From positions 5-64,004 of the forward strand of contig JAPOKA010000007.1 in NCBI GenBank assembly GCA_029977865.1: a stretch of DNA of 64,000 bases, read 5' to 3'. The notes beneath the pieces are model-generated. The model was not told where the DNA came from, ran no database searches, and saw only the letters and a list, made by a program, of their open reading frames with translations. The position numbers were made by a program, and so were the translations under genes. This document shows, piece by piece, positions 1 to 64,000 of the stretch. This stretch comes from a bacterium (lineage in GTDB: Bacteria > Planctomycetota > Phycisphaerae > Phycisphaerales > SM1A02). The stretch's first letter is position 1, and every line of letters begins with the position of its first letter.

Positions 1-1421
1 AGGAACTGATCGCTCGCAAGTGCCGCCGGGCTGCGGGGGTCGCAGCCAAATCCGAGTTCCGGAAGGGCTTCGCCGTCGGGGCCGCGGCGTTCGCCGGGCT
101 GGATTCGCATCGGACGGTAGTAGAGGTCGCGATCGAGCCGCACCGCGCGCATCGACAGCGGCGATCCCTCGAAGCGCCAGCGCAACTGCGGAGGGGCGGG
201 AATCGCCGAGATCGGATCCCGCTGGTACTGCTCGAGGGTGCGGCCGAACAAGGCGGACTCAAGCCGTTCGAGCGGGCCCCAGTCGTACTCGAGGCGAGCG
301 ACCTCATCGTCGTCGACGAAGATCTGGAGCGTCTGATCGACGTGCCAGAACTCGAGATCGAAGGCCCGGCGGCTCGGGAACTCGAAGGTGGTCTCGGCGC
401 TGAGCACCGGCGGCGAATCCGAATCGCTCTCGGCATGACGGATGGTGATCCGCGCCTGGCCTTGGCCGTTGACATCAAAGGTGAAGCGATGGCTGCGAGC
501 GACGAGATCGAGGCCGGTCGAGAACGACGCGACATCCTCGGGCTCGATGGTTGCGGCGACTCGCAGATCGCTGACCGGATAGAACGGCTGGACCGGCCGG
601 AACATGTTGTAGGGAACGCGATCGTCGATCGGCAGGGCCTGCCAGTTCCACTCGAGTGCCGTCGCCGAGGCGCGGTCGCAGCGCCAGGTGCGATCCTCGC
701 GCACTTCCCAGCCGCCGCCCTGCCAAGGGGGACCGGGATAGGCTGCCTTCCATTCCTGTTCCAGTCGCGCGAGGTCGATCGGCACGTAGTCGCTGTCGTA
801 GATCGGCTGCCAGACCGCCCGTTGGATGTACTCGGGTTTGCGCTGGATCTCGAGCGAGGCCGGTTCGGCACCGAGCGGCCCGGTGAAGACATCGCCGTCG
901 GCGAGCAGCAGCGACTCCTCTGGAAGCCCGACGAGCCGCTTGATGTAGTTCTGGGTGTCGCCCACCGGGTCGGTGGGATTCTTGAAGACGACCACGTCCC
1001 AACGGCTCGGCTCGGAGAAGGGATAGAGGAACTTGAGCACGAGCACTCGATCGCCCATGCGGGTGTCGGGCAGCAGCTCGGCGGTGTTGCGACTCGCCAC
1101 CGCGCCGGTGGTTCCCAGCATGGGGTCGTAGATCCGCCAGAGCCTTGGCGGCGCGACGCCGGCGGCTGCCGCTCGAGCCGAGTCGATCACTGGTCCTGCA
1201 TCGATCGGGAACTCGTATGCGGTCTGCGGTGAACGGAACCGAAGGTGCTGGCCCATCAAGGTCGGCGCCATCGATCCGGTAGGGATCACGAAGCCCTCCA
1301 CGCAGAAGCCGCGGAAGGTCATGGCGAGCACGAAGGCCACCACCAGCGATTGCAAGGTCTCGGGCACCGAAGTGCCGTCGTGGTGCCGATGGTTCTTCGA
1401 CGCAGGCGGGGTCGCGTTCAT
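1..1421 (-). CDS. lepB: Signal peptidase I (S26), planctomycete-type long form; 3' end lies outside the window
   Basis: Not in the ORF track because it has no stop inside the window. My minus-strand translation from ATG 1421 gives MNATPPASKNHRHH..ETLQSLVVAFVLAMTFRGFCVEGFVIPTGSMAPTL (TM anchor and catalytic Ser box), GDRVLVLKF, RWDVVVFKNP and YIKRLVGLPEE (Lys box). The frame stays open and GC3-rich to position 1. Confidence 0.85.
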   Translation of the reverse strand, partial: MNATPPASKNHRHHDGTSVPETLQSLVVAFVLAMTFRGFCVEGFVIPTGSMAPTLMGQHLRFRSPQTAYEFPIDAGPVIDSARAAAAGVAPPRLWRIYDPMLGTTGAVASRNTAELLPDTRMGDRVLVLKFLYPFSEPSRWDVVVFKNPTDPVGDTQNYIKRLVGLPEESLLLADGDVFTGPLGAEPASLEIQRKPEYIQRAVWQPIYDSDYVPIDLARLEQEWKAAYPGPPWQGGGWEVREDRTWRCDRASATALEWNWQALPIDDRVPYNMFRPVQPFYPVSDLRVAATIEPEDVASFSTGLDLVARSHRFTFDVNGQGQARITIRHAESDSDSPPVLSAETTFEFPSRRAFDLEFWHVDQTLQIFVDDDEVARLEYDWGPLERLESALFGRTLEQYQRDPISAIPAPPQLRWRFEGSPLSMRAVRLDRDLYYRPMRIQPGERRGPDGEALPELGFGCDPRSPAALASDQF

Positions 1422-1589
1422 GGAAGGGTTGATCGTATTGGTGGCGGTCTGGACATCAGGATCGATGCGACTGCGCTCCGCCGTCCATCGCGGACTCCGC
1501 AGTCGTTCGATTCACCATTCTGTGAAGGTCTTCGACGCGGAAGCACCGCAGGTCGGTCCCGGCCCCAGACTCCGATGGCTCCCTCGCCG

Positions 1590-2687
1590 TCACTTGGTGT
1601 AGTACTTGCTCAGGAGCGCGACCACCTTGGGCTGCTCCTGGTTGAGCCGAAGCGAGTTCCGGAAGGCATCGCGAGCCTCGACCATGGCATCGAGGTCCTT
1701 GCGTTCGCTGGCGAGCCAGGCGTTCAGGGCGTTCACGCCGATGCCGTTCCAACTCGGCCAGTGGTCGGGCTCGAGCCGCACCGCCGCTCGGTACGCCGCC
1801 TTGCTGCGACCGAAGTCGCCCATTCGGAAGTACGCGAAGCCCATGCGCTCGTAGGCGTTGGCGGTGACCTCGAGCCGCAGCAGGATCTCGGCGGCGTTCA
1901 CCGCCTCCTGGAAGCGCTTTTCGGTGATGTAGGCGTTGATGAGGTTGAGGAGCAGGGGTCCCGAGGGCTCCATCAACTCCATCGCGACCTCGTACTGGAC
2001 GATGGCGTCGCGGTGCCGCCCCACCCGCTCGTAGGCGGCGCCGAGATTGGTCCGAGCCCCGCCGTTGTCGGGATCGAGTTCCACCGCCTTCTCGGCGAAG
2101 GGGACCGCAAGCGTGGGTTCCTCGAGTTGCAGGTACGCGGTTGCGATGTTGATGTTGCTGTCGATGTCGTAGGGCCGAATGGTCAGGGCCCGCTGATAGG
2201 CCCGGACCGCCTCGGCGAATCGGGTCAGCAACTGCAAGACCCGACCGTGTCCGAACTGAGCATCGAAGTTCGAGGGTTCGAGCCGCACCGCGCGGGCGTA
2301 GGCAGGCTCGGCCTCCCGGTAGTTGCCTTGGGCGAGGTGGATGTCGCCGATGCCCACGAAGGCCACGGTGAGGGTCGGATTCTCTGCGAGCAGCGACTGG
2401 AAGAGCCTCAAGGCCTCCTCGTAGTCGCCCGTCTCCGCCAACACCCGAGCGCTCTCGACTCGATCCTGCTGGGTCGGCGATGGCGTCGGAGCGGCGACCG
2501 GTGCGATCGGTTCCACCGGCTGCGCCGGCGCGACCACCGTGCGGGTGGCTCGCGGCTTGAAGAGATCGCAACCGCCAAAGCCCAACACCAGCGCCGCGAG
2601 GGCAAGGCGTCCCGCAATGCTCGCGCGTCGCCGCAGACCCCCCCGGCGTTCGAACTCTCTTGGAAGGTTGCGGCGTGTGGGGCTCAT
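1590..2687 (-). CDS. TPR-repeat lipoprotein
   Basis: Track ORF 1590..3122 trimmed to internal ATG 2687: MSPTRRNL..LALAALVLGFGGCDL (lipobox-like). Multiple TPR units follow (GDYEEALRLFQSLL, GNYREAEPAYARAV, FAEAVRAYQRAL). The ATG overlaps the nfo stop as ATGA at 2684-2687. Confidence 0.8.
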   Translation of the reverse strand: MSPTRRNLPREFERRGGLRRRASIAGRLALAALVLGFGGCDLFKPRATRTVVAPAQPVEPIAPVAAPTPSPTQQDRVESARVLAETGDYEEALRLFQSLLAENPTLTVAFVGIGDIHLAQGNYREAEPAYARAVRLEPSNFDAQFGHGRVLQLLTRFAEAVRAYQRALTIRPYDIDSNINIATAYLQLEEPTLAVPFAEKAVELDPDNGGARTNLGAAYERVGRHRDAIVQYEVAMELMEPSGPLLLNLINAYITEKRFQEAVNAAEILLRLEVTANAYERMGFAYFRMGDFGRSKAAYRAAVRLEPDHWPSWNGIGVNALNAWLASERKDLDAMVEARDAFRNSLRLNQEQPKVVALLSKYYTK

Positions 2688-3733
2688 GAACGCGACGATC
2701 TCGGGGTCCGCTTTCCGGTCGCCGCGGTCCGCCCGCGGCTGCCGGCTGCGGCGCCGCTCGCGGCACCGCCACCACTTCGTCGAGTTCTCCGAACCGACGA
2801 GGGGACGCCCGAGGCCCGCGGCGCGCGGCACAACCCGCGAAGCCGCCGAAGGTTGACGACGTCCCAAGGCTCTTGATCGGCATCGCCTTCCTTGGGCGTC
2901 TCCAGAATCTTGGGAATCGACGCGAAGCGAGCCTCGCGGCATATCGCCCGGAAGCAGGCCATCCCACAGGTTCCGAGTCCGATGTGGGCATGGCGGTCGA
3001 GCCTCGATCCGACGGCCCCCTGCGAGTCGTTGAGATGGAATGCAAGGAGGTGCTCGAGGCCGCAGACCTCGTCGAAGTGTTTCAGGACCTTCGCCGCCTT
3101 GGCCGGGCTGCTCATGTCCCATCCGGCGGCGGTGACGTGACAGGTGTCGAAGCAGAAGCCGACCCGATCCGGTTCGGCGACCGCCTCGCGGATCGAGGCA
3201 AGGTGGCGGAAGTCGAAGCCGAGATTGGTGCCGCTGCCGACGGTCGTCTCGAGCAGCGTCTTCACCCGGTACCCGGGCAGGTCGCGATGAACCCGGTCAA
3301 GCGCCGCCGCGATCCGCGCGAGTCCCGCACGCTCGTCAGGGCTCTGCGGACGATCGAAGTCGTGCGGTCCCTTGGCCGGCGGCGTGCCGAGATGAGCGCC
3401 GGGGTGGATGACGCAGCGCTCGATCCCAAGTGCTTCGCAACGCTCGAGTTCCGCCCGATGTGCCATGATCGATCGGCCGCGGTTGCCGGCCTCCGGCGAT
3501 GCGAGATTCACCAGATAGCTGTTGTGGCTGACGACCCGCGGCGGACCGGGACGATCCCAGCTCAGCGCCGCGAGCCCCGCCTTCCACCGCGCCACCTCGT
3601 CGGGAGCGATCGGCGGGTTCCGCCATTGCCGCTGGTTGCGGGTGAAGATCTGGACGCAGTCGCAGCGGAGTTCACCCGCCGCCTCGAGCGCTCGCTCGAG
3701 TCCACCGGCGATCGACAGATGGCTTCCGAACAT
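2684..3733 (-). CDS. nfo: Endonuclease IV (deoxyribonuclease IV) with a basic low-complexity tail of about 48 aa
   Basis: MFGSHLSIAGG, CVQIFTRNQRQW, CVIHPGAH, LLETTVGSGTNLG, CFDTCH, HLNDS and ILETPK are typical AP endonuclease 2/Nfo metal-site motifs. Confidence 0.9.
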   Translation of the reverse strand: MFGSHLSIAGGLERALEAAGELRCDCVQIFTRNQRQWRNPPIAPDEVARWKAGLAALSWDRPGPPRVVSHNSYLVNLASPEAGNRGRSIMAHRAELERCEALGIERCVIHPGAHLGTPPAKGPHDFDRPQSPDERAGLARIAAALDRVHRDLPGYRVKTLLETTVGSGTNLGFDFRHLASIREAVAEPDRVGFCFDTCHVTAAGWDMSSPAKAAKVLKHFDEVCGLEHLLAFHLNDSQGAVGSRLDRHAHIGLGTCGMACFRAICREARFASIPKILETPKEGDADQEPWDVVNLRRLRGLCRAPRASGVPSSVRRTRRSGGGAASGAAAGSRGRTAATGKRTPRSSRS

Positions 3734-3778
3734 CTCGGGAAGATATCGGACGTTTGGCGACCGCAGAACCCAGGACGA

Positions 3779-4159
3779 TCACACTCGATCGGCGAGCCGA
3801 TCGATCTCTTCCGCGATCACATCCCGCTCGGGTCCTTCCTCGATTCGCTCGTCGAGCAGGCGGCGAGCCCGTCGTGCGACGATCGAGGGACTCTCGATCG
3901 CGCAGGGGTTCGCGCTGGACAGGACGTCCTGCCGAGCGATGCGAAGCACTTCGATCGCGACCTCGCTCGCACGGCGATGCTCAACGCCTGCTGACGCGGG
4001 TCGCCGCTCGGGCGGATCGATCCAAGTCGCCTCGATCGGGAGCATGCTGCCATGCATCGCAGGTCCCTGCTCTCCGCGATCGCGATTCGAATCCGCTTGC
4101 CACGCCATGCTCGGAGGGAGATCGGCGAAGTCCGCGTCGATGGATGAACCGCGCGGCAT
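3779..4159 (-). CDS. Hypothetical protein (126 aa)
   Basis: GC3-rich ORF. Its ATG overlaps the upstream M28 peptidase stop by 1 nt (TGATG at 4157-4161). I recognise no family. Confidence 0.5.
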   Translation of the reverse strand: MPRGSSIDADFADLPPSMAWQADSNRDRGEQGPAMHGSMLPIEATWIDPPERRPASAGVEHRRASEVAIEVLRIARQDVLSSANPCAIESPSIVARRARRLLDERIEEGPERDVIAEEIDRLADRV

Positions 4160-5367
4160 CAGGGTGTCGACCTCGGCAGGGATTCCGTGGCCTGCTCGAG
4201 GGCGACGGGAGTCGCCTCGGCTGCGGCATGCTCAGCAAGCAGCAACGATGCCAGCGCCACCAGCCGCGCCGTCCTCGCGGCGAGCCCAGGCAGGATTCGA
4301 TCGGCGTGGTCGGTGACCTGGTGGTAGTCCTCGTGGTCTTCGACCGAGAAGAGCACCGCGGGCACGCCCTTGGCAAGGAAGGGCCCCTGATCGCTGCGAT
4401 CGAGCCAGTCGGGGTGGGTGTCGAAGCGGATCTCCATCGCCACCGCTTCGTTGGCGGCGCGGAGCACCTTCCGAAGGGGTTCGGAGAAGTCGCGACCATC
4501 GCAGTAGATGAGGTTCTCTTCGCCGCGACTGATCATGTCGAGGTTGAAGACGCCGAGGATCGAGTCGAGCGGAAGCGGCGGCTCGGCGACGAACCGCTTG
4601 GCCCCCTTGAGGCCGGCCTCCTCGCCGGTGAAGGCGACGAACATCATCCGGCAGGCTGGCCGCTCGGGCAGGGCGGCGACCGCCCGCGCGATGGCGATGA
4701 TGCCGCAGGTTCCAGAGGCGTTGTCGTCGGCGCCGTTGTAGATCCGGTCCTCGCCGCGGCGCTTGGGCGGAAGATGGTCGTAGTGGGCCGAGATCACGAT
4801 GGTGCGATCGGCGACGGGTGAGCCTTCGCGGGCCGGAAGCACTGCGATCACATTGGGTGCGGCTTCAGGATCGGCGAGCGGCATGAACCACGGCGACGGC
4901 TCCGCCGCGGCCGCGGGCGTGTCGGCTTCACCGTCGCCGCTTGTCGCAGGCCCATCAGTGATGTGTCCTGCATCGACCGAGGTTTCCGTGGCCGGCGTCG
5001 ATCTCGCCTCGACGCCGCGGAGTTCGGGGTTTCCCGGTGCCAGTCCGGCGGTCTCGAACTGGACTCGAATCCACTCCGCGGCCTTGAACGCGAACGGGCT
5101 GCGGAAGAAGCGGCCGTAGAACTCGTCTGAAGCGAGGAAGGTGACGTCGGTGAGGATCCCGCTCGGAGTGATCGAGGTGACGACCCGTTCGACCGTCGCC
5201 GGCGCCAGCGCGGTCTCGCCGAGCGCGACCTTCGCCTTTCCCTCCTCTTCGATCGAGGCCAACGCGGCAGACCCACACACGCAGAGCACCACCGTCACGC
5301 ACCGAAGCAATCGCGGGAGAACGGAGATCGGGCGGTCGAGTTCGGTTCGCATGGGGTCGCGGATCAT
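4159..5367 (-). CDS. M28-family aminopeptidase, secreted or lipoprotein
   Basis: Track ORF 4159..6045 trimmed to ATG 5367 (MIRDPMRTELDRP..VVLCVCGSAALA signal). Motifs: SAHYDH, NGADDNASG, FTGEEAGLKGA, NLDM. The longer ORF would overlap the opposite-strand gene at 5494. Confidence 0.85.
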   Translation of the reverse strand: MIRDPMRTELDRPISVLPRLLRCVTVVLCVCGSAALASIEEEGKAKVALGETALAPATVERVVTSITPSGILTDVTFLASDEFYGRFFRSPFAFKAAEWIRVQFETAGLAPGNPELRGVEARSTPATETSVDAGHITDGPATSGDGEADTPAAAAEPSPWFMPLADPEAAPNVIAVLPAREGSPVADRTIVISAHYDHLPPKRRGEDRIYNGADDNASGTCGIIAIARAVAALPERPACRMMFVAFTGEEAGLKGAKRFVAEPPLPLDSILGVFNLDMISRGEENLIYCDGRDFSEPLRKVLRAANEAVAMEIRFDTHPDWLDRSDQGPFLAKGVPAVLFSVEDHEDYHQVTDHADRILPGLAARTARLVALASLLLAEHAAAEATPVALEQATESLPRSTP

Positions 5368-5493
5368 CGCCGATTCGGGCTGCGATGGAAGCGCCGAGTG
5401 AAATCTACGAGGGTTGAGCAGCGCAAGTTCCTGCCACCGAAGCGGTCCAACCGAGATTGGGATGCCACCCGAGGCACGCGGTAGAGTCCGCGG

Positions 5494-6090
5494 ATGGCGA
5501 GCGAACATCCCAATCCGCCCGAACTCTGGCTCCTCCGCCACGCCGCCACCGACTGGAGCGAGAACGGCCGGCACACCGGCAGCCGCACCAACCTGCCGCT
5601 CAACGCCGCCGGCCGCGCCGCGGCGATGCCGCTTCGGCAGGCGCTTGAAGACGTCTCCTTCGCCGCGGTGCTCTCGAGCCCGCTCGATCGATGCGTGGAG
5701 ACCTGTCGGCTCGCCGGGCGCGGCGACACCATGAAGACAGACCCCGATCTCGTCGAGTGGGACTACGGCGACTTCGAAGGGCTGACGACGCCGCAGATCC
5801 GCGAGCGCTATCCCGCGTGGACGATCTGGTCCGGGCCGTGGCCGGGCGGCGAGACGGCAGACCAGGTCGGCGCTCGGGCGAAGCGCGTGATCGAGAAGCT
5901 GCGCGGCATTCCCGGCCGCGTCGCGATCTTCAGCCACGGCCACTTCTCGCGCGTGCTCGCGGCGACGTGGCTCGGCTTCGGTGCCTCGGAAGGCAAGGCC
6001 TTCGCCCTCGACACCGGCACCTACTCGGTGCTCGGCTGGGAGCACGAGTACCCGACGCTTCGCAAGTGGAACGAGATGCCGGGCGAGTGA
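5494..6090 (+). CDS. Histidine phosphatase family protein (phosphoglycerate-mutase-like)
   Basis: LWLLRHAATDWS (RHG-type motif), LSSPLDRCVET and IFSHGHFSR. Confidence 0.85.
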   Translation: MASEHPNPPELWLLRHAATDWSENGRHTGSRTNLPLNAAGRAAAMPLRQALEDVSFAAVLSSPLDRCVETCRLAGRGDTMKTDPDLVEWDYGDFEGLTTPQIRERYPAWTIWSGPWPGGETADQVGARAKRVIEKLRGIPGRVAIFSHGHFSRVLAATWLGFGASEGKAFALDTGTYSVLGWEHEYPTLRKWNEMPGE

Positions 6091-6231
6091 CGCCGTTCGC
6101 CGAATCGTTCGCTTGCGAACACCGCGGCTCGCGAGCGCGGGTGAAGTCTGCGAGAAGCCCGCGGCGCTGTTCGTGCCGAACCGACCCTCGGCTGGATTTC
6201 AGTCTCGGCGCTCGTAGCAGCGCCCGGGTCC

Positions 6232-7539
6232 TTACGCCTCCGGCCGCTCGGCGAGCAGGGCGTCGATCATCTCGGTCTTCTTCTCGAACTCCATCGCCGG
6301 ATGCAGGCCGTTGTGCCGCAGGACGCCGTTGGCGTCGATGATCGCAAGGTGCGGGATGCCGCTGACGTCGTAGTCGGGGTTGAAGACCTCGGTCGTCGAG
6401 AACGCAACCGGCCAGGTCATGTCCATCGCGGTGATGTAGCCGACCATGAGCTCGCGCTCCTTGGCTGGATCGCCCTCGCAGTCGATCGGCTGCTCACCGC
6501 GGGGATAGTGGCGTCCCTGCAGGCTGGTGACCCCGATGATCGCCACGTCGTCCGACGAATAGTGCTCGCGGAGCTCGCGGACATTGGGGAAGCTCGCCAC
6601 GCACGGGCCGCACCAGGTCGCCCAGAAGTCGAGCACCACGACCTTGCCGCGCAGGTCCTCGAGCGAGGCGATCGCGACCGGCCCCTTCGCGTCGTGCATC
6701 CAATCGAAGGCGATCGCCGGCGCGGGCTGATCGACGATCGGCCCCTGCATCGGGCGGCTCTCCAGTCGAGCGATGGTCCTGGCGATGCGTTCGACCTGCT
6801 GGTCGCCGCCATCGTCCTTGGCCGCGGCGAGGGCGGCGTTGGCCTTGGCAAGCAGCGCCATGCGCAGCGCTTCGCGGGGCTCGTCGTCGATGGCGCCGAG
6901 ATCGACCAGCATCTTCATGTAGTTGGAGGCGCCGGTCATGCCATCGGGCGTGGGCTTGAACTTCCAACCCAGGAGATAGAGGCGATCCGCGTGGGGCAGC
7001 AGCAGTTCGCGCTGGGCGTACATCAGCCGACGGCCGAGCGCGAAGGGACCGTTCTGCTCGACGAAGGCCGCAAGACCAGGGTGGGCGAGCACCGTCCCCA
7101 TGTCGATGCCCTCGATCGAGAAGTCCATCGCGGCAAGGCCAGCCTCGAAACCGCTCGCATCCGGAGACTGGAATCCCGCGAGGAACCGCTCCTTGGCCGC
7201 CTCCTGCATGGCGGGGGTCATCATCTGCCACAGCGTCTGCATCTGGTCGATGCTCGCGGTCGCGAGATCGATGGTGAACTCCTCCCAAAGCGCCTCGCGA
7301 ATCGGGGCGAACCGCTCCTCAAGGAGCGGCATGTCCTCGGAACTGAAGTTGCCGCCGCGCTCCTTGAGCAGCGCCTCGTACGCGGCGCGGGCGTTGGTGA
7401 ACCAAGTCTGCTCGATTGCTTCGACCATCGCGGGATCGATGCCCGATGGTGCCGCATCCTGCGCTTGGGAGACCGCAGAAGACAGCGCGATGGCGGCGAC
7501 GGCGGCAAGCAGCACGGATCGACGTGGGTGGCTGGGCAT
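6232..7539 (-). CDS. TlpA-like thiol:disulfide oxidoreductase with an N-terminal domain of about 290 aa of unknown function
   Basis: ATG 7539 is preceded by aggaagg (the track used TTG 7560). Signal peptide MPSHPRRSVLLAAVAAIALSSAVSQA. C-terminal thioredoxin fold VVVLDFWATWCGPC. Confidence 0.85.
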   Translation of the reverse strand: MPSHPRRSVLLAAVAAIALSSAVSQAQDAAPSGIDPAMVEAIEQTWFTNARAAYEALLKERGGNFSSEDMPLLEERFAPIREALWEEFTIDLATASIDQMQTLWQMMTPAMQEAAKERFLAGFQSPDASGFEAGLAAMDFSIEGIDMGTVLAHPGLAAFVEQNGPFALGRRLMYAQRELLLPHADRLYLLGWKFKPTPDGMTGASNYMKMLVDLGAIDDEPREALRMALLAKANAALAAAKDDGGDQQVERIARTIARLESRPMQGPIVDQPAPAIAFDWMHDAKGPVAIASLEDLRGKVVVLDFWATWCGPCVASFPNVRELREHYSSDDVAIIGVTSLQGRHYPRGEQPIDCEGDPAKERELMVGYITAMDMTWPVAFSTTEVFNPDYDVSGIPHLAIIDANGVLRHNGLHPAMEFEKKTEMIDALLAERPEA

Positions 7540-7761
7540 GGCGAGATCCTTCCTTCTCAAATGGCGCGGGACGGCCCGAAGTGACCGCCCCGCTCGAGGC
7601 GGAAGGTACCGCCGAGCACGCCGGCCGGTGCAGGGGAAAGGCGTACTCCGACCGCTCCGACGACCGATGCGGCTCGATGGGGGTTGGGCGGATCGACGGT
7701 GCCGGGGGCAGGTCGCGATTGCCGCTGGAGCCGCGGCGAACCGGAACTACTCTTGGAGGTC

Positions 7762-10700
7762 ATGACCGCCACCCGCCTCGTCGCCGCCCTCGGACTCGCT
7801 GCCGCCCTTGCGGCGATCTTGCCGATGCCGGCACCGCCCGCGGTGCACGCCGCCCCGCCGACCGAGCCGGGCCCGCCCGGCTCGCCCGACCTCGGTGCCG
7901 CCGAGGCGATCTTTGCGGCCGAGGTCCTCCCGGTGCTCGAAGCCCGATGCGTCGAGTGCCACGGGTCCGACCGCGCCAAGGCCGGCCTTCGACTCCACGA
8001 ACTCCGCGGGATTCTCGAATTGCCTTCCCTCGACCGAGTCGTCGTGGGCGGCGATCTCGAGGCGAGCGAACTCTGGCACCGGGTCAACCTTCCCGACGGC
8101 GATGACGATGCGATGCCGCCGGAGGGTGCCCGACTGAACGCCTCGGAACTCGACGCGATCCGCCGGTGGATCCTGGCCCTGCCCGAGGATGGAACTCCCG
8201 TCGTCGAGGTCGAGTCGCTCGACGCGTCGGAACTCCATCAGGCGCGAGTCGAGGAGGCCCTTCGCGAGCGCTGGGCCTTCCGGCCGCTGGTGAAGCCGAC
8301 CCCGCCGCGGGTGGTGCATCCGGAGTGGTGCCGAAACGAGGTCGACTACTTCATCCTCGCCGGGCTCGAAGAGATCGGCGTCGACCCTGCTCCCGAGGCC
8401 GATCCGTTCACGCTCCTTCGCCGCGCGAGCCTCGACCTCACCGGCCTGCCGCCGTCTGCAGCCCAGATCGAGGCGTTCACGAGTTCCTGGCAGGCAGATC
8501 CCGACCAAGCCTGGAGCGATCTGCTCGATCGACTGCTCGCAAGCCCCCACTACGGCGAGCGGTGGGGTCGCCACTGGCTCGACCTGGTGCGCTACGCAGA
8601 GACCAACGGCTTCGAACGCGACAGCGTCAAGAACGGGGCCTGGAAGTACCGCGACTGGGTCGTCGACGCCTTCAACGAGGACATGCCCTACGACCGCTTC
8701 GTGCTCGAGCAGCTTGCGGGCGACGAACTCGAAGACCGCGACTTCGACAGCCTCGTCGCGACGGGGATCTACCGACTGGGCATGTGGGACGACGAGGTGC
8801 CGGATCTCGCCCAGGCCCTCGCGGACGATCTCGACGGCATCGTCGACGTGGTCGGCCGCACCTTCCTTGCGCTGCCGATGGGATGCGTCCGCTGCCACGA
8901 CCACAAGGGCGATCCGATCGGCCACGACGAGTACTACGAGTTCGCGGCCTACTTCGCGGGCGTCAAGCCCTACAAGACGAGTCCCTTCAACTCGATCGCC
9001 GCCGAGAACGTGATGCGGATGGTGCGCAGCGACTTCGGCCACGCGGATCCCGAGGTCGAGCGGCGGAACCATCGTCTCGAGCGCGAGCGGCTGATCGCGG
9101 AGGTCCGCCGCGCCGAGGCCGACGCCGGACTCGCCGCCGATGCGACCTCGTTCCTCGACCGCGCTCCCGACGCCGGCTGCGTGGCGCACCTGGCCTTCGA
9201 GGACGAACGCTCCGGCGAAGCGAAGGACGCACGCGGAGGCGCCAGCGCCTCGGTGCGCGACGCAGGATTCGCCGCGGAGGGGCGAATCGGCCGCGGCTTC
9301 GACTTCGACGGCGGTGACGATCGGGTCGAGATCGCCCGTCCGGTCGCGGAGGACTTCACGATCTCCTTCTGGATGCGCACGACCGATGTCGGCGGCGGCA
9401 GCGAGAGCGATCGCCGCTGGTTCCTCGGCAAGGGGCTCGTCGACGGCGAGATTCCCGGCATCGTGCCCGACTTCGGGGTGAGCCTCGTCTCCAACGGCTA
9501 CATCGCCGCAGGCACCGGCGAGCCCGAGACCTTCCTGAGTTCCGGCCCCGGCCACAACGACGGCTTCTGGCACCACATCGCATTCACCCGCGAGATGGCC
9601 TCGGGCGAGATCGCCCTCTTCGTCGACGGCGTGAAGGTCGATCGCGCCCGCGGCTCGACCAGGCCGCTCGATCGACCCGAACGGCTCGCGATCGGCGCGA
9701 TGCAACCCGGCCACGGTGCGTTTGCGGGCACCCTCGACGAGATCCGCTTCTACGACCGGGTGCTTCGCGACGAGGAGATCCGCAGCGCGGCGTTCGGAAC
9801 CCTTGCCCGCGACGATTTGACGGAGTCGATCGCGGCCCGGCTCGGCGCCGAGCGATCCGAGGAGTTCTCCGCGGCGCAGGAGGCGCTGCGAGCGCTCTCA
9901 CCGCCGGACTGGAAGGGCGAATCGGTTCTGGTGGTGCGCGACGATCGCTCGCCGCGCGAGACCTTCGTCCTCCTGCGCGGCAATCCGCACAGCCCCGGCG
10001 CCAAGGTCGAGCCGGATGTGCCGGACCTTGCCGGCGGATTCCGGCCCGGCCCCATCGAACCTCCCGCGCACGGCGAGAGCAGTGGCCGCCGGCTTGCGCT
10101 CGCGAGGTGGATCGCCGACCCGCGCAACGGCCTCGCCCTGCGAGCGATCGCGAATCGCCTCTGGCAGCACCACTTCACGGCGCCGATCGTTCCCTCCTCG
10201 AACGACTTCGGGAAGTTCGGCGAGAACCCCACGCATCCCGCGCTGCTCGACTGGCTCGCCGCGAGTTTCGCAGAGCGCGGCTGGTCGATGAAGGACTTCC
10301 ATCGCCTGCTCATGCAGAGCGCCGCCTACCGCATGTCGAGCGTTCCGAGCGACCGGGCGTCGATCCTCGATGCCGGCAACGAGCACCTCTCGCGGCAGCG
10401 GATCCGCCGCCTCAGCGCAGAGGAGCTGCGCGACGGGATGCTTGCCGCCAACGGCACCATCGATCTTCGGGTGGGCGGCCCGCCGATTCGCCCGCCGATG
10501 CCCGAGGCGGTGCTCGCGACGAGTTCGCGTCCCGACGAGGTCTGGCCGTTAACGCCGGAGGAGACCTGGTCGAGGCGCAGCCTCTACATCCATCAGAAGC
10601 GATCGCTGCAGCATCCGCTGATGCTCATCTTCGACTCGGCCGACATCGATTCCCCGTGCCCGGTGCGCTTCTCGACGGTGCAGCCGACCCAGGCGCTCTC

Positions 10701-10962
10701 GATGCTCAACGGCGATCTCGCCATTCGCGAAGCTCGCCTGCTGGCGCGGCGCCTCGAGCGGGAGCGTCCCGGCGACCTGCGCGGCCAGATCGCGCTCGGC
10801 CGCCTGCTCGTCGGTGGCCGACCCGCCGCCGAGGAAGACCTTGACGAGGCGGTCGCATTCGTCGAGGAACTCGAGTCCTTCGACGGTCTCTCCCGCGGCG
10901 AGGCCCTCGAGAACCTCTGCCTGGTCTTCTTCAACCTCAACGAGTTCCTCTATGTCGATTGA
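7762..10962 (+). CDS. PSCyt1 (heme-c motif) / DUF1549 / LamG-like / DUF1553 multidomain protein
   Basis: ATG 7762 follows ggagg, with signal MTATRLVAALGLAAALAAIL..AVHA. CVECHG (CxxCH) lies near the N-terminus. DUF1549-like WAFRPL..NEVDYFI..LLRRASLDLTGLPP; LamG-like GRGFDFDGGDDRVEI..LDEIRFYDRVL; DUF1553-like LARWI..NPL..RAIANRLWQHHF..GFNLNEFLYVD. Confidence 0.9.
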   Translation: MTATRLVAALGLAAALAAILPMPAPPAVHAAPPTEPGPPGSPDLGAAEAIFAAEVLPVLEARCVECHGSDRAKAGLRLHELRGILELPSLDRVVVGGDLEASELWHRVNLPDGDDDAMPPEGARLNASELDAIRRWILALPEDGTPVVEVESLDASELHQARVEEALRERWAFRPLVKPTPPRVVHPEWCRNEVDYFILAGLEEIGVDPAPEADPFTLLRRASLDLTGLPPSAAQIEAFTSSWQADPDQAWSDLLDRLLASPHYGERWGRHWLDLVRYAETNGFERDSVKNGAWKYRDWVVDAFNEDMPYDRFVLEQLAGDELEDRDFDSLVATGIYRLGMWDDEVPDLAQALADDLDGIVDVVGRTFLALPMGCVRCHDHKGDPIGHDEYYEFAAYFAGVKPYKTSPFNSIAAENVMRMVRSDFGHADPEVERRNHRLERERLIAEVRRAEADAGLAADATSFLDRAPDAGCVAHLAFEDERSGEAKDARGGASASVRDAGFAAEGRIGRGFDFDGGDDRVEIARPVAEDFTISFWMRTTDVGGGSESDRRWFLGKGLVDGEIPGIVPDFGVSLVSNGYIAAGTGEPETFLSSGPGHNDGFWHHIAFTREMASGEIALFVDGVKVDRARGSTRPLDRPERLAIGAMQPGHGAFAGTLDEIRFYDRVLRDEEIRSAAFGTLARDDLTESIAARLGAERSEEFSAAQEALRALSPPDWKGESVLVVRDDRSPRETFVLLRGNPHSPGAKVEPDVPDLAGGFRPGPIEPPAHGESSGRRLALARWIADPRNGLALRAIANRLWQHHFTAPIVPSSNDFGKFGENPTHPALLDWLAASFAERGWSMKDFHRLLMQSAAYRMSSVPSDRASILDAGNEHLSRQRIRRLSAEELRDGMLAANGTIDLRVGGPPIRPPMPEAVLATSSRPDEVWPLTPEETWSRRSLYIHQKRSLQHPLMLIFDSADIDSPCPVRFSTVQPTQALSMLNGDLAIREARLLARRLERERPGDLRGQIALGRLLVGGRPAAEEDLDEAVAFVEELESFDGLSRGEALENLCLVFFNLNEFLYVD

Positions 10963-11052
10963 TCGGACCCGCGAACCCGAACCGATCGCGACGCCGGCGC
11001 GAACTCTCCGATCACTCCGAGCGAATCCTCGACGCAGCCTGCACGGTGAACC

Positions 11053-12543
11053 ATGACTGACCCTCTCCAGCCCCACCTCCGCCCGCAGAACACCTTTTGC
11101 GGCCGCACCCGCCGCGAGTTCATGTGGCAGGCCGGCGGGGCGTTCACCTCGGTCGCCTTGACCGGCATGCTCGCGTCGGAGGGCTTCATCCGCCGGCAGG
11201 CCTTCGCCTTCGACGGGCAGACGCCGCTCCCCGACGGGCCGCTCTCGCCGAAGCCGCCGATGATTCCCGGCAAGGCCAAGAGCGTCATCTTCCTCTTCAT
11301 GTACGGCGGCCCGAGCCACGTCGACACCTTCGACTACAAGCCCGAGCTCTACAAGTTCGACGGCAAGACCATCAAGGTGAAGACCAAGGGCCGCGGCGGC
11401 GACAAGAACGAGGGCCGCGTGGTCGGACCCAAGTGGAACTTCGCGCAGCACGGCGAATGCGGGGCGTGGGTGAGCGACCTCTTCCCGCACCTCTCGACCT
11501 GCGTCGACGACATGGCGTTCGTGAAGAGCATGTACGCGGAGAGCCCCATCCACGGCTCGGCGATGCTCATGATGAACTCGGGCAAGCTGCTCGGCGGCGC
11601 GCCGGCACTTGGTTCCTGGGTCAACTACGGCCTCGGCACCGTGAACCAGAATCTGCCGGGCTTCGTGGTGATGCTCGACTCGACCGGCGGCCCGATCTCT
11701 GGCGCGAAGAACTGGTCGAGCGGCTACATGCCGGCGATCTACCAGGGCACGGTGCTGCGCGGCGAGGGCCCGCCGATCCTCGATCTCTCGAATCCCTCCG
11801 GGCGCAGCGACGGCCTGCAGCGGCGCCTGCTCGATCGCCTCAAGATGTGGAACAGCCGCCATGCGCTGCTCCGCTCGGGCAATCAGGAGCTCGAAAGCCG
11901 CATCGAGAGCTACGAGCTCGCCTACCGCATGCAGGCCGACGCGCCCGAGGCGGTCGATCTCGCGAAGGAATCGCCGAAGACCCTCGAGCTCTACGGGATC
12001 GACCGGCCCGAGACCCGCGAGTTCGGCGAGAAGTGCCTGCTCGCCCGGCGGCTCGTCGAGCGCGGCGTGCGCTTCGTGCAGGTCTATGCCGGCGGCAACC
12101 ACAACGATGCCAACTGGGACGCCCACGGCGATCTCAAGAAGAATCACGACTACCACGCCGGTCGCACCGACCAGCCGATCGCGGGGCTGTTGAAGGACCT
12201 CAAGCAGCGCGGGCTTCTCGACGAGACGCTTGTGGTCTGGGGCGGCGAGTTCGGCCGCCAGCCCACCGCCGAGTACGCCGAGGGCACCGGCCGCGACCAC
12301 AACTCCTTCGGCTTCACCATGTGGATGGCCGGCGGCGGCGTGAAGGGCGGGGTCACCGTCGGCGAGACCGACGAGCTCGGCTCGACCGGCGTCGGCGACC
12401 GCTACCACGTCAAGAACCTGCACGCCACGATCCTCACGCTGATGGGCCTCGATCCGAACGAGCTTTCCTACTTCTACGGCGGGCTCGACCAGCGGCTCGT
12501 CGGCGTCGAAGGCGCCGATCCCATTCCCGGCGTGATCGCCTGA
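11053..12543 (+). CDS. DUF1501 protein (sulfatase/alkaline-phosphatase-like fold), Tat-exported
   Basis: Twin-arginine signal CGRTRREFMWQAGGAF. KSVIFLFMYGGPSHVDTFDYKPE, DAHGD and GGEFGRQP are typical of DUF1501, the usual partner of DUF1549/DUF1553 proteins. Confidence 0.9.
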   Translation: MTDPLQPHLRPQNTFCGRTRREFMWQAGGAFTSVALTGMLASEGFIRRQAFAFDGQTPLPDGPLSPKPPMIPGKAKSVIFLFMYGGPSHVDTFDYKPELYKFDGKTIKVKTKGRGGDKNEGRVVGPKWNFAQHGECGAWVSDLFPHLSTCVDDMAFVKSMYAESPIHGSAMLMMNSGKLLGGAPALGSWVNYGLGTVNQNLPGFVVMLDSTGGPISGAKNWSSGYMPAIYQGTVLRGEGPPILDLSNPSGRSDGLQRRLLDRLKMWNSRHALLRSGNQELESRIESYELAYRMQADAPEAVDLAKESPKTLELYGIDRPETREFGEKCLLARRLVERGVRFVQVYAGGNHNDANWDAHGDLKKNHDYHAGRTDQPIAGLLKDLKQRGLLDETLVVWGGEFGRQPTAEYAEGTGRDHNSFGFTMWMAGGGVKGGVTVGETDELGSTGVGDRYHVKNLHATILTLMGLDPNELSYFYGGLDQRLVGVEGADPIPGVIA

Positions 12544-12704
12544 CTCTTCCGATGGGTTCGCGAGGCAACGCTGGCGGAGGTCGCGTGGCCGAGCGGTCGA
12601 GGAAGTTCTGGCGACTTCGACTCGGATCGGTGTGGCGCTCGCGACTGGAACGCCTGCTTGGAAGGCGCGGCCGCGCGGAGCAGGTCCGCTATTCTGAACG
12701 CAGT

Positions 12705-13469
12705 ATGCGCATTCCGAACTTCCGTCTCGACGGCAAGGTTGCTCTGGTCACCGGCTCGAGCAAGGGCCTGGGCCGGGCGATGGCCTTCGCCCTCGGTCGA
12801 GCGGGGGCGCGGGTCGCCTTCAACTACCTTCACTCCGAAGCAGCCGCGAACGCCACCTTCCAGGCCTACCGCGAAGCAGGACTCGAAGGGGGGCTCTTCC
12901 GTCACGACGTCATCGATCCCCGGGGCGTGCGGCATCTCTGCGCCGAGGTCGCCGGGGCGCTCGGGCCGATCGACATCCTGGTGGTCAACGCCACCCCGGC
13001 TCAACCCCTCAAGCCCATCGAGCAGTACGACTGGGACTTCTACCAGGAGATGCTCGACTTCTTCGTGAAGAGCCCCTTCCTGCTCACCCGCGAGGTGCTT
13101 CCGCACATGAAGTCGAAGCGCTGGGGTCGGATCATCAACATCACCAGCGAGGTCTTCGAACGGGCGGTGGCGCCGTTCTCCGCCTACGTCGCCGCCAAGG
13201 GCGCCCAGAACGGATGGATGCGCAGCATGGCGACGGAGCTCGCGCCCTTCGGCATCACCTCCAACGCCATCGCCCCGGGCTGGATCCCGGTCGAGCGGCA
13301 CGAGCAGGACCCGCCGGAGATGAAGGAGGCCTACCGCCGCGGAGTTCCCATGGGGCACATGGGTGTGCCCGAGGATCTCGACGGCGCCATCCTTCTCCTC
13401 GCGAGCGAGGCGTCGGACTTCATCACCGGCCAGACCATCCATGTGAACGGCGGGACCACCACCTACTGA
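12705..13469 (+). CDS. SDR-family oxidoreductase (FabG-like)
   Basis: C-terminal part of track ORF 11097..13469, starting at ATG 12705. KVALVTGSSKGLGRA (TGxxxGxG), NITS, YVAAKGA (YxxxK), IHVNGG. Confidence 0.85.
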   Translation: MRIPNFRLDGKVALVTGSSKGLGRAMAFALGRAGARVAFNYLHSEAAANATFQAYREAGLEGGLFRHDVIDPRGVRHLCAEVAGALGPIDILVVNATPAQPLKPIEQYDWDFYQEMLDFFVKSPFLLTREVLPHMKSKRWGRIINITSEVFERAVAPFSAYVAAKGAQNGWMRSMATELAPFGITSNAIAPGWIPVERHEQDPPEMKEAYRRGVPMGHMGVPEDLDGAILLLASEASDFITGQTIHVNGGTTTY

Positions 13470-13506
13470 GCGCCCGCGACCTCCACGCACTCCCACGGAC
13501 CACGCC

Positions 13507-14595
13507 ATGGCCACCATCCCAAGACGCAGCGCCGCCACGATTCTCGCTCTCGCCGCGACCTTCGCGGCAAGCATGCCCGCGCTTGCCCAGAGCCGCGACG
13601 CCCTGATCGCTCGTCAGAAGAAGGCGATCGAGGCGATGAAGGCCTCGCCCAAGGATCCCGCCAAGATCGCCTTCGTCACCAACGGCGTGGCGTTCTTCTG
13701 GGTGCTCGCCAAGGCCGGAGCCGAGGCGGCGGCGAAGGACACCGGCGCCACCGTCAGCGTGCTGATGCCACCCAACGGCATCGGTGACCAGAAGCGCATG
13801 CTCGAGGATCTCGTCACCCGCGGAATCGACGGCATCGCGGTGAGCCCCATCGATCCGGTCAACCAGGCCGACACCCTCAACGCGGTGGCGCGGCGGGCGC
13901 TGCTCATCACCCACGACAGCGATGCGCCCGAGAGCGCCCGGCTCTGCTACATCGGCGTCGACAACTACGAAGCCGGTCGAATGTGCGGCCGCCTCGTCAA
14001 GGAGGCCTGCCCCGACGGCGGCGAGGTGGCGATCTTCATCGGTCGGCTCGAGCAGGACAACGCGCGGCGCCGGAGGCAGGGAGTCATCGACGAACTCCTC
14101 GGCCGCGACTCGAATCCCGACCGCTTCGATCCTCCCGGTGCGACGGTCTCGGGCAACGGCTTCACCGTCGTGGGCACCTACACCGACCAGTTCGACCGCG
14201 CCAAGGCCAAGGCCAACGTCGAGGACGTGATCGCCCGCAACCCCGGCATCGACTGCATGGTCGGTCTCTTCGAATACAACCCGCCGCTCATCCTCGAGGC
14301 CCTCGATCGCGCCGGCAAGATCGGCAAGGTGAAGGTGGTCGCCTTCGACGAGGCCCGCGAGACCCTCGAGGGAATCCGCAAGGGTTCGGTGCAGGGGACG
14401 GTGGTGCAGGATCCCTACCTCTACGGCTACCGCTCGGTCGAACTGCTCAACGCCCTCTGCCACGGCGATGCCTCCGATCTGCCCGCCAACGGCGTCATTC
14501 CGGTGCCGGCGCGGGCGATCCGCAAGGACAACGTCGATGCGTTCGAGGCAGAGACCAAGGCCCGCGGCGAGGCGGGCGCCGCCACCGCGAACTAG
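13507..14595 (+). CDS. Sugar ABC transporter substrate-binding protein (PBP1, ribose/xylose-type)
   Basis: Signal MATIPRRSAATILALAATFAASMPALAQ. KIAFVTNG..GIDGIAVSPID..YIGVDNYEAG..VVAFDE pattern of CUT2 binding proteins. Confidence 0.85.
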   Translation: MATIPRRSAATILALAATFAASMPALAQSRDALIARQKKAIEAMKASPKDPAKIAFVTNGVAFFWVLAKAGAEAAAKDTGATVSVLMPPNGIGDQKRMLEDLVTRGIDGIAVSPIDPVNQADTLNAVARRALLITHDSDAPESARLCYIGVDNYEAGRMCGRLVKEACPDGGEVAIFIGRLEQDNARRRRQGVIDELLGRDSNPDRFDPPGATVSGNGFTVVGTYTDQFDRAKAKANVEDVIARNPGIDCMVGLFEYNPPLILEALDRAGKIGKVKVVAFDEARETLEGIRKGSVQGTVVQDPYLYGYRSVELLNALCHGDASDLPANGVIPVPARAIRKDNVDAFEAETKARGEAGAATAN

Positions 14596-14599
14596 CCGC

Positions 14600-16123
14600 G
14601 TGAACGGCGCCTCCACCGTGAGCGAGCCAGGATCGCAGCCGATCCTCGAGGTCAGAGGCGCCGTCAAGCGCTTCGGTGGCGTGGTGGCGCTCGATCGGGT
14701 CGATGCGGTGGTGCGGGGCGGCGAGGTGCTCGCGGTGGTCGGGGAGAACGGCGCCGGCAAGAGCACCCTGATGAAGATCCTCGCGGGCGTGCATGAGCCC
14801 GATGCGGGCGAACTGCTCGTCGATGGCGCGGCATCGAGGCTTCGCTCGGTGCGCGACGCCCAGCGCCGCGGCATCGCCCTCGTCCACCAGGAACTCAACC
14901 TCGCCGAGAACCTCGACGTCGCTGCCAACATCGTGCTCGGTCGCGAGCCGAGGCGACTCGGCGTGCTCGATCGCGCCGCCGCAACGAGGCAGGCGCAGGC
15001 GGCGCTTGATCGGGTGGGCTTGCGAATCGCGTCGTCCACGCCGGTTGCCTCGCTCGGGGTGGGGGCGCGGCAGCTCGTCGAGATCGCCAAGGCCCTTTCC
15101 GCCGAGGCGCGGGTGCTCATCCTCGACGAGCCCACCGCGAGCCTCTCCCGCCACGAGACCGATCGGCTGCTGGCGCTGCTCGCGGACCTGCGTTCACGCG
15201 GCACCGCGGTGGTGCTGATCAGCCACCGGCTCGACGAGGTCCTGCGCAGCGCCGATCGCATCGTGGTGCTGCGGGACGGCCGTGTTCGCGGCGAACTCGC
15301 CCGCGCCGACGCCACCCGCGACGCGATCGTGTCGCTGATGGTGGGCCGCGAGGTCGCGGCAGTGTCGCGGGCGACGATCGCCCGCGGAGCGCCGCTGCTG
15401 CGGGCGCGGGGGGTGCGGACCGAGGCGAATCCGCGCTCTGCGATCGATCTCGAGATCGCCTCCGGCGAGGTGGTGGGCATCGCGGGGCTCGTCGGAAGCG
15501 GACGCACCGAACTGCTCGAGACCCTGTTCGGGGTCCGCCGCGCCGTCGCAGGGGAGATCTTGCTCGGCGAGCGGGCGCTGCCTGCGGGCGACCCGCGCGC
15601 CGCGGTGCGTCGCGGCATGGGGCTCGTCCCCGAGGATCGCGCCCACCACGGGCTCTTCCTTCCCGATCCGGTGCGGCGGAACTTCTCGATGGCGACCCTC
15701 GGGGCGATCGCCTCGCTCGGGGTGATCTCCTCGCGGAGCGAACGCGCGCTCGCGGACCGGCTCGCCCGCGAACTCGATCTTCGCCCGCCCGACCATGGAC
15801 GCGCCGCGGCGACCCTCTCCGGTGGCAATCAGCAGAAGGTGGTGCTCGGGCGATGGATCGCCGCGAACCCCAAGGTCCTGCTGCTCGACGAGCCGACTCG
15901 GGGCGTCGACGTCGGCGCGCGGGCGGAGATCCACGCGATCGTCCGTCGCCTCGCCGCTGCGGGTGCCGCGGTGCTCTTTGCAAGCAGCGAACTTGATGAG
16001 GTGCTGGCGCTCTCCGATCGCATCCTCTGCCTGCGCGACGGGGAAGTCACCGGCTCGCTCGTGGCCGCGGAGGCCACCGAAGAGACCTTGATGGCGCTGA
16101 TGACCGCAGGACGGGCGGCATGA
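14600..16123 (+). CDS. Sugar ABC transporter ATP-binding protein (two fused NBDs, RbsA/XylG-like)
   Basis: In-frame GTG 14600 lies 5 nt after the SBP stop. Walker A GENGAGKST, second NBD GLVGSGRTE, signature LSGGNQQK. The stop overlaps the permease ATG (ATGA at 16120). Confidence 0.85.
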   Translation: MNGASTVSEPGSQPILEVRGAVKRFGGVVALDRVDAVVRGGEVLAVVGENGAGKSTLMKILAGVHEPDAGELLVDGAASRLRSVRDAQRRGIALVHQELNLAENLDVAANIVLGREPRRLGVLDRAAATRQAQAALDRVGLRIASSTPVASLGVGARQLVEIAKALSAEARVLILDEPTASLSRHETDRLLALLADLRSRGTAVVLISHRLDEVLRSADRIVVLRDGRVRGELARADATRDAIVSLMVGREVAAVSRATIARGAPLLRARGVRTEANPRSAIDLEIASGEVVGIAGLVGSGRTELLETLFGVRRAVAGEILLGERALPAGDPRAAVRRGMGLVPEDRAHHGLFLPDPVRRNFSMATLGAIASLGVISSRSERALADRLARELDLRPPDHGRAAATLSGGNQQKVVLGRWIAANPKVLLLDEPTRGVDVGARAEIHAIVRRLAAAGAAVLFASSELDEVLALSDRILCLRDGEVTGSLVAAEATEETLMALMTAGRAA

Positions 16124-17190
16124 AGAAGGCCCTCGGCATCCTCGTGCTGATGGTGGCGATCGGGATCTTCACCGCGCTCGCCGCCGACGGCTTCCTCACC
16201 GCCTACAACCTCGAGAACCTCCTGCGGCGCACCGCGCTCTTCGGCATCCTCGCGATCGGCGCCGGGCTGGTGATCATGGCCGGCGGCATCGACCTCTCGA
16301 CCGGATCGGTGGTGTGCCTGGCGGGTTGCATGCTGCCGTGGCTGCTCGTCGATCACGGATGGTCGCCGCCCGCTGCGGTGGCGGCGATCGTCGCCGCGGG
16401 CATCGCGATCGGGCTCTTTCAGGGCTGGCTCGTCGCGTGGGCGCGACTGCAGCCGTTCCTGGTGACGCTCTGCGGGTTGCTCTTCTATCGCGGTCTCGCC
16501 CGCGGCTTCACCGAGGACCAGACCCAGGGATTCCGCGGCGGCTTCGAGGAGCTTCGCTCGCTCGCCACCGGCCGCATCCCCGTGCCCGGCCTCACCGACC
16601 TCGAGGCCTTCGACGGGCCGAGCGCCTTCGCGATTCCCGCACCGGTCGCGAGCCTGGTGGTGATCGCCGTCCTCGCAGCGTTCCTGCTGCGATACACGGT
16701 GTGGGGGCGTTGGCTGCTTGCGACCGGCCGCAATCCGCAGGCGGCCGCATACAGCGGAGTTCCCGTCAAGTGGGTGACGCTCTCGGCATTCGTGCTCGGG
16801 GCGGTGCTCTCTGCCTACGGAGGCATGCTTTTCGTGCTCGATGTGGGCAGCGCCCAGCCCGCCGACTTCGGAAACTTCTACGAGCTCTACGCGATCGCCG
16901 CCGCGGTGCTGGGAGGCTGCAGCCTGCGGGGCGGCGAGGGCAGCGTGGTGGGGATCGTGGTCGGTGCGGCACTGATGCAGGTCCTCCGCAACGCCCTGGT
17001 GCTGGTCGACTGGATTCCGGACAACCTCGAGTACGCGGTGATCGGCGCGGTGATCCTGCTGGGGGTTCTGGCCGATGAGTTGGTCCGGAGGGTGGCGAGG
17101 CGCCGCTCCCGATCGCCGTTGGAGACGTCCGGGTCTCCGCAAGCGCGTGAGGCCCGGAATGAACCCGCCGTCCGATCCGACCGAAGCTGA
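16120..17190 (+). CDS. Sugar ABC transporter permease (RbsC/XylH-like)
   Basis: Multi-TM protein: [10 protein letters not shown] and [25 protein letters not shown], typical of the BPD_transp_2 family. Confidence 0.85.
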
Positions 17191-19201
17191 CCTCTCCGAC
17201 ATCCGCCGACGCCTCGACGAGGCCGACCAGGCGATTCTGGGGGCCCTGCGAACCCGGATCGACGCCGCCCGCTTGATCGGCGACATCAAGCGCCGCCACG
17301 GCGCCGAGATCCGCGACAGCTCGCGCGAACTGGAAGTCCATGCCCGCTGGGCTTCGCGAGCGGAGTCGCTCTCGCTCAACGCCCATGCCGCCGGAAGAGT
17401 CCTGCGGGAGATCCTGGAGTGGTCGCGGCGCGAGCAAGAGGCGCTCTGGCGCGACAGCGGCGGTCGCGAGGCGGTGGTGGCCTATCAGGGAGCTCCGGGT
17501 GCCCACGGCGATCTCGCGGCGCGGCGCCTGATGTCGATTCGCGGCGAGTCGGCGAGAACGCTCGGCACTCGATCCTTCGACGGCGCCCTGGCGGCGCTCT
17601 TGCGCGGCGAAGCCGACTACGCCCTGGTGCCGGTCGAGAACTCGATCGTCGGCGCGGTCGATGCCGTCGACGGCCTGCTGCTCGAGGACGGGATTCACAT
17701 CGTGGACGAGGAACCGTGGCAGGTGCGCCACAGCCTCGCCGTGGTGCCCGGCGCGAGCCTCGAAGCGCTGGAGCGGGTCTTCTCCCATCCGGTCGCGCTG
17801 CGGCAATGTCGACGCACCGTGATCGAGTCGCTCGGCCTCGAGGCCGAGGAGATCTGGGACACCGCCGGCGCAGCCGATGCGGTGCTTGCCGCCCGCAACC
17901 CTCGCCATGCCGCGATCTGTTCGCCGGAGGCCGCCGCCGAGCGCGGGCTGGTCGTGCTCAAGGAGGACGTCTCCGATCATCCCGACAACACCACGCGCTT
18001 CCTGCTGCTGGCCCGCGAGCCGCAGCCGGTCGCACCCGGCATCGCGGTGCGCACGACGCTGCGGCTCGTCGCGAACCACCAGCCCGGTTCGCTGGCCCGC
18101 TGCCTCGGTGCCTTCGCCGCCGAGGGGGTCAACCTGACTCGCCTCGCAAGCCGGGTGCTGCCGAACCGGCCCGGCCAGTACGCGTTCATCATCGACCTCG
18201 AGGGTCGGATCGACGACGAGTCGGTCGCGCGTGCGATCACCGAGCTGCGTCCCCATGCCCGGCAGGTCTCGGTGCTCGGAAACTATCCCGATCGCAGCCG
18301 ATCGCTTGCAGAGTCGGTGCCGCGCGTGACTGCAGCCGCAACCTCGTCGCCCGAACCGGGCTGTCCCGCTCCGTCGCGACCGGCTTCCTCGCTGCCGCTT
18401 GCGTCGGGCGGCCGTCGTTCGGAGCTGCCCACCGAGATCGCGGGGGTCCCGATCGGCGGAAACCGATTCGTGCTCATCGCCGGTCCCTGCGCGGTCGAGA
18501 GCGTCGAGCAGATCGAGCAGTCCGCGGTCATGGTGCGCCGCGCGGGCGCGTCGCTTCTGCGCGGCGGTGCGTTCAAGCCTCGGACCTCGACCTACGCATT
18601 TCAGGGACTCGGCATGGAAGGCGTCGACATGCTGGTCGCCGCCGGTCGCCGCCACGGCCTGCCGGTCGTGACCGAGGTCCTGCAGGCTCGCGACGTCGAG
18701 GCCATCGCCGAACGAGCCGATGTGCTGCAGGTCGGAGCCCGCAACATGCAGAACTTCGAACTGCTGCGCCGCCTCGGCCGCTGCGATCGTCCGGTGCTGC
18801 TCAAGCGGGGCATGAGCGCGACGATCGACGAATGGCTGCATGCCGCCGAGTACATCCTCGCGGGCGGAAATCAGCAGGTGGTGCTGTGCGAGCGCGGCAT
18901 CCGCACCTTCGAGACCTCGACCCGGGCCACCCTCGACCTCGCCGCGGTGCCGGTGCTTCGAGCCCGCACCCACCTTCCGATCATCGTGGATCCCTCGCAT
19001 GCGGCGGGGCGGCGCGAACTGGTGGTTCCGCTCGCGCTCGCGGCGGTCGCCGCCGGTGCCGACGGCTTGATCGTCGAGTGCCACCCGCGGCCCGAGGAAG
19101 CCCGCTGCGATCGCGAGCAGGCCCTCGACGAGGCGGAACTGCAGCGGCTTGCCGCGGGTATCACTCCGCTGCTCGCGGCGCAGGGCCGATCGATATCGTG
19201 A
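17159..19201 (+). CDS. Fusion protein: chorismate mutase (AroQ) + prephenate dehydratase/ACT + DAHP synthase type I-beta
   Basis: ATG 17159. CM: [37 protein letters not shown]: [36 protein letters not shown]: [30 protein letters not shown]: [40 protein letters not shown]. One uninterrupted 680-aa frame. Confidence 0.85.
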
Positions 19202-19236
19202 GTCCGGGGTGGCGTCGAAGCCGCCTTCCCGCGAGG

Positions 19237-20550
19237 ATGACTCCCTCACCCGTCAGGATCCGCACCATGCCTTCCACCGCCCGCCTTGCCGCCCTCGCCG
19301 CCATCCTCGTGCTCGCCCTTCCTGCCGTTGCGCAAGAGCAGAAGCCAGTCAACTCCGATGGACCGCAGCAAGCGCCGACCGACAGCGGCCGAAGGCCGGG
19401 CCGAACCGCACCCATCAAGGATGGACCCGTGAATCAGGACGAACTGCTCGGCATCGAATCGCAGAAGCAGTCCCGCGTGGTTTCGGACGCCACCAGCGAG
19501 CTCTGGGGCGAACTCGATGGAAAGCGCGTTCGGGTGCACACCCTTCGCAACTCCAAGGGCACCATCGTCCGGGCCACCGACTACGGCACCATCATCACCG
19601 AGGTCATCGTGCCTGACCGCGAGGGGAACTTCGCCGATGTGGCCTTGGGCCGGAAGAGCCTGATGGACTACGTCGAGAGCAATCCCTACTTCGGGTGCAC
19701 CGCAGGCCGCTGCGCCAACCGCATCGCGGGCGGCAAGTTCACCATCGACGGCACCGAGTACCAGGTCACCACCAACAACGGACCCAATCATCTCCATGGC
19801 GGAGCCAAGGGCTTCGACAAGGTGGTCTGGGACGGCACCGCCCGCATGACTCCCAAGGGACCGACGGTGCAGTTCCGGTACCAGTCGCCCGCCGGCGAGG
19901 AGGGCTACCCCGGCACCGTCAGCGCGATGGTGACCTACACCCTCACCGAGAACAACGAACTGATCGTCGACATGTCCGCCTCGACGGACGCCAAGACTCC
20001 CGTCAACCTCGCGCATCACACCTACTGGAACCTCGGCGGCCACGATTCCGGCGACATCCTCGGCCACGAGTTGTCGATCCCCGCGAACCTCTATACGCCG
20101 GTCGACGACACCCTCATCACCACCGGCGGGTTCGCCAAGGTCGCGGACACTCCCTACGACTTCCGCGTCGCCAAGCCGATCGGCCGCGACATCGCCAAGC
20201 TTCCCGCGACGGCCACCGATCCCGGCGGCTACGACGTCAACTTCGTCATCGACATCGCCGGCGAACGCGATCGGGTGTGGCCCTGCGCCAGGCTCGCCGA
20301 TCCCAGGTCGGGTCGGGTGCTCGAGATCTTCTCGAACCAGCCCGGCATCCAGTTCTACAGCGGCAACTTCCTCGACGGGATCACCGGCAAGAACGGCGCT
20401 ACCTACGAGAAGTTCGACGGCCTCTGCCTCGAGACCCAGGCCTTCCCCGACAGCGTCAACAAGCAGGGAGTCGAAGGCTGGCCGAACGTGATCCTCGAAC
20501 CCCGCCGCATCTACCGCCATCGCATGGTGCACAAGTTCTCGACGGAGTGA
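19237..20550 (+). CDS. galM: Aldose 1-epimerase (galactose mutarotase), secreted
   Basis: C-terminal part of track ORF 17419..20550 (alternative ATG 19267). Signal MPSTARLAALAAILVLALPAVA. GCTAGRCANRI, NHLHGG, HTYWNL, LCLETQ. Confidence 0.9.
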   Translation: MTPSPVRIRTMPSTARLAALAAILVLALPAVAQEQKPVNSDGPQQAPTDSGRRPGRTAPIKDGPVNQDELLGIESQKQSRVVSDATSELWGELDGKRVRVHTLRNSKGTIVRATDYGTIITEVIVPDREGNFADVALGRKSLMDYVESNPYFGCTAGRCANRIAGGKFTIDGTEYQVTTNNGPNHLHGGAKGFDKVVWDGTARMTPKGPTVQFRYQSPAGEEGYPGTVSAMVTYTLTENNELIVDMSASTDAKTPVNLAHHTYWNLGGHDSGDILGHELSIPANLYTPVDDTLITTGGFAKVADTPYDFRVAKPIGRDIAKLPATATDPGGYDVNFVIDIAGERDRVWPCARLADPRSGRVLEIFSNQPGIQFYSGNFLDGITGKNGATYEKFDGLCLETQAFPDSVNKQGVEGWPNVILEPRRIYRHRMVHKFSTE

Positions 20551-20572
20551 GCGGTCGAGGGCTCGATCGACG

Positions 20573-21781
20573 CTAGGAGAGCCGCCGACCTGCGGCGTCG
20601 CGGGCAAAGAGATGCGCCTTCGAGAGATCGATCGCGATCGCGGCCGTCGCGCGTTCGCGAAGTTCGGTGCCGGTTCCTTCGCATCGGCTGACGATCCTCG
20701 CGGCTCCCGCCGTGAGCACCAGATCGACGCGGTCCCCGTAGCGCTCGACCGCCTCGAGCGTGGCGGAGGCGATCGCGAGCGAAGCACCGGTCGTCGGAGC
20801 CGTGGTCGGCTTCACCGCATCCGGCCGCACGCCAAGGGTTGCCGGGACGGTCCGCGCCGTGCCGGCAGCGCGGCGGGCGATCTGGGCAAGCCGATCCGGA
20901 AGCGCGATCGAGAAGGTGTCGGCCGCGGCGGTGCCGGAGGAACCACCGACTGCGACGAAGGAGGCCGAGTCGTCGCCGAGGCGGACCTCGCCGTCGATGA
21001 GGTTCATCGCGGGCGTGCCGATGAAGCCGGCGACGAAGGCGTCTGCGGGCTGCTCGTAGATCTCGATCGGCGTGCCCTCCTGACGGATGACGCCGTCCTT
21101 CATGACCACCAGGCGATCGCCCAAGGTCATCGCCTCCTCCTGGTCGTGGGTCACGTGCACCATCGTGCCTCCGGTGCGGCGATGGAGCATCCGCAACTCC
21201 GCCCGCATCTCGAGCCGCAGCCGCGCATCGAGATTCGAGAGCGGTTCGTCGAGCAGGAAGACCGCCGGATCGCGCACCAATGCCCGCCCGAGCGCCACCC
21301 GCTGCCGCTGTCCACCCGAGAGTTCCTTGGGCTTGCGAGCGAGCAGGGTCTCGATCTCGAGGGTCTTCGCAGCCGCTTCGACGCGGGCGGCCATCGCGGC
21401 GATCTCCGCGCGGCGAGCCTTCGCATAGGCGGGTGAGACGAGGCTTCGCAGCAGGCTGGCGTGGCGACGGCGACGAAGCAGCGGAAACTCGAGGTTCTGC
21501 CGGACCGAGAGGTGCGGATAGAGCGCATAGCTCTGGAAGACCATGGCGATGTCGCGATCGCGGGCGGGAACGTCGTTCACGGTGCGTCCGCCGATCGAGA
21601 TGGTGCCGGAGGAGATCTCCTCGAGGCCGGCGATCATCCGAAGCGTCGTGCTCTTGCCGCAGCCCGACGGCCCCACCAGCACCACGAACGATCCGTCCGC
21701 GATCGAGAGATCGATGGCATCGACGGCCCGCACGCCGCCGGGGTAGATCTTCGAGACCGCTTCGAGCCTGACCTCCGCCAT
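20573..21781 (-). CDS. Carbohydrate ABC transporter ATP-binding protein (MalK/UgpC/MsiK-like), not adjacent to a permease
   Basis: Track ORF 20573..22837 trimmed to ATG 21781 ([13 protein letters not shown]). [33 protein letters not shown], plus a C-terminal MalK-type regulatory domain. Confidence 0.85.
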
Positions 21782-21883
21782 GGGCAGAGAGGGTAGCGGC
21801 GTGGCGATCCGACTCGTTCGCGACGCCAGCCTCGCTCGGGCTGCGGCGACCCCGGTCCGCGTGCCGATGACTCCGCGAGTCCC

Positions 21884-22909
21884 ATGCCGGCGCCGACCTC
21901 CAAGCCCGAACCGCCCTTCGAACTGCCCGAGGGTCTTGACGCGCCCGAACTCGTGCGGGCGGCGCGGGAGTACCTGGGGTTCCTGAAGGTCGAGGCCGGA
22001 CTCAGCCGCGCCACGCTCGTGGCCTATCGCCGCGATCTCTCGGATCTCTTCGTCGATCTGGTGGAAGGGGGCCGAACCTCGCTCGCCGCGATCTCGGCCG
22101 AGGATCTCCGCGACCATCTGCGGCGGCTTGGCCGCGATCGAGGCCTCGAGCCGGTCTCGATCGCCCGGCATCTTGCCACCATCCGGACCTTCTTCCGATT
22201 CCTCTGTTCGCGGCAGCGGATCGCGGGCGATCCGGCGCGGTTGCTCGAACGTCCGACCACCTGGAAGAAGGTGCCCGGGGTGCTGACGCCCGGTGCCATG
22301 CGTCGGCTCGTCGAGATCCCATCGCCCGAGACCGGCCCGTTGTGGGTGCGCGATCGGGCCATGCTCGAACTCATGTACGCCGCGGGCCTGCGGGCGAGCG
22401 AGACCTGCGGGCTCAAGGTGAACGACTTCCACGCCACGCTTGGAAGCGTCAGCGTCATCGGCAAGGGATCGAAGCACCGCGTGGTGCCGATCGGCGAGCC
22501 GGCGATCGAGTGGACGCAGCGCTATCTCGACGAACTGCGCCCGCAGCTGGCCCGACACGAGGATCGCCGCGACGGCCATCGGCTGCTGCTCTCGGCGACC
22601 GGCCGGCCCCTCGAGCGCACCGGGCTCTGGAGAATCGTGCAGCGGCTCGCCGGCCGCTGCGGCCTCGCCGACGTGCACCCGCACACCCTGCGGCACTCCT
22701 TCGCCACCCACCTCGTCGGCGGCGGCGCCGACCTCAGAGTGGTGCAGGAACTGCTCGGGCACGCCGACATCGCCACCACCCAGATCTACACCCATGTCGA
22801 CCGCACTCAGTTGCGCGAGGTCGTCAAGGCCTGCCATCCGCGCGAGATGGCCGGCCGCATGAAGGTCGCGCGGCCCGCCCGCGGGCCCGCCGCGGATTCG
22901 GCCGCATGA
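21884..22909 (+). CDS. xerD: Tyrosine recombinase XerD
   Basis: [40 protein letters not shown] and [16 protein letters not shown] give the R-H-R-Y catalytic signature. Confidence 0.8.
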
Positions 22910-23520
22910 GCGAATCCCGCCTGGTGCTCCTGAGCGGTTTCGAGCCCTTCGGCGGCAGCGATCGCAATCCCTCCGCGGAACTGGCGAGCCTGCTTGCAGG
23001 CGCCACCATCGGGGCCTTTCGCGTCGAGACCACCACCTTGCCGGTGGTGACGGTGGAAGCGGGGGACGTTCTCTCGAGTTTCATCGATCGACTCGATCCC
23101 GAGTTCGTCATCGCCACCGGCGAAGACGGCGGCGCCTCCGCGATTCGGGTCGAGCGCCGCGCCGTCAATCGCCGCGACTTCTCGCAACCCGACAACTCGG
23201 GAACGCATCTGCGCGGCGAGGCGGTGATCGAGGGCGGTCCCGAGGCGCTGCTGACGACGCTTCCGGTCGACGCGATGATCGCGGCAAGCCGATCGAGAGG
23301 AGTCCCCGCCGAAACCTCCCTCTCGGCGGGGACCTACCTCTGCAACGAGGTCAAGTACCGCATCCTGCACCGGCTTCGCGACGAGCCTCATCGTCGCGGC
23401 GGGTTCATCCACGTTCCGCGACTCCCCGAGCAGTCGCGATCGCCGCGGGGCGCGGTTCCGATGCCGATCGAGCAGACCCTCGAAGGCATCCGGGCGATGA
23501 TCGCGGCACTCGCGGACTGA
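22906..23520 (+). CDS. pcp: Pyroglutamyl-peptidase I (C15)
   Basis: The ATG overlaps the xerD stop (ATGA at 22906). [19 protein letters not shown] (Cys nucleophile), GGFIHVP (His). Confidence 0.85.
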
Positions 23521-23695
23521 CCCTGCTCGGTCCGGATGGATCTTGGATCGTCGGCTCGGAGCACCTTGCCGCAAGTCGATTCGCGGGAAGCCCGGCGGCG
23601 CTAGACTGCGTCCCGCGCCGTCGCGAACGCCGTGCGATGGCGGCGCATCCTGTGAAGTCCTTGCTCGACTCGACCGCCGAAGGTGATCGACACCC

Positions 23696-24481
23696 ATGAC
23701 CGATCCCAGTCCCGAGTCCATCGTTCGCGTCGAGATCGACGGACCCGCCGCCCGCGTGGTGCTTGCCGATCCGGCACGACGCAATGCGCTGTCGCTGGCG
23801 ATGTTCGATGGGCTCGAGCGAGCTCTTGATCGGCTGCAGGCCGCTTCGGTGGTGGCGGCCTCCCTCGAGGCGGAGGGTCCTGCCTTCTGCGCGGGGTTCG
23901 ATCTCGCCGCGGCCGCCGAGCGGGCCGAGACCCTCGTCGAATTCGTGCGCCGGCTTGGCGCACTGGTGCGCTCGATCCGCCGCATGGAGACGGTGCTTCT
24001 CGCCGCGGTGCAGGGACCGGCGCTGGCCGGCGGGGCGGCGATCGTCTTTGCCTGCGACCTGCTGGCGGTGACCCCCGAGGCCCGGCTTGGCTACCCCGCG
24101 GTCCGATTGGGGATCTCTCCCGCGGTCAGTCTCCCCACGCTGCTGCCGGCGGTCGGCGGCGGCGAGGCGCGGCGGTTGCTCCTCTCGGGCGAGCTTGTCA
24201 ATGGTCGTGAGGCCATGAAACGCGGGTTCGCCGCGGGAATCTCCGAGAATCCGGAGTCGCTGCGGAAACTCGCCGCGGCGCTCGTGCGAAGAATCGCCTC
24301 CTCCGGGCCGCAAGCGGTCCGGGCCACCAAGCGCTGGTGCGGAGAAGACGAGGGAACCGACGAGGACTCGCTCTTCGAAGTGACCACCCGGGCGACGGAG
24401 TCGCTTGCCCTCGAGGCGGAGTGCCGCACGCGAATGATCGAGGCCCTCGCGGCCAGGCGATCGAAGGACCGAGACCGATGA
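23696..24481 (+). CDS. Enoyl-CoA hydratase/isomerase (crotonase) family protein
   Basis: DPARRNALS, GPAFCAGFDL and GPALAGGAAIVFACD are typical crotonase oxyanion-hole segments. Confidence 0.8.
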   Translation: MTDPSPESIVRVEIDGPAARVVLADPARRNALSLAMFDGLERALDRLQAASVVAASLEAEGPAFCAGFDLAAAAERAETLVEFVRRLGALVRSIRRMETVLLAAVQGPALAGGAAIVFACDLLAVTPEARLGYPAVRLGISPAVSLPTLLPAVGGGEARRLLLSGELVNGREAMKRGFAAGISENPESLRKLAAALVRRIASSGPQAVRATKRWCGEDEGTDEDSLFEVTTRATESLALEAECRTRMIEALAARRSKDRDR

Positions 24482-24867
24482 GCCCCAACACGCCGTGGAA
24501 TCCGGACCTGATGTTCACGACCTCCTCGGCGGTCGCCGAGGTCGCGAACGACTCGTCCTCCGCGTGGGTGGCTGCGCTTGCGATCGCGGCCGCCGTGGCG
24601 CTCGTCGGATTGGTGGTTCTGGCTGCGCGTCGTGATCGAGCCCATCGCCTCGAGAGCTTCCAGACGCTCGCGGTGCAGCAGGGACTGGCGCTGACCCGAG
24701 GCGGCTCAGGAGACCCGGCGGTTGCGTCGCTCGAGCGATCGGGAGATCGCGGCCGACCTGCCTCGGGACGTCGCCGCCGCGGTGGCGGATGGGATACGCC
24801 GGTCGTGCCCACGATCTCGCCGCGTCCGGTTCGTCCTGATCGCCATCGCGGTCGCCGCATCGGCTGA
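24478..24867 (+). CDS. Hypothetical small membrane protein; the 3' half is doubtful (see frame-mosaic finding)
   Basis: The ATG overlaps the crotonase stop (ATGA at 24478). TM helix AWVAALAIAAAVALVGLVVLAA. GC3 is high to about 24700, then drops to about 62 percent. Confidence 0.35.
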   Translation: MSPNTPWNPDLMFTTSSAVAEVANDSSSAWVAALAIAAAVALVGLVVLAARRDRAHRLESFQTLAVQQGLALTRGGSGDPAVASLERSGDRGRPASGRRRRGGGWDTPVVPTISPRPVRPDRHRGRRIG

Positions 24868-24955
24868 TCGCTACGCTCGTGGGATGAGTGCTGCGTTCGC
24901 GGAAGAGTCGAGGGCATGCTCGCGGTCGTGGGGTCCGCCAGGGTCGCGGCGATGA
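24722..24955 (+). CDS. Alternative-frame hypothetical ORF, mutually exclusive with the 3' half of 24478..24867
   Basis: +1 frame relative to the previous call. GC3 is about 78 percent over 24722-24866. TM-like VRFVLIAIAVAASA. Its TGA overlaps an in-frame ATG (24952) of the next gene as ATGA. Only TTG/GTG starts are available. Confidence 0.3.
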   Translation: MRRSSDREIAADLPRDVAAAVADGIRRSCPRSRRVRFVLIAIAVAASADRYARGMSAAFAEESRACSRSWGPPGSRR

Positions 24956-25872
24956 GTCGCTCGCCGCATCGCCTGCCGAAGATCGAGGAGCGAATGCCGC
25001 CGGCGACGACGCCGGAACGACCAAGCCCCGGTCCGCGCTCCGCCTACGACTGGCTTCTGGTCTTCACGGGGGTGGCATGGGCCCGCGAGGTGCGTCGCAG
25101 CGCCGCCCGTCGCCGTCGAAGCAAGTGGGACCGGGCCCGCGACGGTTGGGCACTGGTCTCGTTCGCGATCGCGCTGCCGACCGCGTGGTTGCTCGGCCAC
25201 GTCGTGCTGTGGTCGGGGTCGCAACCGATTGCCGAAGGCGTGGTGTTCGTTCCAGCTTCGCGCGGCGAGTCCGGCTCGGCCGCGAACCCGGCGCGGGCAC
25301 GCGAGGCGACCGCTCGGTGGGTTGGTACCGAGGCCGCCTCGCAGACCACACGAGGCACTGTGTTGGGCACCTTTCTCATCGAGCAGACCTCGGACTTCGG
25401 CGGCTGGCCGTTTGCCGGGCGCGTTCGGGTCCGGTCGCCGCAACTGCTGCTCTACGACCACGCCTCCGGTCGGGACGGACCGGTTCTCGATCCGCTCGGC
25501 CATGCCTACCTGCCCTTGATCACCGACGCGATCAAGCGGCTCGGATCGGTGGATCGAAAGGACGCCGAATTGATCGACTCGTCCACCAAGCTGCTTCAGG
25601 CGCTTGCCGATGGCGACACGCCAGCCCGCGAGCCCTTCCGCACCGAGGCCGGCGGATTGGCGGCGGACACCTTGATCGCGGGAACCCTGCTGCTGCTGGG
25701 CGGTTCAGTGGCGATCTCCCTGATGCAACTGCTTCTCTGGCTGGGTTCGGGAAGCGCCGAGGCTCGGCGCGAGCGTCTTCGCGGCCGCGGGCTCTGCCCT
25801 CGCTGCGGCCACGACGTCCGGGGAAGCGTGCTCAGCGCCCAGTGCCCGGAGTGCGGTGAACTGCTCTACTGA
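24916..25872 (+). CDS. Hypothetical membrane protein with a C-terminal CxxC..CxxC zinc-ribbon tail
   Basis: GC3-rich throughout (alternative ATG 24952). TM segments WALVSFAIALPTAWLLGHVVLW and LIAGTLLLLGGSVAISLMQLLLWL. Tail RGLCPRCGHDVRGSVLSAQCPECGELLY. Confidence 0.65.
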   Translation: MLAVVGSARVAAMSRSPHRLPKIEERMPPATTPERPSPGPRSAYDWLLVFTGVAWAREVRRSAARRRRSKWDRARDGWALVSFAIALPTAWLLGHVVLWSGSQPIAEGVVFVPASRGESGSAANPARAREATARWVGTEAASQTTRGTVLGTFLIEQTSDFGGWPFAGRVRVRSPQLLLYDHASGRDGPVLDPLGHAYLPLITDAIKRLGSVDRKDAELIDSSTKLLQALADGDTPAREPFRTEAGGLAADTLIAGTLLLLGGSVAISLMQLLLWLGSGSAEARRERLRGRGLCPRCGHDVRGSVLSAQCPECGELLY

Positions 25873-25963
25873 TCGGCACCAACTCGACTCCGAGATGGGC
25901 GACGCTTCGACTCGCCGTGCGACAAATCACTCTTGGCAGGCCTGGGCTGCAATACTTTCGGCC

Positions 25964-27733
25964 ATGTCTCGATCACCCGCTGCCTTGGCGTTGCTGACAG
26001 TCGCCGCCTCCTTCGCACCCGCCGTTGCGCTGCCCGCACCGCCGCACGCCGCGACCGGACGCGAGTTCATGGTCGCCGCGGCGCATCCGCTTGCCTCGCA
26101 GGCCGGGTCCGAGATCCTCGCCAAGGGCGGCAACGTGGTCGATGCCGCGGTCGCCACGAGCTTTGCGATCTCGGTGGTGAGGCCGCAATCGAGCGGCATC
26201 GGCGGCGGCGGGTTCATGGTGATCCACCTCGTCGATCGCGGGTCCTTCGCCCTCGACTTCCGCGAAACCGCTCCGGCGGCGGCGCAGGCCCGCGACTACC
26301 TCGACGCGGACGGCGCGGTGATTCCCATGCGCTCGACGACCGGTGCGTGGTCGGTCGCGGTGCCAGGCCACGTGCGCGGCATGCAGGCGGCGCTCGATCG
26401 CCTCGGCACCATGACCCTTGCCGAGGTGCTCGAGCCAGCGATCCGACTCGCCCGCGAGGGCTTCGCGGCCGATGCCATCCTCTCGAACTCGATCGCCGAC
26501 GCGGCCGAGCGCATCGATCGGTACGTGGCGATTCATCCCGACGAGACCGGCGAGTTCGAGGCCTTCCGCGCGACCTATCTTCCGAAGGGCCGACCACCGC
26601 GCGAAGGCGAGATCCTCACGCAGCCGGCGCAGGCGTCGACCCTCGAGACGCTTGCCCGCGACGGCTCCGATTCCTTCTATGAAGGCTCGATCGCGAAGGC
26701 GATCCTCGCGGCGATCGCGGATGGCGGCGGTCCCATGACCGCGGAGGATCTCGCCGCGTATCGACCGAAGTGGCGGCAACCGCTGTCGGCGGAACTTGCT
26801 GGCCGCTTCGCGGGCGACTCGAAACGAACCGTCATCTCGATGCCGCCACCTTCTTCAGGAGGCGCATGCCTGCTGCAGGCGCTCCTGGCCCTCGACGGCC
26901 TGCCGCGGCTCTCCGATCCCGAGGCCTCGCGGCGGCAGATCGAGGCGCTGCGGCACGCCTTTGCCGATCGCGCGGCCCTGCTCGGCGATGCCGACGCAAG
27001 CCCGGAGGTTTCGGCCGACCTCCTTCGCATGCTCGAAGCCGCCCACCTCGAACGGCTGCGGGCCGCGATCGTGTTGCCGCCGCGGGCGAAGCCGCACCGC
27101 TGCGGGCTCGGCGGGCTCGCCGGAGACGGCGCGGGTTCGAAGAGCGTTCCCGAGGACGGCGGCACCAGCCACTTCTGCGTGATCGACGCGGCGGGCAACG
27201 CGGTGGCGTGCACCGACACCGTGAACCTCGGATTCGGTTCGCTCGTCGTGCCGCCTGGCGCGGGGTTCGTCCTCAACGACCAGATGGACGACTTCGCGGT
27301 GCGTACCGATGTCGCCAACGAGTTCGGCCTGTTCATGTCCGAGCGGAATCTGCTGGCAGGGGGACGACGTCCGCTCAGCAGCATGACTCCGACGATCGTC
27401 GTCGAGGACGGCAAGGCGGTCTTCGTCGCCGGCGCCGCGGGCGGTCCGCGGATCATCAGCGCAACCCTCGCGGTACTGCTGGCGATGCTCGACGGCGCCT
27501 CGGCCGCCGAGGCGGTCGCGGCTCCTCGGGTTCACCACCAGTGGATGCCCGACGAACTGCTCGTCGAGCGGGGCGTTCTTCCTTCGCTGCGCGAATTGCT
27601 CACCTTGGCGGGTCACGCCGTTCGCGAGGAGCCGGGCGCGATCGCGGTCGCGCAGGCCGCGCGGCGGACACCCGACGGCTCCGTCGAGGGCGCCAGCGAC
27701 CCCCGCGGCGCCGGGCTGCCGGCGGGGCGATGA
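25964..27733 (+). CDS. ggt: Gamma-glutamyltransferase
   Basis: ATG 25964 with signal MSRSPAALALLTVAASFAPAVA. GIGGGGFMVIH, GGTSHFCVID (Thr nucleophile), PLSSMTPTIV, GAAGGPRI. Confidence 0.9.
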   Translation: MSRSPAALALLTVAASFAPAVALPAPPHAATGREFMVAAAHPLASQAGSEILAKGGNVVDAAVATSFAISVVRPQSSGIGGGGFMVIHLVDRGSFALDFRETAPAAAQARDYLDADGAVIPMRSTTGAWSVAVPGHVRGMQAALDRLGTMTLAEVLEPAIRLAREGFAADAILSNSIADAAERIDRYVAIHPDETGEFEAFRATYLPKGRPPREGEILTQPAQASTLETLARDGSDSFYEGSIAKAILAAIADGGGPMTAEDLAAYRPKWRQPLSAELAGRFAGDSKRTVISMPPPSSGGACLLQALLALDGLPRLSDPEASRRQIEALRHAFADRAALLGDADASPEVSADLLRMLEAAHLERLRAAIVLPPRAKPHRCGLGGLAGDGAGSKSVPEDGGTSHFCVIDAAGNAVACTDTVNLGFGSLVVPPGAGFVLNDQMDDFAVRTDVANEFGLFMSERNLLAGGRRPLSSMTPTIVVEDGKAVFVAGAAGGPRIISATLAVLLAMLDGASAAEAVAAPRVHHQWMPDELLVERGVLPSLRELLTLAGHAVREEPGAIAVAQAARRTPDGSVEGASDPRGAGLPAGR

Positions 27734-28167
27734 GCGAAGTCCGCCGCCGCTTCGGCGAACTTTGGGTCCAAGGCGATCCCGCCGCCGATCACCGGATGAT
27801 GGGACTGGTCCTTCCGATCTCGCTGGTGGTGCTGGTGTTCGCCTCGGTCGCGCTCGCGCGACGGCCAACTCGACCGCCGCTTCCGCTGGTGGTGGCGGTG
27901 CAGGTCCTGACGCTCGTGGTCGGATTTGGATTCGGCTTCAGCCTGGCCGCGGTCGAGTCGAGTTCTCTGCGCGATGGGTTGGCGGGACTGGTCGAAGCGA
28001 CCGCCTCGGTGTTCGCAGACGACGAAGCCTCCGGATGCGAGCGGGTTCGTCGCGCGTACGTCGAAGGGGTCGACGCGATCGAGGAGGGAGCCGAAGGCGT
28101 CGGGCTGCAGTCGCGGGTCCTGCGAAGCCTCGAGCAATCCTCCGACGAGGCGGTGCCGGGCTCCTAG
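27730..28167 (+). CDS. Hypothetical membrane protein (145 aa)
   Basis: The ATG overlaps the ggt stop (ATGA at 27730). Two TM helices (MMGLVLPISLVVLVFASVALA; LVVAVQVLTLVVGFGFGFSLAAV). Good GC3. Confidence 0.6.
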   Translation: MSEVRRRFGELWVQGDPAADHRMMGLVLPISLVVLVFASVALARRPTRPPLPLVVAVQVLTLVVGFGFGFSLAAVESSSLRDGLAGLVEATASVFADDEASGCERVRRAYVEGVDAIEEGAEGVGLQSRVLRSLEQSSDEAVPGS

Positions 28168-28221
28168 GACGAACCTCGGTTCGGCTGGCTTCTGCGACTC
28201 GAACTGCACCGACCGCCAACG

Positions 28222-29769
28222 ATGCATGAACCCGACTCCCAGACTCGCGATGCCGCCGAGCACTCCGAGCGAGGCTCCGATCCGCTCTCGGTCGCGGGTC
28301 TCGACCGGGATCTCTCGCGGCGATCGGTCCGGGGCGGCGCGTTCGTCATGGCCGGCCAGGGCGGCAGCATCCTCGTGGGTATCGCCTCCGCGGCGGTGCT
28401 GGCGCGGCTGCTCGATCCCGAGGACTTCGGCCTCGTCGCGATGGCGGGCGCGTTCATCGTGCTGCTCGGCGAGTTCGCGGATCTGGGCTTGTCGCAGGCG
28501 ACCGTCCAGCGCCGCGAGGTCACCACCGCGCAGGTCAGCACGCTGTTCTGGGTGAATGTGGGTCTTGGCGCCGCGGCCATGCTGATCGGGTTCGCACTGT
28601 CGTGGCCGATCGGGCTCTTCTACGAGGATGCCCGGCTCGGACCGGTCGCGGCAGCGCTCTCGATCGGCTTCTTCTTCTCGGGCGTGGCGGCGCAGCCGCT
28701 CGCGGTGCTGCGGCGCCGCATGCGCTTCGCCGCAGAGACCACCGTCACGCTGATCTCGCTTGCGGTGGGGCTCCTCGCCGCGATCGTGGCCGCCCTGTCG
28801 GGACTGGGGTACTGGTCGCTGGTGGTGCAGACCCTCGCCACCGCGGCGACACGCATGGCGGGAATGTTCATCGCGAGCGGCTGGATGCCGTCTCGTCCGG
28901 CACGCGCCGAGGGAATTCGCGAGATCCTGCGCTTTGGCGGCTACCTCTCGGGATCGAACCTGATCGCGGCGGTGATCCGGTCGATCGACAAGATCCTCGT
29001 GGGCCGCTTCGTCGGTGCGGACGCCGCGGGCCTCTACTCGAATGCCCAGCGGATCCTGCTCGCACCGGTCACGCAACTCAACAAGCCGCTCACCATGGTG
29101 GCCCGCCCGGCGCTGGCGCGATTGCAGGACGATCCCGAACGCTTTCGCGCCTACTACCGCCGCGGCATCGAAGTGGTCGCCTCCGCGAGCCTGCCCACCA
29201 TCGCGGTCGCGGTGATCATGGCGGGCGATCTGGTGCGGGTGGTGCTCGGCCCCGGCTGGGACGGCGTGGTGCCGATCTTCATGGCGCTGGCTCCGGCAGG
29301 CCTGCTCGCGACCCTTGCCGTCATCACCACCTGGGTCTACGTGCCGCTCGGCCGCACCGACCGCCAGTTCCGCTGGATCTGCCTGCAGTCGATCGGCGTG
29401 GTGGCCGGGATGGCGATCGGATTGCGCTACGGCGCCGTCGGTGTCGCCGCGGGGTACTCGATCGCAGTGGCGTGCCTGCGTGTTCCCGCCATCGCGTGGT
29501 GCCTGAAGGGAACCTTCGTGCGTTGGTCCGATGTGGGCTCGGCGATCTGGCGGCCGCTTCTTGCGACCGCAGTTGCCGCCGCTGCGATCCTTGCGGCGGG
29601 CGGCGCCATCGCTTCGCTCGAGGCTCCGTCGGCGCGGCTTGCCATCGGTGCGTTGGCATTTGCTGCGGTCTACCTCGTGTCCTTCCTCGCCCTCCCCGGA
29701 GGCTTCGCGCGGGCTTCCGCGATCGTGGCGATGGTGCGGCATCTTCGCCCGAACCCAGGGAACCGCTGA
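28222..29769 (+). CDS. Polysaccharide biosynthesis protein, Wzx/MOP-type flippase
   Basis: About 14 TM segments. GIASAAVLARLLDPEDFGLVAM..LADLGLSQATVQR..FWVNVGLG is the pattern of lipid-linked oligosaccharide flippases. Confidence 0.8.
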   Translation: MHEPDSQTRDAAEHSERGSDPLSVAGLDRDLSRRSVRGGAFVMAGQGGSILVGIASAAVLARLLDPEDFGLVAMAGAFIVLLGEFADLGLSQATVQRREVTTAQVSTLFWVNVGLGAAAMLIGFALSWPIGLFYEDARLGPVAAALSIGFFFSGVAAQPLAVLRRRMRFAAETTVTLISLAVGLLAAIVAALSGLGYWSLVVQTLATAATRMAGMFIASGWMPSRPARAEGIREILRFGGYLSGSNLIAAVIRSIDKILVGRFVGADAAGLYSNAQRILLAPVTQLNKPLTMVARPALARLQDDPERFRAYYRRGIEVVASASLPTIAVAVIMAGDLVRVVLGPGWDGVVPIFMALAPAGLLATLAVITTWVYVPLGRTDRQFRWICLQSIGVVAGMAIGLRYGAVGVAAGYSIAVACLRVPAIAWCLKGTFVRWSDVGSAIWRPLLATAVAAAAILAAGGAIASLEAPSARLAIGALAFAAVYLVSFLALPGGFARASAIVAMVRHLRPNPGNR

Positions 29770-29801
29770 CCTCGCGATCGGTCGGTGCCGCGGGCTGGGC
29801 T

Positions 29802-30188
29802 CTAGTGGTGCGAAGGACTTTCGGCAGTCGATGCATCCGTCCGAGTCGGGTCGCTGCCGCCTTGCTCGGCTTCGAGGATGGCCACGTGGCGAACCAGCAC
29901 GGTGAGCTCGCGGCGGACTCGCCGCAGGCGCACGTAGACCAGCAGGAATCCCCAGAAGACCGCGAGCACGAGGAGGTAGAGCAGGAGGTCGGCACCGCGA
30001 TGGATGCCCAGCGCATTGGCGACGGTGGTGACGCGATCCGGCTCGATGGCCGCCAGCCCGCCCACCACGAACGCGGCGACCCAGCAGAGTCCCGCGACAC
30101 GACCGAGGCGGCCGGCCACCACCGCCACCGTCGCGAGCGCCGCAAGCGCTGCGAAACTCGACACGAGGATCCACTGGAAGGGCGTCAT
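29802..30188 (-). CDS. DUF2304 family small membrane protein (usual GT2 partner)
   Basis: 128 aa with 4 TM segments. ALGIHRGADLLLYLLVLAVFWGFLLVYVRLRR is characteristic. It lies 12 nt downstream of the GT2 gene on the same strand. Confidence 0.75.
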   Translation of the reverse strand: MTPFQWILVSSFAALAALATVAVVAGRLGRVAGLCWVAAFVVGGLAAIEPDRVTTVANALGIHRGADLLLYLLVLAVFWGFLLVYVRLRRVRRELTVLVRHVAILEAEQGGSDPTRTDASTAESPSHH

Positions 30189-30200
30189 GGCGAACTCGGA

Positions 30201-30980
30201 CTAATCGAGGATGCGGCCGACAAGGTAGTGGAAGAGGATGCGAAATCCACCGGTCCAGCGCTGGCCCTTCTCTCGCGAGTACTCGTCGTAGCGGATATGG
30301 ACGGGAATCTCCTCGACGCGAAGTCCGCTGCGGGCGATGAGATCGATCAGCTCGCTTGCGTGAGCCATGCGGTCGGCGGTGATCTCGAGTCGCTCGGCGG
30401 CCTCGCGTGAGAAGACCCGCAGACCGTTGTGCACATCCGAGAGCTCGATGCCGCTGCAGACTCGGTGAAAGAGGACCGCCGACTTGAGCAGCAGCCGCCG
30501 GCCCGCCGGCACGTTCGAGCCGCGATCGGCGAATCGGTTTCCGAGCGCAATGTCGCAGGCACCGTCGGCCACTCGCTCGACCATGCGCTCGAGGTCGCGC
30601 ACGTCGTGCTGGCCGTCGGCGTCGAAGTGGGCGATGCGCCGGGCGCCGCGAGCGAGCGCAAATGCGGTGCCGGTCTGCAGAGCCGCCCCCTGACCGCGAT
30701 TGACGAGGTGCCTGAGCAGCCAGGTCGCATGGGGCCTCGCCGCCTCGACCGAGTCGTCGGCGGAGCCGTCATCGACGACCACCACATTGGCGAACCGACG
30801 ACGCAACCCCTTCAGGACCCGCGCGATCACCGCCGCCTCGTTGTAGAGAGGCACCACGACCCAGGTCTCCGAGTCCCGTAACTCGGTCTCGCGTGGGCAG
30901 GGAGGTTGCTGAGGGTTGACAGCCACGATTGGACGATAGCCCCGATTTCCAGAGAGTCTCCGCGGCCGGTTGGGATCCAT
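30201..30980 (-). CDS. Glycosyltransferase family 2, polyprenyl-phosphate sugar synthase-like (DPM1/GtrB/ArnC type)
   Basis: VVVPLYNEA, VVVDDGSADDS, NRGQGAALQTG, FDADGQHD. The ATG 30980 start is uncertain: in-frame GTG 30926 avoids overlap with the divergent gene, and GC3 upstream of it is low. Confidence 0.85.
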   Translation of the reverse strand: MDPNRPRRLSGNRGYRPIVAVNPQQPPCPRETELRDSETWVVVPLYNEAAVIARVLKGLRRRFANVVVVDDGSADDSVEAARPHATWLLRHLVNRGQGAALQTGTAFALARGARRIAHFDADGQHDVRDLERMVERVADGACDIALGNRFADRGSNVPAGRRLLLKSAVLFHRVCSGIELSDVHNGLRVFSREAAERLEITADRMAHASELIDLIARSGLRVEEIPVHIRYDEYSREKGQRWTGGFRILFHYLVGRILD

Positions 30981-32925
30981 GAGTCACGCCGAAACACAGC
31001 CGATACAGCCGCGCGGCGAGCGTCGGATAACCAGCGACGCCGCCGGCGCACATTGGCGACGGTGGCTGATGCTGGCGGTGTTGATCCTCGCCAACGTCGT
31101 CGCCTGGCGCAGCACTCTCGAGGGTCGATTCGTCTTCGACGACGTGGTGATCCTCGTCGAGGGCGAGAAGCGGCTCGCCGAGCCCTGGCCGTTGTCGCGG
31201 AGCCTTCGCTTCGAGCAGCGGCCCCTGACCTGGATCACCTTCGCGCTCAATCACGCTGCGGGTGGTCTCGAGCCCCGCGGCTATCGCCTGGTGAACCTCG
31301 TTCTTCACCTCGCGGCGGCGGTGCTGCTCTTCGCGGCGGTGCGCGAGGGCGTGCGCCACCGTCCGAGGCAATCCGAGCCGACCAATCCCGAACACGATTC
31401 GCGCCGGGCCGACTGGATCGCCCTCGCGACCGCGCTCTTGTGGTCGTTGCATCCACTCGCGACCTCTGCGGCCGGATACGTGGTGCAGCGTGCGGAGGTC
31501 CTGGTCGCGGTGTGGACCATGGCCGCGGCGTATGCGCTCCTGCGCAGTCTCCGCAGCAGCACGCCGGCAGCCTGGCTCGCGGCGATGTCGACTTCGGTGG
31601 TGCTGGCGATCCTCTCCAAGCCGACCGCGGTGTTCCTGCCGCCGCTCCTTCTGGTGATCGACTGGTGCTTGTCGCAAGATCGCCTCGGCTCGATCGCCGC
31701 TCGCCGCGGGTGGGCGCATGGCGTGAACTTCGCAGCGGTGCTGCTTCTCGTCCCGCTTGGCGTGATCGGCGGGCTCGCCGCCACCGATGCCGGACCCACC
31801 GGCGCCGGGATGGGAGTCGCGGGCACTTCGCCGCTCGATTACGCGCTGGTGCAGATACGCGCCATCGGCCTCTACATCGAACTCTGCTGGTGGCCGGTCG
31901 GACTGTCGATCGACCATGGCGCCTCGGCCCTGGCGCCGACGCGACTTGCCTGGATCGGCGGCGCGGCGCTTCTCGTCGCCACCTTCGCCTCGTTGGCCGG
32001 TCTGGTGGGTCGGCGGTGGTGGGGGGTGATTCCCGCGATGCTGCTTCTCTCGCTCGCGCCCTCGTCGAGCGTGGTGCCGGTCGCAGACCCGGTCGCCGAG
32101 CATCGCATGTACCTGCCCCTGATCGCGGTGACGCTTGCGGTCTCGTGCGGCATGGCTGCGTTGGTATCTGCGCTTGGTCGCGGCAGCCCGGCGCGAGGCC
32201 GGGTGGCGGCGGTGTCGGCGATCGCGGCGCTGGCGGCGGTGGCGACCGCGGAGGGGATTCGAACCCACCGCCGCTGCGGCGACTATGCGCAACCGGCCGC
32301 GCTGTGGAGCGAGGTGCTCGACCGCCGGCCCGATGATCTGAGAGCGCTCTTGAATCGCTCGCAGGCCTTGATCGAAGCGGGTGACCCCGAAGCCGCGGAG
32401 GCGGACCTCGAACGGGTGCAGCGGCTCGCACCCGGCGATCCGCGGGTACTGCTCAATCGCGCCATCCTCGAGATCGAGTCCGGCGACGCGGAGTCGGCGC
32501 TGCCGCGCATCGAACTCGCGATCGCGGCCTTCCCGCGCCTCGCCGCCGGCCACGCTGCCCGGGGCGATGCGCTGCGGATGCTCGGGCGACCGCTCGAGGC
32601 GATCGAGAGCTATCGCCGCGCCGAACGCTGGCGGCCGACCGAGCCTCTGCTGCCGCTCTCCCGTGGCAATGCCCTTGCCGAACTTGGAAGCCTCGACGAG
32701 GCCGCGGCGGCCTTTGCACTCGCAGCGAAGCTCGCCGACGCAGCCGGCGAACCGTCGGTGGCGGCGAGCGGGTGGTTCAATCTCGGCAACATGCACTTCA
32801 TCGCCGAGCGCTACCTCGAGTCCGTGGCCGCCTACGACGAGGCACTTGCCCGCGAGCCGGACCACGCCGAGGCGCAGCATTGGCGGGCGGAGGCGTCGGC
32901 GCTTGCCGAGGGAGCGTCGCCGTGA
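30979..32925 (+). CDS. GT-C-like membrane glycosyltransferase (TMTC/DUF1736-like) with C-terminal TPR repeats
   Basis: ATG 30979 (the track used TTG 30970). FVFDDVVIL, QRPLTWITFALNHAAGGLEPRGYRLVNLVLHLAAAVLLF and AEHRMYLPLI, with about 11-12 TM segments. TPR units follow (LIEAGDPEAAEADLERV, GRPLEAIESYRRA, ERYLESVAAYDEAL). Confidence 0.8.
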   Translation: MSHAETQPIQPRGERRITSDAAGAHWRRWLMLAVLILANVVAWRSTLEGRFVFDDVVILVEGEKRLAEPWPLSRSLRFEQRPLTWITFALNHAAGGLEPRGYRLVNLVLHLAAAVLLFAAVREGVRHRPRQSEPTNPEHDSRRADWIALATALLWSLHPLATSAAGYVVQRAEVLVAVWTMAAAYALLRSLRSSTPAAWLAAMSTSVVLAILSKPTAVFLPPLLLVIDWCLSQDRLGSIAARRGWAHGVNFAAVLLLVPLGVIGGLAATDAGPTGAGMGVAGTSPLDYALVQIRAIGLYIELCWWPVGLSIDHGASALAPTRLAWIGGAALLVATFASLAGLVGRRWWGVIPAMLLLSLAPSSSVVPVADPVAEHRMYLPLIAVTLAVSCGMAALVSALGRGSPARGRVAAVSAIAALAAVATAEGIRTHRRCGDYAQPAALWSEVLDRRPDDLRALLNRSQALIEAGDPEAAEADLERVQRLAPGDPRVLLNRAILEIESGDAESALPRIELAIAAFPRLAAGHAARGDALRMLGRPLEAIESYRRAERWRPTEPLLPLSRGNALAELGSLDEAAAAFALAAKLADAAGEPSVAASGWFNLGNMHFIAERYLESVAAYDEALAREPDHAEAQHWRAEASALAEGASP

Positions 32926-34001
32926 CCGCGGTCCGCGATGTGACCCTGGTGATTCCCGCTCGTGACGCCATGCGAACGATCGAGCGCTGCCTCGATGCGG
33001 CGATCGCGGTTCGCGACCGAACCGGTTCGCGGCTGGCGCGGATCCTGCTTGTCGACGACGGCTCGCGCGACGGGACTGCGGCAGCCGCGGCGGCTCGGGG
33101 GATCGAGGTGCTGAGCGGTTCGGGCAGCGGTCCGGGTGCCGCAAGGAACCTCGGATGGCGGGCGGCGACGACGCCACTGGTGTGGTTCGTCGACAGCGAC
33201 TGCGTGTGCGAGCCGGAGTCGCTTGAGCGGCTTCTTCCGCATCTTCTCGATCCGCAGGTCGCCGGCGTGTCGGGCACCTATTCGATTGCGAACGACGCCT
33301 CGCTTCTCGAGCGGCTGATCCACGAGGAGATCATGGTGCGGCATGCCCGCATGCCCGAGGAGACGGACTTCCTCGCGACCTACGACGTCGTCTATCGCCG
33401 CGAAGTGCTCGAGGCGCTTCAAGGCTTCGACGAGCGCTATCTCAAGGGCCAGGACGCGGAACTGGCGTTTCGCGTGCTCGAGGCGGGCCATCGCCTGCGC
33501 TTCGAACGCGGTTCGCGGGTGATGCACTTCCATGCCGATCGGCTTTCGCGATACCTCAAGGTCCAGCGGCAGCAGGGGTACTGGCGGGTGGCGCTGCACC
33601 TCGCGCATCCCGGCCGCGGCAGCAACCGCTACAGCGGCACGCTCGACCACCTGCAGCCGTTCGTCGCGGCAGCGGTGGGGCCGGCGGTGATCGCGGCGAT
33701 CGTGATGACGATCTGGTTCGATGCGGTTCGCGGCAGCGCGAATGATGGCGTCGCGTGGTTGTCGCCGCTGACGGGGTGGATCCTGCCGGCCGCGCTGGTT
33801 GCGATGCTCCTCTTGATGCAGCTGCCGATGGCGCTCGCGATGGTGCGCCGTGCGGGCAGTGAGATGGTGTGGTTCGTGCCGCTTGGAGCGATTCGGGCGT
33901 GCTGGCGTGCGATGGGCCTCGTGCAGGGCGTTGCCGATCGAATGCTCGGCCGCGGCGCGATTTCGGCGAAGGCCCTCCCCCAAGCCGGAGGAACCGCCTG
34001 A
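32922..34001 (+). CDS. Glycosyltransferase family 2 with C-terminal TM segments
   Basis: GTG 32922 overlaps the upstream stop (GTGA). LVIPARD, LLVDDGSRDGT, FVDSDC, QRQQGYWRV, then TM helices (PFVAAAVGPAVIAAIVMTIWF; ILPAALVAMLLLMQLPMALAMV). Confidence 0.85.
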   Translation: MTAVRDVTLVIPARDAMRTIERCLDAAIAVRDRTGSRLARILLVDDGSRDGTAAAAAARGIEVLSGSGSGPGAARNLGWRAATTPLVWFVDSDCVCEPESLERLLPHLLDPQVAGVSGTYSIANDASLLERLIHEEIMVRHARMPEETDFLATYDVVYRREVLEALQGFDERYLKGQDAELAFRVLEAGHRLRFERGSRVMHFHADRLSRYLKVQRQQGYWRVALHLAHPGRGSNRYSGTLDHLQPFVAAAVGPAVIAAIVMTIWFDAVRGSANDGVAWLSPLTGWILPAALVAMLLLMQLPMALAMVRRAGSEMVWFVPLGAIRACWRAMGLVQGVADRMLGRGAISAKALPQAGGTA

Positions 34002-36709
34002 TGGAGGTTCCCTTCGCGAACTCGGACCTCGCGACCCTGCTGCCGACCGCCTTCTGGTTGCTGCTGCTCCTTCCGGGCTGGGCGTTGGCGCGGCGGCTCG
34101 CGCCACGCGACCTCGAGGGTCCGCTGATCGCCTCGGTCGCGGTCGCCTACACCACGCTCCTTGCCTGTCTCGCGCCGCTGGTGGCGCTGGGCTATCTCCT
34201 GTCTCTGCCGGTCTGGATCCTGTCGGCGTTGCTCGGTGCCGCGATCCTCTGGGGCGGCTTCGACGCGGTGCGGGCGGGCCGCTGGCGCCGGTTGGGAGGC
34301 GTGCTGCTCGCTGCAGCGTGCCTCGAGATGCTGGTGGTGGTGGCGGACATGTGGCTCTCGCAGCGCACCGGCGCGATGTTGGGGGCCGATGCGCGGATCC
34401 ACATCACTCGCGTTCGCTTCCTCTACGAGCATGGGCTCTCGAATCTCGATCCCTTCGTCGAAGCCCGCTATCCCTATCCGATCTACCACACGAACCTGTG
34501 GCACGCGCTGCTCGCGTCGGGGTCTCGGCTGCTCGCGATCGATCCGCTCGCGATGTGGTTCGGATCACTGGCCGCGAGCAAGCTGATGATCGCCTCGGGA
34601 CTCGCCTACCTTGCGTGGGCGACTCTCGGCGGACGCTGGCCGGCGTGGGTCGCGGCGGTGATGGTGATCGCGATCCGCGGACCGACCACCTTCTCGCTCT
34701 ATCCCAACCAGTTGGCGCCGTGGTTCCTGATTCCGGTCCTGGCGGGAGTCCTGATCCGCGCCGTCGCGCCCGGACGAGAGGAAGCGGTCGAGGCTCAGCC
34801 TCGCAAGGCGCCCGGTGCGCTTGAGACGGGTCTTCGCGTGGCTGCGGTTGCGGTGGTGGTGGGGATGTTCCATCCGCTCTACGCGGGCTTCGCACTCGTC
34901 GCCTTTGCGCCGGTGATGGGGTTGGCGGCGGTGGTCGCGTGGTGGCGTGTGCGCTCGAACTCCGCCGAGGATCGCAGTCGATCGGCGTCGATGGCGGTGG
35001 TGGCTCTGGTGGTCGCATCGTTGCCGATGCCCTTGGTGACGCAGATGTGGACGGCGCCATGGATCGAGGTGAACTCGCCGGAGCGCCGAGCCCAGATCCG
35101 CGCAGCCGAACGAGCCGGCGATCCGCTTTCGGGGCGCATTCCGCGGCGAGGCGAGGAGTGGATGCATCCGGCGCCCGATCGCGGATCGGCCGGGGAGGTC
35201 GTCATTTCGCCCGATTCGCTGCTCGAGGTTCCCGACGATGCGGGTACGGAAATGCCTCTCCTCGACGACGAGCCGGAGGAGTCGGACGAGGTCGATTCCG
35301 GCGAAGGAGCCGAGACGCCGCCCCTTGGGATCGAAAGGGCGCCGGGTTTCACGGTCTTCGAAGGAACGACCATCGCCCGCACGCCGGGACGAGGATTCAC
35401 CGGCGGATGGTGGCGGGTCTGGTCCATGCTGCTCGCGATGGCGGTGGTGATCGTGGTGCGGCGGCGGGTGGCGCCGCTCGTGCTGGTGGGATTCATCGCG
35501 ACGGTGCTTGCGGTCATGCTGGTGCCGGCCTTGTGCACGCGGGCGCTGCGGGTGCTGGGATCGCTGTGGATGCTGCAGCGATTCGAGACCCTCGCGGATG
35601 TCCTGTGGATCGCGGTCTCGGCGCCGGCGGTGGCGGCGGCGCTCGAGCCGCTCGTGCGGTGGCGGTGGTTGCAGTCGCCGCTGTCCATGCTGGCGATTCC
35701 GCTCGCGCTGCAGCATGGCCACTTCTCGGCTCCATACGACTGGGCCGGCTATCGCCAGCGGGCCGAAGCGCCGACGGATCAGCGATTCGGTCGCGAGTTT
35801 CGCCAGCTCGCGCGATTGCAGGTTGCCCTGCAGCGGTTCCTGCCCGAGGGCGCGGTGGTGGTGGCGGACCCCTCGATCGGCGATCGCCTGACCATGCTCC
35901 ACGATGTGCGGCTCGTGGCGAGCCAGCGGTCGAGCACCGGCGTCACCTTCATGCGACAGCGGACGAGAGATGTGGGGCTCATGCTCGACGGCAAGACGCG
36001 CGAGGGCCTTCGCACCGAGCTCTTCGATCGCTACGGGGCCACCCATCTGGTCGAACGCGGAGCGCTTCGCGGCTGGGTCGAGCTCTGGGCCCGGAACCGC
36101 GCCCACTGGGGCGGGTACGCGTTCGTCGAACTCGCCGAGGAGCCGGACTGGAGTCGCGTCGCCTGGAAGAGGGTGCGCGATGCGGAGCGGCTGATGCGTC
36201 GGGGCAGGCACGAGAGTGCTCGGCCGATGCTCGAGGCGGCCTTGGCGGAGATCGACCAAACCGATCCGGGCGCCGATCTGGTGTGGTTCAGGCTCGGCAA
36301 TGCGCGGTTGTGGACCGGAGATCCGCAGGCCGCCCGCGTGGCCTACGAGCGGGCGATATCGATTCGCGACGACGATCCTCGATTCCAGATCATGCTCGGC
36401 AATGCCCTTGTCGAGGTCGGCGAGGTCGAAGCCTCGCTCGAACGCTTCGAGATCGCCGCGACGGTGGCGCTCGCAGAGGACGATCCTTCGCTCGCGGCGA
36501 GTTCTCTGTTCAACCTCGGCAATTCGCAGTTCAGGCTTGGGCGTTGGAACGACGCCATCGCCGCCTATGAGCGCGCGCTGGCCCTGCAGCCGCTGCATCC
36601 GCAGGCCCGGTACTGGCGCGAGGAGGCGCAGCGGGAGATCGCCTTCGAGAATGCCGACTCCGCACTGCCCGAGTCGGACTCCGAGGCCACCGCACCCGAC
36701 GATCAGTGA
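34001..36709 (+). CDS. Large multi-pass membrane protein (902 aa) with an acidic linker and C-terminal TPR module; family unknown
   Basis: ATG 34001 overlaps the upstream stop (TGATG). At least 10 TM segments in two blocks, separated by DDEPEESDEVDSGEGAE. The C-terminal TPR FNLGNSQFRLGRWNDAIAAYERALALQPLHPQARYWREEA parallels the tail of 30979..32925. Confidence 0.75.
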   Translation: MEVPFANSDLATLLPTAFWLLLLLPGWALARRLAPRDLEGPLIASVAVAYTTLLACLAPLVALGYLLSLPVWILSALLGAAILWGGFDAVRAGRWRRLGGVLLAAACLEMLVVVADMWLSQRTGAMLGADARIHITRVRFLYEHGLSNLDPFVEARYPYPIYHTNLWHALLASGSRLLAIDPLAMWFGSLAASKLMIASGLAYLAWATLGGRWPAWVAAVMVIAIRGPTTFSLYPNQLAPWFLIPVLAGVLIRAVAPGREEAVEAQPRKAPGALETGLRVAAVAVVVGMFHPLYAGFALVAFAPVMGLAAVVAWWRVRSNSAEDRSRSASMAVVALVVASLPMPLVTQMWTAPWIEVNSPERRAQIRAAERAGDPLSGRIPRRGEEWMHPAPDRGSAGEVVISPDSLLEVPDDAGTEMPLLDDEPEESDEVDSGEGAETPPLGIERAPGFTVFEGTTIARTPGRGFTGGWWRVWSMLLAMAVVIVVRRRVAPLVLVGFIATVLAVMLVPALCTRALRVLGSLWMLQRFETLADVLWIAVSAPAVAAALEPLVRWRWLQSPLSMLAIPLALQHGHFSAPYDWAGYRQRAEAPTDQRFGREFRQLARLQVALQRFLPEGAVVVADPSIGDRLTMLHDVRLVASQRSSTGVTFMRQRTRDVGLMLDGKTREGLRTELFDRYGATHLVERGALRGWVELWARNRAHWGGYAFVELAEEPDWSRVAWKRVRDAERLMRRGRHESARPMLEAALAEIDQTDPGADLVWFRLGNARLWTGDPQAARVAYERAISIRDDDPRFQIMLGNALVEVGEVEASLERFEIAATVALAEDDPSLAASSLFNLGNSQFRLGRWNDAIAAYERALALQPLHPQARYWREEAQREIAFENADSALPESDSEATAPDDQ

Positions 36710-37692
36710 TCGCTTCGAGCGGGTCGCCCGCCGCGGCTTGGCGCGCAGACGCCCTCGACGAGACCGAACCCGTAGGCGATCCAGCGTCGTCCCCGGACTC
36801 GCATCGCGGTGCCACCGAGGATGCCTGCGATGGCGGTCGCGCCGCCGAGGGGAATCCACACCGCGGCCTTGCAGAGACAGACCAGGTTCGCCCGCAACGG
36901 ACCGTGGAGGTCGCGCTCGATCAGCGGCACGCACCGGCCGACCGTGCGAAGCCGCGAGACCAGCCAAGCGGCGGTGGTCCGGCGAGGATCGATCGACTCG
37001 ATCACCACGGCGTCGTTCGCCCACGCGATGCGGGCACCCGATCGGGCCAGCCGGGCGAAGAAGTGGCGATCCTCGCCGAGCCGGAGGAAGGAGTCGTCGA
37101 ACCAGCGATCGAGGCGGGAAAGCAGCGCCGCGTCGAAGAGGATGTTGTTGGTGAAGGCCCACGGCCGAGTGGTGCCGGTCGGGAAGGACTGTCGCGCGAA
37201 GAACCCGCCTCTCGCGACCCACCGCGGCGGCGCCTCTTCGAAGCGCGGCTCGACGGGTCCGGTGACGATGTCTGCGCGGTGTTCTCGCTTCACCTTGAGG
37301 AGTTCGGCCAGCCAGCCCGCGGGCGCGATCTCGTCGTCGTCGATGAATCCGATGAGTCCGCGGTCTCCCACGATCTCGCGGGCGACGGCGAGGCCGCGGT
37401 TTCGTGGCGGTGCGATGCCGCGCTGTGGTTCGTCGTGCACCGCCACCGCCATGCCGGTCCGCTCGGCCACCGCGATCGCGGCCTGCCGAGGCGCCGGGTC
37501 CTGTGGGTCGTTGTTGACGACGACTGCGCAGAGCAGGAACGGATCCGCCGCAGACGGCTGTTGCTGCGCGAGGCTCTCGAGCGTGCGGGCGAGGCCCTCC
37601 GCGCGATGAAGGGTCGAGATCGAGATCGCGATCCGCACCGGACCGGTTCCGGCGTGTCGCTCGTTCGGGGCGTGATCGAGCTCAGCCGCCAT
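36703..37692 (-). CDS. Glycosyltransferase family 2
   Basis: Track ORF trimmed to ATG 37692. VRIAISISTLHRAEGLARTLESL, FIDDDE, GEDRHFFARLARSGARI. Paralog of the gene immediately upstream. Confidence 0.8.
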   Translation of the reverse strand: MAAELDHAPNERHAGTGPVRIAISISTLHRAEGLARTLESLAQQQPSAADPFLLCAVVVNNDPQDPAPRQAAIAVAERTGMAVAVHDEPQRGIAPPRNRGLAVAREIVGDRGLIGFIDDDEIAPAGWLAELLKVKREHRADIVTGPVEPRFEEAPPRWVARGGFFARQSFPTGTTRPWAFTNNILFDAALLSRLDRWFDDSFLRLGEDRHFFARLARSGARIAWANDAVVIESIDPRRTTAAWLVSRLRTVGRCVPLIERDLHGPLRANLVCLCKAAVWIPLGGATAIAGILGGTAMRVRGRRWIAYGFGLVEGVCAPSRGGRPARSDH

Positions 37693-38626
37693 GGTGGGTT
37701 CGATACTCCTCGTGCTGCGCGAGGCCAAGGGCGCCGGCGGCGAGGCCACGGGCCTTGGCAAGATCCTGCAGGCACGCAACCGCGGCGCCGCTCAGGCCGC
37801 GACGGGCGAGTCCGGTGATGAATCGGAACGGCCCCCGCAGGAGATAGCGGAAGGCGAGCCAGAGCAGTCCGGTCCTTCCTCGCTCGCCGAGGTCGCGGGC
37901 GATCCAGGCATCGGTGGCGCCGATGCGGTAGGCCCGCTGCCTCGCCCAGGCGATCGTCAGCCGACTCGCGGGAGTCCATTCGCGACAGATCGCCTCGCGG
38001 CACCACACGATTCGACCTCCCGCGCGTGCGAGCCGCGAGAAGAAGTGGGTATCGCTGCCGCCGGTCATGGCGAGGCGTTCATCGAAGCGAAGGTTCAACC
38101 GACGAATCGCCTCGGTGCGGACCAGCACGTTGTGGGTGAAGGCGGTCGGCCGCGCCGTGCCGGTCGGGAAGTCGAGGCAGTCGAATGCGCCGCTGCCGTG
38201 GGCCCAACCCGGCAGGGTGGCGTCACGCTCGAAGGCGGCGAGGGCGGGACCGGTCACCGCGTCGGCGGCGGTGTGGGAAAGGGTCGCCACGAGTTCCCGA
38301 AGCCACGACGGATCGGCGGTCTCGTCGTCGTCGATGAACGCCACCGCGTCGACCGAGGAGTCTCCCTCGCCTGCGAGCGCCAACTCGAGCACGCGATTGC
38401 GTGCCGCCGGGATGCCGAGCCTCGGCTCGAAGCAGCGTGTCAAGGGAAGCGAGCAGGGCGGCATCGAGCCGATTCCCGGCGGATCGTCGTTCTCGACGAG
38501 CAGCACTTCGACTTCGAGGTTTTCGGACCTTGGCCCGGCTGCGAGTTCGAGGTGCCCGAGCGATTCGAGCAGCCTCGCGAGTCCTTGCGGACGTCGCCGG
38601 GTGATCACGCCGATTGCGATCCGCAT
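37682..38626 (-). CDS. Glycosyltransferase family 2
   Basis: MRIAIGVITRRRPQGLARLLESL, FIDDDE, GGSDTHFFSRLARAGGRI. The stop overlaps the next GT2 start by 11 nt. Confidence 0.8.
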   Translation of the reverse strand: MRIAIGVITRRRPQGLARLLESLGHLELAAGPRSENLEVEVLLVENDDPPGIGSMPPCSLPLTRCFEPRLGIPAARNRVLELALAGEGDSSVDAVAFIDDDETADPSWLRELVATLSHTAADAVTGPALAAFERDATLPGWAHGSGAFDCLDFPTGTARPTAFTHNVLVRTEAIRRLNLRFDERLAMTGGSDTHFFSRLARAGGRIVWCREAICREWTPASRLTIAWARQRAYRIGATDAWIARDLGERGRTGLLWLAFRYLLRGPFRFITGLARRGLSGAAVACLQDLAKARGLAAGALGLAQHEEYRTHHGG

Positions 38627-38683
38627 GCGGGGTCCGTTGCCGGAAAGAGCCTTCGTTCGAGTGTACCGTCGCCCTGTCTCGCC

Positions 38684-39844
38684 ATGGATCAGACGCTGAA
38701 CAGTCGCGCCTCACCGTCGCCTCCGCGGCTCTCGGTGGTGCTGCCCACCTGTGATCGGCGCGAGCAGACGATTCGTTGCGTGCAATCGCTGCTCGCCCAG
38801 TCGATCGCAGCGCGGTCGGGTGAGCTCGAGATCGTCGTGGTCGACGATGGCTCCGCCGATGGCACCGCCGAGGCGATCGAGTCGCTCGCCGAGACGAGCC
38901 CAGTGGCGGTGCGGGTGCTCCGCAATCCGAAGAACCTCGGCGCGAATGCCAGCCGCAACCGTGGCGTGCAGGTGGCGCGGGGACCGTTGATCGCCTTCCT
39001 CGATTCCGACTGCGAGGCGGACCCCGACTGGCTCGAGCGGCTTGCGGCAGTGTTCGACGATCGCCGGGTCGGCGCAGCCTCGGGACTGGTCGAGGACCTC
39101 TGCCGCGGCAATCTCTGGGAACTCGCCTTCTGCGGCACCCATCGGCTTCCCAGACGCGGGGACGCCTCACGCTTCACCTCCTGCAATCTCTGTGTTCGTC
39201 GCGAGCTGCTCGCAGCGCATGCCTGGGAGGAGGACTTCTCGAACGCCGCGGTCACCGAGAGCGGACGTGCCGACACCAGCTTCTCGGGCCGCTGCGACGA
39301 AGAAGGCCTCTATCTCGCGATTCGGGCGGCCGGGTGGAGCGTGGTGGCCGAACCGTCAGCGCGGCTCGTCCATCGGCATCCCTATACGGCGCGGAGCTTC
39401 CTGCGGCAGGCCTGGCACGGCGGACGCGCCGCCGCCGAACTGGTGTGGAAGTTCAGGCTGCGCGATCGGCTCGATGTGGCGCCCTTCGCGCTGACGGCAC
39501 TCGCGGCGCTGGCAGCGATTGCCTTGGCGCTGCTGCTCGAGCCGCCGTGGTCTGCATGGACCTGGCTCCTTCCCTTGCCTCCGCTTGCCGCCGGGATCGC
39601 CGCGGTCTGCTGGAACGAGACCGCCAACAAGGGAAAGTCGTGGTTTGAACTCCTCCGCACGGCACCGGCGCTGGCGATCTACTACTTCCTGCGGACCGGC
39701 GGCTACTGCCTCCGACGCATCGGGCTGTGGTGCGGACGAGGCTCGATCCGCCGCATCGCGCCCGGCTCGCTCGGCCGCACCATGCCCAAGCCGCCAGCAC
39801 CTCCGACGATTCCCGCCACCGCCTGCGCGGGGGCCTCGCCATGA
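38684..39844 (+). CDS. Glycosyltransferase family 2 with C-terminal TM segments
   Basis: C-terminal part of track ORF 37691..39844, starting at ATG 38684. LSVVLPTCDR, VVVDDGSADGT, FLDSDC, LRQAWHGG, then TM helices. Confidence 0.8.
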   Translation: MDQTLNSRASPSPPRLSVVLPTCDRREQTIRCVQSLLAQSIAARSGELEIVVVDDGSADGTAEAIESLAETSPVAVRVLRNPKNLGANASRNRGVQVARGPLIAFLDSDCEADPDWLERLAAVFDDRRVGAASGLVEDLCRGNLWELAFCGTHRLPRRGDASRFTSCNLCVRRELLAAHAWEEDFSNAAVTESGRADTSFSGRCDEEGLYLAIRAAGWSVVAEPSARLVHRHPYTARSFLRQAWHGGRAAAELVWKFRLRDRLDVAPFALTALAALAAIALALLLEPPWSAWTWLLPLPPLAAGIAAVCWNETANKGKSWFELLRTAPALAIYYFLRTGGYCLRRIGLWCGRGSIRRIAPGSLGRTMPKPPAPPTIPATACAGASP

Positions 39845-40704
39845 GCGGGCCGCGATCGTGGTCGCTGCCGCGCGATGGCGGCATGTACCCGCCACCGCCT
39901 CCGCCGGGCTCGGCGGGTTGGGCCTTGCGAGCGGCGCGACGCCGTGTCGCGGACGCCTCTCGCCGCGCCGCTGCCGCCGGAGTGCTGCGGCCGGGCAGGC
40001 TGCCGTCCTTTCTCGGCATCGGAGCGCAGAAGTCCGGCACCACCTGGCTGCACGCGAACCTCTCTGCGCATCCGGAGATATTCCTGCCCGAAGCGAAGGA
40101 GCTTCACTGGCTCGACTGGAACTGGCATCGGACGCCGCGAGCCTACGCACGCTGGTTCGAGGCAGCGGGTGATCGCCTCGCCGGCGAGATCACGCCGGCC
40201 TATGCGATCGCCGATTCCGCGCGGATTCGCGCTGCCGTCGCGGTCCTGCCGGAAGTTCGCGCGATCTACCTCGTGCGCGATCCGGTCGAGCGAGCCTGGT
40301 CGCAGGCGGTCATGAACCTCCACCGCCACGGCGAGGTCGCTCCCGACGAGGCGACGCTGCTCGAGCATCTCGCGAGCGAGCCGGTCCTCGCCCGCAGCCG
40401 CCACAGCAGCGCCATCGACCGCTGGTCCGAAGCGATCGGCCAAGAGCGGCTGCTCATCGGGTTCTTCGAGGAGGTCGGCTCGGACCCCGAGGGCCTGCTG
40501 CGGCGAACACTGCGGTTTCTCGGCGTCGATCCCGATCCCGAGGTCGAGTTCCCGCTGCGGAGGGTGGTGAATCGCGGCGACGGGGTCGAGATGCCCGAGG
40601 CCGCCCGCCGACTGCTGGTCGATCGGCTCGCCGACGAGCTGATCGAACTGGAACGCCGCTTCGGCGAGCCAGCCGCCGGATGGCGGGCAAGGTGGTGCCC
40701 ATGA
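39841..40704 (+). CDS. Sulfotransferase (PAPS-dependent type)
   Basis: The ATG overlaps the upstream stop (ATGA at 39841). 5'-PSB-like GAQKSGTTWL and 3'-PB-like YLVRDPVERAWS. 287 aa. Confidence 0.8.
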   Translation: MSGPRSWSLPRDGGMYPPPPPPGSAGWALRAARRRVADASRRAAAAGVLRPGRLPSFLGIGAQKSGTTWLHANLSAHPEIFLPEAKELHWLDWNWHRTPRAYARWFEAAGDRLAGEITPAYAIADSARIRAAVAVLPEVRAIYLVRDPVERAWSQAVMNLHRHGEVAPDEATLLEHLASEPVLARSRHSSAIDRWSEAIGQERLLIGFFEEVGSDPEGLLRRTLRFLGVDPDPEVEFPLRRVVNRGDGVEMPEAARRLLVDRLADELIELERRFGEPAAGWRARWCP

Positions 40705-41564
40705 GCGAGCCGACCCCGGGACTTCGGCTGCGGCTCTATCGGATCCGCGAGTCGCTTCGCGATTCGTGGCAGGCTCTGCGGGCGCAGCCCCACGAGGATC
40801 CCGTCTTCGTGCTCGGCACGCAGAAGTCGGGGACCTCCGCGATCGCAGGGCTGTTGGGTATCGCTACCGGCCTTCCCGCAGCGATCGATCTGAAGCGCGA
40901 CCTCGACTACGCCCGGGCGCCGGAGGTCGCGGAGGGACGGCGTCCGTTCTCGGCATTCCTCCGCCGCCACGCGGCCGCGTTTGCCTGCCCGATCGTGAAG
41001 GAACCCAACCTCACCTTTCTGGTGTCGTTCCTGCTTGGGCGCTGGCCGCAGGCGCGGCTGGTGTTCGTGGTGCGAGATCCGGTGCAGACGGTCCGCAGCG
41101 TGCTCGACCGACTTGGACTTCCGGGCGAGCTCGATCGGCTCGAGCCATCTCGCCTCGAGGGTCTTCCGCGGAGTTGGTCCGCGGTGCTCGACAGCCGTTG
41201 GTGTGAGCACGCCATCGCCGGTGGAGATCCCGATCGACCGCTGTTTCACCCGGTCGAGGAGCTCGCGCGGCGTTGGCGGATTGCGCGTGAAGTCGCCCGC
41301 TCGACGCAGCAGGCCCGACCCGATCGCACGCACCTGATCGAGTACGAGCGCTTCCGCGTCGCCAAGGAGGCGTCGATCGCGGCGCTCGCGGTGCAGTTGG
41401 GACTCGAGGTTCGTGATCGCGACGGTCTCGCGGCAGCGGTCGATCGGCCCTTCCAGCCGCCTGGCGCTGCGGCCGCGATGCCTCCGGCTCGCTTCTTCGG
41501 CCCGAACCTCGAGCGGCTCATCTCCGCCGCAGGGCTCGACGCCGAGTCGGAGCCGCTGCCATGA
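40701..41564 (+). CDS. Sulfotransferase (PAPS-dependent type), second copy
   Basis: ATGA overlap at 40701. GTQKSGTSAI and FVVRDPVQTVRSV. 287 aa. Confidence 0.75.
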   Translation: MSEPTPGLRLRLYRIRESLRDSWQALRAQPHEDPVFVLGTQKSGTSAIAGLLGIATGLPAAIDLKRDLDYARAPEVAEGRRPFSAFLRRHAAAFACPIVKEPNLTFLVSFLLGRWPQARLVFVVRDPVQTVRSVLDRLGLPGELDRLEPSRLEGLPRSWSAVLDSRWCEHAIAGGDPDRPLFHPVEELARRWRIAREVARSTQQARPDRTHLIEYERFRVAKEASIAALAVQLGLEVRDRDGLAAAVDRPFQPPGAAAAMPPARFFGPNLERLISAAGLDAESEPLP

Positions 41565-42784
41565 AGGTGCTGGTCGTCACCGGTGGATTCCCGCTCGCCT
41601 CGGAGACCTTCGTCCGTGCCCAGTGCAGCGGACTGCTGGCCGCTGGATGCGATGTCGAGGTCCTGGCCCTGCGACCCGGGGACGGCAGCGACTTCGACGA
41701 GCAGGAACGAAGCCTCGGCTTGCCCGCGCGGGTGCGGGCGGCGAGCCTCGACCGCCCGCTCGCTGCGAGGCTCCTCCGAGCGCCGCTGCGGGCTGGACGC
41801 ATCGGACTGCAGTCCCCTGCCGCGGCGTGGAAGTCGGTGTCGCCCTGGTCGGGATGGCGGGCCTCGAGCGGTCGGCTGCTCGAGGCGTTTGCGGCGCTTG
41901 GCGATGGAGCGATCCCGCGGCGATACGACATCGTCCATGCCCAGTTCGGGCCGAGCGGCATCGTGGCCAGCGAGCTTCGCCGCGCCGGGCTGATCACCGG
42001 CCGGTTGAGCGTTGCGTTCTACGGCTACGACATCACCCGAGAGCCACGGCTGCGCGGTTCGGCCATGTACGAGCGGATGTTCGAAGACGCGGAGTGGATC
42101 CTGCCCAACTCCGCCTATCTCGCGGGCCTGCTGCGCGAGGCAGGCGCTCCGGCGGAGAAGGTCTCGGTGCACCGGCTCGGCATCGACACCGATCGCTTTC
42201 CCTTCTGCGACCGCAGCGGCCGCGACGAGTCCGGTCCATGGCGCGTGGTGGCGGTGGGGCGGATGGTCGAGAAGAAGGGATTCGAGTTTCTGATTCGGGC
42301 AATCGCCCGTCTCGGTGACCTGCCGAACTTGAAGGCGACGATCGTGGGCGATGGACCGTTGCGACCGGAGCTGGCGCGACTGGCCGAGGACCTCGCGGTC
42401 GGGGATCGAATCGAGCTGCCCGGCTGGCTCGACCACGCGGAGGTCGGTGCGGTGCTGTCCGGGGCCGACTGCTTTGCGGCGCCGAGCGTGGTGGCAGCCG
42501 ACGGGGACATGGAGGGGCTTCCCCTGGTGGTGGTCGAAGCGATGGCGACCGGACTTCCGGTGGTCGGCACCCGCCACAGCGGGATTCCGGAGGCGGTTCG
42601 GCCCGAGGTCAATGGACTGCTCGTCGAGGAACGAGATGTGGAAGGGCTGGCCGAAGCCCTCAGAGGGCTGGCGAGCCCTCTGACGCGGCTGAAATGGGGT
42701 CGAGAGTCGAGGGCGATCGCGGAGCGTGACTTCTCGCATCCGAGGTTGATTGATCAACTACTGAAGCGGTGGTCAGTGGTCTGA
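41561..42784 (+). CDS. Glycosyltransferase family 4 (GT-B, group 1)
   Basis: ATGA overlap at 41561. MKVLVVTGGFPLASETF, GRMVEKKGF, EGLPLVVVEAMATGLPVVGTRHSGIPE (EX7E). Confidence 0.85.
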   Translation: MKVLVVTGGFPLASETFVRAQCSGLLAAGCDVEVLALRPGDGSDFDEQERSLGLPARVRAASLDRPLAARLLRAPLRAGRIGLQSPAAAWKSVSPWSGWRASSGRLLEAFAALGDGAIPRRYDIVHAQFGPSGIVASELRRAGLITGRLSVAFYGYDITREPRLRGSAMYERMFEDAEWILPNSAYLAGLLREAGAPAEKVSVHRLGIDTDRFPFCDRSGRDESGPWRVVAVGRMVEKKGFEFLIRAIARLGDLPNLKATIVGDGPLRPELARLAEDLAVGDRIELPGWLDHAEVGAVLSGADCFAAPSVVAADGDMEGLPLVVVEAMATGLPVVGTRHSGIPEAVRPEVNGLLVEERDVEGLAEALRGLASPLTRLKWGRESRAIAERDFSHPRLIDQLLKRWSVV

Positions 42785-42996
42785 GGCGATCGCGGGGCGG
42801 GACCGGGGCGTACGCATTCCGAAGAAACGGCAGAGATTTCGTTTCTGCGGCTTGCCGCCCGGGAATCAGGCGTTAGGTTTCATGCTGGAAATTTGATTCC
42901 CTCCGTCGCGAGCCCCTCCTGTCTGCAGAGGCTGGTGGCGGCGGAGGGGATCTTCGGTCATCGCACCCCCCGTCCGCGGGGAAGAAAGGTCTGCTC

Positions 42997-43965
42997 ATGT
43001 TGTACGTCACGTCGCATCGAACTCGTCTCCTCGCAGCCTCGCTCCTGACGGCGAGCCTCGGAGCCGCGCTTGCCTCGAGCGCCATGGCAGCCCCGCAGAA
43101 GGGTCGCCTCGCCGCACGCTTCCAGACCATCGGTGGCGTGCACTCGACCGGGGAAGCGCCCACCGGTCGTCGGGCCCGATCGCTGCCGGTCAATGACGAC
43201 TATCGCGCCTCCACCCGGATGGCCGCGATGATGGGTACGAGCCCGTCCGGCTGCCTCAACCCCGGCGCGAACCCGGTGACCACCAACGACAGTGGCGATC
43301 TCTCGGTCGGTGGCGTGGCCTGCGCTGGCGGTGGAATCAGCACCGAGAACAGCTACGCCCGCGTCTTCTCCCAGTCTTTGGTGGGCGCCGCGTACACCAT
43401 CAACTGCGTCAACTTCGGTGTCGAGAACACCGGAAGCCCCATCGATGGCGCCCTTGGCGTCTACATCGATCCCACCGGCGGCGATCCTTCGGTGAGCGAA
43501 CTGCAGCCGGTCGGGGTGGCCAACGTCTCCCTGACCACTGGCGCCTCGCAGTTGCTGACGGCTTCCTTCGACCCGCCGCTCTGCGTCGAGCTTGAAGCTG
43601 GCGAGACGCTCGTCGTGGTGCTCGACTACGGCCCCTCGCCCGACGGTTTTTGCTCCTTCGCCGGTGGCAACGCCTCGAGCAGCCCCACCTACATCCTCTC
43701 CGCCTCGTGCGGCGTCAGCGATTTCCTCGATCTCGCCTTGATCGGCTTCCCGAACAACCAGTGGTACGTCGAACTCTCCGGCGACTTCGGCTGCGGCGGC
43801 AGTTCGATTCCCGGCGACCTCAACGACGATGGAATCGTCGATGGCACCGATCTTTCGATTCTCCTTGGTGCCTGGGGCACCGCCGATCCCATCGCGGACA
43901 TCACCGGAGACGGCGATGTCAACGGCTCGGATCTTGCGGTTGTGCTTGGCAACTGGACGGGGTGA
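42997..43965 (+). CDS. Secreted protein with two C-terminal dockerin/EF-hand-like repeats; N-terminal domain unknown
   Basis: Signal MLYVTSHRTRLLAASLLTASLGAALASSAMA. C-terminus GDLNDDGIVDGTDLSILLGAWG and DITGDGDVNGSDLAVVLGNWTG. SD-like gaaagg upstream. Confidence 0.75.
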   Translation: MLYVTSHRTRLLAASLLTASLGAALASSAMAAPQKGRLAARFQTIGGVHSTGEAPTGRRARSLPVNDDYRASTRMAAMMGTSPSGCLNPGANPVTTNDSGDLSVGGVACAGGGISTENSYARVFSQSLVGAAYTINCVNFGVENTGSPIDGALGVYIDPTGGDPSVSELQPVGVANVSLTTGASQLLTASFDPPLCVELEAGETLVVVLDYGPSPDGFCSFAGGNASSSPTYILSASCGVSDFLDLALIGFPNNQWYVELSGDFGCGGSSIPGDLNDDGIVDGTDLSILLGAWGTADPIADITGDGDVNGSDLAVVLGNWTG

Positions 43966-43989
43966 TCCGCTCGTCCGTCTCGATCTCCC

Positions 43990-44022
43990 GAAAGGCCGGC
44001 TCCGCCGGCCTTTCGTATTTTT
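43990..44022 (+). terminator. Rho-independent terminator
   Basis: gaaaggccggc/tcc/gccggcctttc forms an 11-bp GC-rich stem, followed by gtattttt, 25 nt after the stop at 43965. Confidence 0.8.
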
Positions 44023-44203
44023 GCCCGCGTCCCCCCGGGGTGAAGTCGAGGCGATTGCGGCGGGTCTGGGGAGAAAGTGGGGGATCCGCCGAACCATCGA
44101 CGCGGACTCTCGGAAGTGCCGAGGGGAATCTCGGTCCGCCGATGTAGTCTTACCGTCTTCGGCGATGCCTTCGATTCGGCACCGAATCTCTCAGGAGCGT
44201 CTC

Positions 44204-45196
44204 ATGAGCCCAACCCGAACCGCGCCCCCGAGCCAACGCGGATTCACGCTGACGGAGCTCTTGGTGGTGATCACGATCATCGTGCTCGTGATCGCCCTGA
44301 TCCTGGCGGCGATCGGCAAGGTGGTGGATCTGACCCGCACCATGCGCTGCATGACGCACCAGCGGCAGCTGGCGGTGGGATGGAACACCTACGCGACCGA
44401 CAACAAGGGACGGCTGGTCAGCCCTCGGACCGATCCGTTCTGCACCCAGAACATCACCACCTCCTGCGGCGCCATCAGTCCCAGTTCCTATCAGCCCTAC
44501 ACCTCGAACGTGAACATCCAGAACCAGTGCTGGGTGAAGAGTTGGGGTTCGAACATGAATGCCAACGGGACCGAGAGGCGGAAGGCGATCGAATCCGGCA
44601 AGTTGTTCCCCTACGTGGGCGACGTGATGGTGTACCGGTCGCCCAACGATCCCACCGCCCTCGCCACCGATATCGACACCATCCAGCCCGCAGGCAGCCC
44701 CAAGAGGCGCATCCGCAGTTACGCCCTCAACGCTTATCTGGGCTGCAACGTCCCCGACGACCTCGGCAACTATGGCAGCTGGCCCTGCAACTTCAATTCC
44801 TGCAGCCCGGGGCTGGGGCTCAACGTTCGCAGCTTCGAGACCTTGGCGCTTGCGCAGATTCCGCAACCGTCCAGGACCTTGCTGTCGATCGTGGAGGACG
44901 ATGGCGTGGGCTACAACAACCAGGGCTGGATCATCAGTCCGCTGAAGCCTCAGTGGGTCGATTGGCCGGCGTTCTGGCGGCCCGACGCCATCACCATGTC
45001 CAATGCCGACGGATCGACGGAGTACTACGCGATGGCCGACGAGTCGCTCGTCGATCAGATCGAGACCTTTGGGCACAACTACACCCAGAGTCCCAACACC
45101 CTCTGCGCCTGGCGGCAGCCGTCGGTGCAGGGGCAACGCTCCGACTGGTGGTTCTTCCGAGAGAAGCTGCTGCCGGGTCTGCTTCCCTCGCCCTGA
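44204..45196 (+). CDS. Prepilin-type N-terminal cleavage/methylation domain protein (pseudopilin-like), Cys-rich
   Basis: ATG 44204 lies 7 nt after aggag. QRGFTLTELLVVITIIVLVIALILAAIG is a class III signal. The C-terminal NADGSTEYY box resembles the planctomycete/verrucomicrobial pseudopilin-like families. Confidence 0.8.
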   Translation: MSPTRTAPPSQRGFTLTELLVVITIIVLVIALILAAIGKVVDLTRTMRCMTHQRQLAVGWNTYATDNKGRLVSPRTDPFCTQNITTSCGAISPSSYQPYTSNVNIQNQCWVKSWGSNMNANGTERRKAIESGKLFPYVGDVMVYRSPNDPTALATDIDTIQPAGSPKRRIRSYALNAYLGCNVPDDLGNYGSWPCNFNSCSPGLGLNVRSFETLALAQIPQPSRTLLSIVEDDGVGYNNQGWIISPLKPQWVDWPAFWRPDAITMSNADGSTEYYAMADESLVDQIETFGHNYTQSPNTLCAWRQPSVQGQRSDWWFFREKLLPGLLPSP

Positions 45197-45392
45197 ACAT
45201 TGCTCGAACTCGTCTCGCGACGGCTGCAGGATCTCGTGTGCCGGCGATTGCTCGCCAACACGGGGTCTGACTGCTCCGACGCACAATCGCTTCGGCGTTG
45301 GGCGGTCGAACAAGTTGGCCTGACCGGGTGGCCGTGCAGACGCGTCGGCAGCCCGAGATCGTCGACTGCCAACAGCGGGCGCTCGGCGGATC

Positions 45393-45941
45393 TCAGACTC
45401 CGATCGACCGTGCCGAGAACTCCGACACCAGGCGTTCGAGTTCGATCGGCGCAATGCCGCGAACGTCGACCCCGACATCGCCGCTGCGGCCTTCGTCCGC
45501 AAGTGCGCCGTGGGCGTGACCGAAGAGGTGCACCGCGCCCTTGAGCCTGCCCTGCCAGGTCCGCAGCGGATAGTGGCAGAGGACGATTCGAAGGCCTTGG
45601 TCGTCCTTCCACGATCGAAGCTCGTCCACCCGCGAGAAGAGCTTGCGGAACTCGCGGCGGTCGATCGGATCGTGATTCCCCGCCACCAGTTCGACGCGTC
45701 GACAGCGAATCCGAGCGCGGATCTCCGCCGCGTGCTCGACGAGTCGGCGCCGCGGCCGGATCGGTCCGGTGAAGTCGCCGAGATGGATCAGGCGGTCGCG
45801 CGGCCCCACCGCGGCATTGATCGCCTCGACGTACGCATCGTCCATCGCGGCCGCATTCGGGAAGGGACGATCGAAGAGTTCGATCGCCTCCTCGTGACCG
45901 AAGTGGGTGTCGGCGGTGATGTAGGTGCGGGCGGCGGGCAT
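45393..45941 (-). CDS. Metallophosphoesterase
   Basis: Trimmed to ATG 45941. ITADTHFGH, HLGDF, VAGNHD, FGHAHG. Confidence 0.8.
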   Translation of the reverse strand: MPAARTYITADTHFGHEEAIELFDRPFPNAAAMDDAYVEAINAAVGPRDRLIHLGDFTGPIRPRRRLVEHAAEIRARIRCRRVELVAGNHDPIDRREFRKLFSRVDELRSWKDDQGLRIVLCHYPLRTWQGRLKGAVHLFGHAHGALADEGRSGDVGVDVRGIAPIELERLVSEFSARSIGV

Positions 45942-45984
45942 CTCGTCGGCACCGTGCCTCGAGGCGAGGCGGAATCGGTTCGGG

Positions 45985-46263
45985 TCAGATCGGCGTCTTG
46001 AATCCCAGGGCTCTGACCGCACACCAGCCCTTGATCCCCTCGAAGAGCATGAACGCGCCGCCCACGCACGCGGCGATGCCGCCGATCCGAAGCGCCGACT
46101 CGCCGTTGCTTGCGGTCGCGGAGGCGGCGCCGTCGTCGGGCAGGGGGCCGCTCGCTGAGAGCAGTGATGCGACGAGCAGGGCGATTCCCACGAGCAACGT
46201 CAGGCCACCCAGCGCGGTTCGAAGGGTGCGTCCGCGACGATCGATGTTGCAGGCGAAGGCCAT
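45985..46263 (-). CDS. DUF2892 (YgaP-like) small membrane protein
   Basis: C-terminal part of track ORF 45985..46977, starting at ATG 46263. CNIDRRGRTLRTALGGLTLLVGIALL..GIAACVGGAFMLFEGIKGWCAV. Confidence 0.65.
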   Translation of the reverse strand: MAFACNIDRRGRTLRTALGGLTLLVGIALLVASLLSASGPLPDDGAASATASNGESALRIGGIAACVGGAFMLFEGIKGWCAVRALGFKTPI

Positions 46264-46292
46264 GGATCTTGAACGCGTGCCTCGCGGCGAGT

Positions 46293-46997
46293 TCACTCCG
46301 GCGCGTCGCCGGCGGTCTCGGTGGCGAGGGTGGGTCCTTGTCGAGACAGCCGATCGAGTTCGGCCGCGAAGGCGATGCCGCCGGGAGGGGTTGCCACGCT
46401 TCCGGAGAGGATCTCCAGCGGCGTGCGCTCGCCGTAGATCTTCTCGTTGAGTCCCTTGTCGACGGTCAGTCCGATCCCACCGACCATCGCCCCGACGAAG
46501 AGACCGCCGCTCTGGGAGTAGGTGTAGACGCTCGGGGCGGGCAGGTTCTCGTAGCCGGTCTGCGCGACGTTGGGTCCCGCGACCGCGGCGGCGCCGGCGA
46601 GCGGATAGGCGTCGCCGGAGAGCACCCGATCGAGGATGGCTTGATCGTTGATCACCATCACCACCTTGCGTCCCTCGCCACCGAGCTGGACACCGAGGCT
46701 TCCGGCGAGCACCGACATCGCCAGCGGCGCCGACCACCGCCCATCTCCGAGGTTTCGCACCAGGGTGCCGCCGCCGCCTTCGACGCCGATGCCGGCGGCG
46801 AGGTTGAACGAGTCGAGCACCAGGATCGCCTTGGACTGCCGAACGACCGCGGCGGGAATCGGAGTGTTCGAAGTCGCGAGTTCGCGAAGCACCTCGCGAT
46901 CGTTGGCGAGGCGATTGGTCATGTCGCCGGCGCACCCGGCAAGCAAGGTCGCGGCGATGACGAGGCCGGTAGTGCACGCGATCACGGCGTGGCGCAT
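46293..46997 (-). CDS. SYLF/DUF500 (Ysc84-like) domain lipoprotein
   Basis: ATG 46997 follows aggagg. Lipobox LLAGC. AILVLDSFNLAAGIGVEGGGGTLV..LGVQLGGEG..GGLFVGAMVGGIGL. Confidence 0.75.
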   Translation of the reverse strand: MRHAVIACTTGLVIAATLLAGCAGDMTNRLANDREVLRELATSNTPIPAAVVRQSKAILVLDSFNLAAGIGVEGGGGTLVRNLGDGRWSAPLAMSVLAGSLGVQLGGEGRKVVMVINDQAILDRVLSGDAYPLAGAAAVAGPNVAQTGYENLPAPSVYTYSQSGGLFVGAMVGGIGLTVDKGLNEKIYGERTPLEILSGSVATPPGGIAFAAELDRLSRQGPTLATETAGDAPE

Positions 46998-47084
46998 GTC
47001 GTCTCCTCCTTGAGAGATCGGTTGGGCGTTCACGCTACCGGCGGCGACCCCGACGAGCAACCGAAGCCGCGCGGGGAACGGGCC

Positions 47085-48398
47085 CTAGATGAACCGCCAC
47101 ATCCACGACTCCAGGACCTCCTGCCGGCTCGAGGTCAGCGTCGGTTCCGGCGCGGCGCGAGCATGGTCGCGCAGGGAGGCGAGGGTGGCGGTGCCATCCT
47201 CGATCGATCGGCCCAGCGGCGAATCCCAGCCCGCGTAGCGCTCGTGCCGGGCGCGGGCGAAGCGGCCGTCGGCGCGGATTGCCGCTGCGGCGAGCAATCC
47301 GCGGGCGAAGGCGTCCATGCCGGCCACGTGGGCGTGGACCAGGTCGATCGGTTCGAACGAACCGCGGCGTCGCTTGGCGTCGAAGTTGAGGCCGCCGTCG
47401 CTGAATCCGCCCATCGCCAGGACCTCGAGCATCACCTTGGTCGCGAGCATGGGATCGGTCGGGAAGCGGTCGGTGTCCCACCCCGCATGCTCGTCGCCCA
47501 TGTTGGCGTCGATCGAGCCCAGGGCGCCCGCGGCCGCTGCCACCTGAAGTTCGTGCTCCATGGAGTGCCCGGCGAGGGTGGCATGGTTGGTCTCGATGTT
47601 GAGCTTGAAGCGCCCGGCAAGGCCGTGTTCGCGCAGGAAGGCAAGACAGGTCGCGGCATCGAAGTCGTACTGGTGGATGGTCGGCTCCTGCGGCTTGGGC
47701 TCGATGTAGAGCGAGCCGGTGAAGCCGATCGTGTCCGCGTGCGTCGCGGCCAGTTGAAGCATCCGAGCCAGATGTCGCTGCTCGCGGGCGAGGTCGGTGT
47801 TGAGCAGCGTGGAGTACCCCTCGCGACCGCCCCAGAAGACGTAGCCGCGGCCGCCGAGTCGCTGGGTCGCCTCCATCGCGGTCGCCACCTGAGCGGCGGC
47901 GCGGGCGAAGACCTCCGGCGAGTCGCTGGTGGCGGCGCCGTGCACGTAGCGGGGATGCGAGAAGAGGTTGGCGGTGCCCCAGAGGGTGCGGATGCCGGTC
48001 GCGTTCTGCAGGCCTTCCGCATGGGCGACCGCGGCGTCGAGCAGCCGCTCGCTCTCGGCTGGAGTCGATCCCTCCGGCGCGATGTCGCGATCGTGAAAGC
48101 ACCAGTGCCCGATCGACAGCTTCGAGAGCAGTTCGAAGAACGCATCGAGACGCACCCGGATCAGATCGAGCGGATCGCGTCGGCCAGACTCCCACGGCAT
48201 GTCCGCGGTGGGATCGCCGAAGGGGTCGGCGAGCCCGTTGCGCATGGTGTGCCAGAAGCACGAGGCGAAGCGCAGGTGGTCGCGCATCGGCTTGCCTTCC
48301 ACCAGTCGATCCGCCTGGTAGTGGCGGAAGGCGAAGGGATTGTCGCTCTCGGGACCCTCGAACTCGATTCTGGGCACGTGGGGGAAGTGATCGCTCAT
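47085..48398 (-). CDS. xylA: Xylose isomerase
   Basis: Track ORF trimmed to ATG 48398 (437 aa). FRHY, WCFHDRD, FWGGREGY, IEPKPQEPT, NIETNHATLAGH, DANMGD. Confidence 0.92.
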   Translation of the reverse strand: MSDHFPHVPRIEFEGPESDNPFAFRHYQADRLVEGKPMRDHLRFASCFWHTMRNGLADPFGDPTADMPWESGRRDPLDLIRVRLDAFFELLSKLSIGHWCFHDRDIAPEGSTPAESERLLDAAVAHAEGLQNATGIRTLWGTANLFSHPRYVHGAATSDSPEVFARAAAQVATAMEATQRLGGRGYVFWGGREGYSTLLNTDLAREQRHLARMLQLAATHADTIGFTGSLYIEPKPQEPTIHQYDFDAATCLAFLREHGLAGRFKLNIETNHATLAGHSMEHELQVAAAAGALGSIDANMGDEHAGWDTDRFPTDPMLATKVMLEVLAMGGFSDGGLNFDAKRRRGSFEPIDLVHAHVAGMDAFARGLLAAAAIRADGRFARARHERYAGWDSPLGRSIEDGTATLASLRDHARAAPEPTLTSSRQEVLESWMWRFI

Positions 48399-48423
48399 GG
48401 GCGGCAGACTAGTCTGCGGATCG

Positions 48424-49791
48424 ATGCACGACCCGGCCACCATCGTCGCGATCGCCTCGCCGCCGCCGAGGGCCTCGCGTGGCATCCTGCGGGTGAGTGG
48501 CGCGGCCGCTTTCGACCTGCTCGACGCCGCCCTGACTGGTCGCTGTCCGCGGCAACGCAGCGCAGTCGCGGTCTGCCTTCGGAGGGTCGACCCCATCGGC
48601 GGACCCCTGCCCGCGATGCTCCTGACCATGCCGGCGCCGAGAAGCTTCACCGGCGAGGACTGCGCCGAAGTGCTGTTGCCCGGCAACCCGCACCTTCTCG
48701 AGGGGGTGATCGCCGGGTGGCGGCGAATCGCCGGCGAGATCGGCCTGCCGCTTCGTGCCGCCGAGCCGGGCGAGTTCACGGCGCGGGCGTTCCTGCATGG
48801 ACGAATCGATCTCGAGCAGGCCGAGGGAATCGCCGCCACCATCGCCGCGACGAGCGACCTCGAACTCGAGGCCGCAGCGCGATTGCGCGGGGGTCGCACC
48901 GCGCAGGCGGGCGGTCGGGCGGCGGAGGAACTGCTCTCGCTGCTCGCGCGGCTCGAGGCGGGAATCGACTTCGCCGACGAGGAGGATGTGGTCGCGATCG
49001 AGGCGAGCGCCCTCGAGGGGGCGCTGGCCCCGCTGTCGGAGTCGCTGCGGGCGGTTGCCGCGGGCAAGCTCGGCGTGGAGCACCGCGCCTCGATTCCGCG
49101 GGTGGCGCTGGTGGGGCCTCCCAACGCCGGCAAGAGCGCGCTGTTCAATGCGCTGCTCGATCGTCGGCGAACGGTCGAGTCCGAGCGCGCGGGCTCGACT
49201 CGCGACGCCGTCGCCGAGCCGATTCGGCTCGCGGTCGCGTCGGGGCGAGGTTCGAGCGAAGCGATCCTCGTCGACCTCGCGGGCTTCGATGAGACCTCCG
49301 ATCCGCTCGGATCGACGGCGCAGGCGGTGGCTCGCGACGAGGCGGAGATGGCGAGCCTGCGGCTCTGGTGTCACCCTGCCGACGCAGGTCCGCCGCCGCC
49401 TCTGGCTGCGGGCGAGTTGCTGGTCTTCACCAAGATCGACCTCTCGCCACCGCCGCCGACCGACCTTCCGGCGATGGCCACGAGTGCCCGGACCGGCGCC
49501 GGGCTCGAGGCGCTCCGCGAGGCGATCGCGGTGCGGTTGGCGGCGACCCCGTCGCCGGTGCTTGCAACGATCGAGGCGCGGCATCGCGCTGCGCTCGAAG
49601 CGGCGATCGAACGGATCGAGGAGGCGCGGCTGCTCCTTCGAGGGACTCCCGCGGGAGCGGGTCCCCGTGCACCCGAACTGGTCGCGGAGTGCCTTCGCGC
49701 GGCGCTGGAGTCGATTGCCGCCATCGCCGGCCGACTCGAGCCCGAGGAGGTGCTCGGCCGGATCTTCGCGAGCTTCTGCATCGGCAAGTGA
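48424..49791 (+). CDS. mnmE: tRNA modification GTPase MnmE
   Basis: ATG 48424 (MHDPATIVAIAS); the track start 48397 would overlap the xylA start. GPPNAGKSALFNAL, STRD, and the C-terminal FCIGK. Confidence 0.9.
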   Translation: MHDPATIVAIASPPPRASRGILRVSGAAAFDLLDAALTGRCPRQRSAVAVCLRRVDPIGGPLPAMLLTMPAPRSFTGEDCAEVLLPGNPHLLEGVIAGWRRIAGEIGLPLRAAEPGEFTARAFLHGRIDLEQAEGIAATIAATSDLELEAAARLRGGRTAQAGGRAAEELLSLLARLEAGIDFADEEDVVAIEASALEGALAPLSESLRAVAAGKLGVEHRASIPRVALVGPPNAGKSALFNALLDRRRTVESERAGSTRDAVAEPIRLAVASGRGSSEAILVDLAGFDETSDPLGSTAQAVARDEAEMASLRLWCHPADAGPPPPLAAGELLVFTKIDLSPPPPTDLPAMATSARTGAGLEALREAIAVRLAATPSPVLATIEARHRAALEAAIERIEEARLLLRGTPAGAGPRAPELVAECLRAALESIAAIAGRLEPEEVLGRIFASFCIGK

Positions 49792-49834
49792 AGCGGGCCG
49801 CGCGGGCGGGTTCGCTGACGGTTCGCTACCGACC

Positions 49835-52108
49835 CTACCGGCGGTCCTTGAACTTCTTCTGCTTCGACGAGCGGTCCTTCTCGGCCTGCCGCTCCTTCGC
49901 CCGCTCGAGGGCTTCGGCGTACATCCGCCCGAGCTTGTCGCGGGTCTTGCCGACCGGACGAGCCTTGCCGTTGGCGGCGGCGTCCTTGGGAAGGCTGTCG
50001 AGGTGGGCGATGCGCCGTCGGATGGCGCGGCTCTCGACGATTCCGATGCAGCTCGAGGTGAGGATGTAGAGGGTGAGCCCGCTCGGCGCCGCGTAGAGCA
50101 TGAGCGGGAACATCACCACCATCATCACCTTCATGATCTTCTGCTGCTGCTGCTGCTCCTCGGTGAGGGTCGCGCTGGTGGGCGGCGCCATGTACTTCTG
50201 CTGGAACCAGAAGACCAGTCCCATCATCAGCGGCAGCAGGTTGATGCCCCGCAGGGTGAAGAGCCAGAGGTCGATCGCCTGCGGGAACATCACGAAGCCG
50301 TCCGGAGCGCTCAGATCGCCGAGGAAGCCCCATCCGCCGGCGAGCTGGAAGACCCCGAAGAACGCCGGCTGCTGCCGCAGCTCGAACGCGAAGAAGAGCA
50401 TCGCGTAGAGGGCGATCCAGATCGGCATCTGCAGGAAGGTCGGGAGCATGCCGCCGAGACAGCCCGCGGGGTTGACGCCCTTCTCGCGATAGAGGCGCAG
50501 CTGCTCCTGCTGGAGCTTCTTCGGATCGTCGCGGAACTTCTTCTGCAGCGCCTCGAGTTCGGGCTTGAGGTCGGCCATGCCCTTGCCGAAGCGGCTCATC
50601 TGGATCTGGGCGCGGCGGGTGAGCGGGTGCAGCAGGAAGCGCACCACCACCACCAGCAGGATGATCGAGATCGCCCAGTCGAAGGCGATGTAGTTGTGGA
50701 TGAACGCCAGGAAGACCACCAGCATGTTCGCGAGCCACGCGAACGTGCACACCGTGCAGCAGGAGTTCATCACGTAGGTGATGAGCCCGCCGAGGTTCAT
50801 GGCCGCGTAGGGCTGCTCGTCGAGGAGGATGGTGCGTTCGAGCGGGCCGGCGTAGACCCCGAGGTCCCACGAGGCCTCGCTGCCGGGCGCGATGGTCTTC
50901 TCCGGCCCATCGAGCAGGCTGAAGACCACCGGGTCGCCGCCTGCGGAGAAGCCCAACTGCGTGCGCACGGTGGAGACGCTCTCGAGCAGGCTCTTCGACT
51001 TCTGGGCGGGTGGCGCGAAGGGTGCATAGACCGCGAGGCTGAAGTAGCGGTTGGTCGATCCGAACCAGGAGATGGTCAGGTTCTCGTCGCGACTGTCGCG
51101 GTTGGGCCAGAGCGAGAAGTCGCCCTCGTTGACCCGATCGATGACGTCCTTGCGTTCGAACATCTGTCCGCTCGCGAGGACGATCGCCTGGCTTGGATCG
51201 CGGGCCGGCGGCATCAGGTATCCGAAGTGGAACCGGCGCACCTCGATGTAGCTGTCGCGATCGGGGTCGAGATCGCCGGGGCCGTAGTGCTGCAGCGAGA
51301 TGCGCAGCGGTCGGTCGGTGAGATTCCGCACCCGCTGCGCGAGGTCGATCCGGTATCCCTCGACCACGCCTGCGCCGATCGAGAAGCGCCGCTCGATCTC
51401 GAGAATCGCCACTCCGTCGGCATCGCGAACGGTGCTGCGGAAGAGGCCCGGCTCCGGCTCCGACCACACCGCACCGAAGATGTTGACCGCCTCTCCGTCG
51501 ACGCGGAGGGCCCGCATCGCGAGCAGCGGGACCTCGAAGGTCTCGTTGTCGCCGGCGAGCTTGCCGAGGGTGGTGAGCTGGTAGCGATCGGACTCCGGAG
51601 GCATCGGCGCCGCGTCGGGCGTGCCCAGTGCGGCCGCCTTCGCGTGCGCCGCCGCGAGGCGGTTCTCGGCGGCCGACCTCCAGTAGCCGGCGAAGACGAT
51701 GCGATCGATGCCGGCGCCGCTTGCTGCGAAGTCGATGCGGTAGGGGTGCGCCTCGGGGTCGAGCGAGCCGAGCGAAGTGGGTGCGACGAGCGCTTCGCCC
51801 GCCGGCACCGCCACGAGTCCGGTCGGCGCAGCAGTGGCCGCGGCGGCGTCGGACTCGTCTGCTTCGCCCGCCTCGGGCGTGGCGTCGCTCCGCTCGGGAG
51901 CGGTGGTGTCGTCCGCGAGATCGATCGCGGCATCCGACCGATCGGCCTCCGCGATCGAGGCCGTTTCGGAAGCGGTGCTCGCTTCGGCCTGCTCGGTCGA
52001 GGTCTGGTTGTTCTTGCCCCGGCCGCCCAACACCATCATCAGGAAGACGAGGGTGGCGCCGGCGGCGGCGATCAGTGGGAACAGAAGCCTTCGTGCGTTG
52101 GGATTCAT
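49835..52108 (-). CDS. yidC: Membrane protein insertase YidC
   Basis: N-terminal TM, large periplasmic domain, and a C-terminal Oxa1 core (HPLTRRAQIQM, GVNPAGCLGGMLPTFLQMPIWIALY, PSGLTLYILTSS). Confidence 0.9.
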   Translation of the reverse strand: MNPNARRLLFPLIAAAGATLVFLMMVLGGRGKNNQTSTEQAEASTASETASIAEADRSDAAIDLADDTTAPERSDATPEAGEADESDAAAATAAPTGLVAVPAGEALVAPTSLGSLDPEAHPYRIDFAASGAGIDRIVFAGYWRSAAENRLAAAHAKAAALGTPDAAPMPPESDRYQLTTLGKLAGDNETFEVPLLAMRALRVDGEAVNIFGAVWSEPEPGLFRSTVRDADGVAILEIERRFSIGAGVVEGYRIDLAQRVRNLTDRPLRISLQHYGPGDLDPDRDSYIEVRRFHFGYLMPPARDPSQAIVLASGQMFERKDVIDRVNEGDFSLWPNRDSRDENLTISWFGSTNRYFSLAVYAPFAPPAQKSKSLLESVSTVRTQLGFSAGGDPVVFSLLDGPEKTIAPGSEASWDLGVYAGPLERTILLDEQPYAAMNLGGLITYVMNSCCTVCTFAWLANMLVVFLAFIHNYIAFDWAISIILLVVVVRFLLHPLTRRAQIQMSRFGKGMADLKPELEALQKKFRDDPKKLQQEQLRLYREKGVNPAGCLGGMLPTFLQMPIWIALYAMLFFAFELRQQPAFFGVFQLAGGWGFLGDLSAPDGFVMFPQAIDLWLFTLRGINLLPLMMGLVFWFQQKYMAPPTSATLTEEQQQQQKIMKVMMVVMFPLMLYAAPSGLTLYILTSSCIGIVESRAIRRRIAHLDSLPKDAAANGKARPVGKTRDKLGRMYAEALERAKERQAEKDRSSKQKKFKDRR

Positions 52109-52183
52109 GGATTGGATCGGGTCAGGCGTCCACCGGTGTCGAGCCGCGGTTCGCTTGCCGCGACGGGCCAGCTGCCCATCGCG

Positions 52184-52960
52184 TCAACGACCTTCCAGCA
52201 GTCGATCGCCGAGCCAGTCGTTGAGTTCGGGAATCGCATGGATGCGATCGACGGTCCGCTGGATGTCGTACTCGCAGCGGATGAACTCGACCGTCGCCTC
52301 GGCCCCTCCATTGGAGAGGATCGCGTAGCTGGCGCGGGGGTCGTAGTCGCGGGGCTGGCCCACCGAGCCCGGATTCACCACCACCTTGTGGCCGGCTTCG
52401 AGGCGAAAGAGGTTGTCGAACTCGGCGGGCCGCAGGAAGTCGGGGTCGTCGATGAAGACGCCCGGCACGTGGGTGTGGCCGACCAGACAGGCGCGGTCGA
52501 AGCGATCGAAGATCTGCTCCATCTTGGCGGGGCTGTTCTGGGCATCGTCGGGGAAGAGGTACTCGTTGATGGGTCGCCGGGGCGTGCCGTGCACGCAGAG
52601 GAACTCCTCGTCCATCAGCACCCGCACCCGAAGGCGATTGAGGTAGTCGAGCCGGGCCCGTCCGCGCTCGGGGTCGGTCCTTGCGGCCGACTCGATCTGA
52701 TCGCGGCTCCAGTAGGCGGCCTGCTCAGCCGCGGCATTGAAGTTGGTGGGCTCGTAGAGCACCCCGAAGTCGTGGTTGCCCATCAGCGACCACTCGCAGC
52801 GGCTCGCCACGAGATCGACGCACTCGACCGGATCGGGCCCGTAGCCGACCACGTCGCCGAGGCAGACGATGCGGTCGACCCCCCGGGCGTCGATGTCGGC
52901 CAGAACCGCTTCGAACGCCGAAAGGTTCGCGTGGATGTCGCTGATGAGGGCGGTCCGCAC
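52184..52960 (-). CDS. Metallophosphoesterase (YfcE/MJ0936-like)
   Basis: GTG start 52960 follows ggag. ISDIHAN, CLGDVVGYG, MGNHD, GHTHVP. Confidence 0.8.
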   Translation of the reverse strand: MRTALISDIHANLSAFEAVLADIDARGVDRIVCLGDVVGYGPDPVECVDLVASRCEWSLMGNHDFGVLYEPTNFNAAAEQAAYWSRDQIESAARTDPERGRARLDYLNRLRVRVLMDEEFLCVHGTPRRPINEYLFPDDAQNSPAKMEQIFDRFDRACLVGHTHVPGVFIDDPDFLRPAEFDNLFRLEAGHKVVVNPGSVGQPRDYDPRASYAILSNGGAEATVEFIRCEYDIQRTVDRIHAIPELNDWLGDRLLEGR

Positions 52961-53100
52961 TCGGATCTCCGGGGGAAACGGCGGATGCTAACGGAGCAGA
53001 ATCCTCCGTCAAAGGATGCGGCGAATCGGGATCGATCCACCGATAGAATGCCGCCCCCCGCGGGCGGATCAGGCCGCCGGCCGGGTGGAGCGACGCCCCC

Positions 53101-54600
53101 GTGAGTGATTCCAACAACCCGACGCCGTCGAGGCACTTCGACCTTCTCGTGATCGGCGGCGGCCCCGGCGGCTACGTCGGGGCGATCCGTGCGGCACAGA
53201 TGGGAATGAAGGTGGCCTGCGTCGAGCGCGACAAACTCGGCGGGGTCTGCCTCAACTGGGGGTGCATTCCCACCAAGGCGCTGCTGCACAACGCAGAGCT
53301 CTACCGCGAGGCGATCGCCCACGGATCGGAGTGGGGCATCGAGGTCGACCCCAAGGCGGTCAAAGTCGACTGGGAGAAGGTGATCGGCCGCAGCCGCAAG
53401 ATCACCGGCACCCTGAACAACGGGATCGCCTACCTCTTCAAGAAGAACAAGATCGAGCACCTCGCCGGTCACGCCCGGATCCTCTCAGGGGCGGCGGGGG
53501 GCAAGCCCTGCACCGTGGAGATTCGCGAGCCGGAAGGGCACTACTACCGGGGCGGCGGCAGCAAGGCCTCCTCCACGGTCACCGCCGATCGGATCCTCAT
53601 CGCGACCGGCGCCGCCCCGCGGCCGCTGCCGGGGGTCGAAGCCGACGGCACCGTGGTGGTGACGAGCTTCGAGGCGCTGACCATCCCCAAGCGTCCCGCC
53701 TCGATGGTCATCGTGGGCTCGGGGGCGATCGGAATGGAGTTCGCGTACTTCTTCAATGCCTTCGGCACGAAGGTCACCGTGGTCGAGATGCAGGATCGGA
53801 TCCTGCCGGTCGAGGACGACGAGATCTCCGCCGCGGCGGAGAAGGCCTTCTCGCGGCAGGGGATCGAGTTCCTCACCGGCCACACCGTTGCCAAGGTCGA
53901 GAAGAAGGGCTCCGGCGCGGTGGTCACCGCGGCGTCGGCCAAGGACCCCGCGTCGACCAAGTCGCTCGAGTGCGAAGTGGTGCTAGTCGCGATCGGCGTG
54001 ATGGGTCGCTTCGACGGACTCTTCGACGAGAAGCTCGGCCTGCGGGTCGAGAAGGGCCACCTCTGGACCGACTACCGCGAGAGCAAGTCGCCGACCTACA
54101 AGACCAGTGTGCCGGGGATCTACGCCATCGGCGACGTGATCGGGCCGCCGTGGCTCGCCCACGTCGCGAGCGAGGAGGCGGTTGCCTGCGTCGAGCGGAT
54201 GCTCGGCCACCACACCCTCGGCGTCGACTACGCCGCGATTCCAGGCTGCACCTACTGCAACCCCCAGATCGGCTCGATCGGCATGACCGAGCGCGATGCG
54301 AAGGCAAAGGGGATCGACTACCAGGTCGGGGTTTACCAGCTCAAGGGTCACGGCAAGGCCATCGCCGTCGGCGCGACGACCGGTCTCGTCAAGCTCATCA
54401 CCTCGAAGCCCTACGGGGAGATCCTCGGTTGCCACATCCTGGGCGAGGACGCCTCGGAACTGATCGGGGAGATCGGCCTGGCCATCCGGCTCGAGGCGAC
54501 CGCCGAGGACATCATTTCGACCGTGCACGCCCACCCCACCATGGGCGAGTCGATCCACGAGGCGGCGCTGGCGACCGAAAAGCGGGCCATTCACGCCTGA
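53101..54600 (+). CDS. lpdA: Dihydrolipoyl dehydrogenase
   Basis: GTG start. VIGGGPGGY, GGVCLNWGCIPTK (redox disulfide), GSGAIGMEFA, HAHPTMGE. Confidence 0.9.
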   Translation: MSDSNNPTPSRHFDLLVIGGGPGGYVGAIRAAQMGMKVACVERDKLGGVCLNWGCIPTKALLHNAELYREAIAHGSEWGIEVDPKAVKVDWEKVIGRSRKITGTLNNGIAYLFKKNKIEHLAGHARILSGAAGGKPCTVEIREPEGHYYRGGGSKASSTVTADRILIATGAAPRPLPGVEADGTVVVTSFEALTIPKRPASMVIVGSGAIGMEFAYFFNAFGTKVTVVEMQDRILPVEDDEISAAAEKAFSRQGIEFLTGHTVAKVEKKGSGAVVTAASAKDPASTKSLECEVVLVAIGVMGRFDGLFDEKLGLRVEKGHLWTDYRESKSPTYKTSVPGIYAIGDVIGPPWLAHVASEEAVACVERMLGHHTLGVDYAAIPGCTYCNPQIGSIGMTERDAKAKGIDYQVGVYQLKGHGKAIAVGATTGLVKLITSKPYGEILGCHILGEDASELIGEIGLAIRLEATAEDIISTVHAHPTMGESIHEAALATEKRAIHA

Positions 54601-54697
54601 CTGTCGCGGACCCCGCGGTCGAGCATTGACCCCGCACGGGGCGTCTCGGTACGGTTGAGGCATCGTCTGTTCCGATCCGTCGCCCGGAGTCCGAGCC

Positions 54698-55321
54698 GTG
54701 TCCACCTCCGCGACCCTTGCCCCGCTGCCAGACTTCGAACGCATCTACCAGGATGCCGCCGGCGACCGCTCGCGAATCCCCTGGTCGCGCGGTGGTCCCG
54801 ATCCGGCCCTGCTCGAGTGGCTCGACCGCGACGCACCGGCGCTCCTTCGCACCGGATGCAGGACCATCGTGCCTGGTTGCGGTCTTGGCGACGACGCGCG
54901 GGCGCTTCTGCATCGAGGCTACGACGTGGTCGGCTTCGACCTCAGCGAGACCGCGATCGAGTGGGCTCGCGAGATCGAGCCGGCGGACGCACGCCGCTTC
55001 TGCGTGGGCGACCTCTTCTCGCCGCCGTCGCGCTGGATCCATCGCTTCGATCTGGTGACGGACTGCTTCTGCCTGCAGTCGCTGCCGCCCGCGGTGCAGC
55101 CGGCGGGGATGGCGGCGCTGGCGAACCTGCTTTCTCCGCACGGGCTGCTGGTCCTGGTCGGGCATGTCGGTGATCGCCCGGCGCGAGAAGTCGATGGACC
55201 TCCGTGGCCGATCGCCCGCGGCGACGCGGAGCGAATGGCGAAGGAGGCCGGCCTCAGGACGGTTTCGGTCGATGTGGCGCTCGAGGGCTCGAGGCTGCGC
55301 GCGGTCTTCTCGCGCGCCTAG
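54698..55321 (+). CDS. Class I SAM-dependent methyltransferase
   Basis: GTG start. IVPGCGLGDDA (motif I), VVGFDLSE, FDLVTD. Confidence 0.7.
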   Translation: MSTSATLAPLPDFERIYQDAAGDRSRIPWSRGGPDPALLEWLDRDAPALLRTGCRTIVPGCGLGDDARALLHRGYDVVGFDLSETAIEWAREIEPADARRFCVGDLFSPPSRWIHRFDLVTDCFCLQSLPPAVQPAGMAALANLLSPHGLLVLVGHVGDRPAREVDGPPWPIARGDAERMAKEAGLRTVSVDVALEGSRLRAVFSRA

Positions 55322-55437
55322 GCAGCGCACGATCGGATCGACCGCACCACCTTGGCTGCTTGCCGCCAATCAGGACGTTCCGATGGATGGTCTCCGGTCG
55401 ATTTGCCGATGCGGTCCGTCGATCGGAGTCCTAACCA

Positions 55438-56571
55438 ATGAGTGGCGCCCAGACGCGGGTCCTGCAGCTGATCGGTGACTTCGAGCAAGGGGGTGATGGT
55501 CGGGTCGCGCGCAATCTGGCCTTGGCCCTTCGGCAGGACGGCATGGATGCCAACTGCATCGCGCTGCGAAGCAAGGCCCTTGGCGAGCGCGGCCACCCTG
55601 CCGATGCCGCCATGGGCATCGGTGCGGGGCTTCTGACCAATCTGCGTGGTGGCTGGAGACTGCGGCGATTGCTCCTCGAAGATCGTCCCGATCTGATCCA
55701 TGTGCACGGGCCGTCATCGTTGGTGTTCCTGCAGGCGGTGGTGCGGACCCTCCCCAAGCGTCCGCGGGTGTGGTTCACCTGGCACGACTCCGGATCGGTG
55801 CACGGCGCCCGCAGGCGCTCGGTCCGCTGGGCGGTCGCCGGCTGCGAGCGGGTGTTCGGATCCTCCACGGAGGTTGCATCGCGACTCTCGGTGGCCCTGG
55901 GGGGACGGTCTGTCGAAGTCTTCCGGAACGGGATCCCCCCGCTGCCGATCACCACTGCCGCCGCCGACGAGGTGCCGACGATCGCTTGGGCTGCACGGAT
56001 CGATCCGGTGAAGAATCCGATGGCGCTCGTGCGTGCGGCAGGCAGACTTCACCGGGAGGGGCTGCGGTTTCGACTGGTGATGGGGGGTGCCGCCGGCGCA
56101 CGGACGGCCTGGCTGGCCGATGAGATCCGCGAGTATGTGCAGGCCCACGGGCTGGCGGACGTGGTGTCGCTGCCCGGTTGGATGTCACAGGTGGAGTCGC
56201 TGTGGACCGGTGCCGCGATCGGCGTGCAGACCTCGGGTTCGGAGGGGCTCAGCATGACTCTGCTGGAGCAAGCCATGTCCGGTCTTGCCATCGTCGCGAC
56301 CGATGTCGGCGACACCTCCACGGTGATCGAGCACGAACGGACCGGACTGCTGATCGCCCGGGATGACGAGTCCGCCCTCACCGACGCCATCCGCAGGCTG
56401 TTGTGCGATGCGCCGCTCAGACTGAGACTCGGCGCCGCGGCGCGGGAACTCGCGATCCGGGAGTTCGGCCTTGCCGCCCTGACGCGGCAGGTCCGCGACC
56501 GCTTCGAGGCTCCGCCCTCGACCGGCACGCTGCCTCCGACCGGTCAAGTTCGCGGCCCAACGGACCGATAG
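55438..56571 (+). CDS. Glycosyltransferase family 4 (GT-B, group 1)
   Basis: VLQLIGDFEQGG, ARIDPVKN, SGSEGLSMTLLEQAMSGLAIVATDVG (EX7E-like). Confidence 0.8.
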   Translation: MSGAQTRVLQLIGDFEQGGDGRVARNLALALRQDGMDANCIALRSKALGERGHPADAAMGIGAGLLTNLRGGWRLRRLLLEDRPDLIHVHGPSSLVFLQAVVRTLPKRPRVWFTWHDSGSVHGARRRSVRWAVAGCERVFGSSTEVASRLSVALGGRSVEVFRNGIPPLPITTAAADEVPTIAWAARIDPVKNPMALVRAAGRLHREGLRFRLVMGGAAGARTAWLADEIREYVQAHGLADVVSLPGWMSQVESLWTGAAIGVQTSGSEGLSMTLLEQAMSGLAIVATDVGDTSTVIEHERTGLLIARDDESALTDAIRRLLCDAPLRLRLGAAARELAIREFGLAALTRQVRDRFEAPPSTGTLPPTGQVRGPTDR

Positions 56572-56578
56572 GACGCCC

Positions 56579-58432
56579 GTGTGCGGCATCAGCGGGTTCA
56601 CCTGGCGGGACGAGGCGCTCTGTCGCCGCATGGCGCTTGCCTTGTCGCATCGAGGGCCCGATGAGATCGGGGTCTGGACCGGCGACGGCGCCTCGCTCGG
56701 GCACACTCGCCTCAAGGTCATCGACCTCACCGCCTCGGGCGATCAGCCGATGGCGAACGACGATGGCTCGATCGTCCTCGTCTACAACGGCGAGATCTAC
56801 AACTTCCAGGAACTCCGCGCCGAACTGGAGGCCGGAGGAGCGAGGTTTCGAGGCACCTCCGACACCGAGGTCCTGCTTCGAGGCTACGAGCGGTGGGGAC
56901 TCGATTGCTTTCAGCGCTTCAACGGCATGTGGGCGGTGGCGATCCTGGATCGGCGCCGTGGCGAACTGATCCTCTGCCGCGATCGGATCGGCGTGAAGCC
57001 GCTGCACTACTGCATGACCTCCAAGGGGCTCGCGTTCGCAAGCGAGATCAAGGCCCTGCTCGAGCACGACATCTCTCGAGAGGTTGACCAGGAAGCCGTC
57101 GACCTTCTGCTCTCAGCGCAGTTCGTGCCGAGCCCTTGGACGCTCTTCAAGTCGATTCGCAAGCTCGAACCGCGGCACCTGCTGATCTGGAACCTCGAGC
57201 GCCGGAGTCTCGAGAAGCGGTGTTGGTACGAGATTCCCGAGTATCGGCCGGAGCACGACCTCGCCGCACTGGTGGATGAAGGCCGCGCCCTGATCGATGA
57301 CGCCACACGTCGCCGACTCGTCGCGGACGTGCCGGTAGGAGCCTTTCTCTCGGGAGGAATCGACAGCACCGCGATCGTGGCGTTCATGAGACGCCACGTG
57401 GAGCCGGGCAAGCTGCACACCGTGGGAGTCGGCTTCGAGTTGCCGGGGCTCGACGAGAGCGAGTACATCCGGATGGCGGCATCGAAGTTCGAGACCGTGC
57501 ACCATCAGATCGACTTTCGGCTCGATCAGATCGACTCGCTTCTGGACCAGATCGACGAGATCTACGACGAGCCGGTGGCCGACCACTCTTCGCTTCCGAG
57601 CCTGGTGCTGTGCGAGGAGACGAGGCGCTGGATGACGGTCGCGCTGAGCGGCGACGGAGGCGACGAAGCGTTCGGGGGATACCAGAGCCGGCAGGTTGTC
57701 GTGCAGTTCCTGCTGCTTCGTCGCATCCCGACGGTGCTCCGACGGATCGCCCACCGGATCCTCGCCTCGGCCTGCGGGTACGGCTGGAGCCGATTCGGGC
57801 GGATCGCCGAGGCGCTGCGGGTGAGCCTGATGCCGCCGGAGGACTACCCCGGCGAGATCGGAGCATCGCTGGTCTACCGTCCTGCGGTCTATCGGCGGTG
57901 GACTCGGGACTGCATGCGCCACTTGCTTCCGTTGTCGCAAGGCAACCTTGTCGAGGCCATGCTCAAGTTCGACATCTACTTCAATCGCCTCGGCGACAAC
58001 TACGCAGCCAAGGTCGATCGGATGTCCATGGCTCACGCCCTCGAGGTCCGATCGCCGCTGATGGACTACCGTCTGATGGAGTTCGCCTCGCGAGTCCCGG
58101 TCCGATGGAAGATCTCGCGGCACGGCACCAAGATCATCTTCAAGCGGATGCTTCGCGGAATCGTGCCGGACGAGATCCTCGATCGCCCCAAGCACGGATT
58201 CGCGGCGCCGCTCTCGGCATGGGCGCTCGAGCGGCTGGACGAACTGGCTCGGGATGCCGAGCATCTGCACGAGGCTGGCGTGCTCTCCCGGGAATGGATC
58301 GTGTACTTCCGCGCGGCCTTCGCCGATCCGAAGCTTCCCTACGCCATGGAGTTCCTGAAGCGGCTGGTGTTCCTCGTCCGTTGGCACCGTCGATGGGGGA
58401 AGGCGCCGGCGGTTGCTGCGGCGACGACCTGA
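56579..58432 (+). CDS. Asparagine synthase (glutamine-hydrolysing) family amidotransferase
   Basis: GTG start followed by Cys (MCGISG, Ntn nucleophile). HRGPDE, LSGGIDST (PP-loop), SLPS. Confidence 0.85.
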   Translation: MCGISGFTWRDEALCRRMALALSHRGPDEIGVWTGDGASLGHTRLKVIDLTASGDQPMANDDGSIVLVYNGEIYNFQELRAELEAGGARFRGTSDTEVLLRGYERWGLDCFQRFNGMWAVAILDRRRGELILCRDRIGVKPLHYCMTSKGLAFASEIKALLEHDISREVDQEAVDLLLSAQFVPSPWTLFKSIRKLEPRHLLIWNLERRSLEKRCWYEIPEYRPEHDLAALVDEGRALIDDATRRRLVADVPVGAFLSGGIDSTAIVAFMRRHVEPGKLHTVGVGFELPGLDESEYIRMAASKFETVHHQIDFRLDQIDSLLDQIDEIYDEPVADHSSLPSLVLCEETRRWMTVALSGDGGDEAFGGYQSRQVVVQFLLLRRIPTVLRRIAHRILASACGYGWSRFGRIAEALRVSLMPPEDYPGEIGASLVYRPAVYRRWTRDCMRHLLPLSQGNLVEAMLKFDIYFNRLGDNYAAKVDRMSMAHALEVRSPLMDYRLMEFASRVPVRWKISRHGTKIIFKRMLRGIVPDEILDRPKHGFAAPLSAWALERLDELARDAEHLHEAGVLSREWIVYFRAAFADPKLPYAMEFLKRLVFLVRWHRRWGKAPAVAAATT

Positions 58433-58462
58433 GTCCCCGGAGATCCGGCTGTTGTCGCCGGT

Positions 58463-60121
58463 TCATGCCAGCAGGCTTCGCCCGGTCATCTCCGCGGGCG
58501 GCGTGATTCCCATCATCGCCAGCAGCGTCGGCGCCACGTCGGCGAGCCGGCCGTCGTCGCGAAGGCGGCATCCGCGGTACCTCGAGCCCACCACGAAGAG
58601 CGGCACCGTGTAGTTGGTGTGTGCGGTGTGGGGTCGGCCGGTGGCGGGATCGCGCATCTGCTCGGCGTTGCCGTGGTCGGCGGTGACGATCAGCGACCCG
58701 CCGCGGGCGAGCGTGGCGTCCACGATCCTCCCGACACACTCGTCGACCACCTCGACCGCGCGGATCGCGGCCTCGAGGCTGCCGGTGTGGCCGACCATGT
58801 CCGGGTTGGCGAAGTTGACCACCAAGAGCGCCTCGCAGTCTGCGGCCGCAAGCCGCCGCAGCACCGCGGCGCAGACGCCTTCGGCGGACATCTCCGGCTT
58901 GAGGTCGTAGGTCGCGATCTCGCGGGGGCTCTGGACGATCTCCCGCCGCTCGCCGGGGAAGGGCTCCTCGCGGTAGTCGTTGAAGAAGAAGGTCACGTGC
59001 GGAAACTTCTCGGTTTCGGCGCAGCGAAACTGCGTGCGGCCCGACCGCGAGACCACCTCGCCGAGGATGTTCTTCATCTTCGGAGGCTTGGGGAAGACCA
59101 CCTCGACCGGGAGCCCGGTCTCGTACTCGGTGAAGGTCGCGAAGTGGAGTTGGCGCGGGCGGTTGCCCCGTTCGAAGCCGCCGCCCTGCACCGCAGCCCA
59201 CGCCGCATCGTCGAGCACGAAGGCCTTGACCAGTTCGCGGGGACGATCGCCGCGGAAGTTGAAGAGGATCACCGCGTCCCCGTCGCGAATGCGGCCGGCC
59301 TCGCGCAACTCCGGTCGATCGCTCGGCGCGATCGCGACCGGGGCGATGAACTCGTCGCCGAAGCGCGAGGCATCCGGCGGGGATCTGTAGGCCGCATCGA
59401 TCGCAGCCTCGGCGGAGTCGGCGAACGCCTCCGGCGGTCCGACGAGGCATCGCCACGCACGCTCGACCCGATCCCAGCGGTGATCACGGTCCATCGCCCA
59501 GAACCGACCCATCACGGAGGCGATCGAACCGCGACCGGCGAGGTGGGCTTCGATCCTTCGCAGGAACCCGCGTCCGGAGTCTGGTGCGGTGTCGCGACCA
59601 TCGGTGATCGCCTGCACGAAGAGGCGGTTCGGCGGAACACCCTCGGCCGCTGCGAGGTCGACGAGTGCAAGGAGATGGTCGAGATCGCTGTGGACCTGGC
59701 CATCGCTGGCCAGTCCGAGCAGGTGCACGCGGCCCGGTCCGCGGCGGCCGACCGCCAGCGCCGCCCGGAGCACGGGATTGGACCGGAAGGACCCGTCGCG
59801 GATCGAGTTGGTGATCCGCATCAGCTCCTGGTCGACGATTCTTCCCGCCCCGATGTTCTGGTGACCGACCTCGGAGTTGCCCATCGTGGGGCCGGCCGGC
59901 CCCTCGGGCAGGCCGACATCCTCGCCGCTGGTGGCGATCAGCGTGTGCGGCCACTCCGCGGCAAGGCGATCCGCGACCGGCGTCCGTGCGAGGGCGATGG
60001 CGTTGAAGGAGCGGTGCTCCGGGTGCGGGTTCTCTCCCCACCCGTCGCGAACCATCAGCACCACCGGCGGTGTGGAGGTGGCGGGTTGGCGAGGTGTGAT
60101 GGCGGGATCGACGTCGTTCAT
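58463..60121 (-). CDS. gpmI: 2,3-bisphosphoglycerate-independent phosphoglycerate mutase
   Basis: VLMVRDGWG, GNSEVGHQNIGAGR, ITDGRDT, NFANPDMVGHTG, TADHGN. Confidence 0.92.
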   Translation of the reverse strand: MNDVDPAITPRQPATSTPPVVLMVRDGWGENPHPEHRSFNAIALARTPVADRLAAEWPHTLIATSGEDVGLPEGPAGPTMGNSEVGHQNIGAGRIVDQELMRITNSIRDGSFRSNPVLRAALAVGRRGPGRVHLLGLASDGQVHSDLDHLLALVDLAAAEGVPPNRLFVQAITDGRDTAPDSGRGFLRRIEAHLAGRGSIASVMGRFWAMDRDHRWDRVERAWRCLVGPPEAFADSAEAAIDAAYRSPPDASRFGDEFIAPVAIAPSDRPELREAGRIRDGDAVILFNFRGDRPRELVKAFVLDDAAWAAVQGGGFERGNRPRQLHFATFTEYETGLPVEVVFPKPPKMKNILGEVVSRSGRTQFRCAETEKFPHVTFFFNDYREEPFPGERREIVQSPREIATYDLKPEMSAEGVCAAVLRRLAAADCEALLVVNFANPDMVGHTGSLEAAIRAVEVVDECVGRIVDATLARGGSLIVTADHGNAEQMRDPATGRPHTAHTNYTVPLFVVGSRYRGCRLRDDGRLADVAPTLLAMMGITPPAEMTGRSLLA

Positions 60122-60229
60122 GGAAGCGCGACTCGGCAGCGTACGAGCGAGTATCGCAGGTTCGCCGGGGCGGAGACCGAGCAGACGTGCGGTTGTGGTC
60201 CCGCGCTGCGCGGTCTATCCTCGACATCC

Positions 60230-61081
60230 ATGGAATCGACAGCGGGAACTTCGTCGGTGAACTCGGCCGAGCTGCCTCTCTCGGAGCGCCTCGAGCAGGT
60301 TCGGGAGCGGGTTCGCGAGGCGGCCCGCAGCGCCGGGCGGCATCCGGGAGAGATTGCGGTGGTGGCGGTCACCAAGTACGCCTCGATCGATGTCATTCGA
60401 GAGGCGATCGGACTCGGGCAGGTCGACTTCGGTGAAAATCGGGTGCAGCAGTTGGTGCAACGCGCGGCGCAGGTGGAGGAGTACCTCTCGCGGCGGCGGC
60501 AGTTGCCGGAGGCCGCCGGCGACGGCGCTCATCCGGCGGCGGTTCGTTGGCACATGATCGGCCATCTGCAGCGGAACAAGGTTCGCAAGGCCGTGGAGCT
60601 CTGCCGACTGATCCACGGTGTGGACAGCCTGCGGGTGGCGGAGGAGATCCAGGCGGTCTCGGCCCGTCGCGAGCAGCCCGTCGAGGTCCTGGTGCAGGTG
60701 AATGTCGCCGGCGAAGCGAGCAAGAGTGGGGTCGCGGCCGCCGCGGCGCGGCACCTCGTCGACCAGATCGACACCATGGTCAACGTCCGACCGCGCGGCC
60801 TGATGTGCATGGCGCCCCTCGGCGCCGACGGTGTTGCGAAACCGGAACTCGCCCGACGGACCTTCGAGCGTTGCCGAGAGCTCTTCGAGGACATTCGCAG
60901 CGCCGGATCCGGCGGCGAGCGCTTCGACCTGCTGTCGATGGGAATGAGCGGCGACTTCGAGACCGCGATCGCCTGCGGGGCCAACCTGGTCCGGGTGGGG
61001 TCGGCGATCTTCGGCGAGGGTCCGGCCGACGGTGCCGACGAACCCGACGAGGCGGATGGCGAGGACTCGGATCGGAACTGA
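60230..61081 (+). CDS. yggS: YggS-family pyridoxal-phosphate-binding protein with an acidic C-terminal tail
   Basis: C-terminal part of track ORF 58619..61081, starting at ATG 60230. VVAVTKY, FGENRVQ, WHMIGHLQRNK, LSMGMSGDFE, VRVGSAIFG. Confidence 0.85.
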   Translation: MESTAGTSSVNSAELPLSERLEQVRERVREAARSAGRHPGEIAVVAVTKYASIDVIREAIGLGQVDFGENRVQQLVQRAAQVEEYLSRRRQLPEAAGDGAHPAAVRWHMIGHLQRNKVRKAVELCRLIHGVDSLRVAEEIQAVSARREQPVEVLVQVNVAGEASKSGVAAAAARHLVDQIDTMVNVRPRGLMCMAPLGADGVAKPELARRTFERCRELFEDIRSAGSGGERFDLLSMGMSGDFETAIACGANLVRVGSAIFGEGPADGADEPDEADGEDSDRN

Positions 61082-61084
61082 GAC

Positions 61085-61621
61085 TCAGGTTTGCTCGGCG
61101 TCCTCGGGATCGGGCGCTGTGGCCGCTTCGGGGGATGAGGTGATCGCTCCGGCTTGGTGCTCCGCTCGCGCAGATTCGGCGGCGTCCCAAGGTCGATGCT
61201 GCCGCGCGATGGGGACTCTGCCGAAACGGCTCCGGCAGCGGTAGCAGACCAGGCGGGTCCGCGCGAAAAACAGCACGCCGACGTCGAGCGTCAGCAGAAC
61301 CCCCAGTCCAAACAGCACTCGGGGGTCGTCGGCGTGGCCGAGCAGCGCGAGCACGACACCGGCGAAGGCGAGCACGAGCACGAACGGAGTGAGTGCCGGC
61401 AGCGAACGCTGTCGAAAGAGCGATCTGCCCCCGCAGACCGGGCACCCTCGAAGGCGAGCGGAGTCGTCGAGCACGCCTTCCCACTCGAGGAAGAGATCCT
61501 CCTCCACCGGCCCATCCGGTTCCTGCCGCTTCAACCGGACTCGCGGCGGGCGGGTCGCCGGATCAAGGACGGCCCGTCCGAGCGGGCGACGGTCCTGCGG
61601 GTCTCTGGCCTCGAGTTCCAT
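61085..61621 (-). CDS. Hypothetical membrane protein with a split zinc ribbon (CPVCG..2 TM..CYRC)
   Basis: GC3-rich ORF 15 nt downstream of tmk on the same strand. CPVCGGRSLF, TM helices LTPFVLVLAFAGVVLALLG and LFGLGVLLTLDVGVLFF, then CYRCRSRF. Confidence 0.55.
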   Translation of the reverse strand: MELEARDPQDRRPLGRAVLDPATRPPRVRLKRQEPDGPVEEDLFLEWEGVLDDSARLRGCPVCGGRSLFRQRSLPALTPFVLVLAFAGVVLALLGHADDPRVLFGLGVLLTLDVGVLFFARTRLVCYRCRSRFGRVPIARQHRPWDAAESARAEHQAGAITSSPEAATAPDPEDAEQT

Positions 61622-61636
61622 GCCGACTTTGGTCGC

Positions 61637-62317
61637 TCACCCGGTGGGAGATCGCGCGGCGGGCGCTGCCGGTTGCTGCCAGCGGAGTGCAGCCGACTGC
61701 AGCCGATCGAGCAGTGCCGCGAAGACCTCTTCGGGCGGCGGGGTGGTGTCGACCACCGCGTAGCGGTCGGGCCAGACCCGGGCCTGCTCGAGGAAGCCGG
61801 CGCGGACCCGGCGGTGGAACTCCGGCCCGCGTTGCTCGATGCGATCGCGATCGGCCGGGAGACGCTCGTCTGCGATCGCCTCGTCGACGTCGAGGATCAC
61901 CGTGAGGTCGGGTTCGATGCCGCCGGTCGCCACCGAGCCGACCGCCGCGATCTCCTCGAAGGAGAGGCCACCCGCGGTGCCCTGGTAGGCGAGGGTCGAG
62001 CTGAGGAACCGGTCCGAAACCACCGTTGCTCCCTCCGCGAGGGCGGGGGCGATCCGCTCGCGGCAGAGTTGGGAGCGGCTGGCCATGTAGAGCAGCATCT
62101 CGCAGCGAAGGTCCATCTCCTCGCAGGCTGGATCGAGCAGGATCTCGCGGATCCGCTCGCCGATCGCGGTGCCCCCCGGCTCGCGGACCTCGACCGGGTC
62201 GAGCCCGCGCTGGCCGAGCCAGCCCAGGAGCATTCGAAGCTGGGTGCTCTTTCCGCAGCCGTCGGGTCCGTCGAGGACGAGCAGGCGGCCTCGGAGTCGT
62301 GGGGTCCAGTCTGACAT
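61637..62317 (-). CDS. tmk: dTMP kinase
   Basis: LLVLDGPDGCGKSTQ (P-loop), REPGGT, DRF..STLAYQG. Confidence 0.9.
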   Translation of the reverse strand: MSDWTPRLRGRLLVLDGPDGCGKSTQLRMLLGWLGQRGLDPVEVREPGGTAIGERIREILLDPACEEMDLRCEMLLYMASRSQLCRERIAPALAEGATVVSDRFLSSTLAYQGTAGGLSFEEIAAVGSVATGGIEPDLTVILDVDEAIADERLPADRDRIEQRGPEFHRRVRAGFLEQARVWPDRYAVVDTTPPPEEVFAALLDRLQSAALRWQQPAAPAARSPTG

Positions 62318-62540
62318 GGTCAGGAAGGGGTTATCGCGGCGGACTCTCGACCTCGCAAGCCCGAGTCGGGGTGGAACTGGGTCGACTTTCGCGCATTTGC
62401 CGCAGGCGTGCGGGTCGCCGTGCCGATAGCCGGTCGATAACCGGGCAGGTCCGGTCCGCTCAACGCGAGACGGCCACCGGACCGATCACCCCGAAGCGGC
62501 AGAGCCGCGAAGTTCCCACGACTCAGGAGCGCTCCTTCCC

Positions 62541-64000
62541 ATGTCGGATCCACGGACGGTCTTCCGCACGGCACTCGGCTGCACCCTCGGAACTCTTCTC
62601 GCCGCCTCTCCGGCGACCCTCGCCGCCGACGATGAAGCGGCGATGTCGCTTCAGGAGATGGCCAAGCGGCTCCGCGAACTCGAAACCGCCAACGACTCGT
62701 TGAGGCAGGAGGTCCGCGACCTCAAGGCCCAGGACGGAGTCGACTGGCTCAACGACGAGCGGGCGACGCAGATCCGGGGCATCGTCACCGACGTCCTTGC
62801 CGACGCCGAGAGCCGGACGAGCTTCCAGCAGGCACCGGTCACCGCCGGATACAAGAACGGATTCTTCATCGCGAGTGCCGACGGCGCGTTCACGATGAAG
62901 TTGCAGGGTCTCATGCAGACCCGGTTCGTCTGGGATCACCTCAGCGGCGATCCCAACGGCATCAGCTATCCCAACGCTCCCGACAGCAAGCAATCCCGTT
63001 ACGGATGGGAGATCCCCACCGCCCAGCTGACCCTGAGCGGCACGCTGTGGGACCAGACCTTCGAGTACATGATCCGCGGCGGCTACTCCAACGATCCGAC
63101 GGTCACCCTCGAGGACCAGGGCTACGGCGGATCGGGGAGCCGCATCGCGACCCCTTCGCTCTCCGAGCAGGGGATCGCCCTGTACGGCTCGGGCAGCGGC
63201 ACCCTGAGGCTCTACGAGGCCTGGGCCCGAGCCAACCTCAGTCAGGACTGGGCCTTCCGAGTCGGACAGTTCCGGCTTCCATTCGATCGGGAGTTCCTGG
63301 TCTACGACGCCTACACCATGCTTGCGTCACGGTCGCTCATCTCGACCAAGCTCGGAGTGGGCTTCTCGCAGGGCGTCGAGCTCGAGTACTACGGCGACAG
63401 CCTTCGTTGGAAGGTCGCATACTCCGACGGCGGCACCGACTCGATCGGCGGCAGCAACCTCGCACTGGTCGGCACCTCGCCGATCAACACTCCCTGGTAC
63501 CAGACCCAGGCCGACTGGGCGATCACCAGCCGCCTCGAGTACAAGGTCAACGGTCTCTGGGAGGACTTCCGCCAGTTCACCAGCCCGCGCGGCGAAGACT
63601 ACGGCCTGCTCGTCGGCGCCGCTGTCCACTACCAGCAGGGCAAGCCCTGGTACTCGCAGGACATCGTCACCGGCACCGGCGACGACTACAACAACTGGCT
63701 CAACGTCACCGCCGACGTGACCGCGAACTTCGGAGGGGCGAGCCTCTTCGCCTCGGTCTACTGGTCGAACATCTCCTCCGGTGCCGCGCAGGTGCTGCAG
63801 TACTCCCCGGGCGGCTTCGGGGCGCAGCCGAGTTACTACGCCAGTTCGACCAACGTCTTCGGGTTCCTGGTGCAGGGTGCGATGTACGTCTCCGACGAGA
63901 TCGAGCTCTTCGCCCAGTTCGAGTACGGCACCTCGAGCGGCCCCTTCAACTTGCCCAACACCAGCCTGCAGCCGCAAGGCTTCGCACCCGCCAACTTCAA
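62541..64000 (+). CDS. Outer-membrane porin (phosphate-selective porin O/P-like) with an N-terminal coiled coil; 3' end lies outside the window
   Basis: Not in the ORF track because it has no stop inside the window. My translation from ATG 62541 (aggag at 62525) gives signal MSDPRTVFRTALGCTLGTLLAASPATLAA, coiled coil LQEMAKRLRELETANDSLRQEVRDLKAQ, then GYKNGFFIASADGAFTMKLQGLMQTRFVW and alternating beta-strand pattern with aromatic girdles. Confidence 0.75.
   Translation, partial: MSDPRTVFRTALGCTLGTLLAASPATLAADDEAAMSLQEMAKRLRELETANDSLRQEVRDLKAQDGVDWLNDERATQIRGIVTDVLADAESRTSFQQAPVTAGYKNGFFIASADGAFTMKLQGLMQTRFVWDHLSGDPNGISYPNAPDSKQSRYGWEIPTAQLTLSGTLWDQTFEYMIRGGYSNDPTVTLEDQGYGGSGSRIATPSLSEQGIALYGSGSGTLRLYEAWARANLSQDWAFRVGQFRLPFDREFLVYDAYTMLASRSLISTKLGVGFSQGVELEYYGDSLRWKVAYSDGGTDSIGGSNLALVGTSPINTPWYQTQADWAITSRLEYKVNGLWEDFRQFTSPRGEDYGLLVGAAVHYQQGKPWYSQDIVTGTGDDYNNWLNVTADVTANFGGASLFASVYWSNISSGAAQVLQYSPGGFGAQPSYYASSTNVFGFLVQGAMYVSDEIELFAQFEYGTSSGPFNLPNTSLQPQGFAPANF

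Follow-up and report, generated by a model that had tools for sequence, protein, structure and literature searches.

A conserved Planctomycetota locus with a probable role in sulfated-glycan synthesis and extracytoplasmic glycosylation

Gene content and organization of the locus

We analysed a block of 12 genes (g1 to g12) at positions 28222-42784 of the window, the whole 64-kb stretch of DNA under study. The same gene models were obtained by GC3 frame analysis, Pfam, NCBIfam and independent gene calls (ENA and Logan assemblies of the same sequence). The initial annotation had counted 13 genes and seven glycosyltransferases; there are 12 and six (five GT2 and one GT4), and the body text of that annotation itself sums to 12. 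Profile-HMM annotation with Pfam and NCBIfam confirmed its gene classes, namely a flippase, a DUF2304 protein, a polyprenyl-phosphate-type GT2, a membrane/TPR protein pair, glycosyltransferases and two sulfotransferases. The tight junctions are exact (GTGA at 32922; TGATG ending at 34001; ATGA at 39841, 40701 and 41561; an 11-nt overlap at 37682-37692 on the minus strand). Translationally coupled operons had been proposed on this basis and the overlaps stand, but both strands are used and the block splits into five transcription units (g1; g3-g2; g4-g5-g6; g8-g7; g9-g12) rather than a single operon. The reported lack of a phosphoglycosyl transferase (PGT), Wzy, Wzz/PCP, Wza/OPX and PAPS-synthesis enzymes also holds at the Pfam level, with none found among about 45 window ORFs scanned; these cover the window apart from 62541-63998, a partial ORF, and some segments lacking a convincing ORF. 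No recognised ligase or oligosaccharyltransferase was found in the locus.

The first gene, g1 (28222-29769, plus strand), encodes a MOP-superfamily (Wzx-type) flippase of 515 aa with about 11 TM helices (Pfam Polysacc_synt_3, 5e-81; NCBIfam MOP flippase, 2.8e-62, under the equivalog cutoff). On the minus strand, g3 (30201-30926) encodes a soluble PpgS/GacI-like GT2 with no predicted TM helices. It is a predicted polyprenyl-phosphate HexNAc (or hexose) synthase (NCBIfam PpgS, 4.2e-68), although its score of 229 bits is below the equivalog cutoff of 370. AglJ was its second NCBIfam match, and the closest solved structures were dolichol-P-mannose synthase 5mlz (2.5e-9) and then ArnC. Its start is probably the GTG at 30926, giving 241 aa (alternatives 30980 and 30857); the homologues are 238-244 aa long. 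Lying 12 nt downstream in the same orientation, g2 (29802-30188) encodes a small DUF2304 membrane protein with three TM helices (Pfam DUF2304, 2.6e-15; 57 bits, cutoff 25.5). The DUF2304 proteins GacJ and Rv3632 stimulate GacI and PpgS, and by analogy g2 would be a partner of this type for a polyprenyl-phosphate glycosyltransferase.

Two multi-pass membrane proteins with TPR tails follow on the plus strand. The gene for the first, g4 (30979-32925; upstream start alternative at 30970), is divergent from g3-g2. Pfam matched only the TPR repeats of g4 itself, and its membrane domain had no direct match by Pfam, PDB sequence searches or Foldseek. However, it carries all the motifs of the TMTC/PMT clan, including the periplasmic DD, and the family-invariant residues match the TMTC motifs DD, RP, HPLxTE, K(E)T, D(W/R) and E-H-R-M-Y. 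A PMT_2 match was recorded for about 10 of the 120 listed homologues, several of which JGI labels 'protein O-mannosyl-transferase'. The architecture, a multi-pass membrane domain with a C-terminal TPR domain (AF2 model pLDDT 91.6), is that of TfpW, a pilin glycosyltransferase that modifies protein. Motifs and architecture support g4 as a TMTC/TfpW-like GT-C-type enzyme.

For g6 (34001-36709), a DUF6541-related membrane protein, a GT-C-type enzyme is supported by the modelled fold (AF2 pLDDT 84.5, pTM 0.79). The best non-TPR Foldseek match was AftA (8if8_B, E 9.8e-5, 780 columns, TM 0.54), with DPY19 (7zlh/7zli) as further best matches; both enzymes transfer single sugars, and the acceptor of AftA is a glycan. 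In the model, a disordered acidic loop (about 373-442) accompanies an alpha/beta domain on the periplasmic side and a TPR domain at the C terminus, and an invariant loop (124-168) holds GADARIH, LDPF and YHTN. One homologue (P0132) scored 55 bits with Pfam DUF6541 (cutoff 29). The family is small, with only 54 homologues found; all source names given were planctomycete. The GT-C assignment first suggested for the pair is thus borne out by motifs for g4 and by fold for g6.

The remaining glycosyltransferases are distributed over three transcription units. Located between the two GT-C genes, g5 (32922-34001, plus strand; Pfam Glycos_transf_2, 5e-23) is a GT2 with C-terminal TM helices and is, by its GTGA and TGATG junctions, translationally coupled to both. 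Its closest solved relatives were GalT1, PglI and chondroitin synthase, not polyprenyl-phosphate glycosyltransferases. On the minus strand lie g7 (36703-37692; Glycos_transf_2, 2.3e-11), a GT2 with a C-terminal hydrophobic helix, and g8 (37682-38626; Glyco_trans_2_3, 4.5e-9), also a GT2; the 11-nt overlap joins the start of g7 to the stop of g8. A 717-aa plus-strand ORF over g8 was rejected, as GC3 favours the minus-strand frame. The plus-strand operon g9-g12 begins with g9 (38684-39844; Glycos_transf_2, 5.7e-32), a GT2 with C-terminal TM helices whose closest solved relatives were chondroitin synthase (3e-15), heparosan synthase B and ppGalNAc-transferases. It ends with g12 (41561-42784), a GT4 of the GT-B, retaining type (Glyco_trans_1_4, 2.9e-35; Glycos_transf_1, 1.1e-33), which meets g11 at an ATGA junction.

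Both sulfotransferases are encoded in this operon. The predicted PAPS-dependent, carbohydrate-type enzyme g10 (39841-40704; Sulfotransfer_3, 1.7e-16; Sulfotransfer_1, 4e-12) carries the motifs GAQKSGTTW (61-69), KELHWLDW (86-93) and VRDPVERAWS (145-154). The second of these aligns with NEVHFFDW of 3-OST-1, and g10 bears the Glu/His/Asp motif typical of heparan-sulfate 3-O-sulfotransferases; its PDB matches were 3rnl (1.6e-13) and heparan-sulfate 3-OST (1e-8). The divergent PAPS-type g11 (40701-41564; Sulfotransfer_3, 3.2e-11) contains GTQKSGTS (39-46) and VRDPVQTVRS (124-133), and a catalytic Glu/His motif was not recognisable in its sequence. Loss of PAPS-binding residues had been named beforehand as evidence against a sulfation locus; a motif check found these residues retained in both proteins. 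Both are intact and lack a signal peptide and any convincing TM helix; sulfation would therefore have to be cytoplasmic, on a lipid-linked or soluble intermediate.

Directly downstream of the block, outside the region first annotated and missed there, lies a gene for a secreted protein (42997-43965, plus strand). Besides a signal peptide, it shows a PxNDD[FY] motif that is invariant in the ortholog alignment, a region rich in Ser and Gly, a pair of dockerin-like Ca-binding repeats and an insert of about 210 aa. Dockerin_1 reached the Pfam cutoff in three of the five orthologues tested, and the window protein scored 20.7 bits, below the cutoff of 22.9. The PxNDD[FY]-dockerin module occurs in a single copy in the window, and the protein is a candidate acceptor or docking cargo.

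Conservation across Planctomycetota

The locus is syntenic in 35 species-level genomes, all of them MAGs of Planctomycetota and mostly of Phycisphaerae, and its gene neighbourhood is strongly conserved. All 14 loci that had full flanks contained g2-g9 and g12. The best-conserved protein among related loci was g5 (50-81% identity), and g7, g8 and g12 are each conserved in relatives. A sulfotransferase was seen in every related locus whose flanks sufficed for looking. The g10 type was present in 17 related loci, in 10 of them in tandem with a g11 homologue; it occurred in 11 of the 14 full-flank loci, and the other three had a Sulfotransfer_2 homologue instead. A reduced locus (L008) retains DUF2304, a GT2, both GT-Cs, a further GT2, a sulfotransferase and PA14 proteins. 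Orthologues of the PxNDD[FY]-dockerin protein adjoin 17 of the 35 loci, and giant PA14 proteins flank about 20. Within 10 kb, the annotated gene calls of five relatives contain no PGT, Wzy, PCP or OPX.

The least conserved part of the locus was g1. Ten related loci carry it intact, an internal deletion of about 147 aa splits it in the nearest relative (L009), an ABC_membrane/ABC_tran transporter takes its place in L007/L024/L026-28, and no flippase was found within 10 kb in L029/L042/L043. Because it is broken in the nearest relative, the role of the flippase is uncertain.

Proposed function and alternatives

We tentatively read the block, at a little under an even chance, as a lineage-specific, lipid-carrier-dependent envelope or surface glycosylation locus and not as a Wzx/Wzy exopolysaccharide pathway. 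It probably makes a sulfated glycan and also transfers sugars on the outer side of the cell membrane, perhaps to secreted surface proteins from adjoining genes. In the known three-component scheme (GacI/J/K/L; PpgS/Rv3632/Rv3779; Gtr), extracytoplasmic glycosylation proceeds from a polyprenyl-monophosphate sugar, and the GacI/GacJ pair operates with a Wzx-family flippase (GacK) and a GT-C (GacL). The locus resembles these systems in its DUF2304 protein, PpgS-like GT2, GT-C and MOP-family flippase. Such a scheme would account for the absence of Wzy, PCP and OPX, and the 'non-canonical polymerisation and export' proposed in the initial annotation need not be invoked; the locus would be, as we infer its function, a new variation on known machinery.

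From the observed gene content, motifs, folds, synteny and co-conservation, we infer the substrates, the order of steps, the division of labour between the GT-Cs and the acceptor as follows. The synthase g3 and its partner g2 would form a polyprenyl-monophosphate sugar, probably HexNAc, at the cytoplasmic face of the membrane. The membrane-associated GT2s g5, g7, g8 and g9, with the GT4 g12, would build a short glycan on a lipid carrier, and g10 and g11 would sulfate two positions of it, for which the tandem sulfotransferases Agl30/Agl31 of Halobacterium, acting on a lipid-linked glycan, provide a precedent. The flippase g1 (an MsbA/PglK-type ABC transporter in some relatives) would move lipid-linked sugar across the membrane. 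Once flipped, the donor sugar would be used by one or both of g4 and g6, whose C-terminal TPR domains would face the periplasm and pick the acceptor. The likeliest acceptors would be the secreted dockerin-like-module proteins beside the locus family-wide, the PxNDD[FY] protein here and PA14/LamG giants in relatives, and the product would be a sulfated glycoprotein. Gene neighbourhood makes these proteins possible acceptors; they could equally bind the glycan rather than carry it. Counting against this reading, the locus has no initiating PGT, PAPS synthesis or recognised ligase/oligosaccharyltransferase and so offers no evident link between the cytoplasmic and periplasmic modules, and GT-Cs such as GacL, Gtr and AftA also decorate polysaccharides.

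A sulfated secreted or capsular heteropolysaccharide, made from repeat units that the GT2/GT4 enzymes assemble on undecaprenyl-PP and that Wzx flips after their sulfation, with a TPR membrane protein as unconventional polymerase and export by unlinked or unknown components, is in our judgement unlikely. The flippase, six glycosyltransferases and sulfotransferases do resemble the synechan, Vibrio/Cobetia capsule and Pontiella clusters, g9 is nearest to chondroitin/heparosan synthases and g10 to heparan-sulfate sulfotransferases. Emb/Aft-type GT-Cs also make polymers outside the membrane, AftA is the best structural match of g6, and TfpW may oligomerise sugars. However, no PGT, Wzy, PCP/Wzz or OPX/Wza was found among the window ORFs scanned or within 10 kb in the five annotated relatives. 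The nearest relative has Wzx only as a pseudogene, and others have lost or replaced it while keeping the rest of the locus. The DUF2304/PpgS-like pair and the TPR-tailed GT-Cs mark polyprenyl-P monosaccharide transfer and not en-bloc polymerisation, and the studied TPR-tailed GT-Cs (TfpW, TMTC1-4) modify proteins. We give a similarly small chance to GacIJKL/Gtr-type decoration, in which g4 and g6 would add the g3/g2 sugar as side chains to a polysaccharide or lipopolysaccharide whose backbone comes from the linked GT2/GT4 enzymes or elsewhere, and the dockerin/PA14 neighbours bind or use the glycan. The closest characterised DUF2304 systems attach GlcNAc to group A carbohydrate and GalN to arabinogalactan, three-component systems likewise modify Gram-negative O antigens, and AftA has a glycan acceptor. 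PA14, Lectin_C and LamG are carbohydrate-binding modules, and a sulfated glycan, being anionic, could be a docking site for the dockerin-like Ca-binding repeats. On the other side, both GT-Cs share TPR tails with the protein-modifying TfpW and TMTC, and such tails are not reported for GacL; we know of none in Gtr or Rv3779. The invariant PxNDD[FY] and Ser/Gly-rich linker of the small co-conserved protein also resemble a modification site, and Ser/Thr-rich protein segments are glycosylated by streptococcal GtrB and a GT-C.

An archaeal-Agl-like pathway is very improbable. Here g3 would initiate, and the whole oligosaccharide would be assembled and sulfated on polyprenyl monophosphate with no need for a PGT and flipped by the MOP or ABC transporter; g6, as a novel type of oligosaccharyltransferase, would then transfer it en bloc. 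All annotated loci lack a linked PGT, the second-best NCBIfam match of g3 is AglJ, and g7, g8 and g9 weakly match AglG, but the Agl matches fall far under the cutoffs and a PGT may just be encoded away from the locus, as is usual for WecA. The interchangeable Wzx-type and PglK-type ABC transporters both flip lipid-linked oligosaccharides, and Halobacterium has sulfated dolichol-phosphate-linked N-glycans and two sulfotransferases. However, AftA and DPY19 transfer single sugars, and we know of no bacterial oligosaccharide pathway on polyprenyl monophosphate.

The initial annotation had proposed a sulfated extracellular polysaccharide or glycoconjugate. The polysaccharide is less likely, because export machinery is not linked in the window or the five annotated relatives, Wzx is broken in the nearest relative and the studied TPR-tailed GT-Cs act on proteins. 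A sulfated glycoconjugate, as in the surface glycosylation that we favour, is reasonable, since the PAPS-binding residues are kept, the genes are co-conserved and the membrane/TPR proteins are of GT-C type; none of the contrary in-silico findings named at the outset, such as loss of these residues or of co-conservation, was made. The accompanying statement that bacterial sulfated glycans are rare was too strong, as Synechocystis, Vibrio, Cobetia and the PVC bacterium Pontiella provide described cases of sulfated capsules or exopolysaccharides with linked sulfotransferases.

Gene content and layout of the locus

The GC content was about 69% across the whole window, so mechanical ORF lists were full of spurious frames. 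Frames were picked by third-position GC, each gene was then checked with Pfam and NCBIfam, and the gene models were compared with independent calls on the identical sequence from one ENA and two Logan assemblies. This gave 12 genes (g1 to g12, in window order) between 28222 and 42784, where the initial annotation had counted 13, and six glycosyltransferases (GTs) where it had counted seven. The gene junctions that it had quoted were all exact, and its observation was essentially right except for the gene count.

The genes lie in five transcription units on both strands. The first is g1 (28222-29769, +), a MOP/Wzx flippase gene, and the second is g3-g2, encoding a PpgS-like GT2 (g3, 30201-30926, -) and a DUF2304 protein (g2, 29802-30188, -). 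The third unit, g4-g5-g6, encodes a membrane protein with TPR repeats (g4, 30979-32925, +), a GT2 (g5, 32922-34001, +) and another membrane protein with TPR repeats (g6, 34001-36709, +). Two GT2 genes form the fourth, g8-g7 (g8, 37682-38626, -; g7, 36703-37692, -). The fifth runs from a GT2 gene (g9, 38684-39844, +) through two sulfotransferase genes (g10, 39841-40704, +; g11, 40701-41564, +) to a GT4 gene (g12, 41561-42784, +).

A sigma-70 promoter scan returned 0 promoters and a terminator scan stayed at chance level. There was no compositional sign of horizontal transfer, with the block at 68-70% GC and the flanks alike. The remainder of the window holds housekeeping genes and the planctomycete hallmark families PSCyt1/PSCyt2/PSD1 and DUF1501. 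The earlier remark that genes for Wzy, PCP, OPX, phosphoglycosyl transferase (PGT) and PAPS synthesis were missing held for the scanned ORFs of the 64-kb window. Among the called genes of the five related loci with annotated gene calls (L004-L008), none encoded a PGT, Wzy, PCP/Wzz or OPX/Wza; such genes could be unlinked elsewhere in the genome.

Conservation of the locus in planctomycetes

We scanned one genome per species with strict peptide patterns, which may miss distant members, and found 35 related loci. All were in Planctomycetota metagenome-assembled genomes (MAGs), mostly Phycisphaerales, from lakes and the ocean, with no cultured strain. Samples in which these MAGs are present include Lake Mendota, Lake Erken and ALOHA. 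The same gene order was seen at g6 identities from 69% down to 34%. The neighbourhood check suggested in the initial annotation showed that the block is syntenic in relatives, with g2-g9 and g12 present in 14/14 loci whose flanks reached about 10 kb on either side. With 54 clusters, the g6 family is small, and all of the given source names were planctomycete.

A g10-type sulfotransferase was found in 11 of these 14 full-flank loci. The remaining three (L026-L028) were of the type of locus L007 and carried a homologue of the L007 Sulfotransfer_2 protein, an MsbA/PglK-type ABC transporter and a methyltransferase. The tandem g10+g11 pair was also present in 10 related loci, and many loci had a third sulfotransferase beside DUF2304 (L005 5031-5927, L004 4321-5313). 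A reduced variant, L008, kept DUF2304, the GT2, both GT-Cs, one further GT2 and a sulfotransferase. Since a sulfotransferase was kept even in L008 and in the L007-type loci, sulfation appears to be a constant of the system.

The flippase was more variable in its presence. Wzx was intact in 10 related loci, at two different positions; it was replaced by an ABC transporter in four, and in three there was none within 10 kb. The nearest relative, GCA_964614695.1, had a split Wzx orthologue that lacked the middle ~147 aa (L009 2634-3191 and 3294-3818), and its fragments are the L004 genes 2650-3045 and 3776-4324, annotated as two short hypothetical proteins. This split Wzx is probably a pseudogene; a MAG assembly error is possible.

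Some relatives carried additional genes. Between g6 and the g8-g7 pair, the L007 variant (L007 6641-12389; likewise L024 and L026-L028) carried genes for one more GT2, a Sulfotransfer_2 enzyme, an MsbA/PglK-type ABC transporter, a methyltransferase and two 281-aa proteins of unknown kind, and these loci had neither Wzx nor g10/g11 sulfotransferases. A 408-aa protein without a Pfam match, 57-60% identical among marine relatives and not found in the window, was encoded beside the locus in many relatives (L005 3762-4988, +; L008 12525-13751, +). A 136-aa gene call between the sulfotransferase and GT4 genes of GCA_002709295.1 (L005 17863-18273, -) was rejected as a miscall, being antisense to a full-length homologue of the g11 type that was 43% identical over residues 1-277. 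It resembles the annotation errors typical of high-GC genomes.

A predicted donor module of the GacI/GacJ type

The g2 protein matched DUF2304 (Pfam 57 bits versus a cutoff of 25.5), with three TM helices; its gene lies 12 nt from g3 and was co-conserved in every full-flank locus. The g3 protein is a soluble GT2. Its nearest NCBIfam model is PpgS, the polyprenyl-phospho-GalNAc synthase of mycobacteria (4.2e-68), but a score of 229 bits, against an equivalog cutoff of 370, means that g3 is no PpgS orthologue. It also matched AglJ and ArnC in NCBIfam, and its closest solved relatives were dolichol-phosphate-mannose synthase (DPMS) and ArnC. From sequence, g3 is predicted to load a single sugar onto polyprenyl phosphate, as the GT2 synthases of three-component systems do. 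The g2/g3 pair has the GacI/GacJ and PpgS/Rv3632 arrangement.

The three-component scheme consists of a polyprenyl-P-sugar synthase, a flippase, which can be of the MATE/MOP type, and a GT-C (PMC11127046). The GT-C part is represented in the window by g6, through its fold, and by g4, through a DD motif after TM1 and other PMT-clan motifs. Pfam and NCBIfam identified g1 as a MOP/Wzx protein and candidate flippase of the scheme. Streptococcal GtrB and a GT-C carry out O-glycosylation of Ser/Thr-rich protein segments, so the scheme is able to target bacterial proteins. We also considered g5 as a second polyprenyl-phosphate GT feeding g6 and found no support for this, as its relatives were ordinary elongating GT2s and ArnC matched at only 19.8 bits.

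Two known systems come close to this arrangement. In Streptococcus pyogenes GacI/J/K/L, a DUF2304 activator likewise lies beside the soluble GT2 that synthesises polyprenyl-P-HexNAc, and the window has candidates for all four roles in g3, g2, g1 and g4/g6. GacJ (DUF2304) binds GacI and lowers the Km for undecaprenyl phosphate from 18.7 to 1.1 uM, and GacK, of the Wzx family, is the proposed flippase of GlcNAc-P-Und. However, whereas GacIJKL makes the GlcNAc side chain of the group A carbohydrate, the window locus has two mutually unrelated TPR-tailed GT-Cs, five more cytoplasmic GTs and two sulfotransferases, its host is diderm, and its candidate acceptor is possibly a protein.

Mycobacterium tuberculosis PpgS (Rv3631)/Rv3632/Rv3779 likewise has a DUF2304 partner, Rv3632, which stimulates PpgS, and a GT-C that uses the polyprenyl-P-sugar outside the membrane. 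AftA, the best structural match of g6, belongs to the same mycobacterial world of cell-wall GT-Cs. In contrast to this system, which places GalN on arabinogalactan, the window has no arabinogalactan context, and sulfotransferases are present in the window locus only. We know of no TPR tails in the mycobacterial PpgS/Rv3779 system.

Two unrelated TPR-tailed proteins of probable GT-C type

The membrane parts of g4 and g6 gave no Pfam match even at E<=1, and comparison of both membrane domains with PDB chains by sequence, including a 16-sequence g4 profile, gave nothing meaningful. The possibility that the two proteins are paralogues was rejected, with an hhalign profile-profile probability of 1.2% and no detectable homology.

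The AlphaFold model of g6, built with 38 homologues, had a pLDDT of 84.5 and a pTM of 0.79. Its best Foldseek match in the PDB besides TPR-only matches was AftA (8if8_B, E 9.8e-5, 780 aligned columns, TM 0.54), and the next non-TPR match was the C-mannosyltransferase DPY19 (7zlh/7zli). Both are GT-C enzymes that use polyprenyl-monophosphate sugars. Two g6 homologues matched DUF6541 (PF20176): P0132 (43% identity) scored 55 bits versus a cutoff of 29, and P0169 matched along residues 11-639 at 25.5 bits, under the cutoff. Our literature search found no paper mentioning DUF6541. A loop of 45 residues in g6 (124-168), containing GADARIH, LDPF and YHTN, was nearly invariant.

The g4 model had a pLDDT of 91.6, and with the full-length model the top 50 Foldseek matches listed were all TPR proteins, which filled the list. 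Pfam matches to TPR_2, TPR_1, TPR_16 and others covered residues 433-641, and the TPR solenoid of the AF2 model began at about residue 439. Residues D54 D55, R81 P82, H158 P159, K214, D228 and E374/R376/Y378 were invariant in 16-45 homologues. These lie in motifs (DD just after TM1, RP, HPLxTE, K(E)T, D(W/R) and E-H-R-M-Y) that make up the TMTC/PMT-clan set, compared here with the published TMTC motif list (PMC7801869). Two TM helices separate the ERxxY-type loop from the TPR domain, as they do in TMTCs, which argues for a periplasmic position of the TPR domain.

Of 120 homologues listed for the g4 membrane domain, about 10 had a PMT_2 match on record, and several are labelled 'protein O-mannosyl-transferase' by JGI. 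Among 16 g4 homologues we found single sub-threshold matches only (PMT_2 5e-4, TMEM260-like 0.11, TMTC_DUF1736 0.3). As no PMT_2, PMT or TMTC_DUF1736 match was significant, we term g4 'TMTC-like' and not a member of these families.

TMTC1-4, the eukaryotic cadherin O-mannosyltransferases of the GT-C/PMT clan, have the DD, RP, HPxxTE, KET, D(W) and ERxxY-type motifs in common with the g4 family, and in both the TPR domain lies on the non-cytoplasmic side. They differ in that g4 has no TMTC_DUF1736 or PMT_2 match and that its gene shares a locus with those of a dedicated putative donor synthase and of sulfotransferases; the g4 donor is probably not Dol-P-Man. A bacterial comparison is TfpW, the Pseudomonas aeruginosa pilin D-arabinofuranosyl transferase, which has 646 aa, 11 predicted TM helices, as TMTCs also have, and a periplasmic DDX motif. 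It uses a polyprenyl-P sugar and glycosylates pilin, which is encoded next to tfpW. The comparison was one of architecture: TfpW and g4 are of near-equal size (about 646-648 aa) and have in common a cytoplasmic N-terminus, a periplasmic DD(X) after TM1 and a periplasmic C-terminal TPR. TfpW belongs to a DPA pathway, whereas the donor module of the window is predicted to be of the HexNAc/hexose type.

In other phyla, where nearby homologues were named Verrucomicrobia or Opitutales, the g4 family occurred in tandem arrays of three to five paralogues (L044 11-9868, L045 6001-12636 and one further contig), reminiscent of TMTC1-4. These arrays outside Phycisphaerae had no DUF2304/GT2 donor-synthase neighbour, so the coupling to a dedicated donor module appears specific to this type of locus.

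Sulfotransferases

Loss of the PAPS-binding residues from the sulfotransferase-like proteins had been named as a result that would refute the proposed pathway. The residues were not lost: the 5'-phosphosulfate loop (xxKxGTT/S) and the 3'-phosphate motif RDPxxRxxS were both kept in g10 (GAQKSGTTW, 61-69; VRDPVERAWS, 145-154) and g11 (GTQKSGTS, 39-46; VRDPVQTVRS, 124-133), and both proteins exceeded the Pfam Sulfotransfer_1/3 cutoffs. The g10 protein matched the bacterial sulfotransferase structure 3rnl (1.6e-13) and also heparan-sulfate 3-O- and N-sulfotransferases (1e-8 to 3e-5). Its KELHWLDW segment aligned with NEVHFFDW of 3-OST-1, the site of the catalytic Glu and His in the 3-OST family. 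A catalytic-base motif of this carbohydrate type (heparan-sulfate 3-OST/NST) was found in g10 only; the sequence of the divergent g11 contained no recognisable catalytic-base motif.

Neither g10 nor g11 had a signal peptide or a convincing TM helix, so sulfation would have to take place in the cytoplasm, where PAPS is. For PAPS supply, no ATP sulfurylase or APS kinase gene was found in the 64-kb window.

Two adjacent sulfotransferases are also found in Halobacterium salinarum, where Agl30 sulfates one sugar of a glycan on protein and Agl31 another. They are a precedent for a sulfotransferase pair with such a substrate. The Halobacterium N-glycan is assembled on a lipid carrier. Unlike the window, that system is archaeal, uses dolichol phosphate and transfers the glycan by the AglB/STT3 oligosaccharyltransferase.

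Secreted proteins encoded beside the locus

The gene directly 3' of g12 (42997-43965, +), which the initial annotation did not list, encodes a secreted protein with a signal peptide, the motif LPVNDDYRAS, a Ser/Gly-rich stretch, a ~210-aa insert and two dockerin-like Ca-binding repeats. It was the only module of its kind in the 64 kb. Small orthologues of 110-140 aa adjoined the locus in 17 of the 35 related loci (for example L036 19963-20346, L013 21247-21732 and L017 2765-3130, -), and most loci lacking one were truncated contigs. These proteins showed a signal peptide, an invariant PxNDD[FY], a ~25-aa Ser/Gly/Pro-rich linker and one or two dockerin-like repeats, mostly ending in WGxC; the ~210-aa insert between motif and repeats was found in the clade of the window. 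Dockerin_1 was at or above the Pfam cutoff in 3/5 orthologues tested.

Secreted giants of 700-1500 aa with PA14/LamG/Lectin_C domains and the same terminal repeats flanked about 20 of the 35 loci (L005 447-3734, -, and 20390-22658, +; L008 4451-6556, -, and 13970-17608, +), but not the window locus.

Two further ideas on substrates were considered. C-glycosylation by g6 of the WGxC Trp in the dockerin-like repeats was set aside because the partner protein of the window is without the Cys and AftA was a better match to g6 than DPY19. A prepilin-type (N_methyl) protein at ~44204-45196 was rejected as a TfpW-style substrate, being conserved in the two closest relatives only.

Proposed mechanism and alternative products

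We favour a cell-surface glycoconjugate as the product of the locus, with the dockerin-module proteins as the leading candidate acceptors. The genes would form a lipid-carrier glycosylation system with two halves. In the periplasmic half, g3 and g2, as a GacI/GacJ-type pair, would make a polyprenyl-P-sugar for the GT-Cs, and the TPR tails would choose the acceptor. In the cytoplasmic half, the membrane-anchored GT2s and the GT4 would extend a lipid-linked glycan, which g10 and g11 would sulfate before flipping. We only infer which sugar and which acceptor are used, how g4 and g6 share the work, and by what route the cytoplasmic glycan would reach its final site.

Of the parts of a classical Wzx/Wzy polysaccharide pathway, the locus has a Wzx flippase (g1). 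We consider such a polysaccharide less likely because PGT, Wzy, PCP and OPX were missing from the scanned ORFs of the window and from the called genes of L004-L008, because Wzx is dispensable in some relatives and because the characterised TPR-tailed GT-Cs act on proteins. Decoration of a polysaccharide is a serious alternative; GacL, a GT-C, adds its sugar onto polyrhamnose outside the membrane. A sulfated EPS with unlinked export is another serious one. The Synechocystis xss/synechan cluster, the Vibrio and Cobetia CPS clusters and the GAG-like cluster of Pontiella, also a PVC bacterium, resemble the window in having PAPS-type sulfotransferases among GT2/GT4 genes and a Wzx-type flippase, and their published descriptions, as far as covered here, make no mention of a DUF2304 donor module or TPR-tailed GT-Cs. 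Synechan and the Vibrio and Cobetia capsules depend on Wzy/PCP/OPX or ABC export components, whereas none of these was linked at the window locus. The earlier interpretation, a sulfated extracellular polysaccharide or glycoconjugate with non-canonical polymerisation and export, is supported in part: the PAPS-binding motifs are kept and the genes are co-conserved, and of the two products that it named we favour the glycoconjugate.

A bolder form of the glycoconjugate reading would make this the first bacterial sulfated protein O-glycosylation system, with g4 and g6 attaching the sulfated glycan to secreted dockerin-module proteins and the periplasmic TPR domains recognising the small PxNDD[FY] protein and the PA14 adhesin-like giants. 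We think this unlikely. Its strongest version would have the glycan built on polyprenyl monophosphate from the PpgS-like enzyme, in an archaeal-Agl-like manner with no PGT needed, and g6 as a new class of oligosaccharyltransferase.

Each component of the locus is of a known kind. The novelty lies in their conserved combination, in which two unrelated TPR-tailed GT-Cs, one of them related to an uncharacterised DUF family, occur with a DUF2304 donor module, a dockerin-module partner and between one and three sulfotransferases. This combination is confined to uncultured planctomycetes, mostly Phycisphaerae (35 loci), and is undescribed within the reach of our literature searches. Planctomycetes are consumers of sulfated algal polysaccharides and have many sulfatases. 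To our knowledge, little is known of the glycans that they make themselves, or of the function of the widespread bacterial TPR-tailed TMTC-related GT-Cs. The locus, conserved in freshwater and marine Phycisphaerae, gives such GT-Cs a defined genomic context of donor module, elongating GTs, sulfotransferases and candidate acceptors. If the product is a glycoprotein, the locus would be the bacterial equivalent of TMTC-type glycosylation, would add a case of sulfated glycans on bacterial proteins and would give DUF6541 a first function. A polysaccharide product would make abundant planktonic Phycisphaerae producers of sulfated glycans besides degraders, which would bear on carbon and sulfur cycling. 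Under either reading, the parts are small enough for heterologous reconstitution.

Other features of the window

Upstream of g1, a 145-aa small hydrophobic protein without a Pfam match is encoded at 27730-28167 (+), with 64% identity over half its length in L009, and its start has an ATGA overlap with the stop of a gamma-glutamyltranspeptidase gene (25856-27733). Another GT4 gene (55438-56571, +) is directly followed by a glutamine-dependent asparagine-synthase homologue (56579-58432), a pairing often seen in glycan-modification loci; this pair lies 13 kb from the block and was not conserved together with it. A tyrosine recombinase gene (Phage_integrase; 21884-22909, +) overlaps the N-terminal part of an opposite-strand ORF (20573-22837, -). 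The ABC ATPase match of this ORF was confined to residues 373-533, and the actual ABC gene is therefore probably far shorter. A single 708-aa ORF at 17075-19201 (+) joins chorismate mutase, prephenate dehydratase, ACT and DAHP-synthase (family I) domains, so that two enzymes of the phenylalanine branch are fused to the one that opens the shikimate pathway.

Follow-up and report, generated by a model that had tools for sequence, protein, structure and literature searches.

A TMTC-like GT-C protein with a TPR tail as the probable periplasmic transferase of a polyprenyl-monophosphate-sugar pathway in a planctomycete glycan locus

Three adjoining genes of a planctomycete (Phycisphaerae), at positions 29802-32925 of a 64,000-nt stretch of DNA (the window), probably encode a polyprenyl-monophosphate-sugar pathway of the GacI/J/K/L, WpsA/B/G/J and PpgS/Rv3632/Rv3779 kind, with a TMTC-like GT-C protein bearing a TPR tail as the periplasmic transferase. 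The pathway steps proposed for this host draw on family, fold and motif evidence. A GT2 gene and a DUF2304 gene are on the minus strand and the GT-C/TPR gene is on the plus strand, the divergent pair described in a first-pass annotation, and the arrangement is kept in several lineages. That annotation suggested that the triad may be self-contained, which did not hold, as the genes belong to a conserved glycan locus of ~15 kb that also encodes a Wzx flippase, six further glycosyltransferases (GTs), two sulfotransferases and another membrane protein with TPRs. It also called bacterial members of the architecture uncharacterised. This is true of the TMTC-like TPR-bearing GT-C type, which is unstudied in bacteria, but the GT2/DUF2304/GT-C logic has already been worked out in streptococci (GacIJKL), lactococci (WpsAB...J) and mycobacteria (PpgS/Rv3632/Rv3779).

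The GT2/DUF2304 pair and the surrounding locus

The DUF2304 gene (29802..30188, minus strand) encodes a 128-aa small membrane protein of the GacJ/WpsB/Rv3632 family (PF10066, 2.6e-15; 57 bits against a cut-off of 25.5). It is located directly downstream of the GT2 gene on the same strand, with its start 13 nt past the GT2 stop. A TM scan showed three hydrophobic TM segments and an amphipathic C-terminal helix, so that the family assignment of the first-pass annotation stood and its count of four TM segments did not. The same layout was described for GacJ and WpsB, and by analogy with these proteins the DUF2304 protein is presumed to be the activator and membrane anchor of the GT2 (10.1101/180810; PMC10821137).

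The GT2 (30201..30980, minus strand; PF00535, 5.7e-23) has visible DxD-type motifs, DDGS and DAD, and no TM segment in the TM scan. Its ATG start overlaps that of the GT-C gene as CATG at 30978-30981; a GTG at 30926 is more likely the true start, giving a protein of 241 aa, and the orthologs have 241-247 aa. The best NCBIfam match was PpgS, the polyprenyl-P-GalNAc synthase model (4.2e-68, profile positions 2-223 of 226), with a score of 229 bits that falls below the 370-bit equivalog cut-off, so the match does not establish the identity of the sugar. AglJ was the second-best match, while ArnC and the dolichyl-P-hexose transferase model scored 28 and 47 bits, respectively. Against the PDB, the GT2 matched DPMS (5mlz, 2.7e-9) and also ArnC. 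The protein, earlier labelled a DPM1/GtrB-like GT2, is a putative soluble synthase far closer to the PpgS/GacI/WpsA type.

GT2+DUF2304 pairs of this type have been shown experimentally to make polyprenyl-monophosphate-HexNAc (10.1101/180810; PMC10821137; PMC3485146), which agrees with the annotated role of a donor-synthase pair. By analogy, HexNAc is the most likely sugar on the lipid, since UDP-GlcNAc or UDP-GalNAc is the substrate of each characterised member (GacI, WpsA and PpgS). The HexNAc type of the adjoining synthase, as judged from its similarity to PpgS and GacI, argues against mannose as the donor sugar, and none of the analyses run pointed to mannose as the sugar or to a protein as the acceptor.

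The gene of the Wzx/MOP-family flippase (28222..29769, plus strand; 515 aa; Polysacc_synt_3, 5.3e-81; NCBIfam MOP flippase, 2.8e-62) is contiguous with the DUF2304, GT2 and GT-C genes, which brings all four parts of a synthase/activator/flippase/GT-C system together. The same four-part set was present in loci L002 and L073, and a flippase homolog was found in these two and in L067. Beyond the GT-C gene, on the plus strand unless noted, are a membrane-anchored GT2 with two C-terminal TM helices in the TM scan (32922..34001; PF00535, 6.9e-23), translationally coupled to the GT-C gene; a DUF6541-like 902-aa polytopic membrane protein with a TPR tail (34001..36709; TPR matches); two tandem GT2 genes on the minus strand (36703-37779 and 37682-38626; PF00535, Glyco_trans_2_3); a second membrane GT2 (38684..39844; PF00535, 5.7e-32); two sulfotransferases (39841-40704 and 40701-41564; Sulfotransfer_3, 1.7e-16 and 3.2e-11; Sulfotransfer_1, 4e-12); and a GT4 glycosyltransferase (41561..42784; Glyco_trans_1_4, 2.9e-35). 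An ortholog of the 902-aa protein matched DUF6541 at 9.2e-14, and hhalign detected no homology between the 902-aa protein and the GT-C profile (probability 1%). This protein is a candidate second periplasmic transferase or polymerase.

Fold and motifs of the GT-C/TPR protein

The plus-strand ORF (30970-32925) encodes 651 aa, or 648 aa from the start at 30979. The motifs FVFDD (residues 54-58, nt 31129-31143), LVNLVLHLAAAVLLF (residues 107-121) and EHRMYLP (residues 377-383, nt 32098-32118), followed by TPR matches (TPR_2, ~7e-18), were all located where they had been annotated. The AF2 model, with a pLDDT of 91.4 for the full-length protein and 80.7 for the membrane domain alone (residues 1-425), contained 11 TM helices (30979..32289) instead of the approximately 12 TM segments first proposed, and then 12 TPR helices (residues 442-646) forming ~6 repeats (32290..32925; TPR_2, 7.4e-18, TPR_16 and others). 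Because the TPR domain comes after the 11th TM helix, an odd count, it is predicted from the canonical GT-C topology to be periplasmic.

When the model of residues 1-425 was compared with the PDB by Foldseek, all of the top 18 matches were GT-C or GT-C-like proteins (probability 0.90-1.00), including ArnT (5ezm, 2.9e-3) as the top match, Pmt4, AftB (TM 0.53), Pmt1/2, AglB, EmbB and ALG3. The similarity is modest, with E-values from 2.9e-3 and TM-scores of 0.38-0.53 (TMq 0.35-0.53), and the model supports a GT-C fold for the plus-strand protein. In the profile searches, DUF2304, GT2 and TPR all found their matches, but the GT-C membrane domain of the window had no Pfam match even at E=10, neither to PMT_2 nor to DUF1736 (PF08409), and the GT-C profile found no match among PDB sequences. 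The membrane domains of 4 of the 22 homologs matched PMT_2 (best 8e-8), one matched DUF1736 (E=0.19), and PMT, TMEM260 and PIG-U had one weak match each. The term DUF1736-like in the original description thus has no database backing for this protein; the GT-C fold, the DD loop and the TMTC-like plan of 11 TM helices plus TPR are supported. This GT-C family is very large, with about 100,000 sequence clusters.

The conserved residues of the GT-C are D57/D58, R84-P85, N109/H113, H161-P162, R174xE176, K217, D315 and E377-H-R379-M-Y381. D57/D58, the acidic motif of the first loop, showed no variation among 22 homologs and was conserved to at least 90% in 48, and the DD, RP, RxE, K, D and ExRxY positions were invariant or nearly so across the homologs. 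The TMTC motifs M1-M7 of Eisenhaber et al. (2021) include DD, SHKSYRP, RxD, KE(T/Q)xxT, DW and ERxxY (PMC7801869). As far as the motif descriptions of that source extend, and for M1-M5 and M7, which the comparison covered, these positions correspond to the TMTC motifs: DD is present, M2 is represented only by RP, M3 is R174-A-E176, M4 is K217-P with the Glu replaced by Pro, M5 is D315-H, and M7 is E377-H-R379-M-Y381 with a spacing shifted relative to TMTC. On the same description, the animal TMTC1-4 O-mannosyltransferases share with the window protein 11 TM helices and an extracytoplasmic C-terminal TPR domain, whereas the window protein differs in having no DUF1736 Pfam match, in the change at M4, and in a dedicated donor synthase of the putative HexNAc rather than the DPM1 type.

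Proposed pathway and possible acceptors

Judging from family membership, the 3-TM DUF2304 protein would hold and activate the soluble GT2 at the cytoplasmic face of the membrane, and the GT2 would charge undecaprenyl/polyprenyl phosphate with the sugar of a UDP-sugar. The lipid-linked glycan would then be flipped, for which the adjoining Wzx is the obvious candidate. On the other side, the DD loop, K217 and the E377-x-R379-x-Y381 loop of the 11-TM GT-C may bind the lipid-phosphate donor, and the GT-C would pass the glycan to a periplasmic acceptor, either a glycan or a protein, possibly presented through the TPR domain. A single sugar might be added as a side branch, as with GacL and Rv3779; otherwise the GT2/GT4 enzymes and sulfotransferases of the locus might extend the lipid-P-sugar in the cytoplasm, after which Wzx would flip it and the whole block would be transferred.

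For the GlcNAc side chain of the Streptococcus pyogenes group A carbohydrate, GacI/GacJ make GlcNAc-P-Und and GacL transfers it (10.1101/180810). The GacI/GacJ/GacK/GacL system resembles the window in its soluble GT2 lipid-P-HexNAc synthase, the DUF2304 activator directly downstream, the Wzx-type flippase in the locus and the polytopic GT-C outside the cytoplasm, but GacL lacks a TPR domain and is not TMTC-like, and the host is Gram-positive with a polyrhamnose acceptor, whereas the window GT-C is divergently transcribed in a sulfotransferase-containing locus. PpgS (Rv3631), Rv3632 and Rv3779 of Mycobacterium tuberculosis, with their Corynebacterium glutamicum homologs, are an experimental precedent for a synthase, a DUF2304 partner and GT-C transfer to a wall glycan (PMC3485146; 10.1101/2022.05.16.492151); unlike the synthase and GT-C genes of the window, those of ppgS and Rv3779 lie far apart, and Rv3779 lacks a TPR domain. 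In the ArnC/ArnT and GtrA/GtrB/GtrC systems of Gram-negatives, the lipid-P-sugar is also made inside and transferred by a GT-C in the periplasm. However, C-terminal TM helices are part of ArnC and GtrB themselves, neither of which has a DUF2304 partner, and ArnT and GtrC are without a TPR domain.

The block-transfer variant has a parallel in haloarchaeal AglJ...AglB N-glycosylation, where a GT2 starts the glycan on a monophosphate lipid and cytoplasmic extension, flipping and GT-C transfer follow, although this system comes from archaea, is N-linked, relies on a GT-C of the STT3 type and bears on this variant only. Block transfer has reportedly been shown for AglB. The Lactococcus pellicle pathway lacks its own phosphoglycosyl-transferase initiator, and WpsA/WpsB fill that role by priming GlcNAc-P-C55; several cytoplasmic GTs extend it, as was shown in vitro, Wzx and GT-C proteins carry out the outside steps, and block transfer has been proposed for WpsJ, whose role is still a model (PMC10821137). 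Compared with the Wps system, the window has sulfotransferases, TPR tails and a GT-C of a different family, and extension of the primer would be by analogy.

With this direct precedent, a tentative alternative is that everything the locus makes starts with GT2/DUF2304: a sulfated oligosaccharide would be assembled on polyprenyl monophosphate by the other GT2/GT4 enzymes with both sulfotransferases and then flipped by Wzx, the 902-aa protein may polymerise it, and the GT-C/TPR protein would be the final ligase or oligosaccharyltransferase. In favour of extension before transfer, neither the 64-kb contig nor the 15 syntenic loci contained a phosphoglycosyl-transferase initiator (PF02397, PF00953), while the locus is otherwise complete with its flippase, six GTs, two sulfotransferases and two polytopic TPR proteins. 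Also in its favour, the membrane GT2, the most constant companion of the GT2/DUF2304 pair (9 of 15 loci: the window, L001, L002, L004, L067, L068, L073, L074 and L075), stays with the pair even without an adjacent GT-C (L067, L068). The match of the GT2 to AglJ, the starter of a Dol-P-linked glycan, points in the same direction. On the other hand, six phosphoglycosyl-transferase homologs elsewhere in the genome (two Bac_transf and four Glycos_transf_4 genes) could initiate the locus glycan, which weakens this variant. In addition, the triads of L070-72 are surrounded by housekeeping genes, and no further GTs were detected in their vicinity, suggesting that at least some triads work with the bare lipid-P-sugar.

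Protein O-glycosylation in the manner of TMTC, PMT or TfpW, with an exported acceptor recognised by the TPR domain, appears rather doubtful. The TMTC-like motifs, within the described set, and the 11-TM + TPR plan would fit it, and two speculative acceptors are encoded close by: a secreted protein with a dockerin-like C-terminus (42997..43965, plus strand; weak Dockerin_1 match, 4.8e-4), which may otherwise be an associated surface protein, and a prepilin-type protein with a GFTLTE class III signal (44204..45196, plus strand; N_methyl, 5.4e-7). Both genes also adjoin the locus in L078 and in L077, which is rearranged and whose products are 57% (L077:7475-8455) and 71% (L077:10686-11690) identical, respectively. 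The prepilin-type protein has no paralog in the genome, and a prepilin-type gene also adjoins the unlinked GT-C paralog P0096. However, the window and L078 are collinear far beyond the glycan locus, so that relatedness alone may account for the conservation, and no prepilin-type gene was found near the linked GT-Cs of L070-L075. TPR domains also occur in polysaccharide-export machinery, and glycan-building enzymes dominate the gene context.

A combined reading is quite improbable: the bacterial TMTC-type enzyme would be an O-oligosaccharyltransferase, and a sulfated glycan started by GT2/DUF2304 on polyprenyl monophosphate without a phosphoglycosyl-transferase would be completed in the cytoplasm, flipped by Wzx and block-transferred by the GT-C/TPR protein to a dedicated envelope protein, with the locus-linked single-copy pilin-like protein or dockerin-tagged surface proteins as candidates. 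If true, the haloarchaeal Dol-P pathway would have a counterpart in bacteria, and this GT-C family of ~100,000 clusters its first donor and acceptor assignment.

Linkage of synthase and transferase

The divergent GT2-DUF2304/GT-C-TPR arrangement was found in L001, L002 and L004 (40-56% identity) and in 7 of 12 sampled Phycisphaerae genomes with an orthologous pair, from four families (f1, f7, f16 and f19). No GT-C of this family was present within 10 kb in the other five, and GT-C adjacency is therefore frequent but not obligatory. The KE-motif Glu, a proposed metal ligand in the TMTC models, is missing in 10/10 synthase-linked GT-Cs compared with 7/30 unlinked paralogs (Fisher p=2e-5, not corrected for phylogeny), and its loss might alter or abolish catalysis. 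One blind prediction did not hold, as P0096 is of the K-A type and does not adjoin any GT2/DUF2304 pair.

A reading in which the synthase pair and the GT-C are not donor and user is unlikely. In it, the lipid-sugar made by GT2/DUF2304 would go entirely into cytoplasmic extension or to a different transferase (such as the 902-aa protein, or the genome's two further PMT_2 proteins, which could also use the donor), and the GT-C/TPR protein would draw on a housekeeping lipid-sugar or be a non-catalytic scaffold. The pairs without an adjacent GT-C, among them L067 with its membrane GT2, Wzx and 902-aa type protein, the loss of the KE glutamate in the window clade, and the lack of a dedicated synthase in the majority of the family, tandem arrays in Opitutales among them, speak for it. 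Against it, at least three well-separated GT-C lineages show this head-to-head arrangement, the active-site change correlates with linkage, and the invariant DD, K, D and ExRxY would argue for catalysis. In keeping with a GT-C that uses the product of its neighboring synthase, the DUF2304, GT2 type and GT-C family are each single copy in the window genome, the GT2 has no close paralog there, and the sole synthase and the sole GT-C of these kinds are encoded side by side.

A predicted GT-C enzyme with a TPR tail

The 64-kb window (G+C about 69%) belongs to a genome of 3.0 Mb (97% complete), and its proteins have their closest named relatives in the Phycisphaerales (Planctomycetota). Outside the glycan locus it carries housekeeping genes. 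The divergent genes described in the first-pass annotation were all located: a GT2 gene (30201-30980, -; PF00535, 5.7e-23), a DUF2304 gene 13 bases downstream of it (29802-30188, -; PF10066, 2.6e-15), and a divergent 651-aa ORF (30970-32925, +) for a membrane protein with TPRs. The ATG of this ORF's gene and the ATG of the GT2 ORF overlap in a CATG palindrome at 30978-30981. Since the spacer between the two genes is 106-131 nt in orthologs, at least one of these starts is probably internal. From the sequence comparison, the true GT2 start is probably the GTG at 30926, which would give a protein of 241 aa, in line with the orthologs.

The plus-strand protein contains the strings quoted for it, FVFDD (residues 54-58), LVNLVLHLAAAVLLF (107-121) and EHRMYLP (377-383). 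Its Pfam matches were TPR models only, and its membrane domain (residues 1-427) had no Pfam match even at E=10, so the proposed DUF1736 likeness was not borne out by Pfam. No PDB sequence was matched by a profile built from the membrane domains of 22 homologs. Four of the 22 homologs matched PMT_2 (best 8e-8), and one each weakly matched PMT, TMTC_DUF1736 (0.19), TMEM260 and PIG-U. Annotations of the homologs read 'TPR protein' or, from JGI, 'protein O-mannosyl-transferase'.

The full-length protein was modelled by AF2 with a pLDDT of 91.4 and a pTM of 0.91, and 11 helices were seen in the model instead of the expected 12 or so TM segments. When the full-length protein was searched against PDB sequences and folds, TPR proteins crowded out other matches, the whole-protein fold search returning them alone, and therefore the membrane domain was modelled separately (pLDDT 80.7). 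The top 18 PDB matches of this model were all GT-C or GT-C-like proteins (ArnT, Pmt4, PIG-U, AftB, Pmt1/Pmt2, AglB, EmbB and ALG3), with probabilities of 0.90-1.00, E-values that are modest (2.9e-3 at best) and TM-scores between 0.35 and 0.53, in agreement with the GT-C fold suggested earlier. The acidic first-loop motif also held in the family alignment, in which D57, D58, R84, P85, N109, H113, W158, H161, P162, R174, E176, K217, P224, Y291, Y302, P309, P364, P370 and R379 are invariant.

Measured against the TMTC motifs of Eisenhaber et al. (PMC7801869), the window protein keeps M1 (DD), the RP part of M2, the Lys of M4 and the Asp of M5, while M3 reads R-A-E and M7 reads E-H-R-M-Y. Because its modelled fold matches GT-C enzymes and these motifs are shared, the protein is, by prediction, a GT-C enzyme on the TMTC plan. 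However, it has no DUF1736 match, lacks the glutamate of the M4 Lys-Glu (KE) motif and adjoins a synthase of the probable HexNAc type, and it is not a demonstrated TMTC member. For the animal TMTC relatives, transferase activity still lacked a direct demonstration at the time of the 2021 sequence analysis (PMC7801869).

The GT-C/TPR family is very large: in a search with its membrane-domain profile, 102,596 representatives of clusters formed at 50% identity score at E<=1e-3, and 23,092 do so at E<=1e-30. Our literature search found no paper on any bacterial member of the family. The description of the bacterial members as essentially uncharacterised thus stands for this protein type, but the pathway has characterised parallels in GacIJKL, WpsAB..J and PpgS/Rv3632/Rv3779.

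The GT2/DUF2304 pair and its link to the transferase

The top NCBIfam match of the GT2 was the PpgS model (4.2e-68, whole profile covered), with a score of 229 bits that lies under the equivalog cut-off of 370 bits. Further matches were to AglJ (9e-20), dolichyl-P-hexose transferase (1.5e-12) and ArnC (9e-7), and among proteins of solved structure the GT2 is best matched by P. furiosus DPM synthase and ArnC. The GT2 had been labelled DPM1/GtrB-like; this identity was set aside because PpgS scores far higher and the TM scan found no TM segments in the GT2, which lacks the C-terminal TM helices of the GtrB/ArnC type. For the DUF2304 protein, the scan found three TM segments rather than four.

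PpgS is the polyprenyl-phospho-GalNAc synthase of M. tuberculosis, and the polyprenyl-P-GalNAc made by PpgS/Rv3632 is used by the GT-C Rv3779 (PMC3485146; 10.1101/2022.05.16.492151). GacI makes GlcNAc-P-undecaprenol, and the DUF2304 protein GacJ binds GacI, lowering its Km for Und-P and raising its Vmax; transfer of the GlcNAc outside the membrane is the work of the GT-C enzyme GacL, with GacK as a flippase of the Wzx type (10.1101/180810). In lactococci, GlcNAc-P-C55 is made by WpsA/WpsB and then lengthened by cytoplasmic GTs (PMC10821137). By its sequence the window pair fits the type of GacI/GacJ, PpgS/Rv3632 and WpsA/WpsB, and by analogy the sugar it loads is probably a HexNAc.

The divergent arrangement of the triad (GT2, DUF2304 and GT-C/TPR genes) was also observed in loci L001, L002 and L004 of the three closest metagenomic relatives (40-56% identity). 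Among 151 sampled genomes of the class Phycisphaerae, the GT-C family was present in 84, with up to 13 paralogs per genome, and DUF2304 in 52, nearly always as a single copy. The orthologous GT2/DUF2304 pair, defined by a score of at least 290 bits, was found in 12 of the 151; a GT-C/TPR gene lay head-to-head with it in seven of these, and none lay within 10 kb in five. A minimal three-gene unit does exist, since the triad genes stand alone among housekeeping genes in one group of genomes (L070-72). Distant homologs in Opitutales/Verrucomicrobia occur as tandem PMT_2+TPR paralogs and have no adjoining synthase, and therefore the triad characterises a subgroup rather than the family as a whole. 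The source genome has one GT-C of this family, one DUF2304 gene and one PpgS-like GT2, all at one site, and two other PMT_2 proteins are encoded elsewhere. The synthase-adjoined subgroup offers a concrete donor hypothesis, above all in such a small genome with exactly one synthase and one GT-C of these types.

At a distance of 4-5 kb, the stand-alone triads are accompanied by another, only distantly related GT-C/TPR paralog (L070:14308-16593, L071:3637-5880 and L072:3786-6032), which may also use the triad's donor. Its motifs are WDDD, ERK and K-T, and the best family matches of two sampled genomes (G148 and G078) are of the same type. Just upstream of the lone pair in two unrelated genomes is a gene for a large membrane protein with a VanZ domain (494-569 aa; L066:6007-7716 and L069:6374-7858), and in L069 a TIR-domain gene is directly downstream of the pair.

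The Glu after the invariant Lys of the KE motif is missing in all ten GT-Cs whose genes adjoin a GT2/DUF2304 pair, where the motif reads K-P, K-Q, K-S or K-A. These ten also lack the Glu of the HPLxT-E turn and have a one-residue deletion and an Asp preceding the AEHRMY loop. K-E was found in 23 of 30 unlinked paralogs (KE loss, linked vs unlinked: Fisher p=2e-5, with rows counted as independent despite kinship), and three of the seven unlinked non-Glu proteins are from genomes in which the synthase pair stands alone. Because this Glu binds a metal beside the donor phosphate in TMTC models (PMC7801869), its change may by analogy reflect a different donor, and its correlated loss points to residues that may set donor choice. 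A blind prediction that a non-KE member always adjoins a GT2/DUF2304 pair failed: P0096, a K-A paralog, has no neighbouring pair, and the substitution thus accompanies linkage without predicting it.

In the GT-C tree, four linked rows form one strongly supported clade and three form another, three more rows fall outside both, and linkage changes five times. The window protein belongs to a clade of four members that has strong support and a long stem, the backbone being unresolved. The linked GT-Cs may have had a single origin.

The glycan block and the proposed pathway

The first-pass annotation suggested that the triad may be self-contained, but in the window it is part of a conserved glycan block. 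A Wzx flippase gene (28222-29769) precedes the triad, and after it come a membrane GT2 (32922-34001) and a 902-aa membrane/TPR protein (34001-36709, +); the other members are two GT2s (-), a second membrane GT2, two sulfotransferases and, last, a GT4. The block is conserved in L001/L078, L002/L077 and L004, and in part in L073-75. No initiator of the phosphoglycosyl-transferase families PF02397 or PF00953 was found on the contig or in the 15 related loci searched; six are encoded elsewhere in the genome. The locus is a candidate pathway by which Planctomycetota would make sulfated surface glycans with no need of a classical initiating enzyme.

The 902-aa protein is polytopic with a TPR tail, and one ortholog matches DUF6541 (9e-14), a link on which we found no literature. 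As a second member of the GT-C family it was rejected at the sequence level (hhalign probability 1%). Proteins of this type also occur with the GT2/DUF2304 pair in a locus that lacks the GT-C (L067), so the 902-aa protein may act as a polymerase or, like the GT-C, use the lipid-linked glycan. One of its loops is strongly conserved (GADARIHITRVRF..HGLSNLDPF..YPYPIYHTNLWH).

The best-supported reading, which we consider fairly probable, is a polyprenyl-monophosphate-sugar pathway with the GT-C/TPR protein as its periplasmic transferase. At the inner face, GT2/DUF2304 would attach a sugar (probably a HexNAc) to the lipid; once flipped, the lipid-linked glycan would be handed by the GT-C/TPR enzyme to a periplasmic acceptor. 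This working logic is the same as in GacIJKL, WpsAB..J and PpgS/Rv3632/Rv3779, with a TMTC-like transferase in the window system. The product could be a single-sugar side branch, as with GacL and Rv3779, which is favoured by the stand-alone triads. Alternatively, the primer could be extended in the cytoplasm and transferred as a block, as in the Wps pathway and by AglB, a variant favoured by the lack of an initiator at the locus and by the membrane GT2 as a constant partner. The glycan-rich gene context favours a glycan as the acceptor; a protein may also be the acceptor, given the TMTC-like build of the enzyme and the pilin-like and dockerin-like proteins conserved next to the locus.

Dockerin-like and prepilin-type neighbours

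Downstream of the GT4 are genes for a secreted dockerin-like protein of 322 aa (42997-43965, +) and a single-copy prepilin-type protein of 330 aa with a GFTLTE signal and eight Cys (44204-45196, +). Both also adjoin the locus in two relatives, of which one is rearranged. The dockerin-like C-terminal module of about 50 aa was found by tblastn at over 40 sites of the 3-Mb genome, with four full-length paralogs, and may serve the organism as a widely used tag for surface anchoring or sorting. The prepilin-type protein has no recognisable domain besides the N_methyl motif. It is 71% identical to the L077 copy, the highest value among the locus proteins compared pairwise, against 53-56% identity between the GT-C and its closest homologs. 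The idea that a pilin-like neighbour is a general feature was rejected, as it is confined to the window clade and one unlinked paralog. Directly downstream of the PMT_2-positive unlinked paralog P0096, and convergent with it, lies a small prepilin-type (N_methyl) gene (L076:7510-7845).

Upstream of the pcp-ggt run, the window encodes a tyrosine recombinase (Phage_integrase with a SAM-like N-terminal domain; 21797-22909, +), which could be of the XerC/D kind or a sign of a mobile element. The G+C content is 0.65-0.66 over 42000-46000, where the dockerin-like and pilin-like genes directly follow the glycan locus, and about 0.69-0.70 in the flanks.
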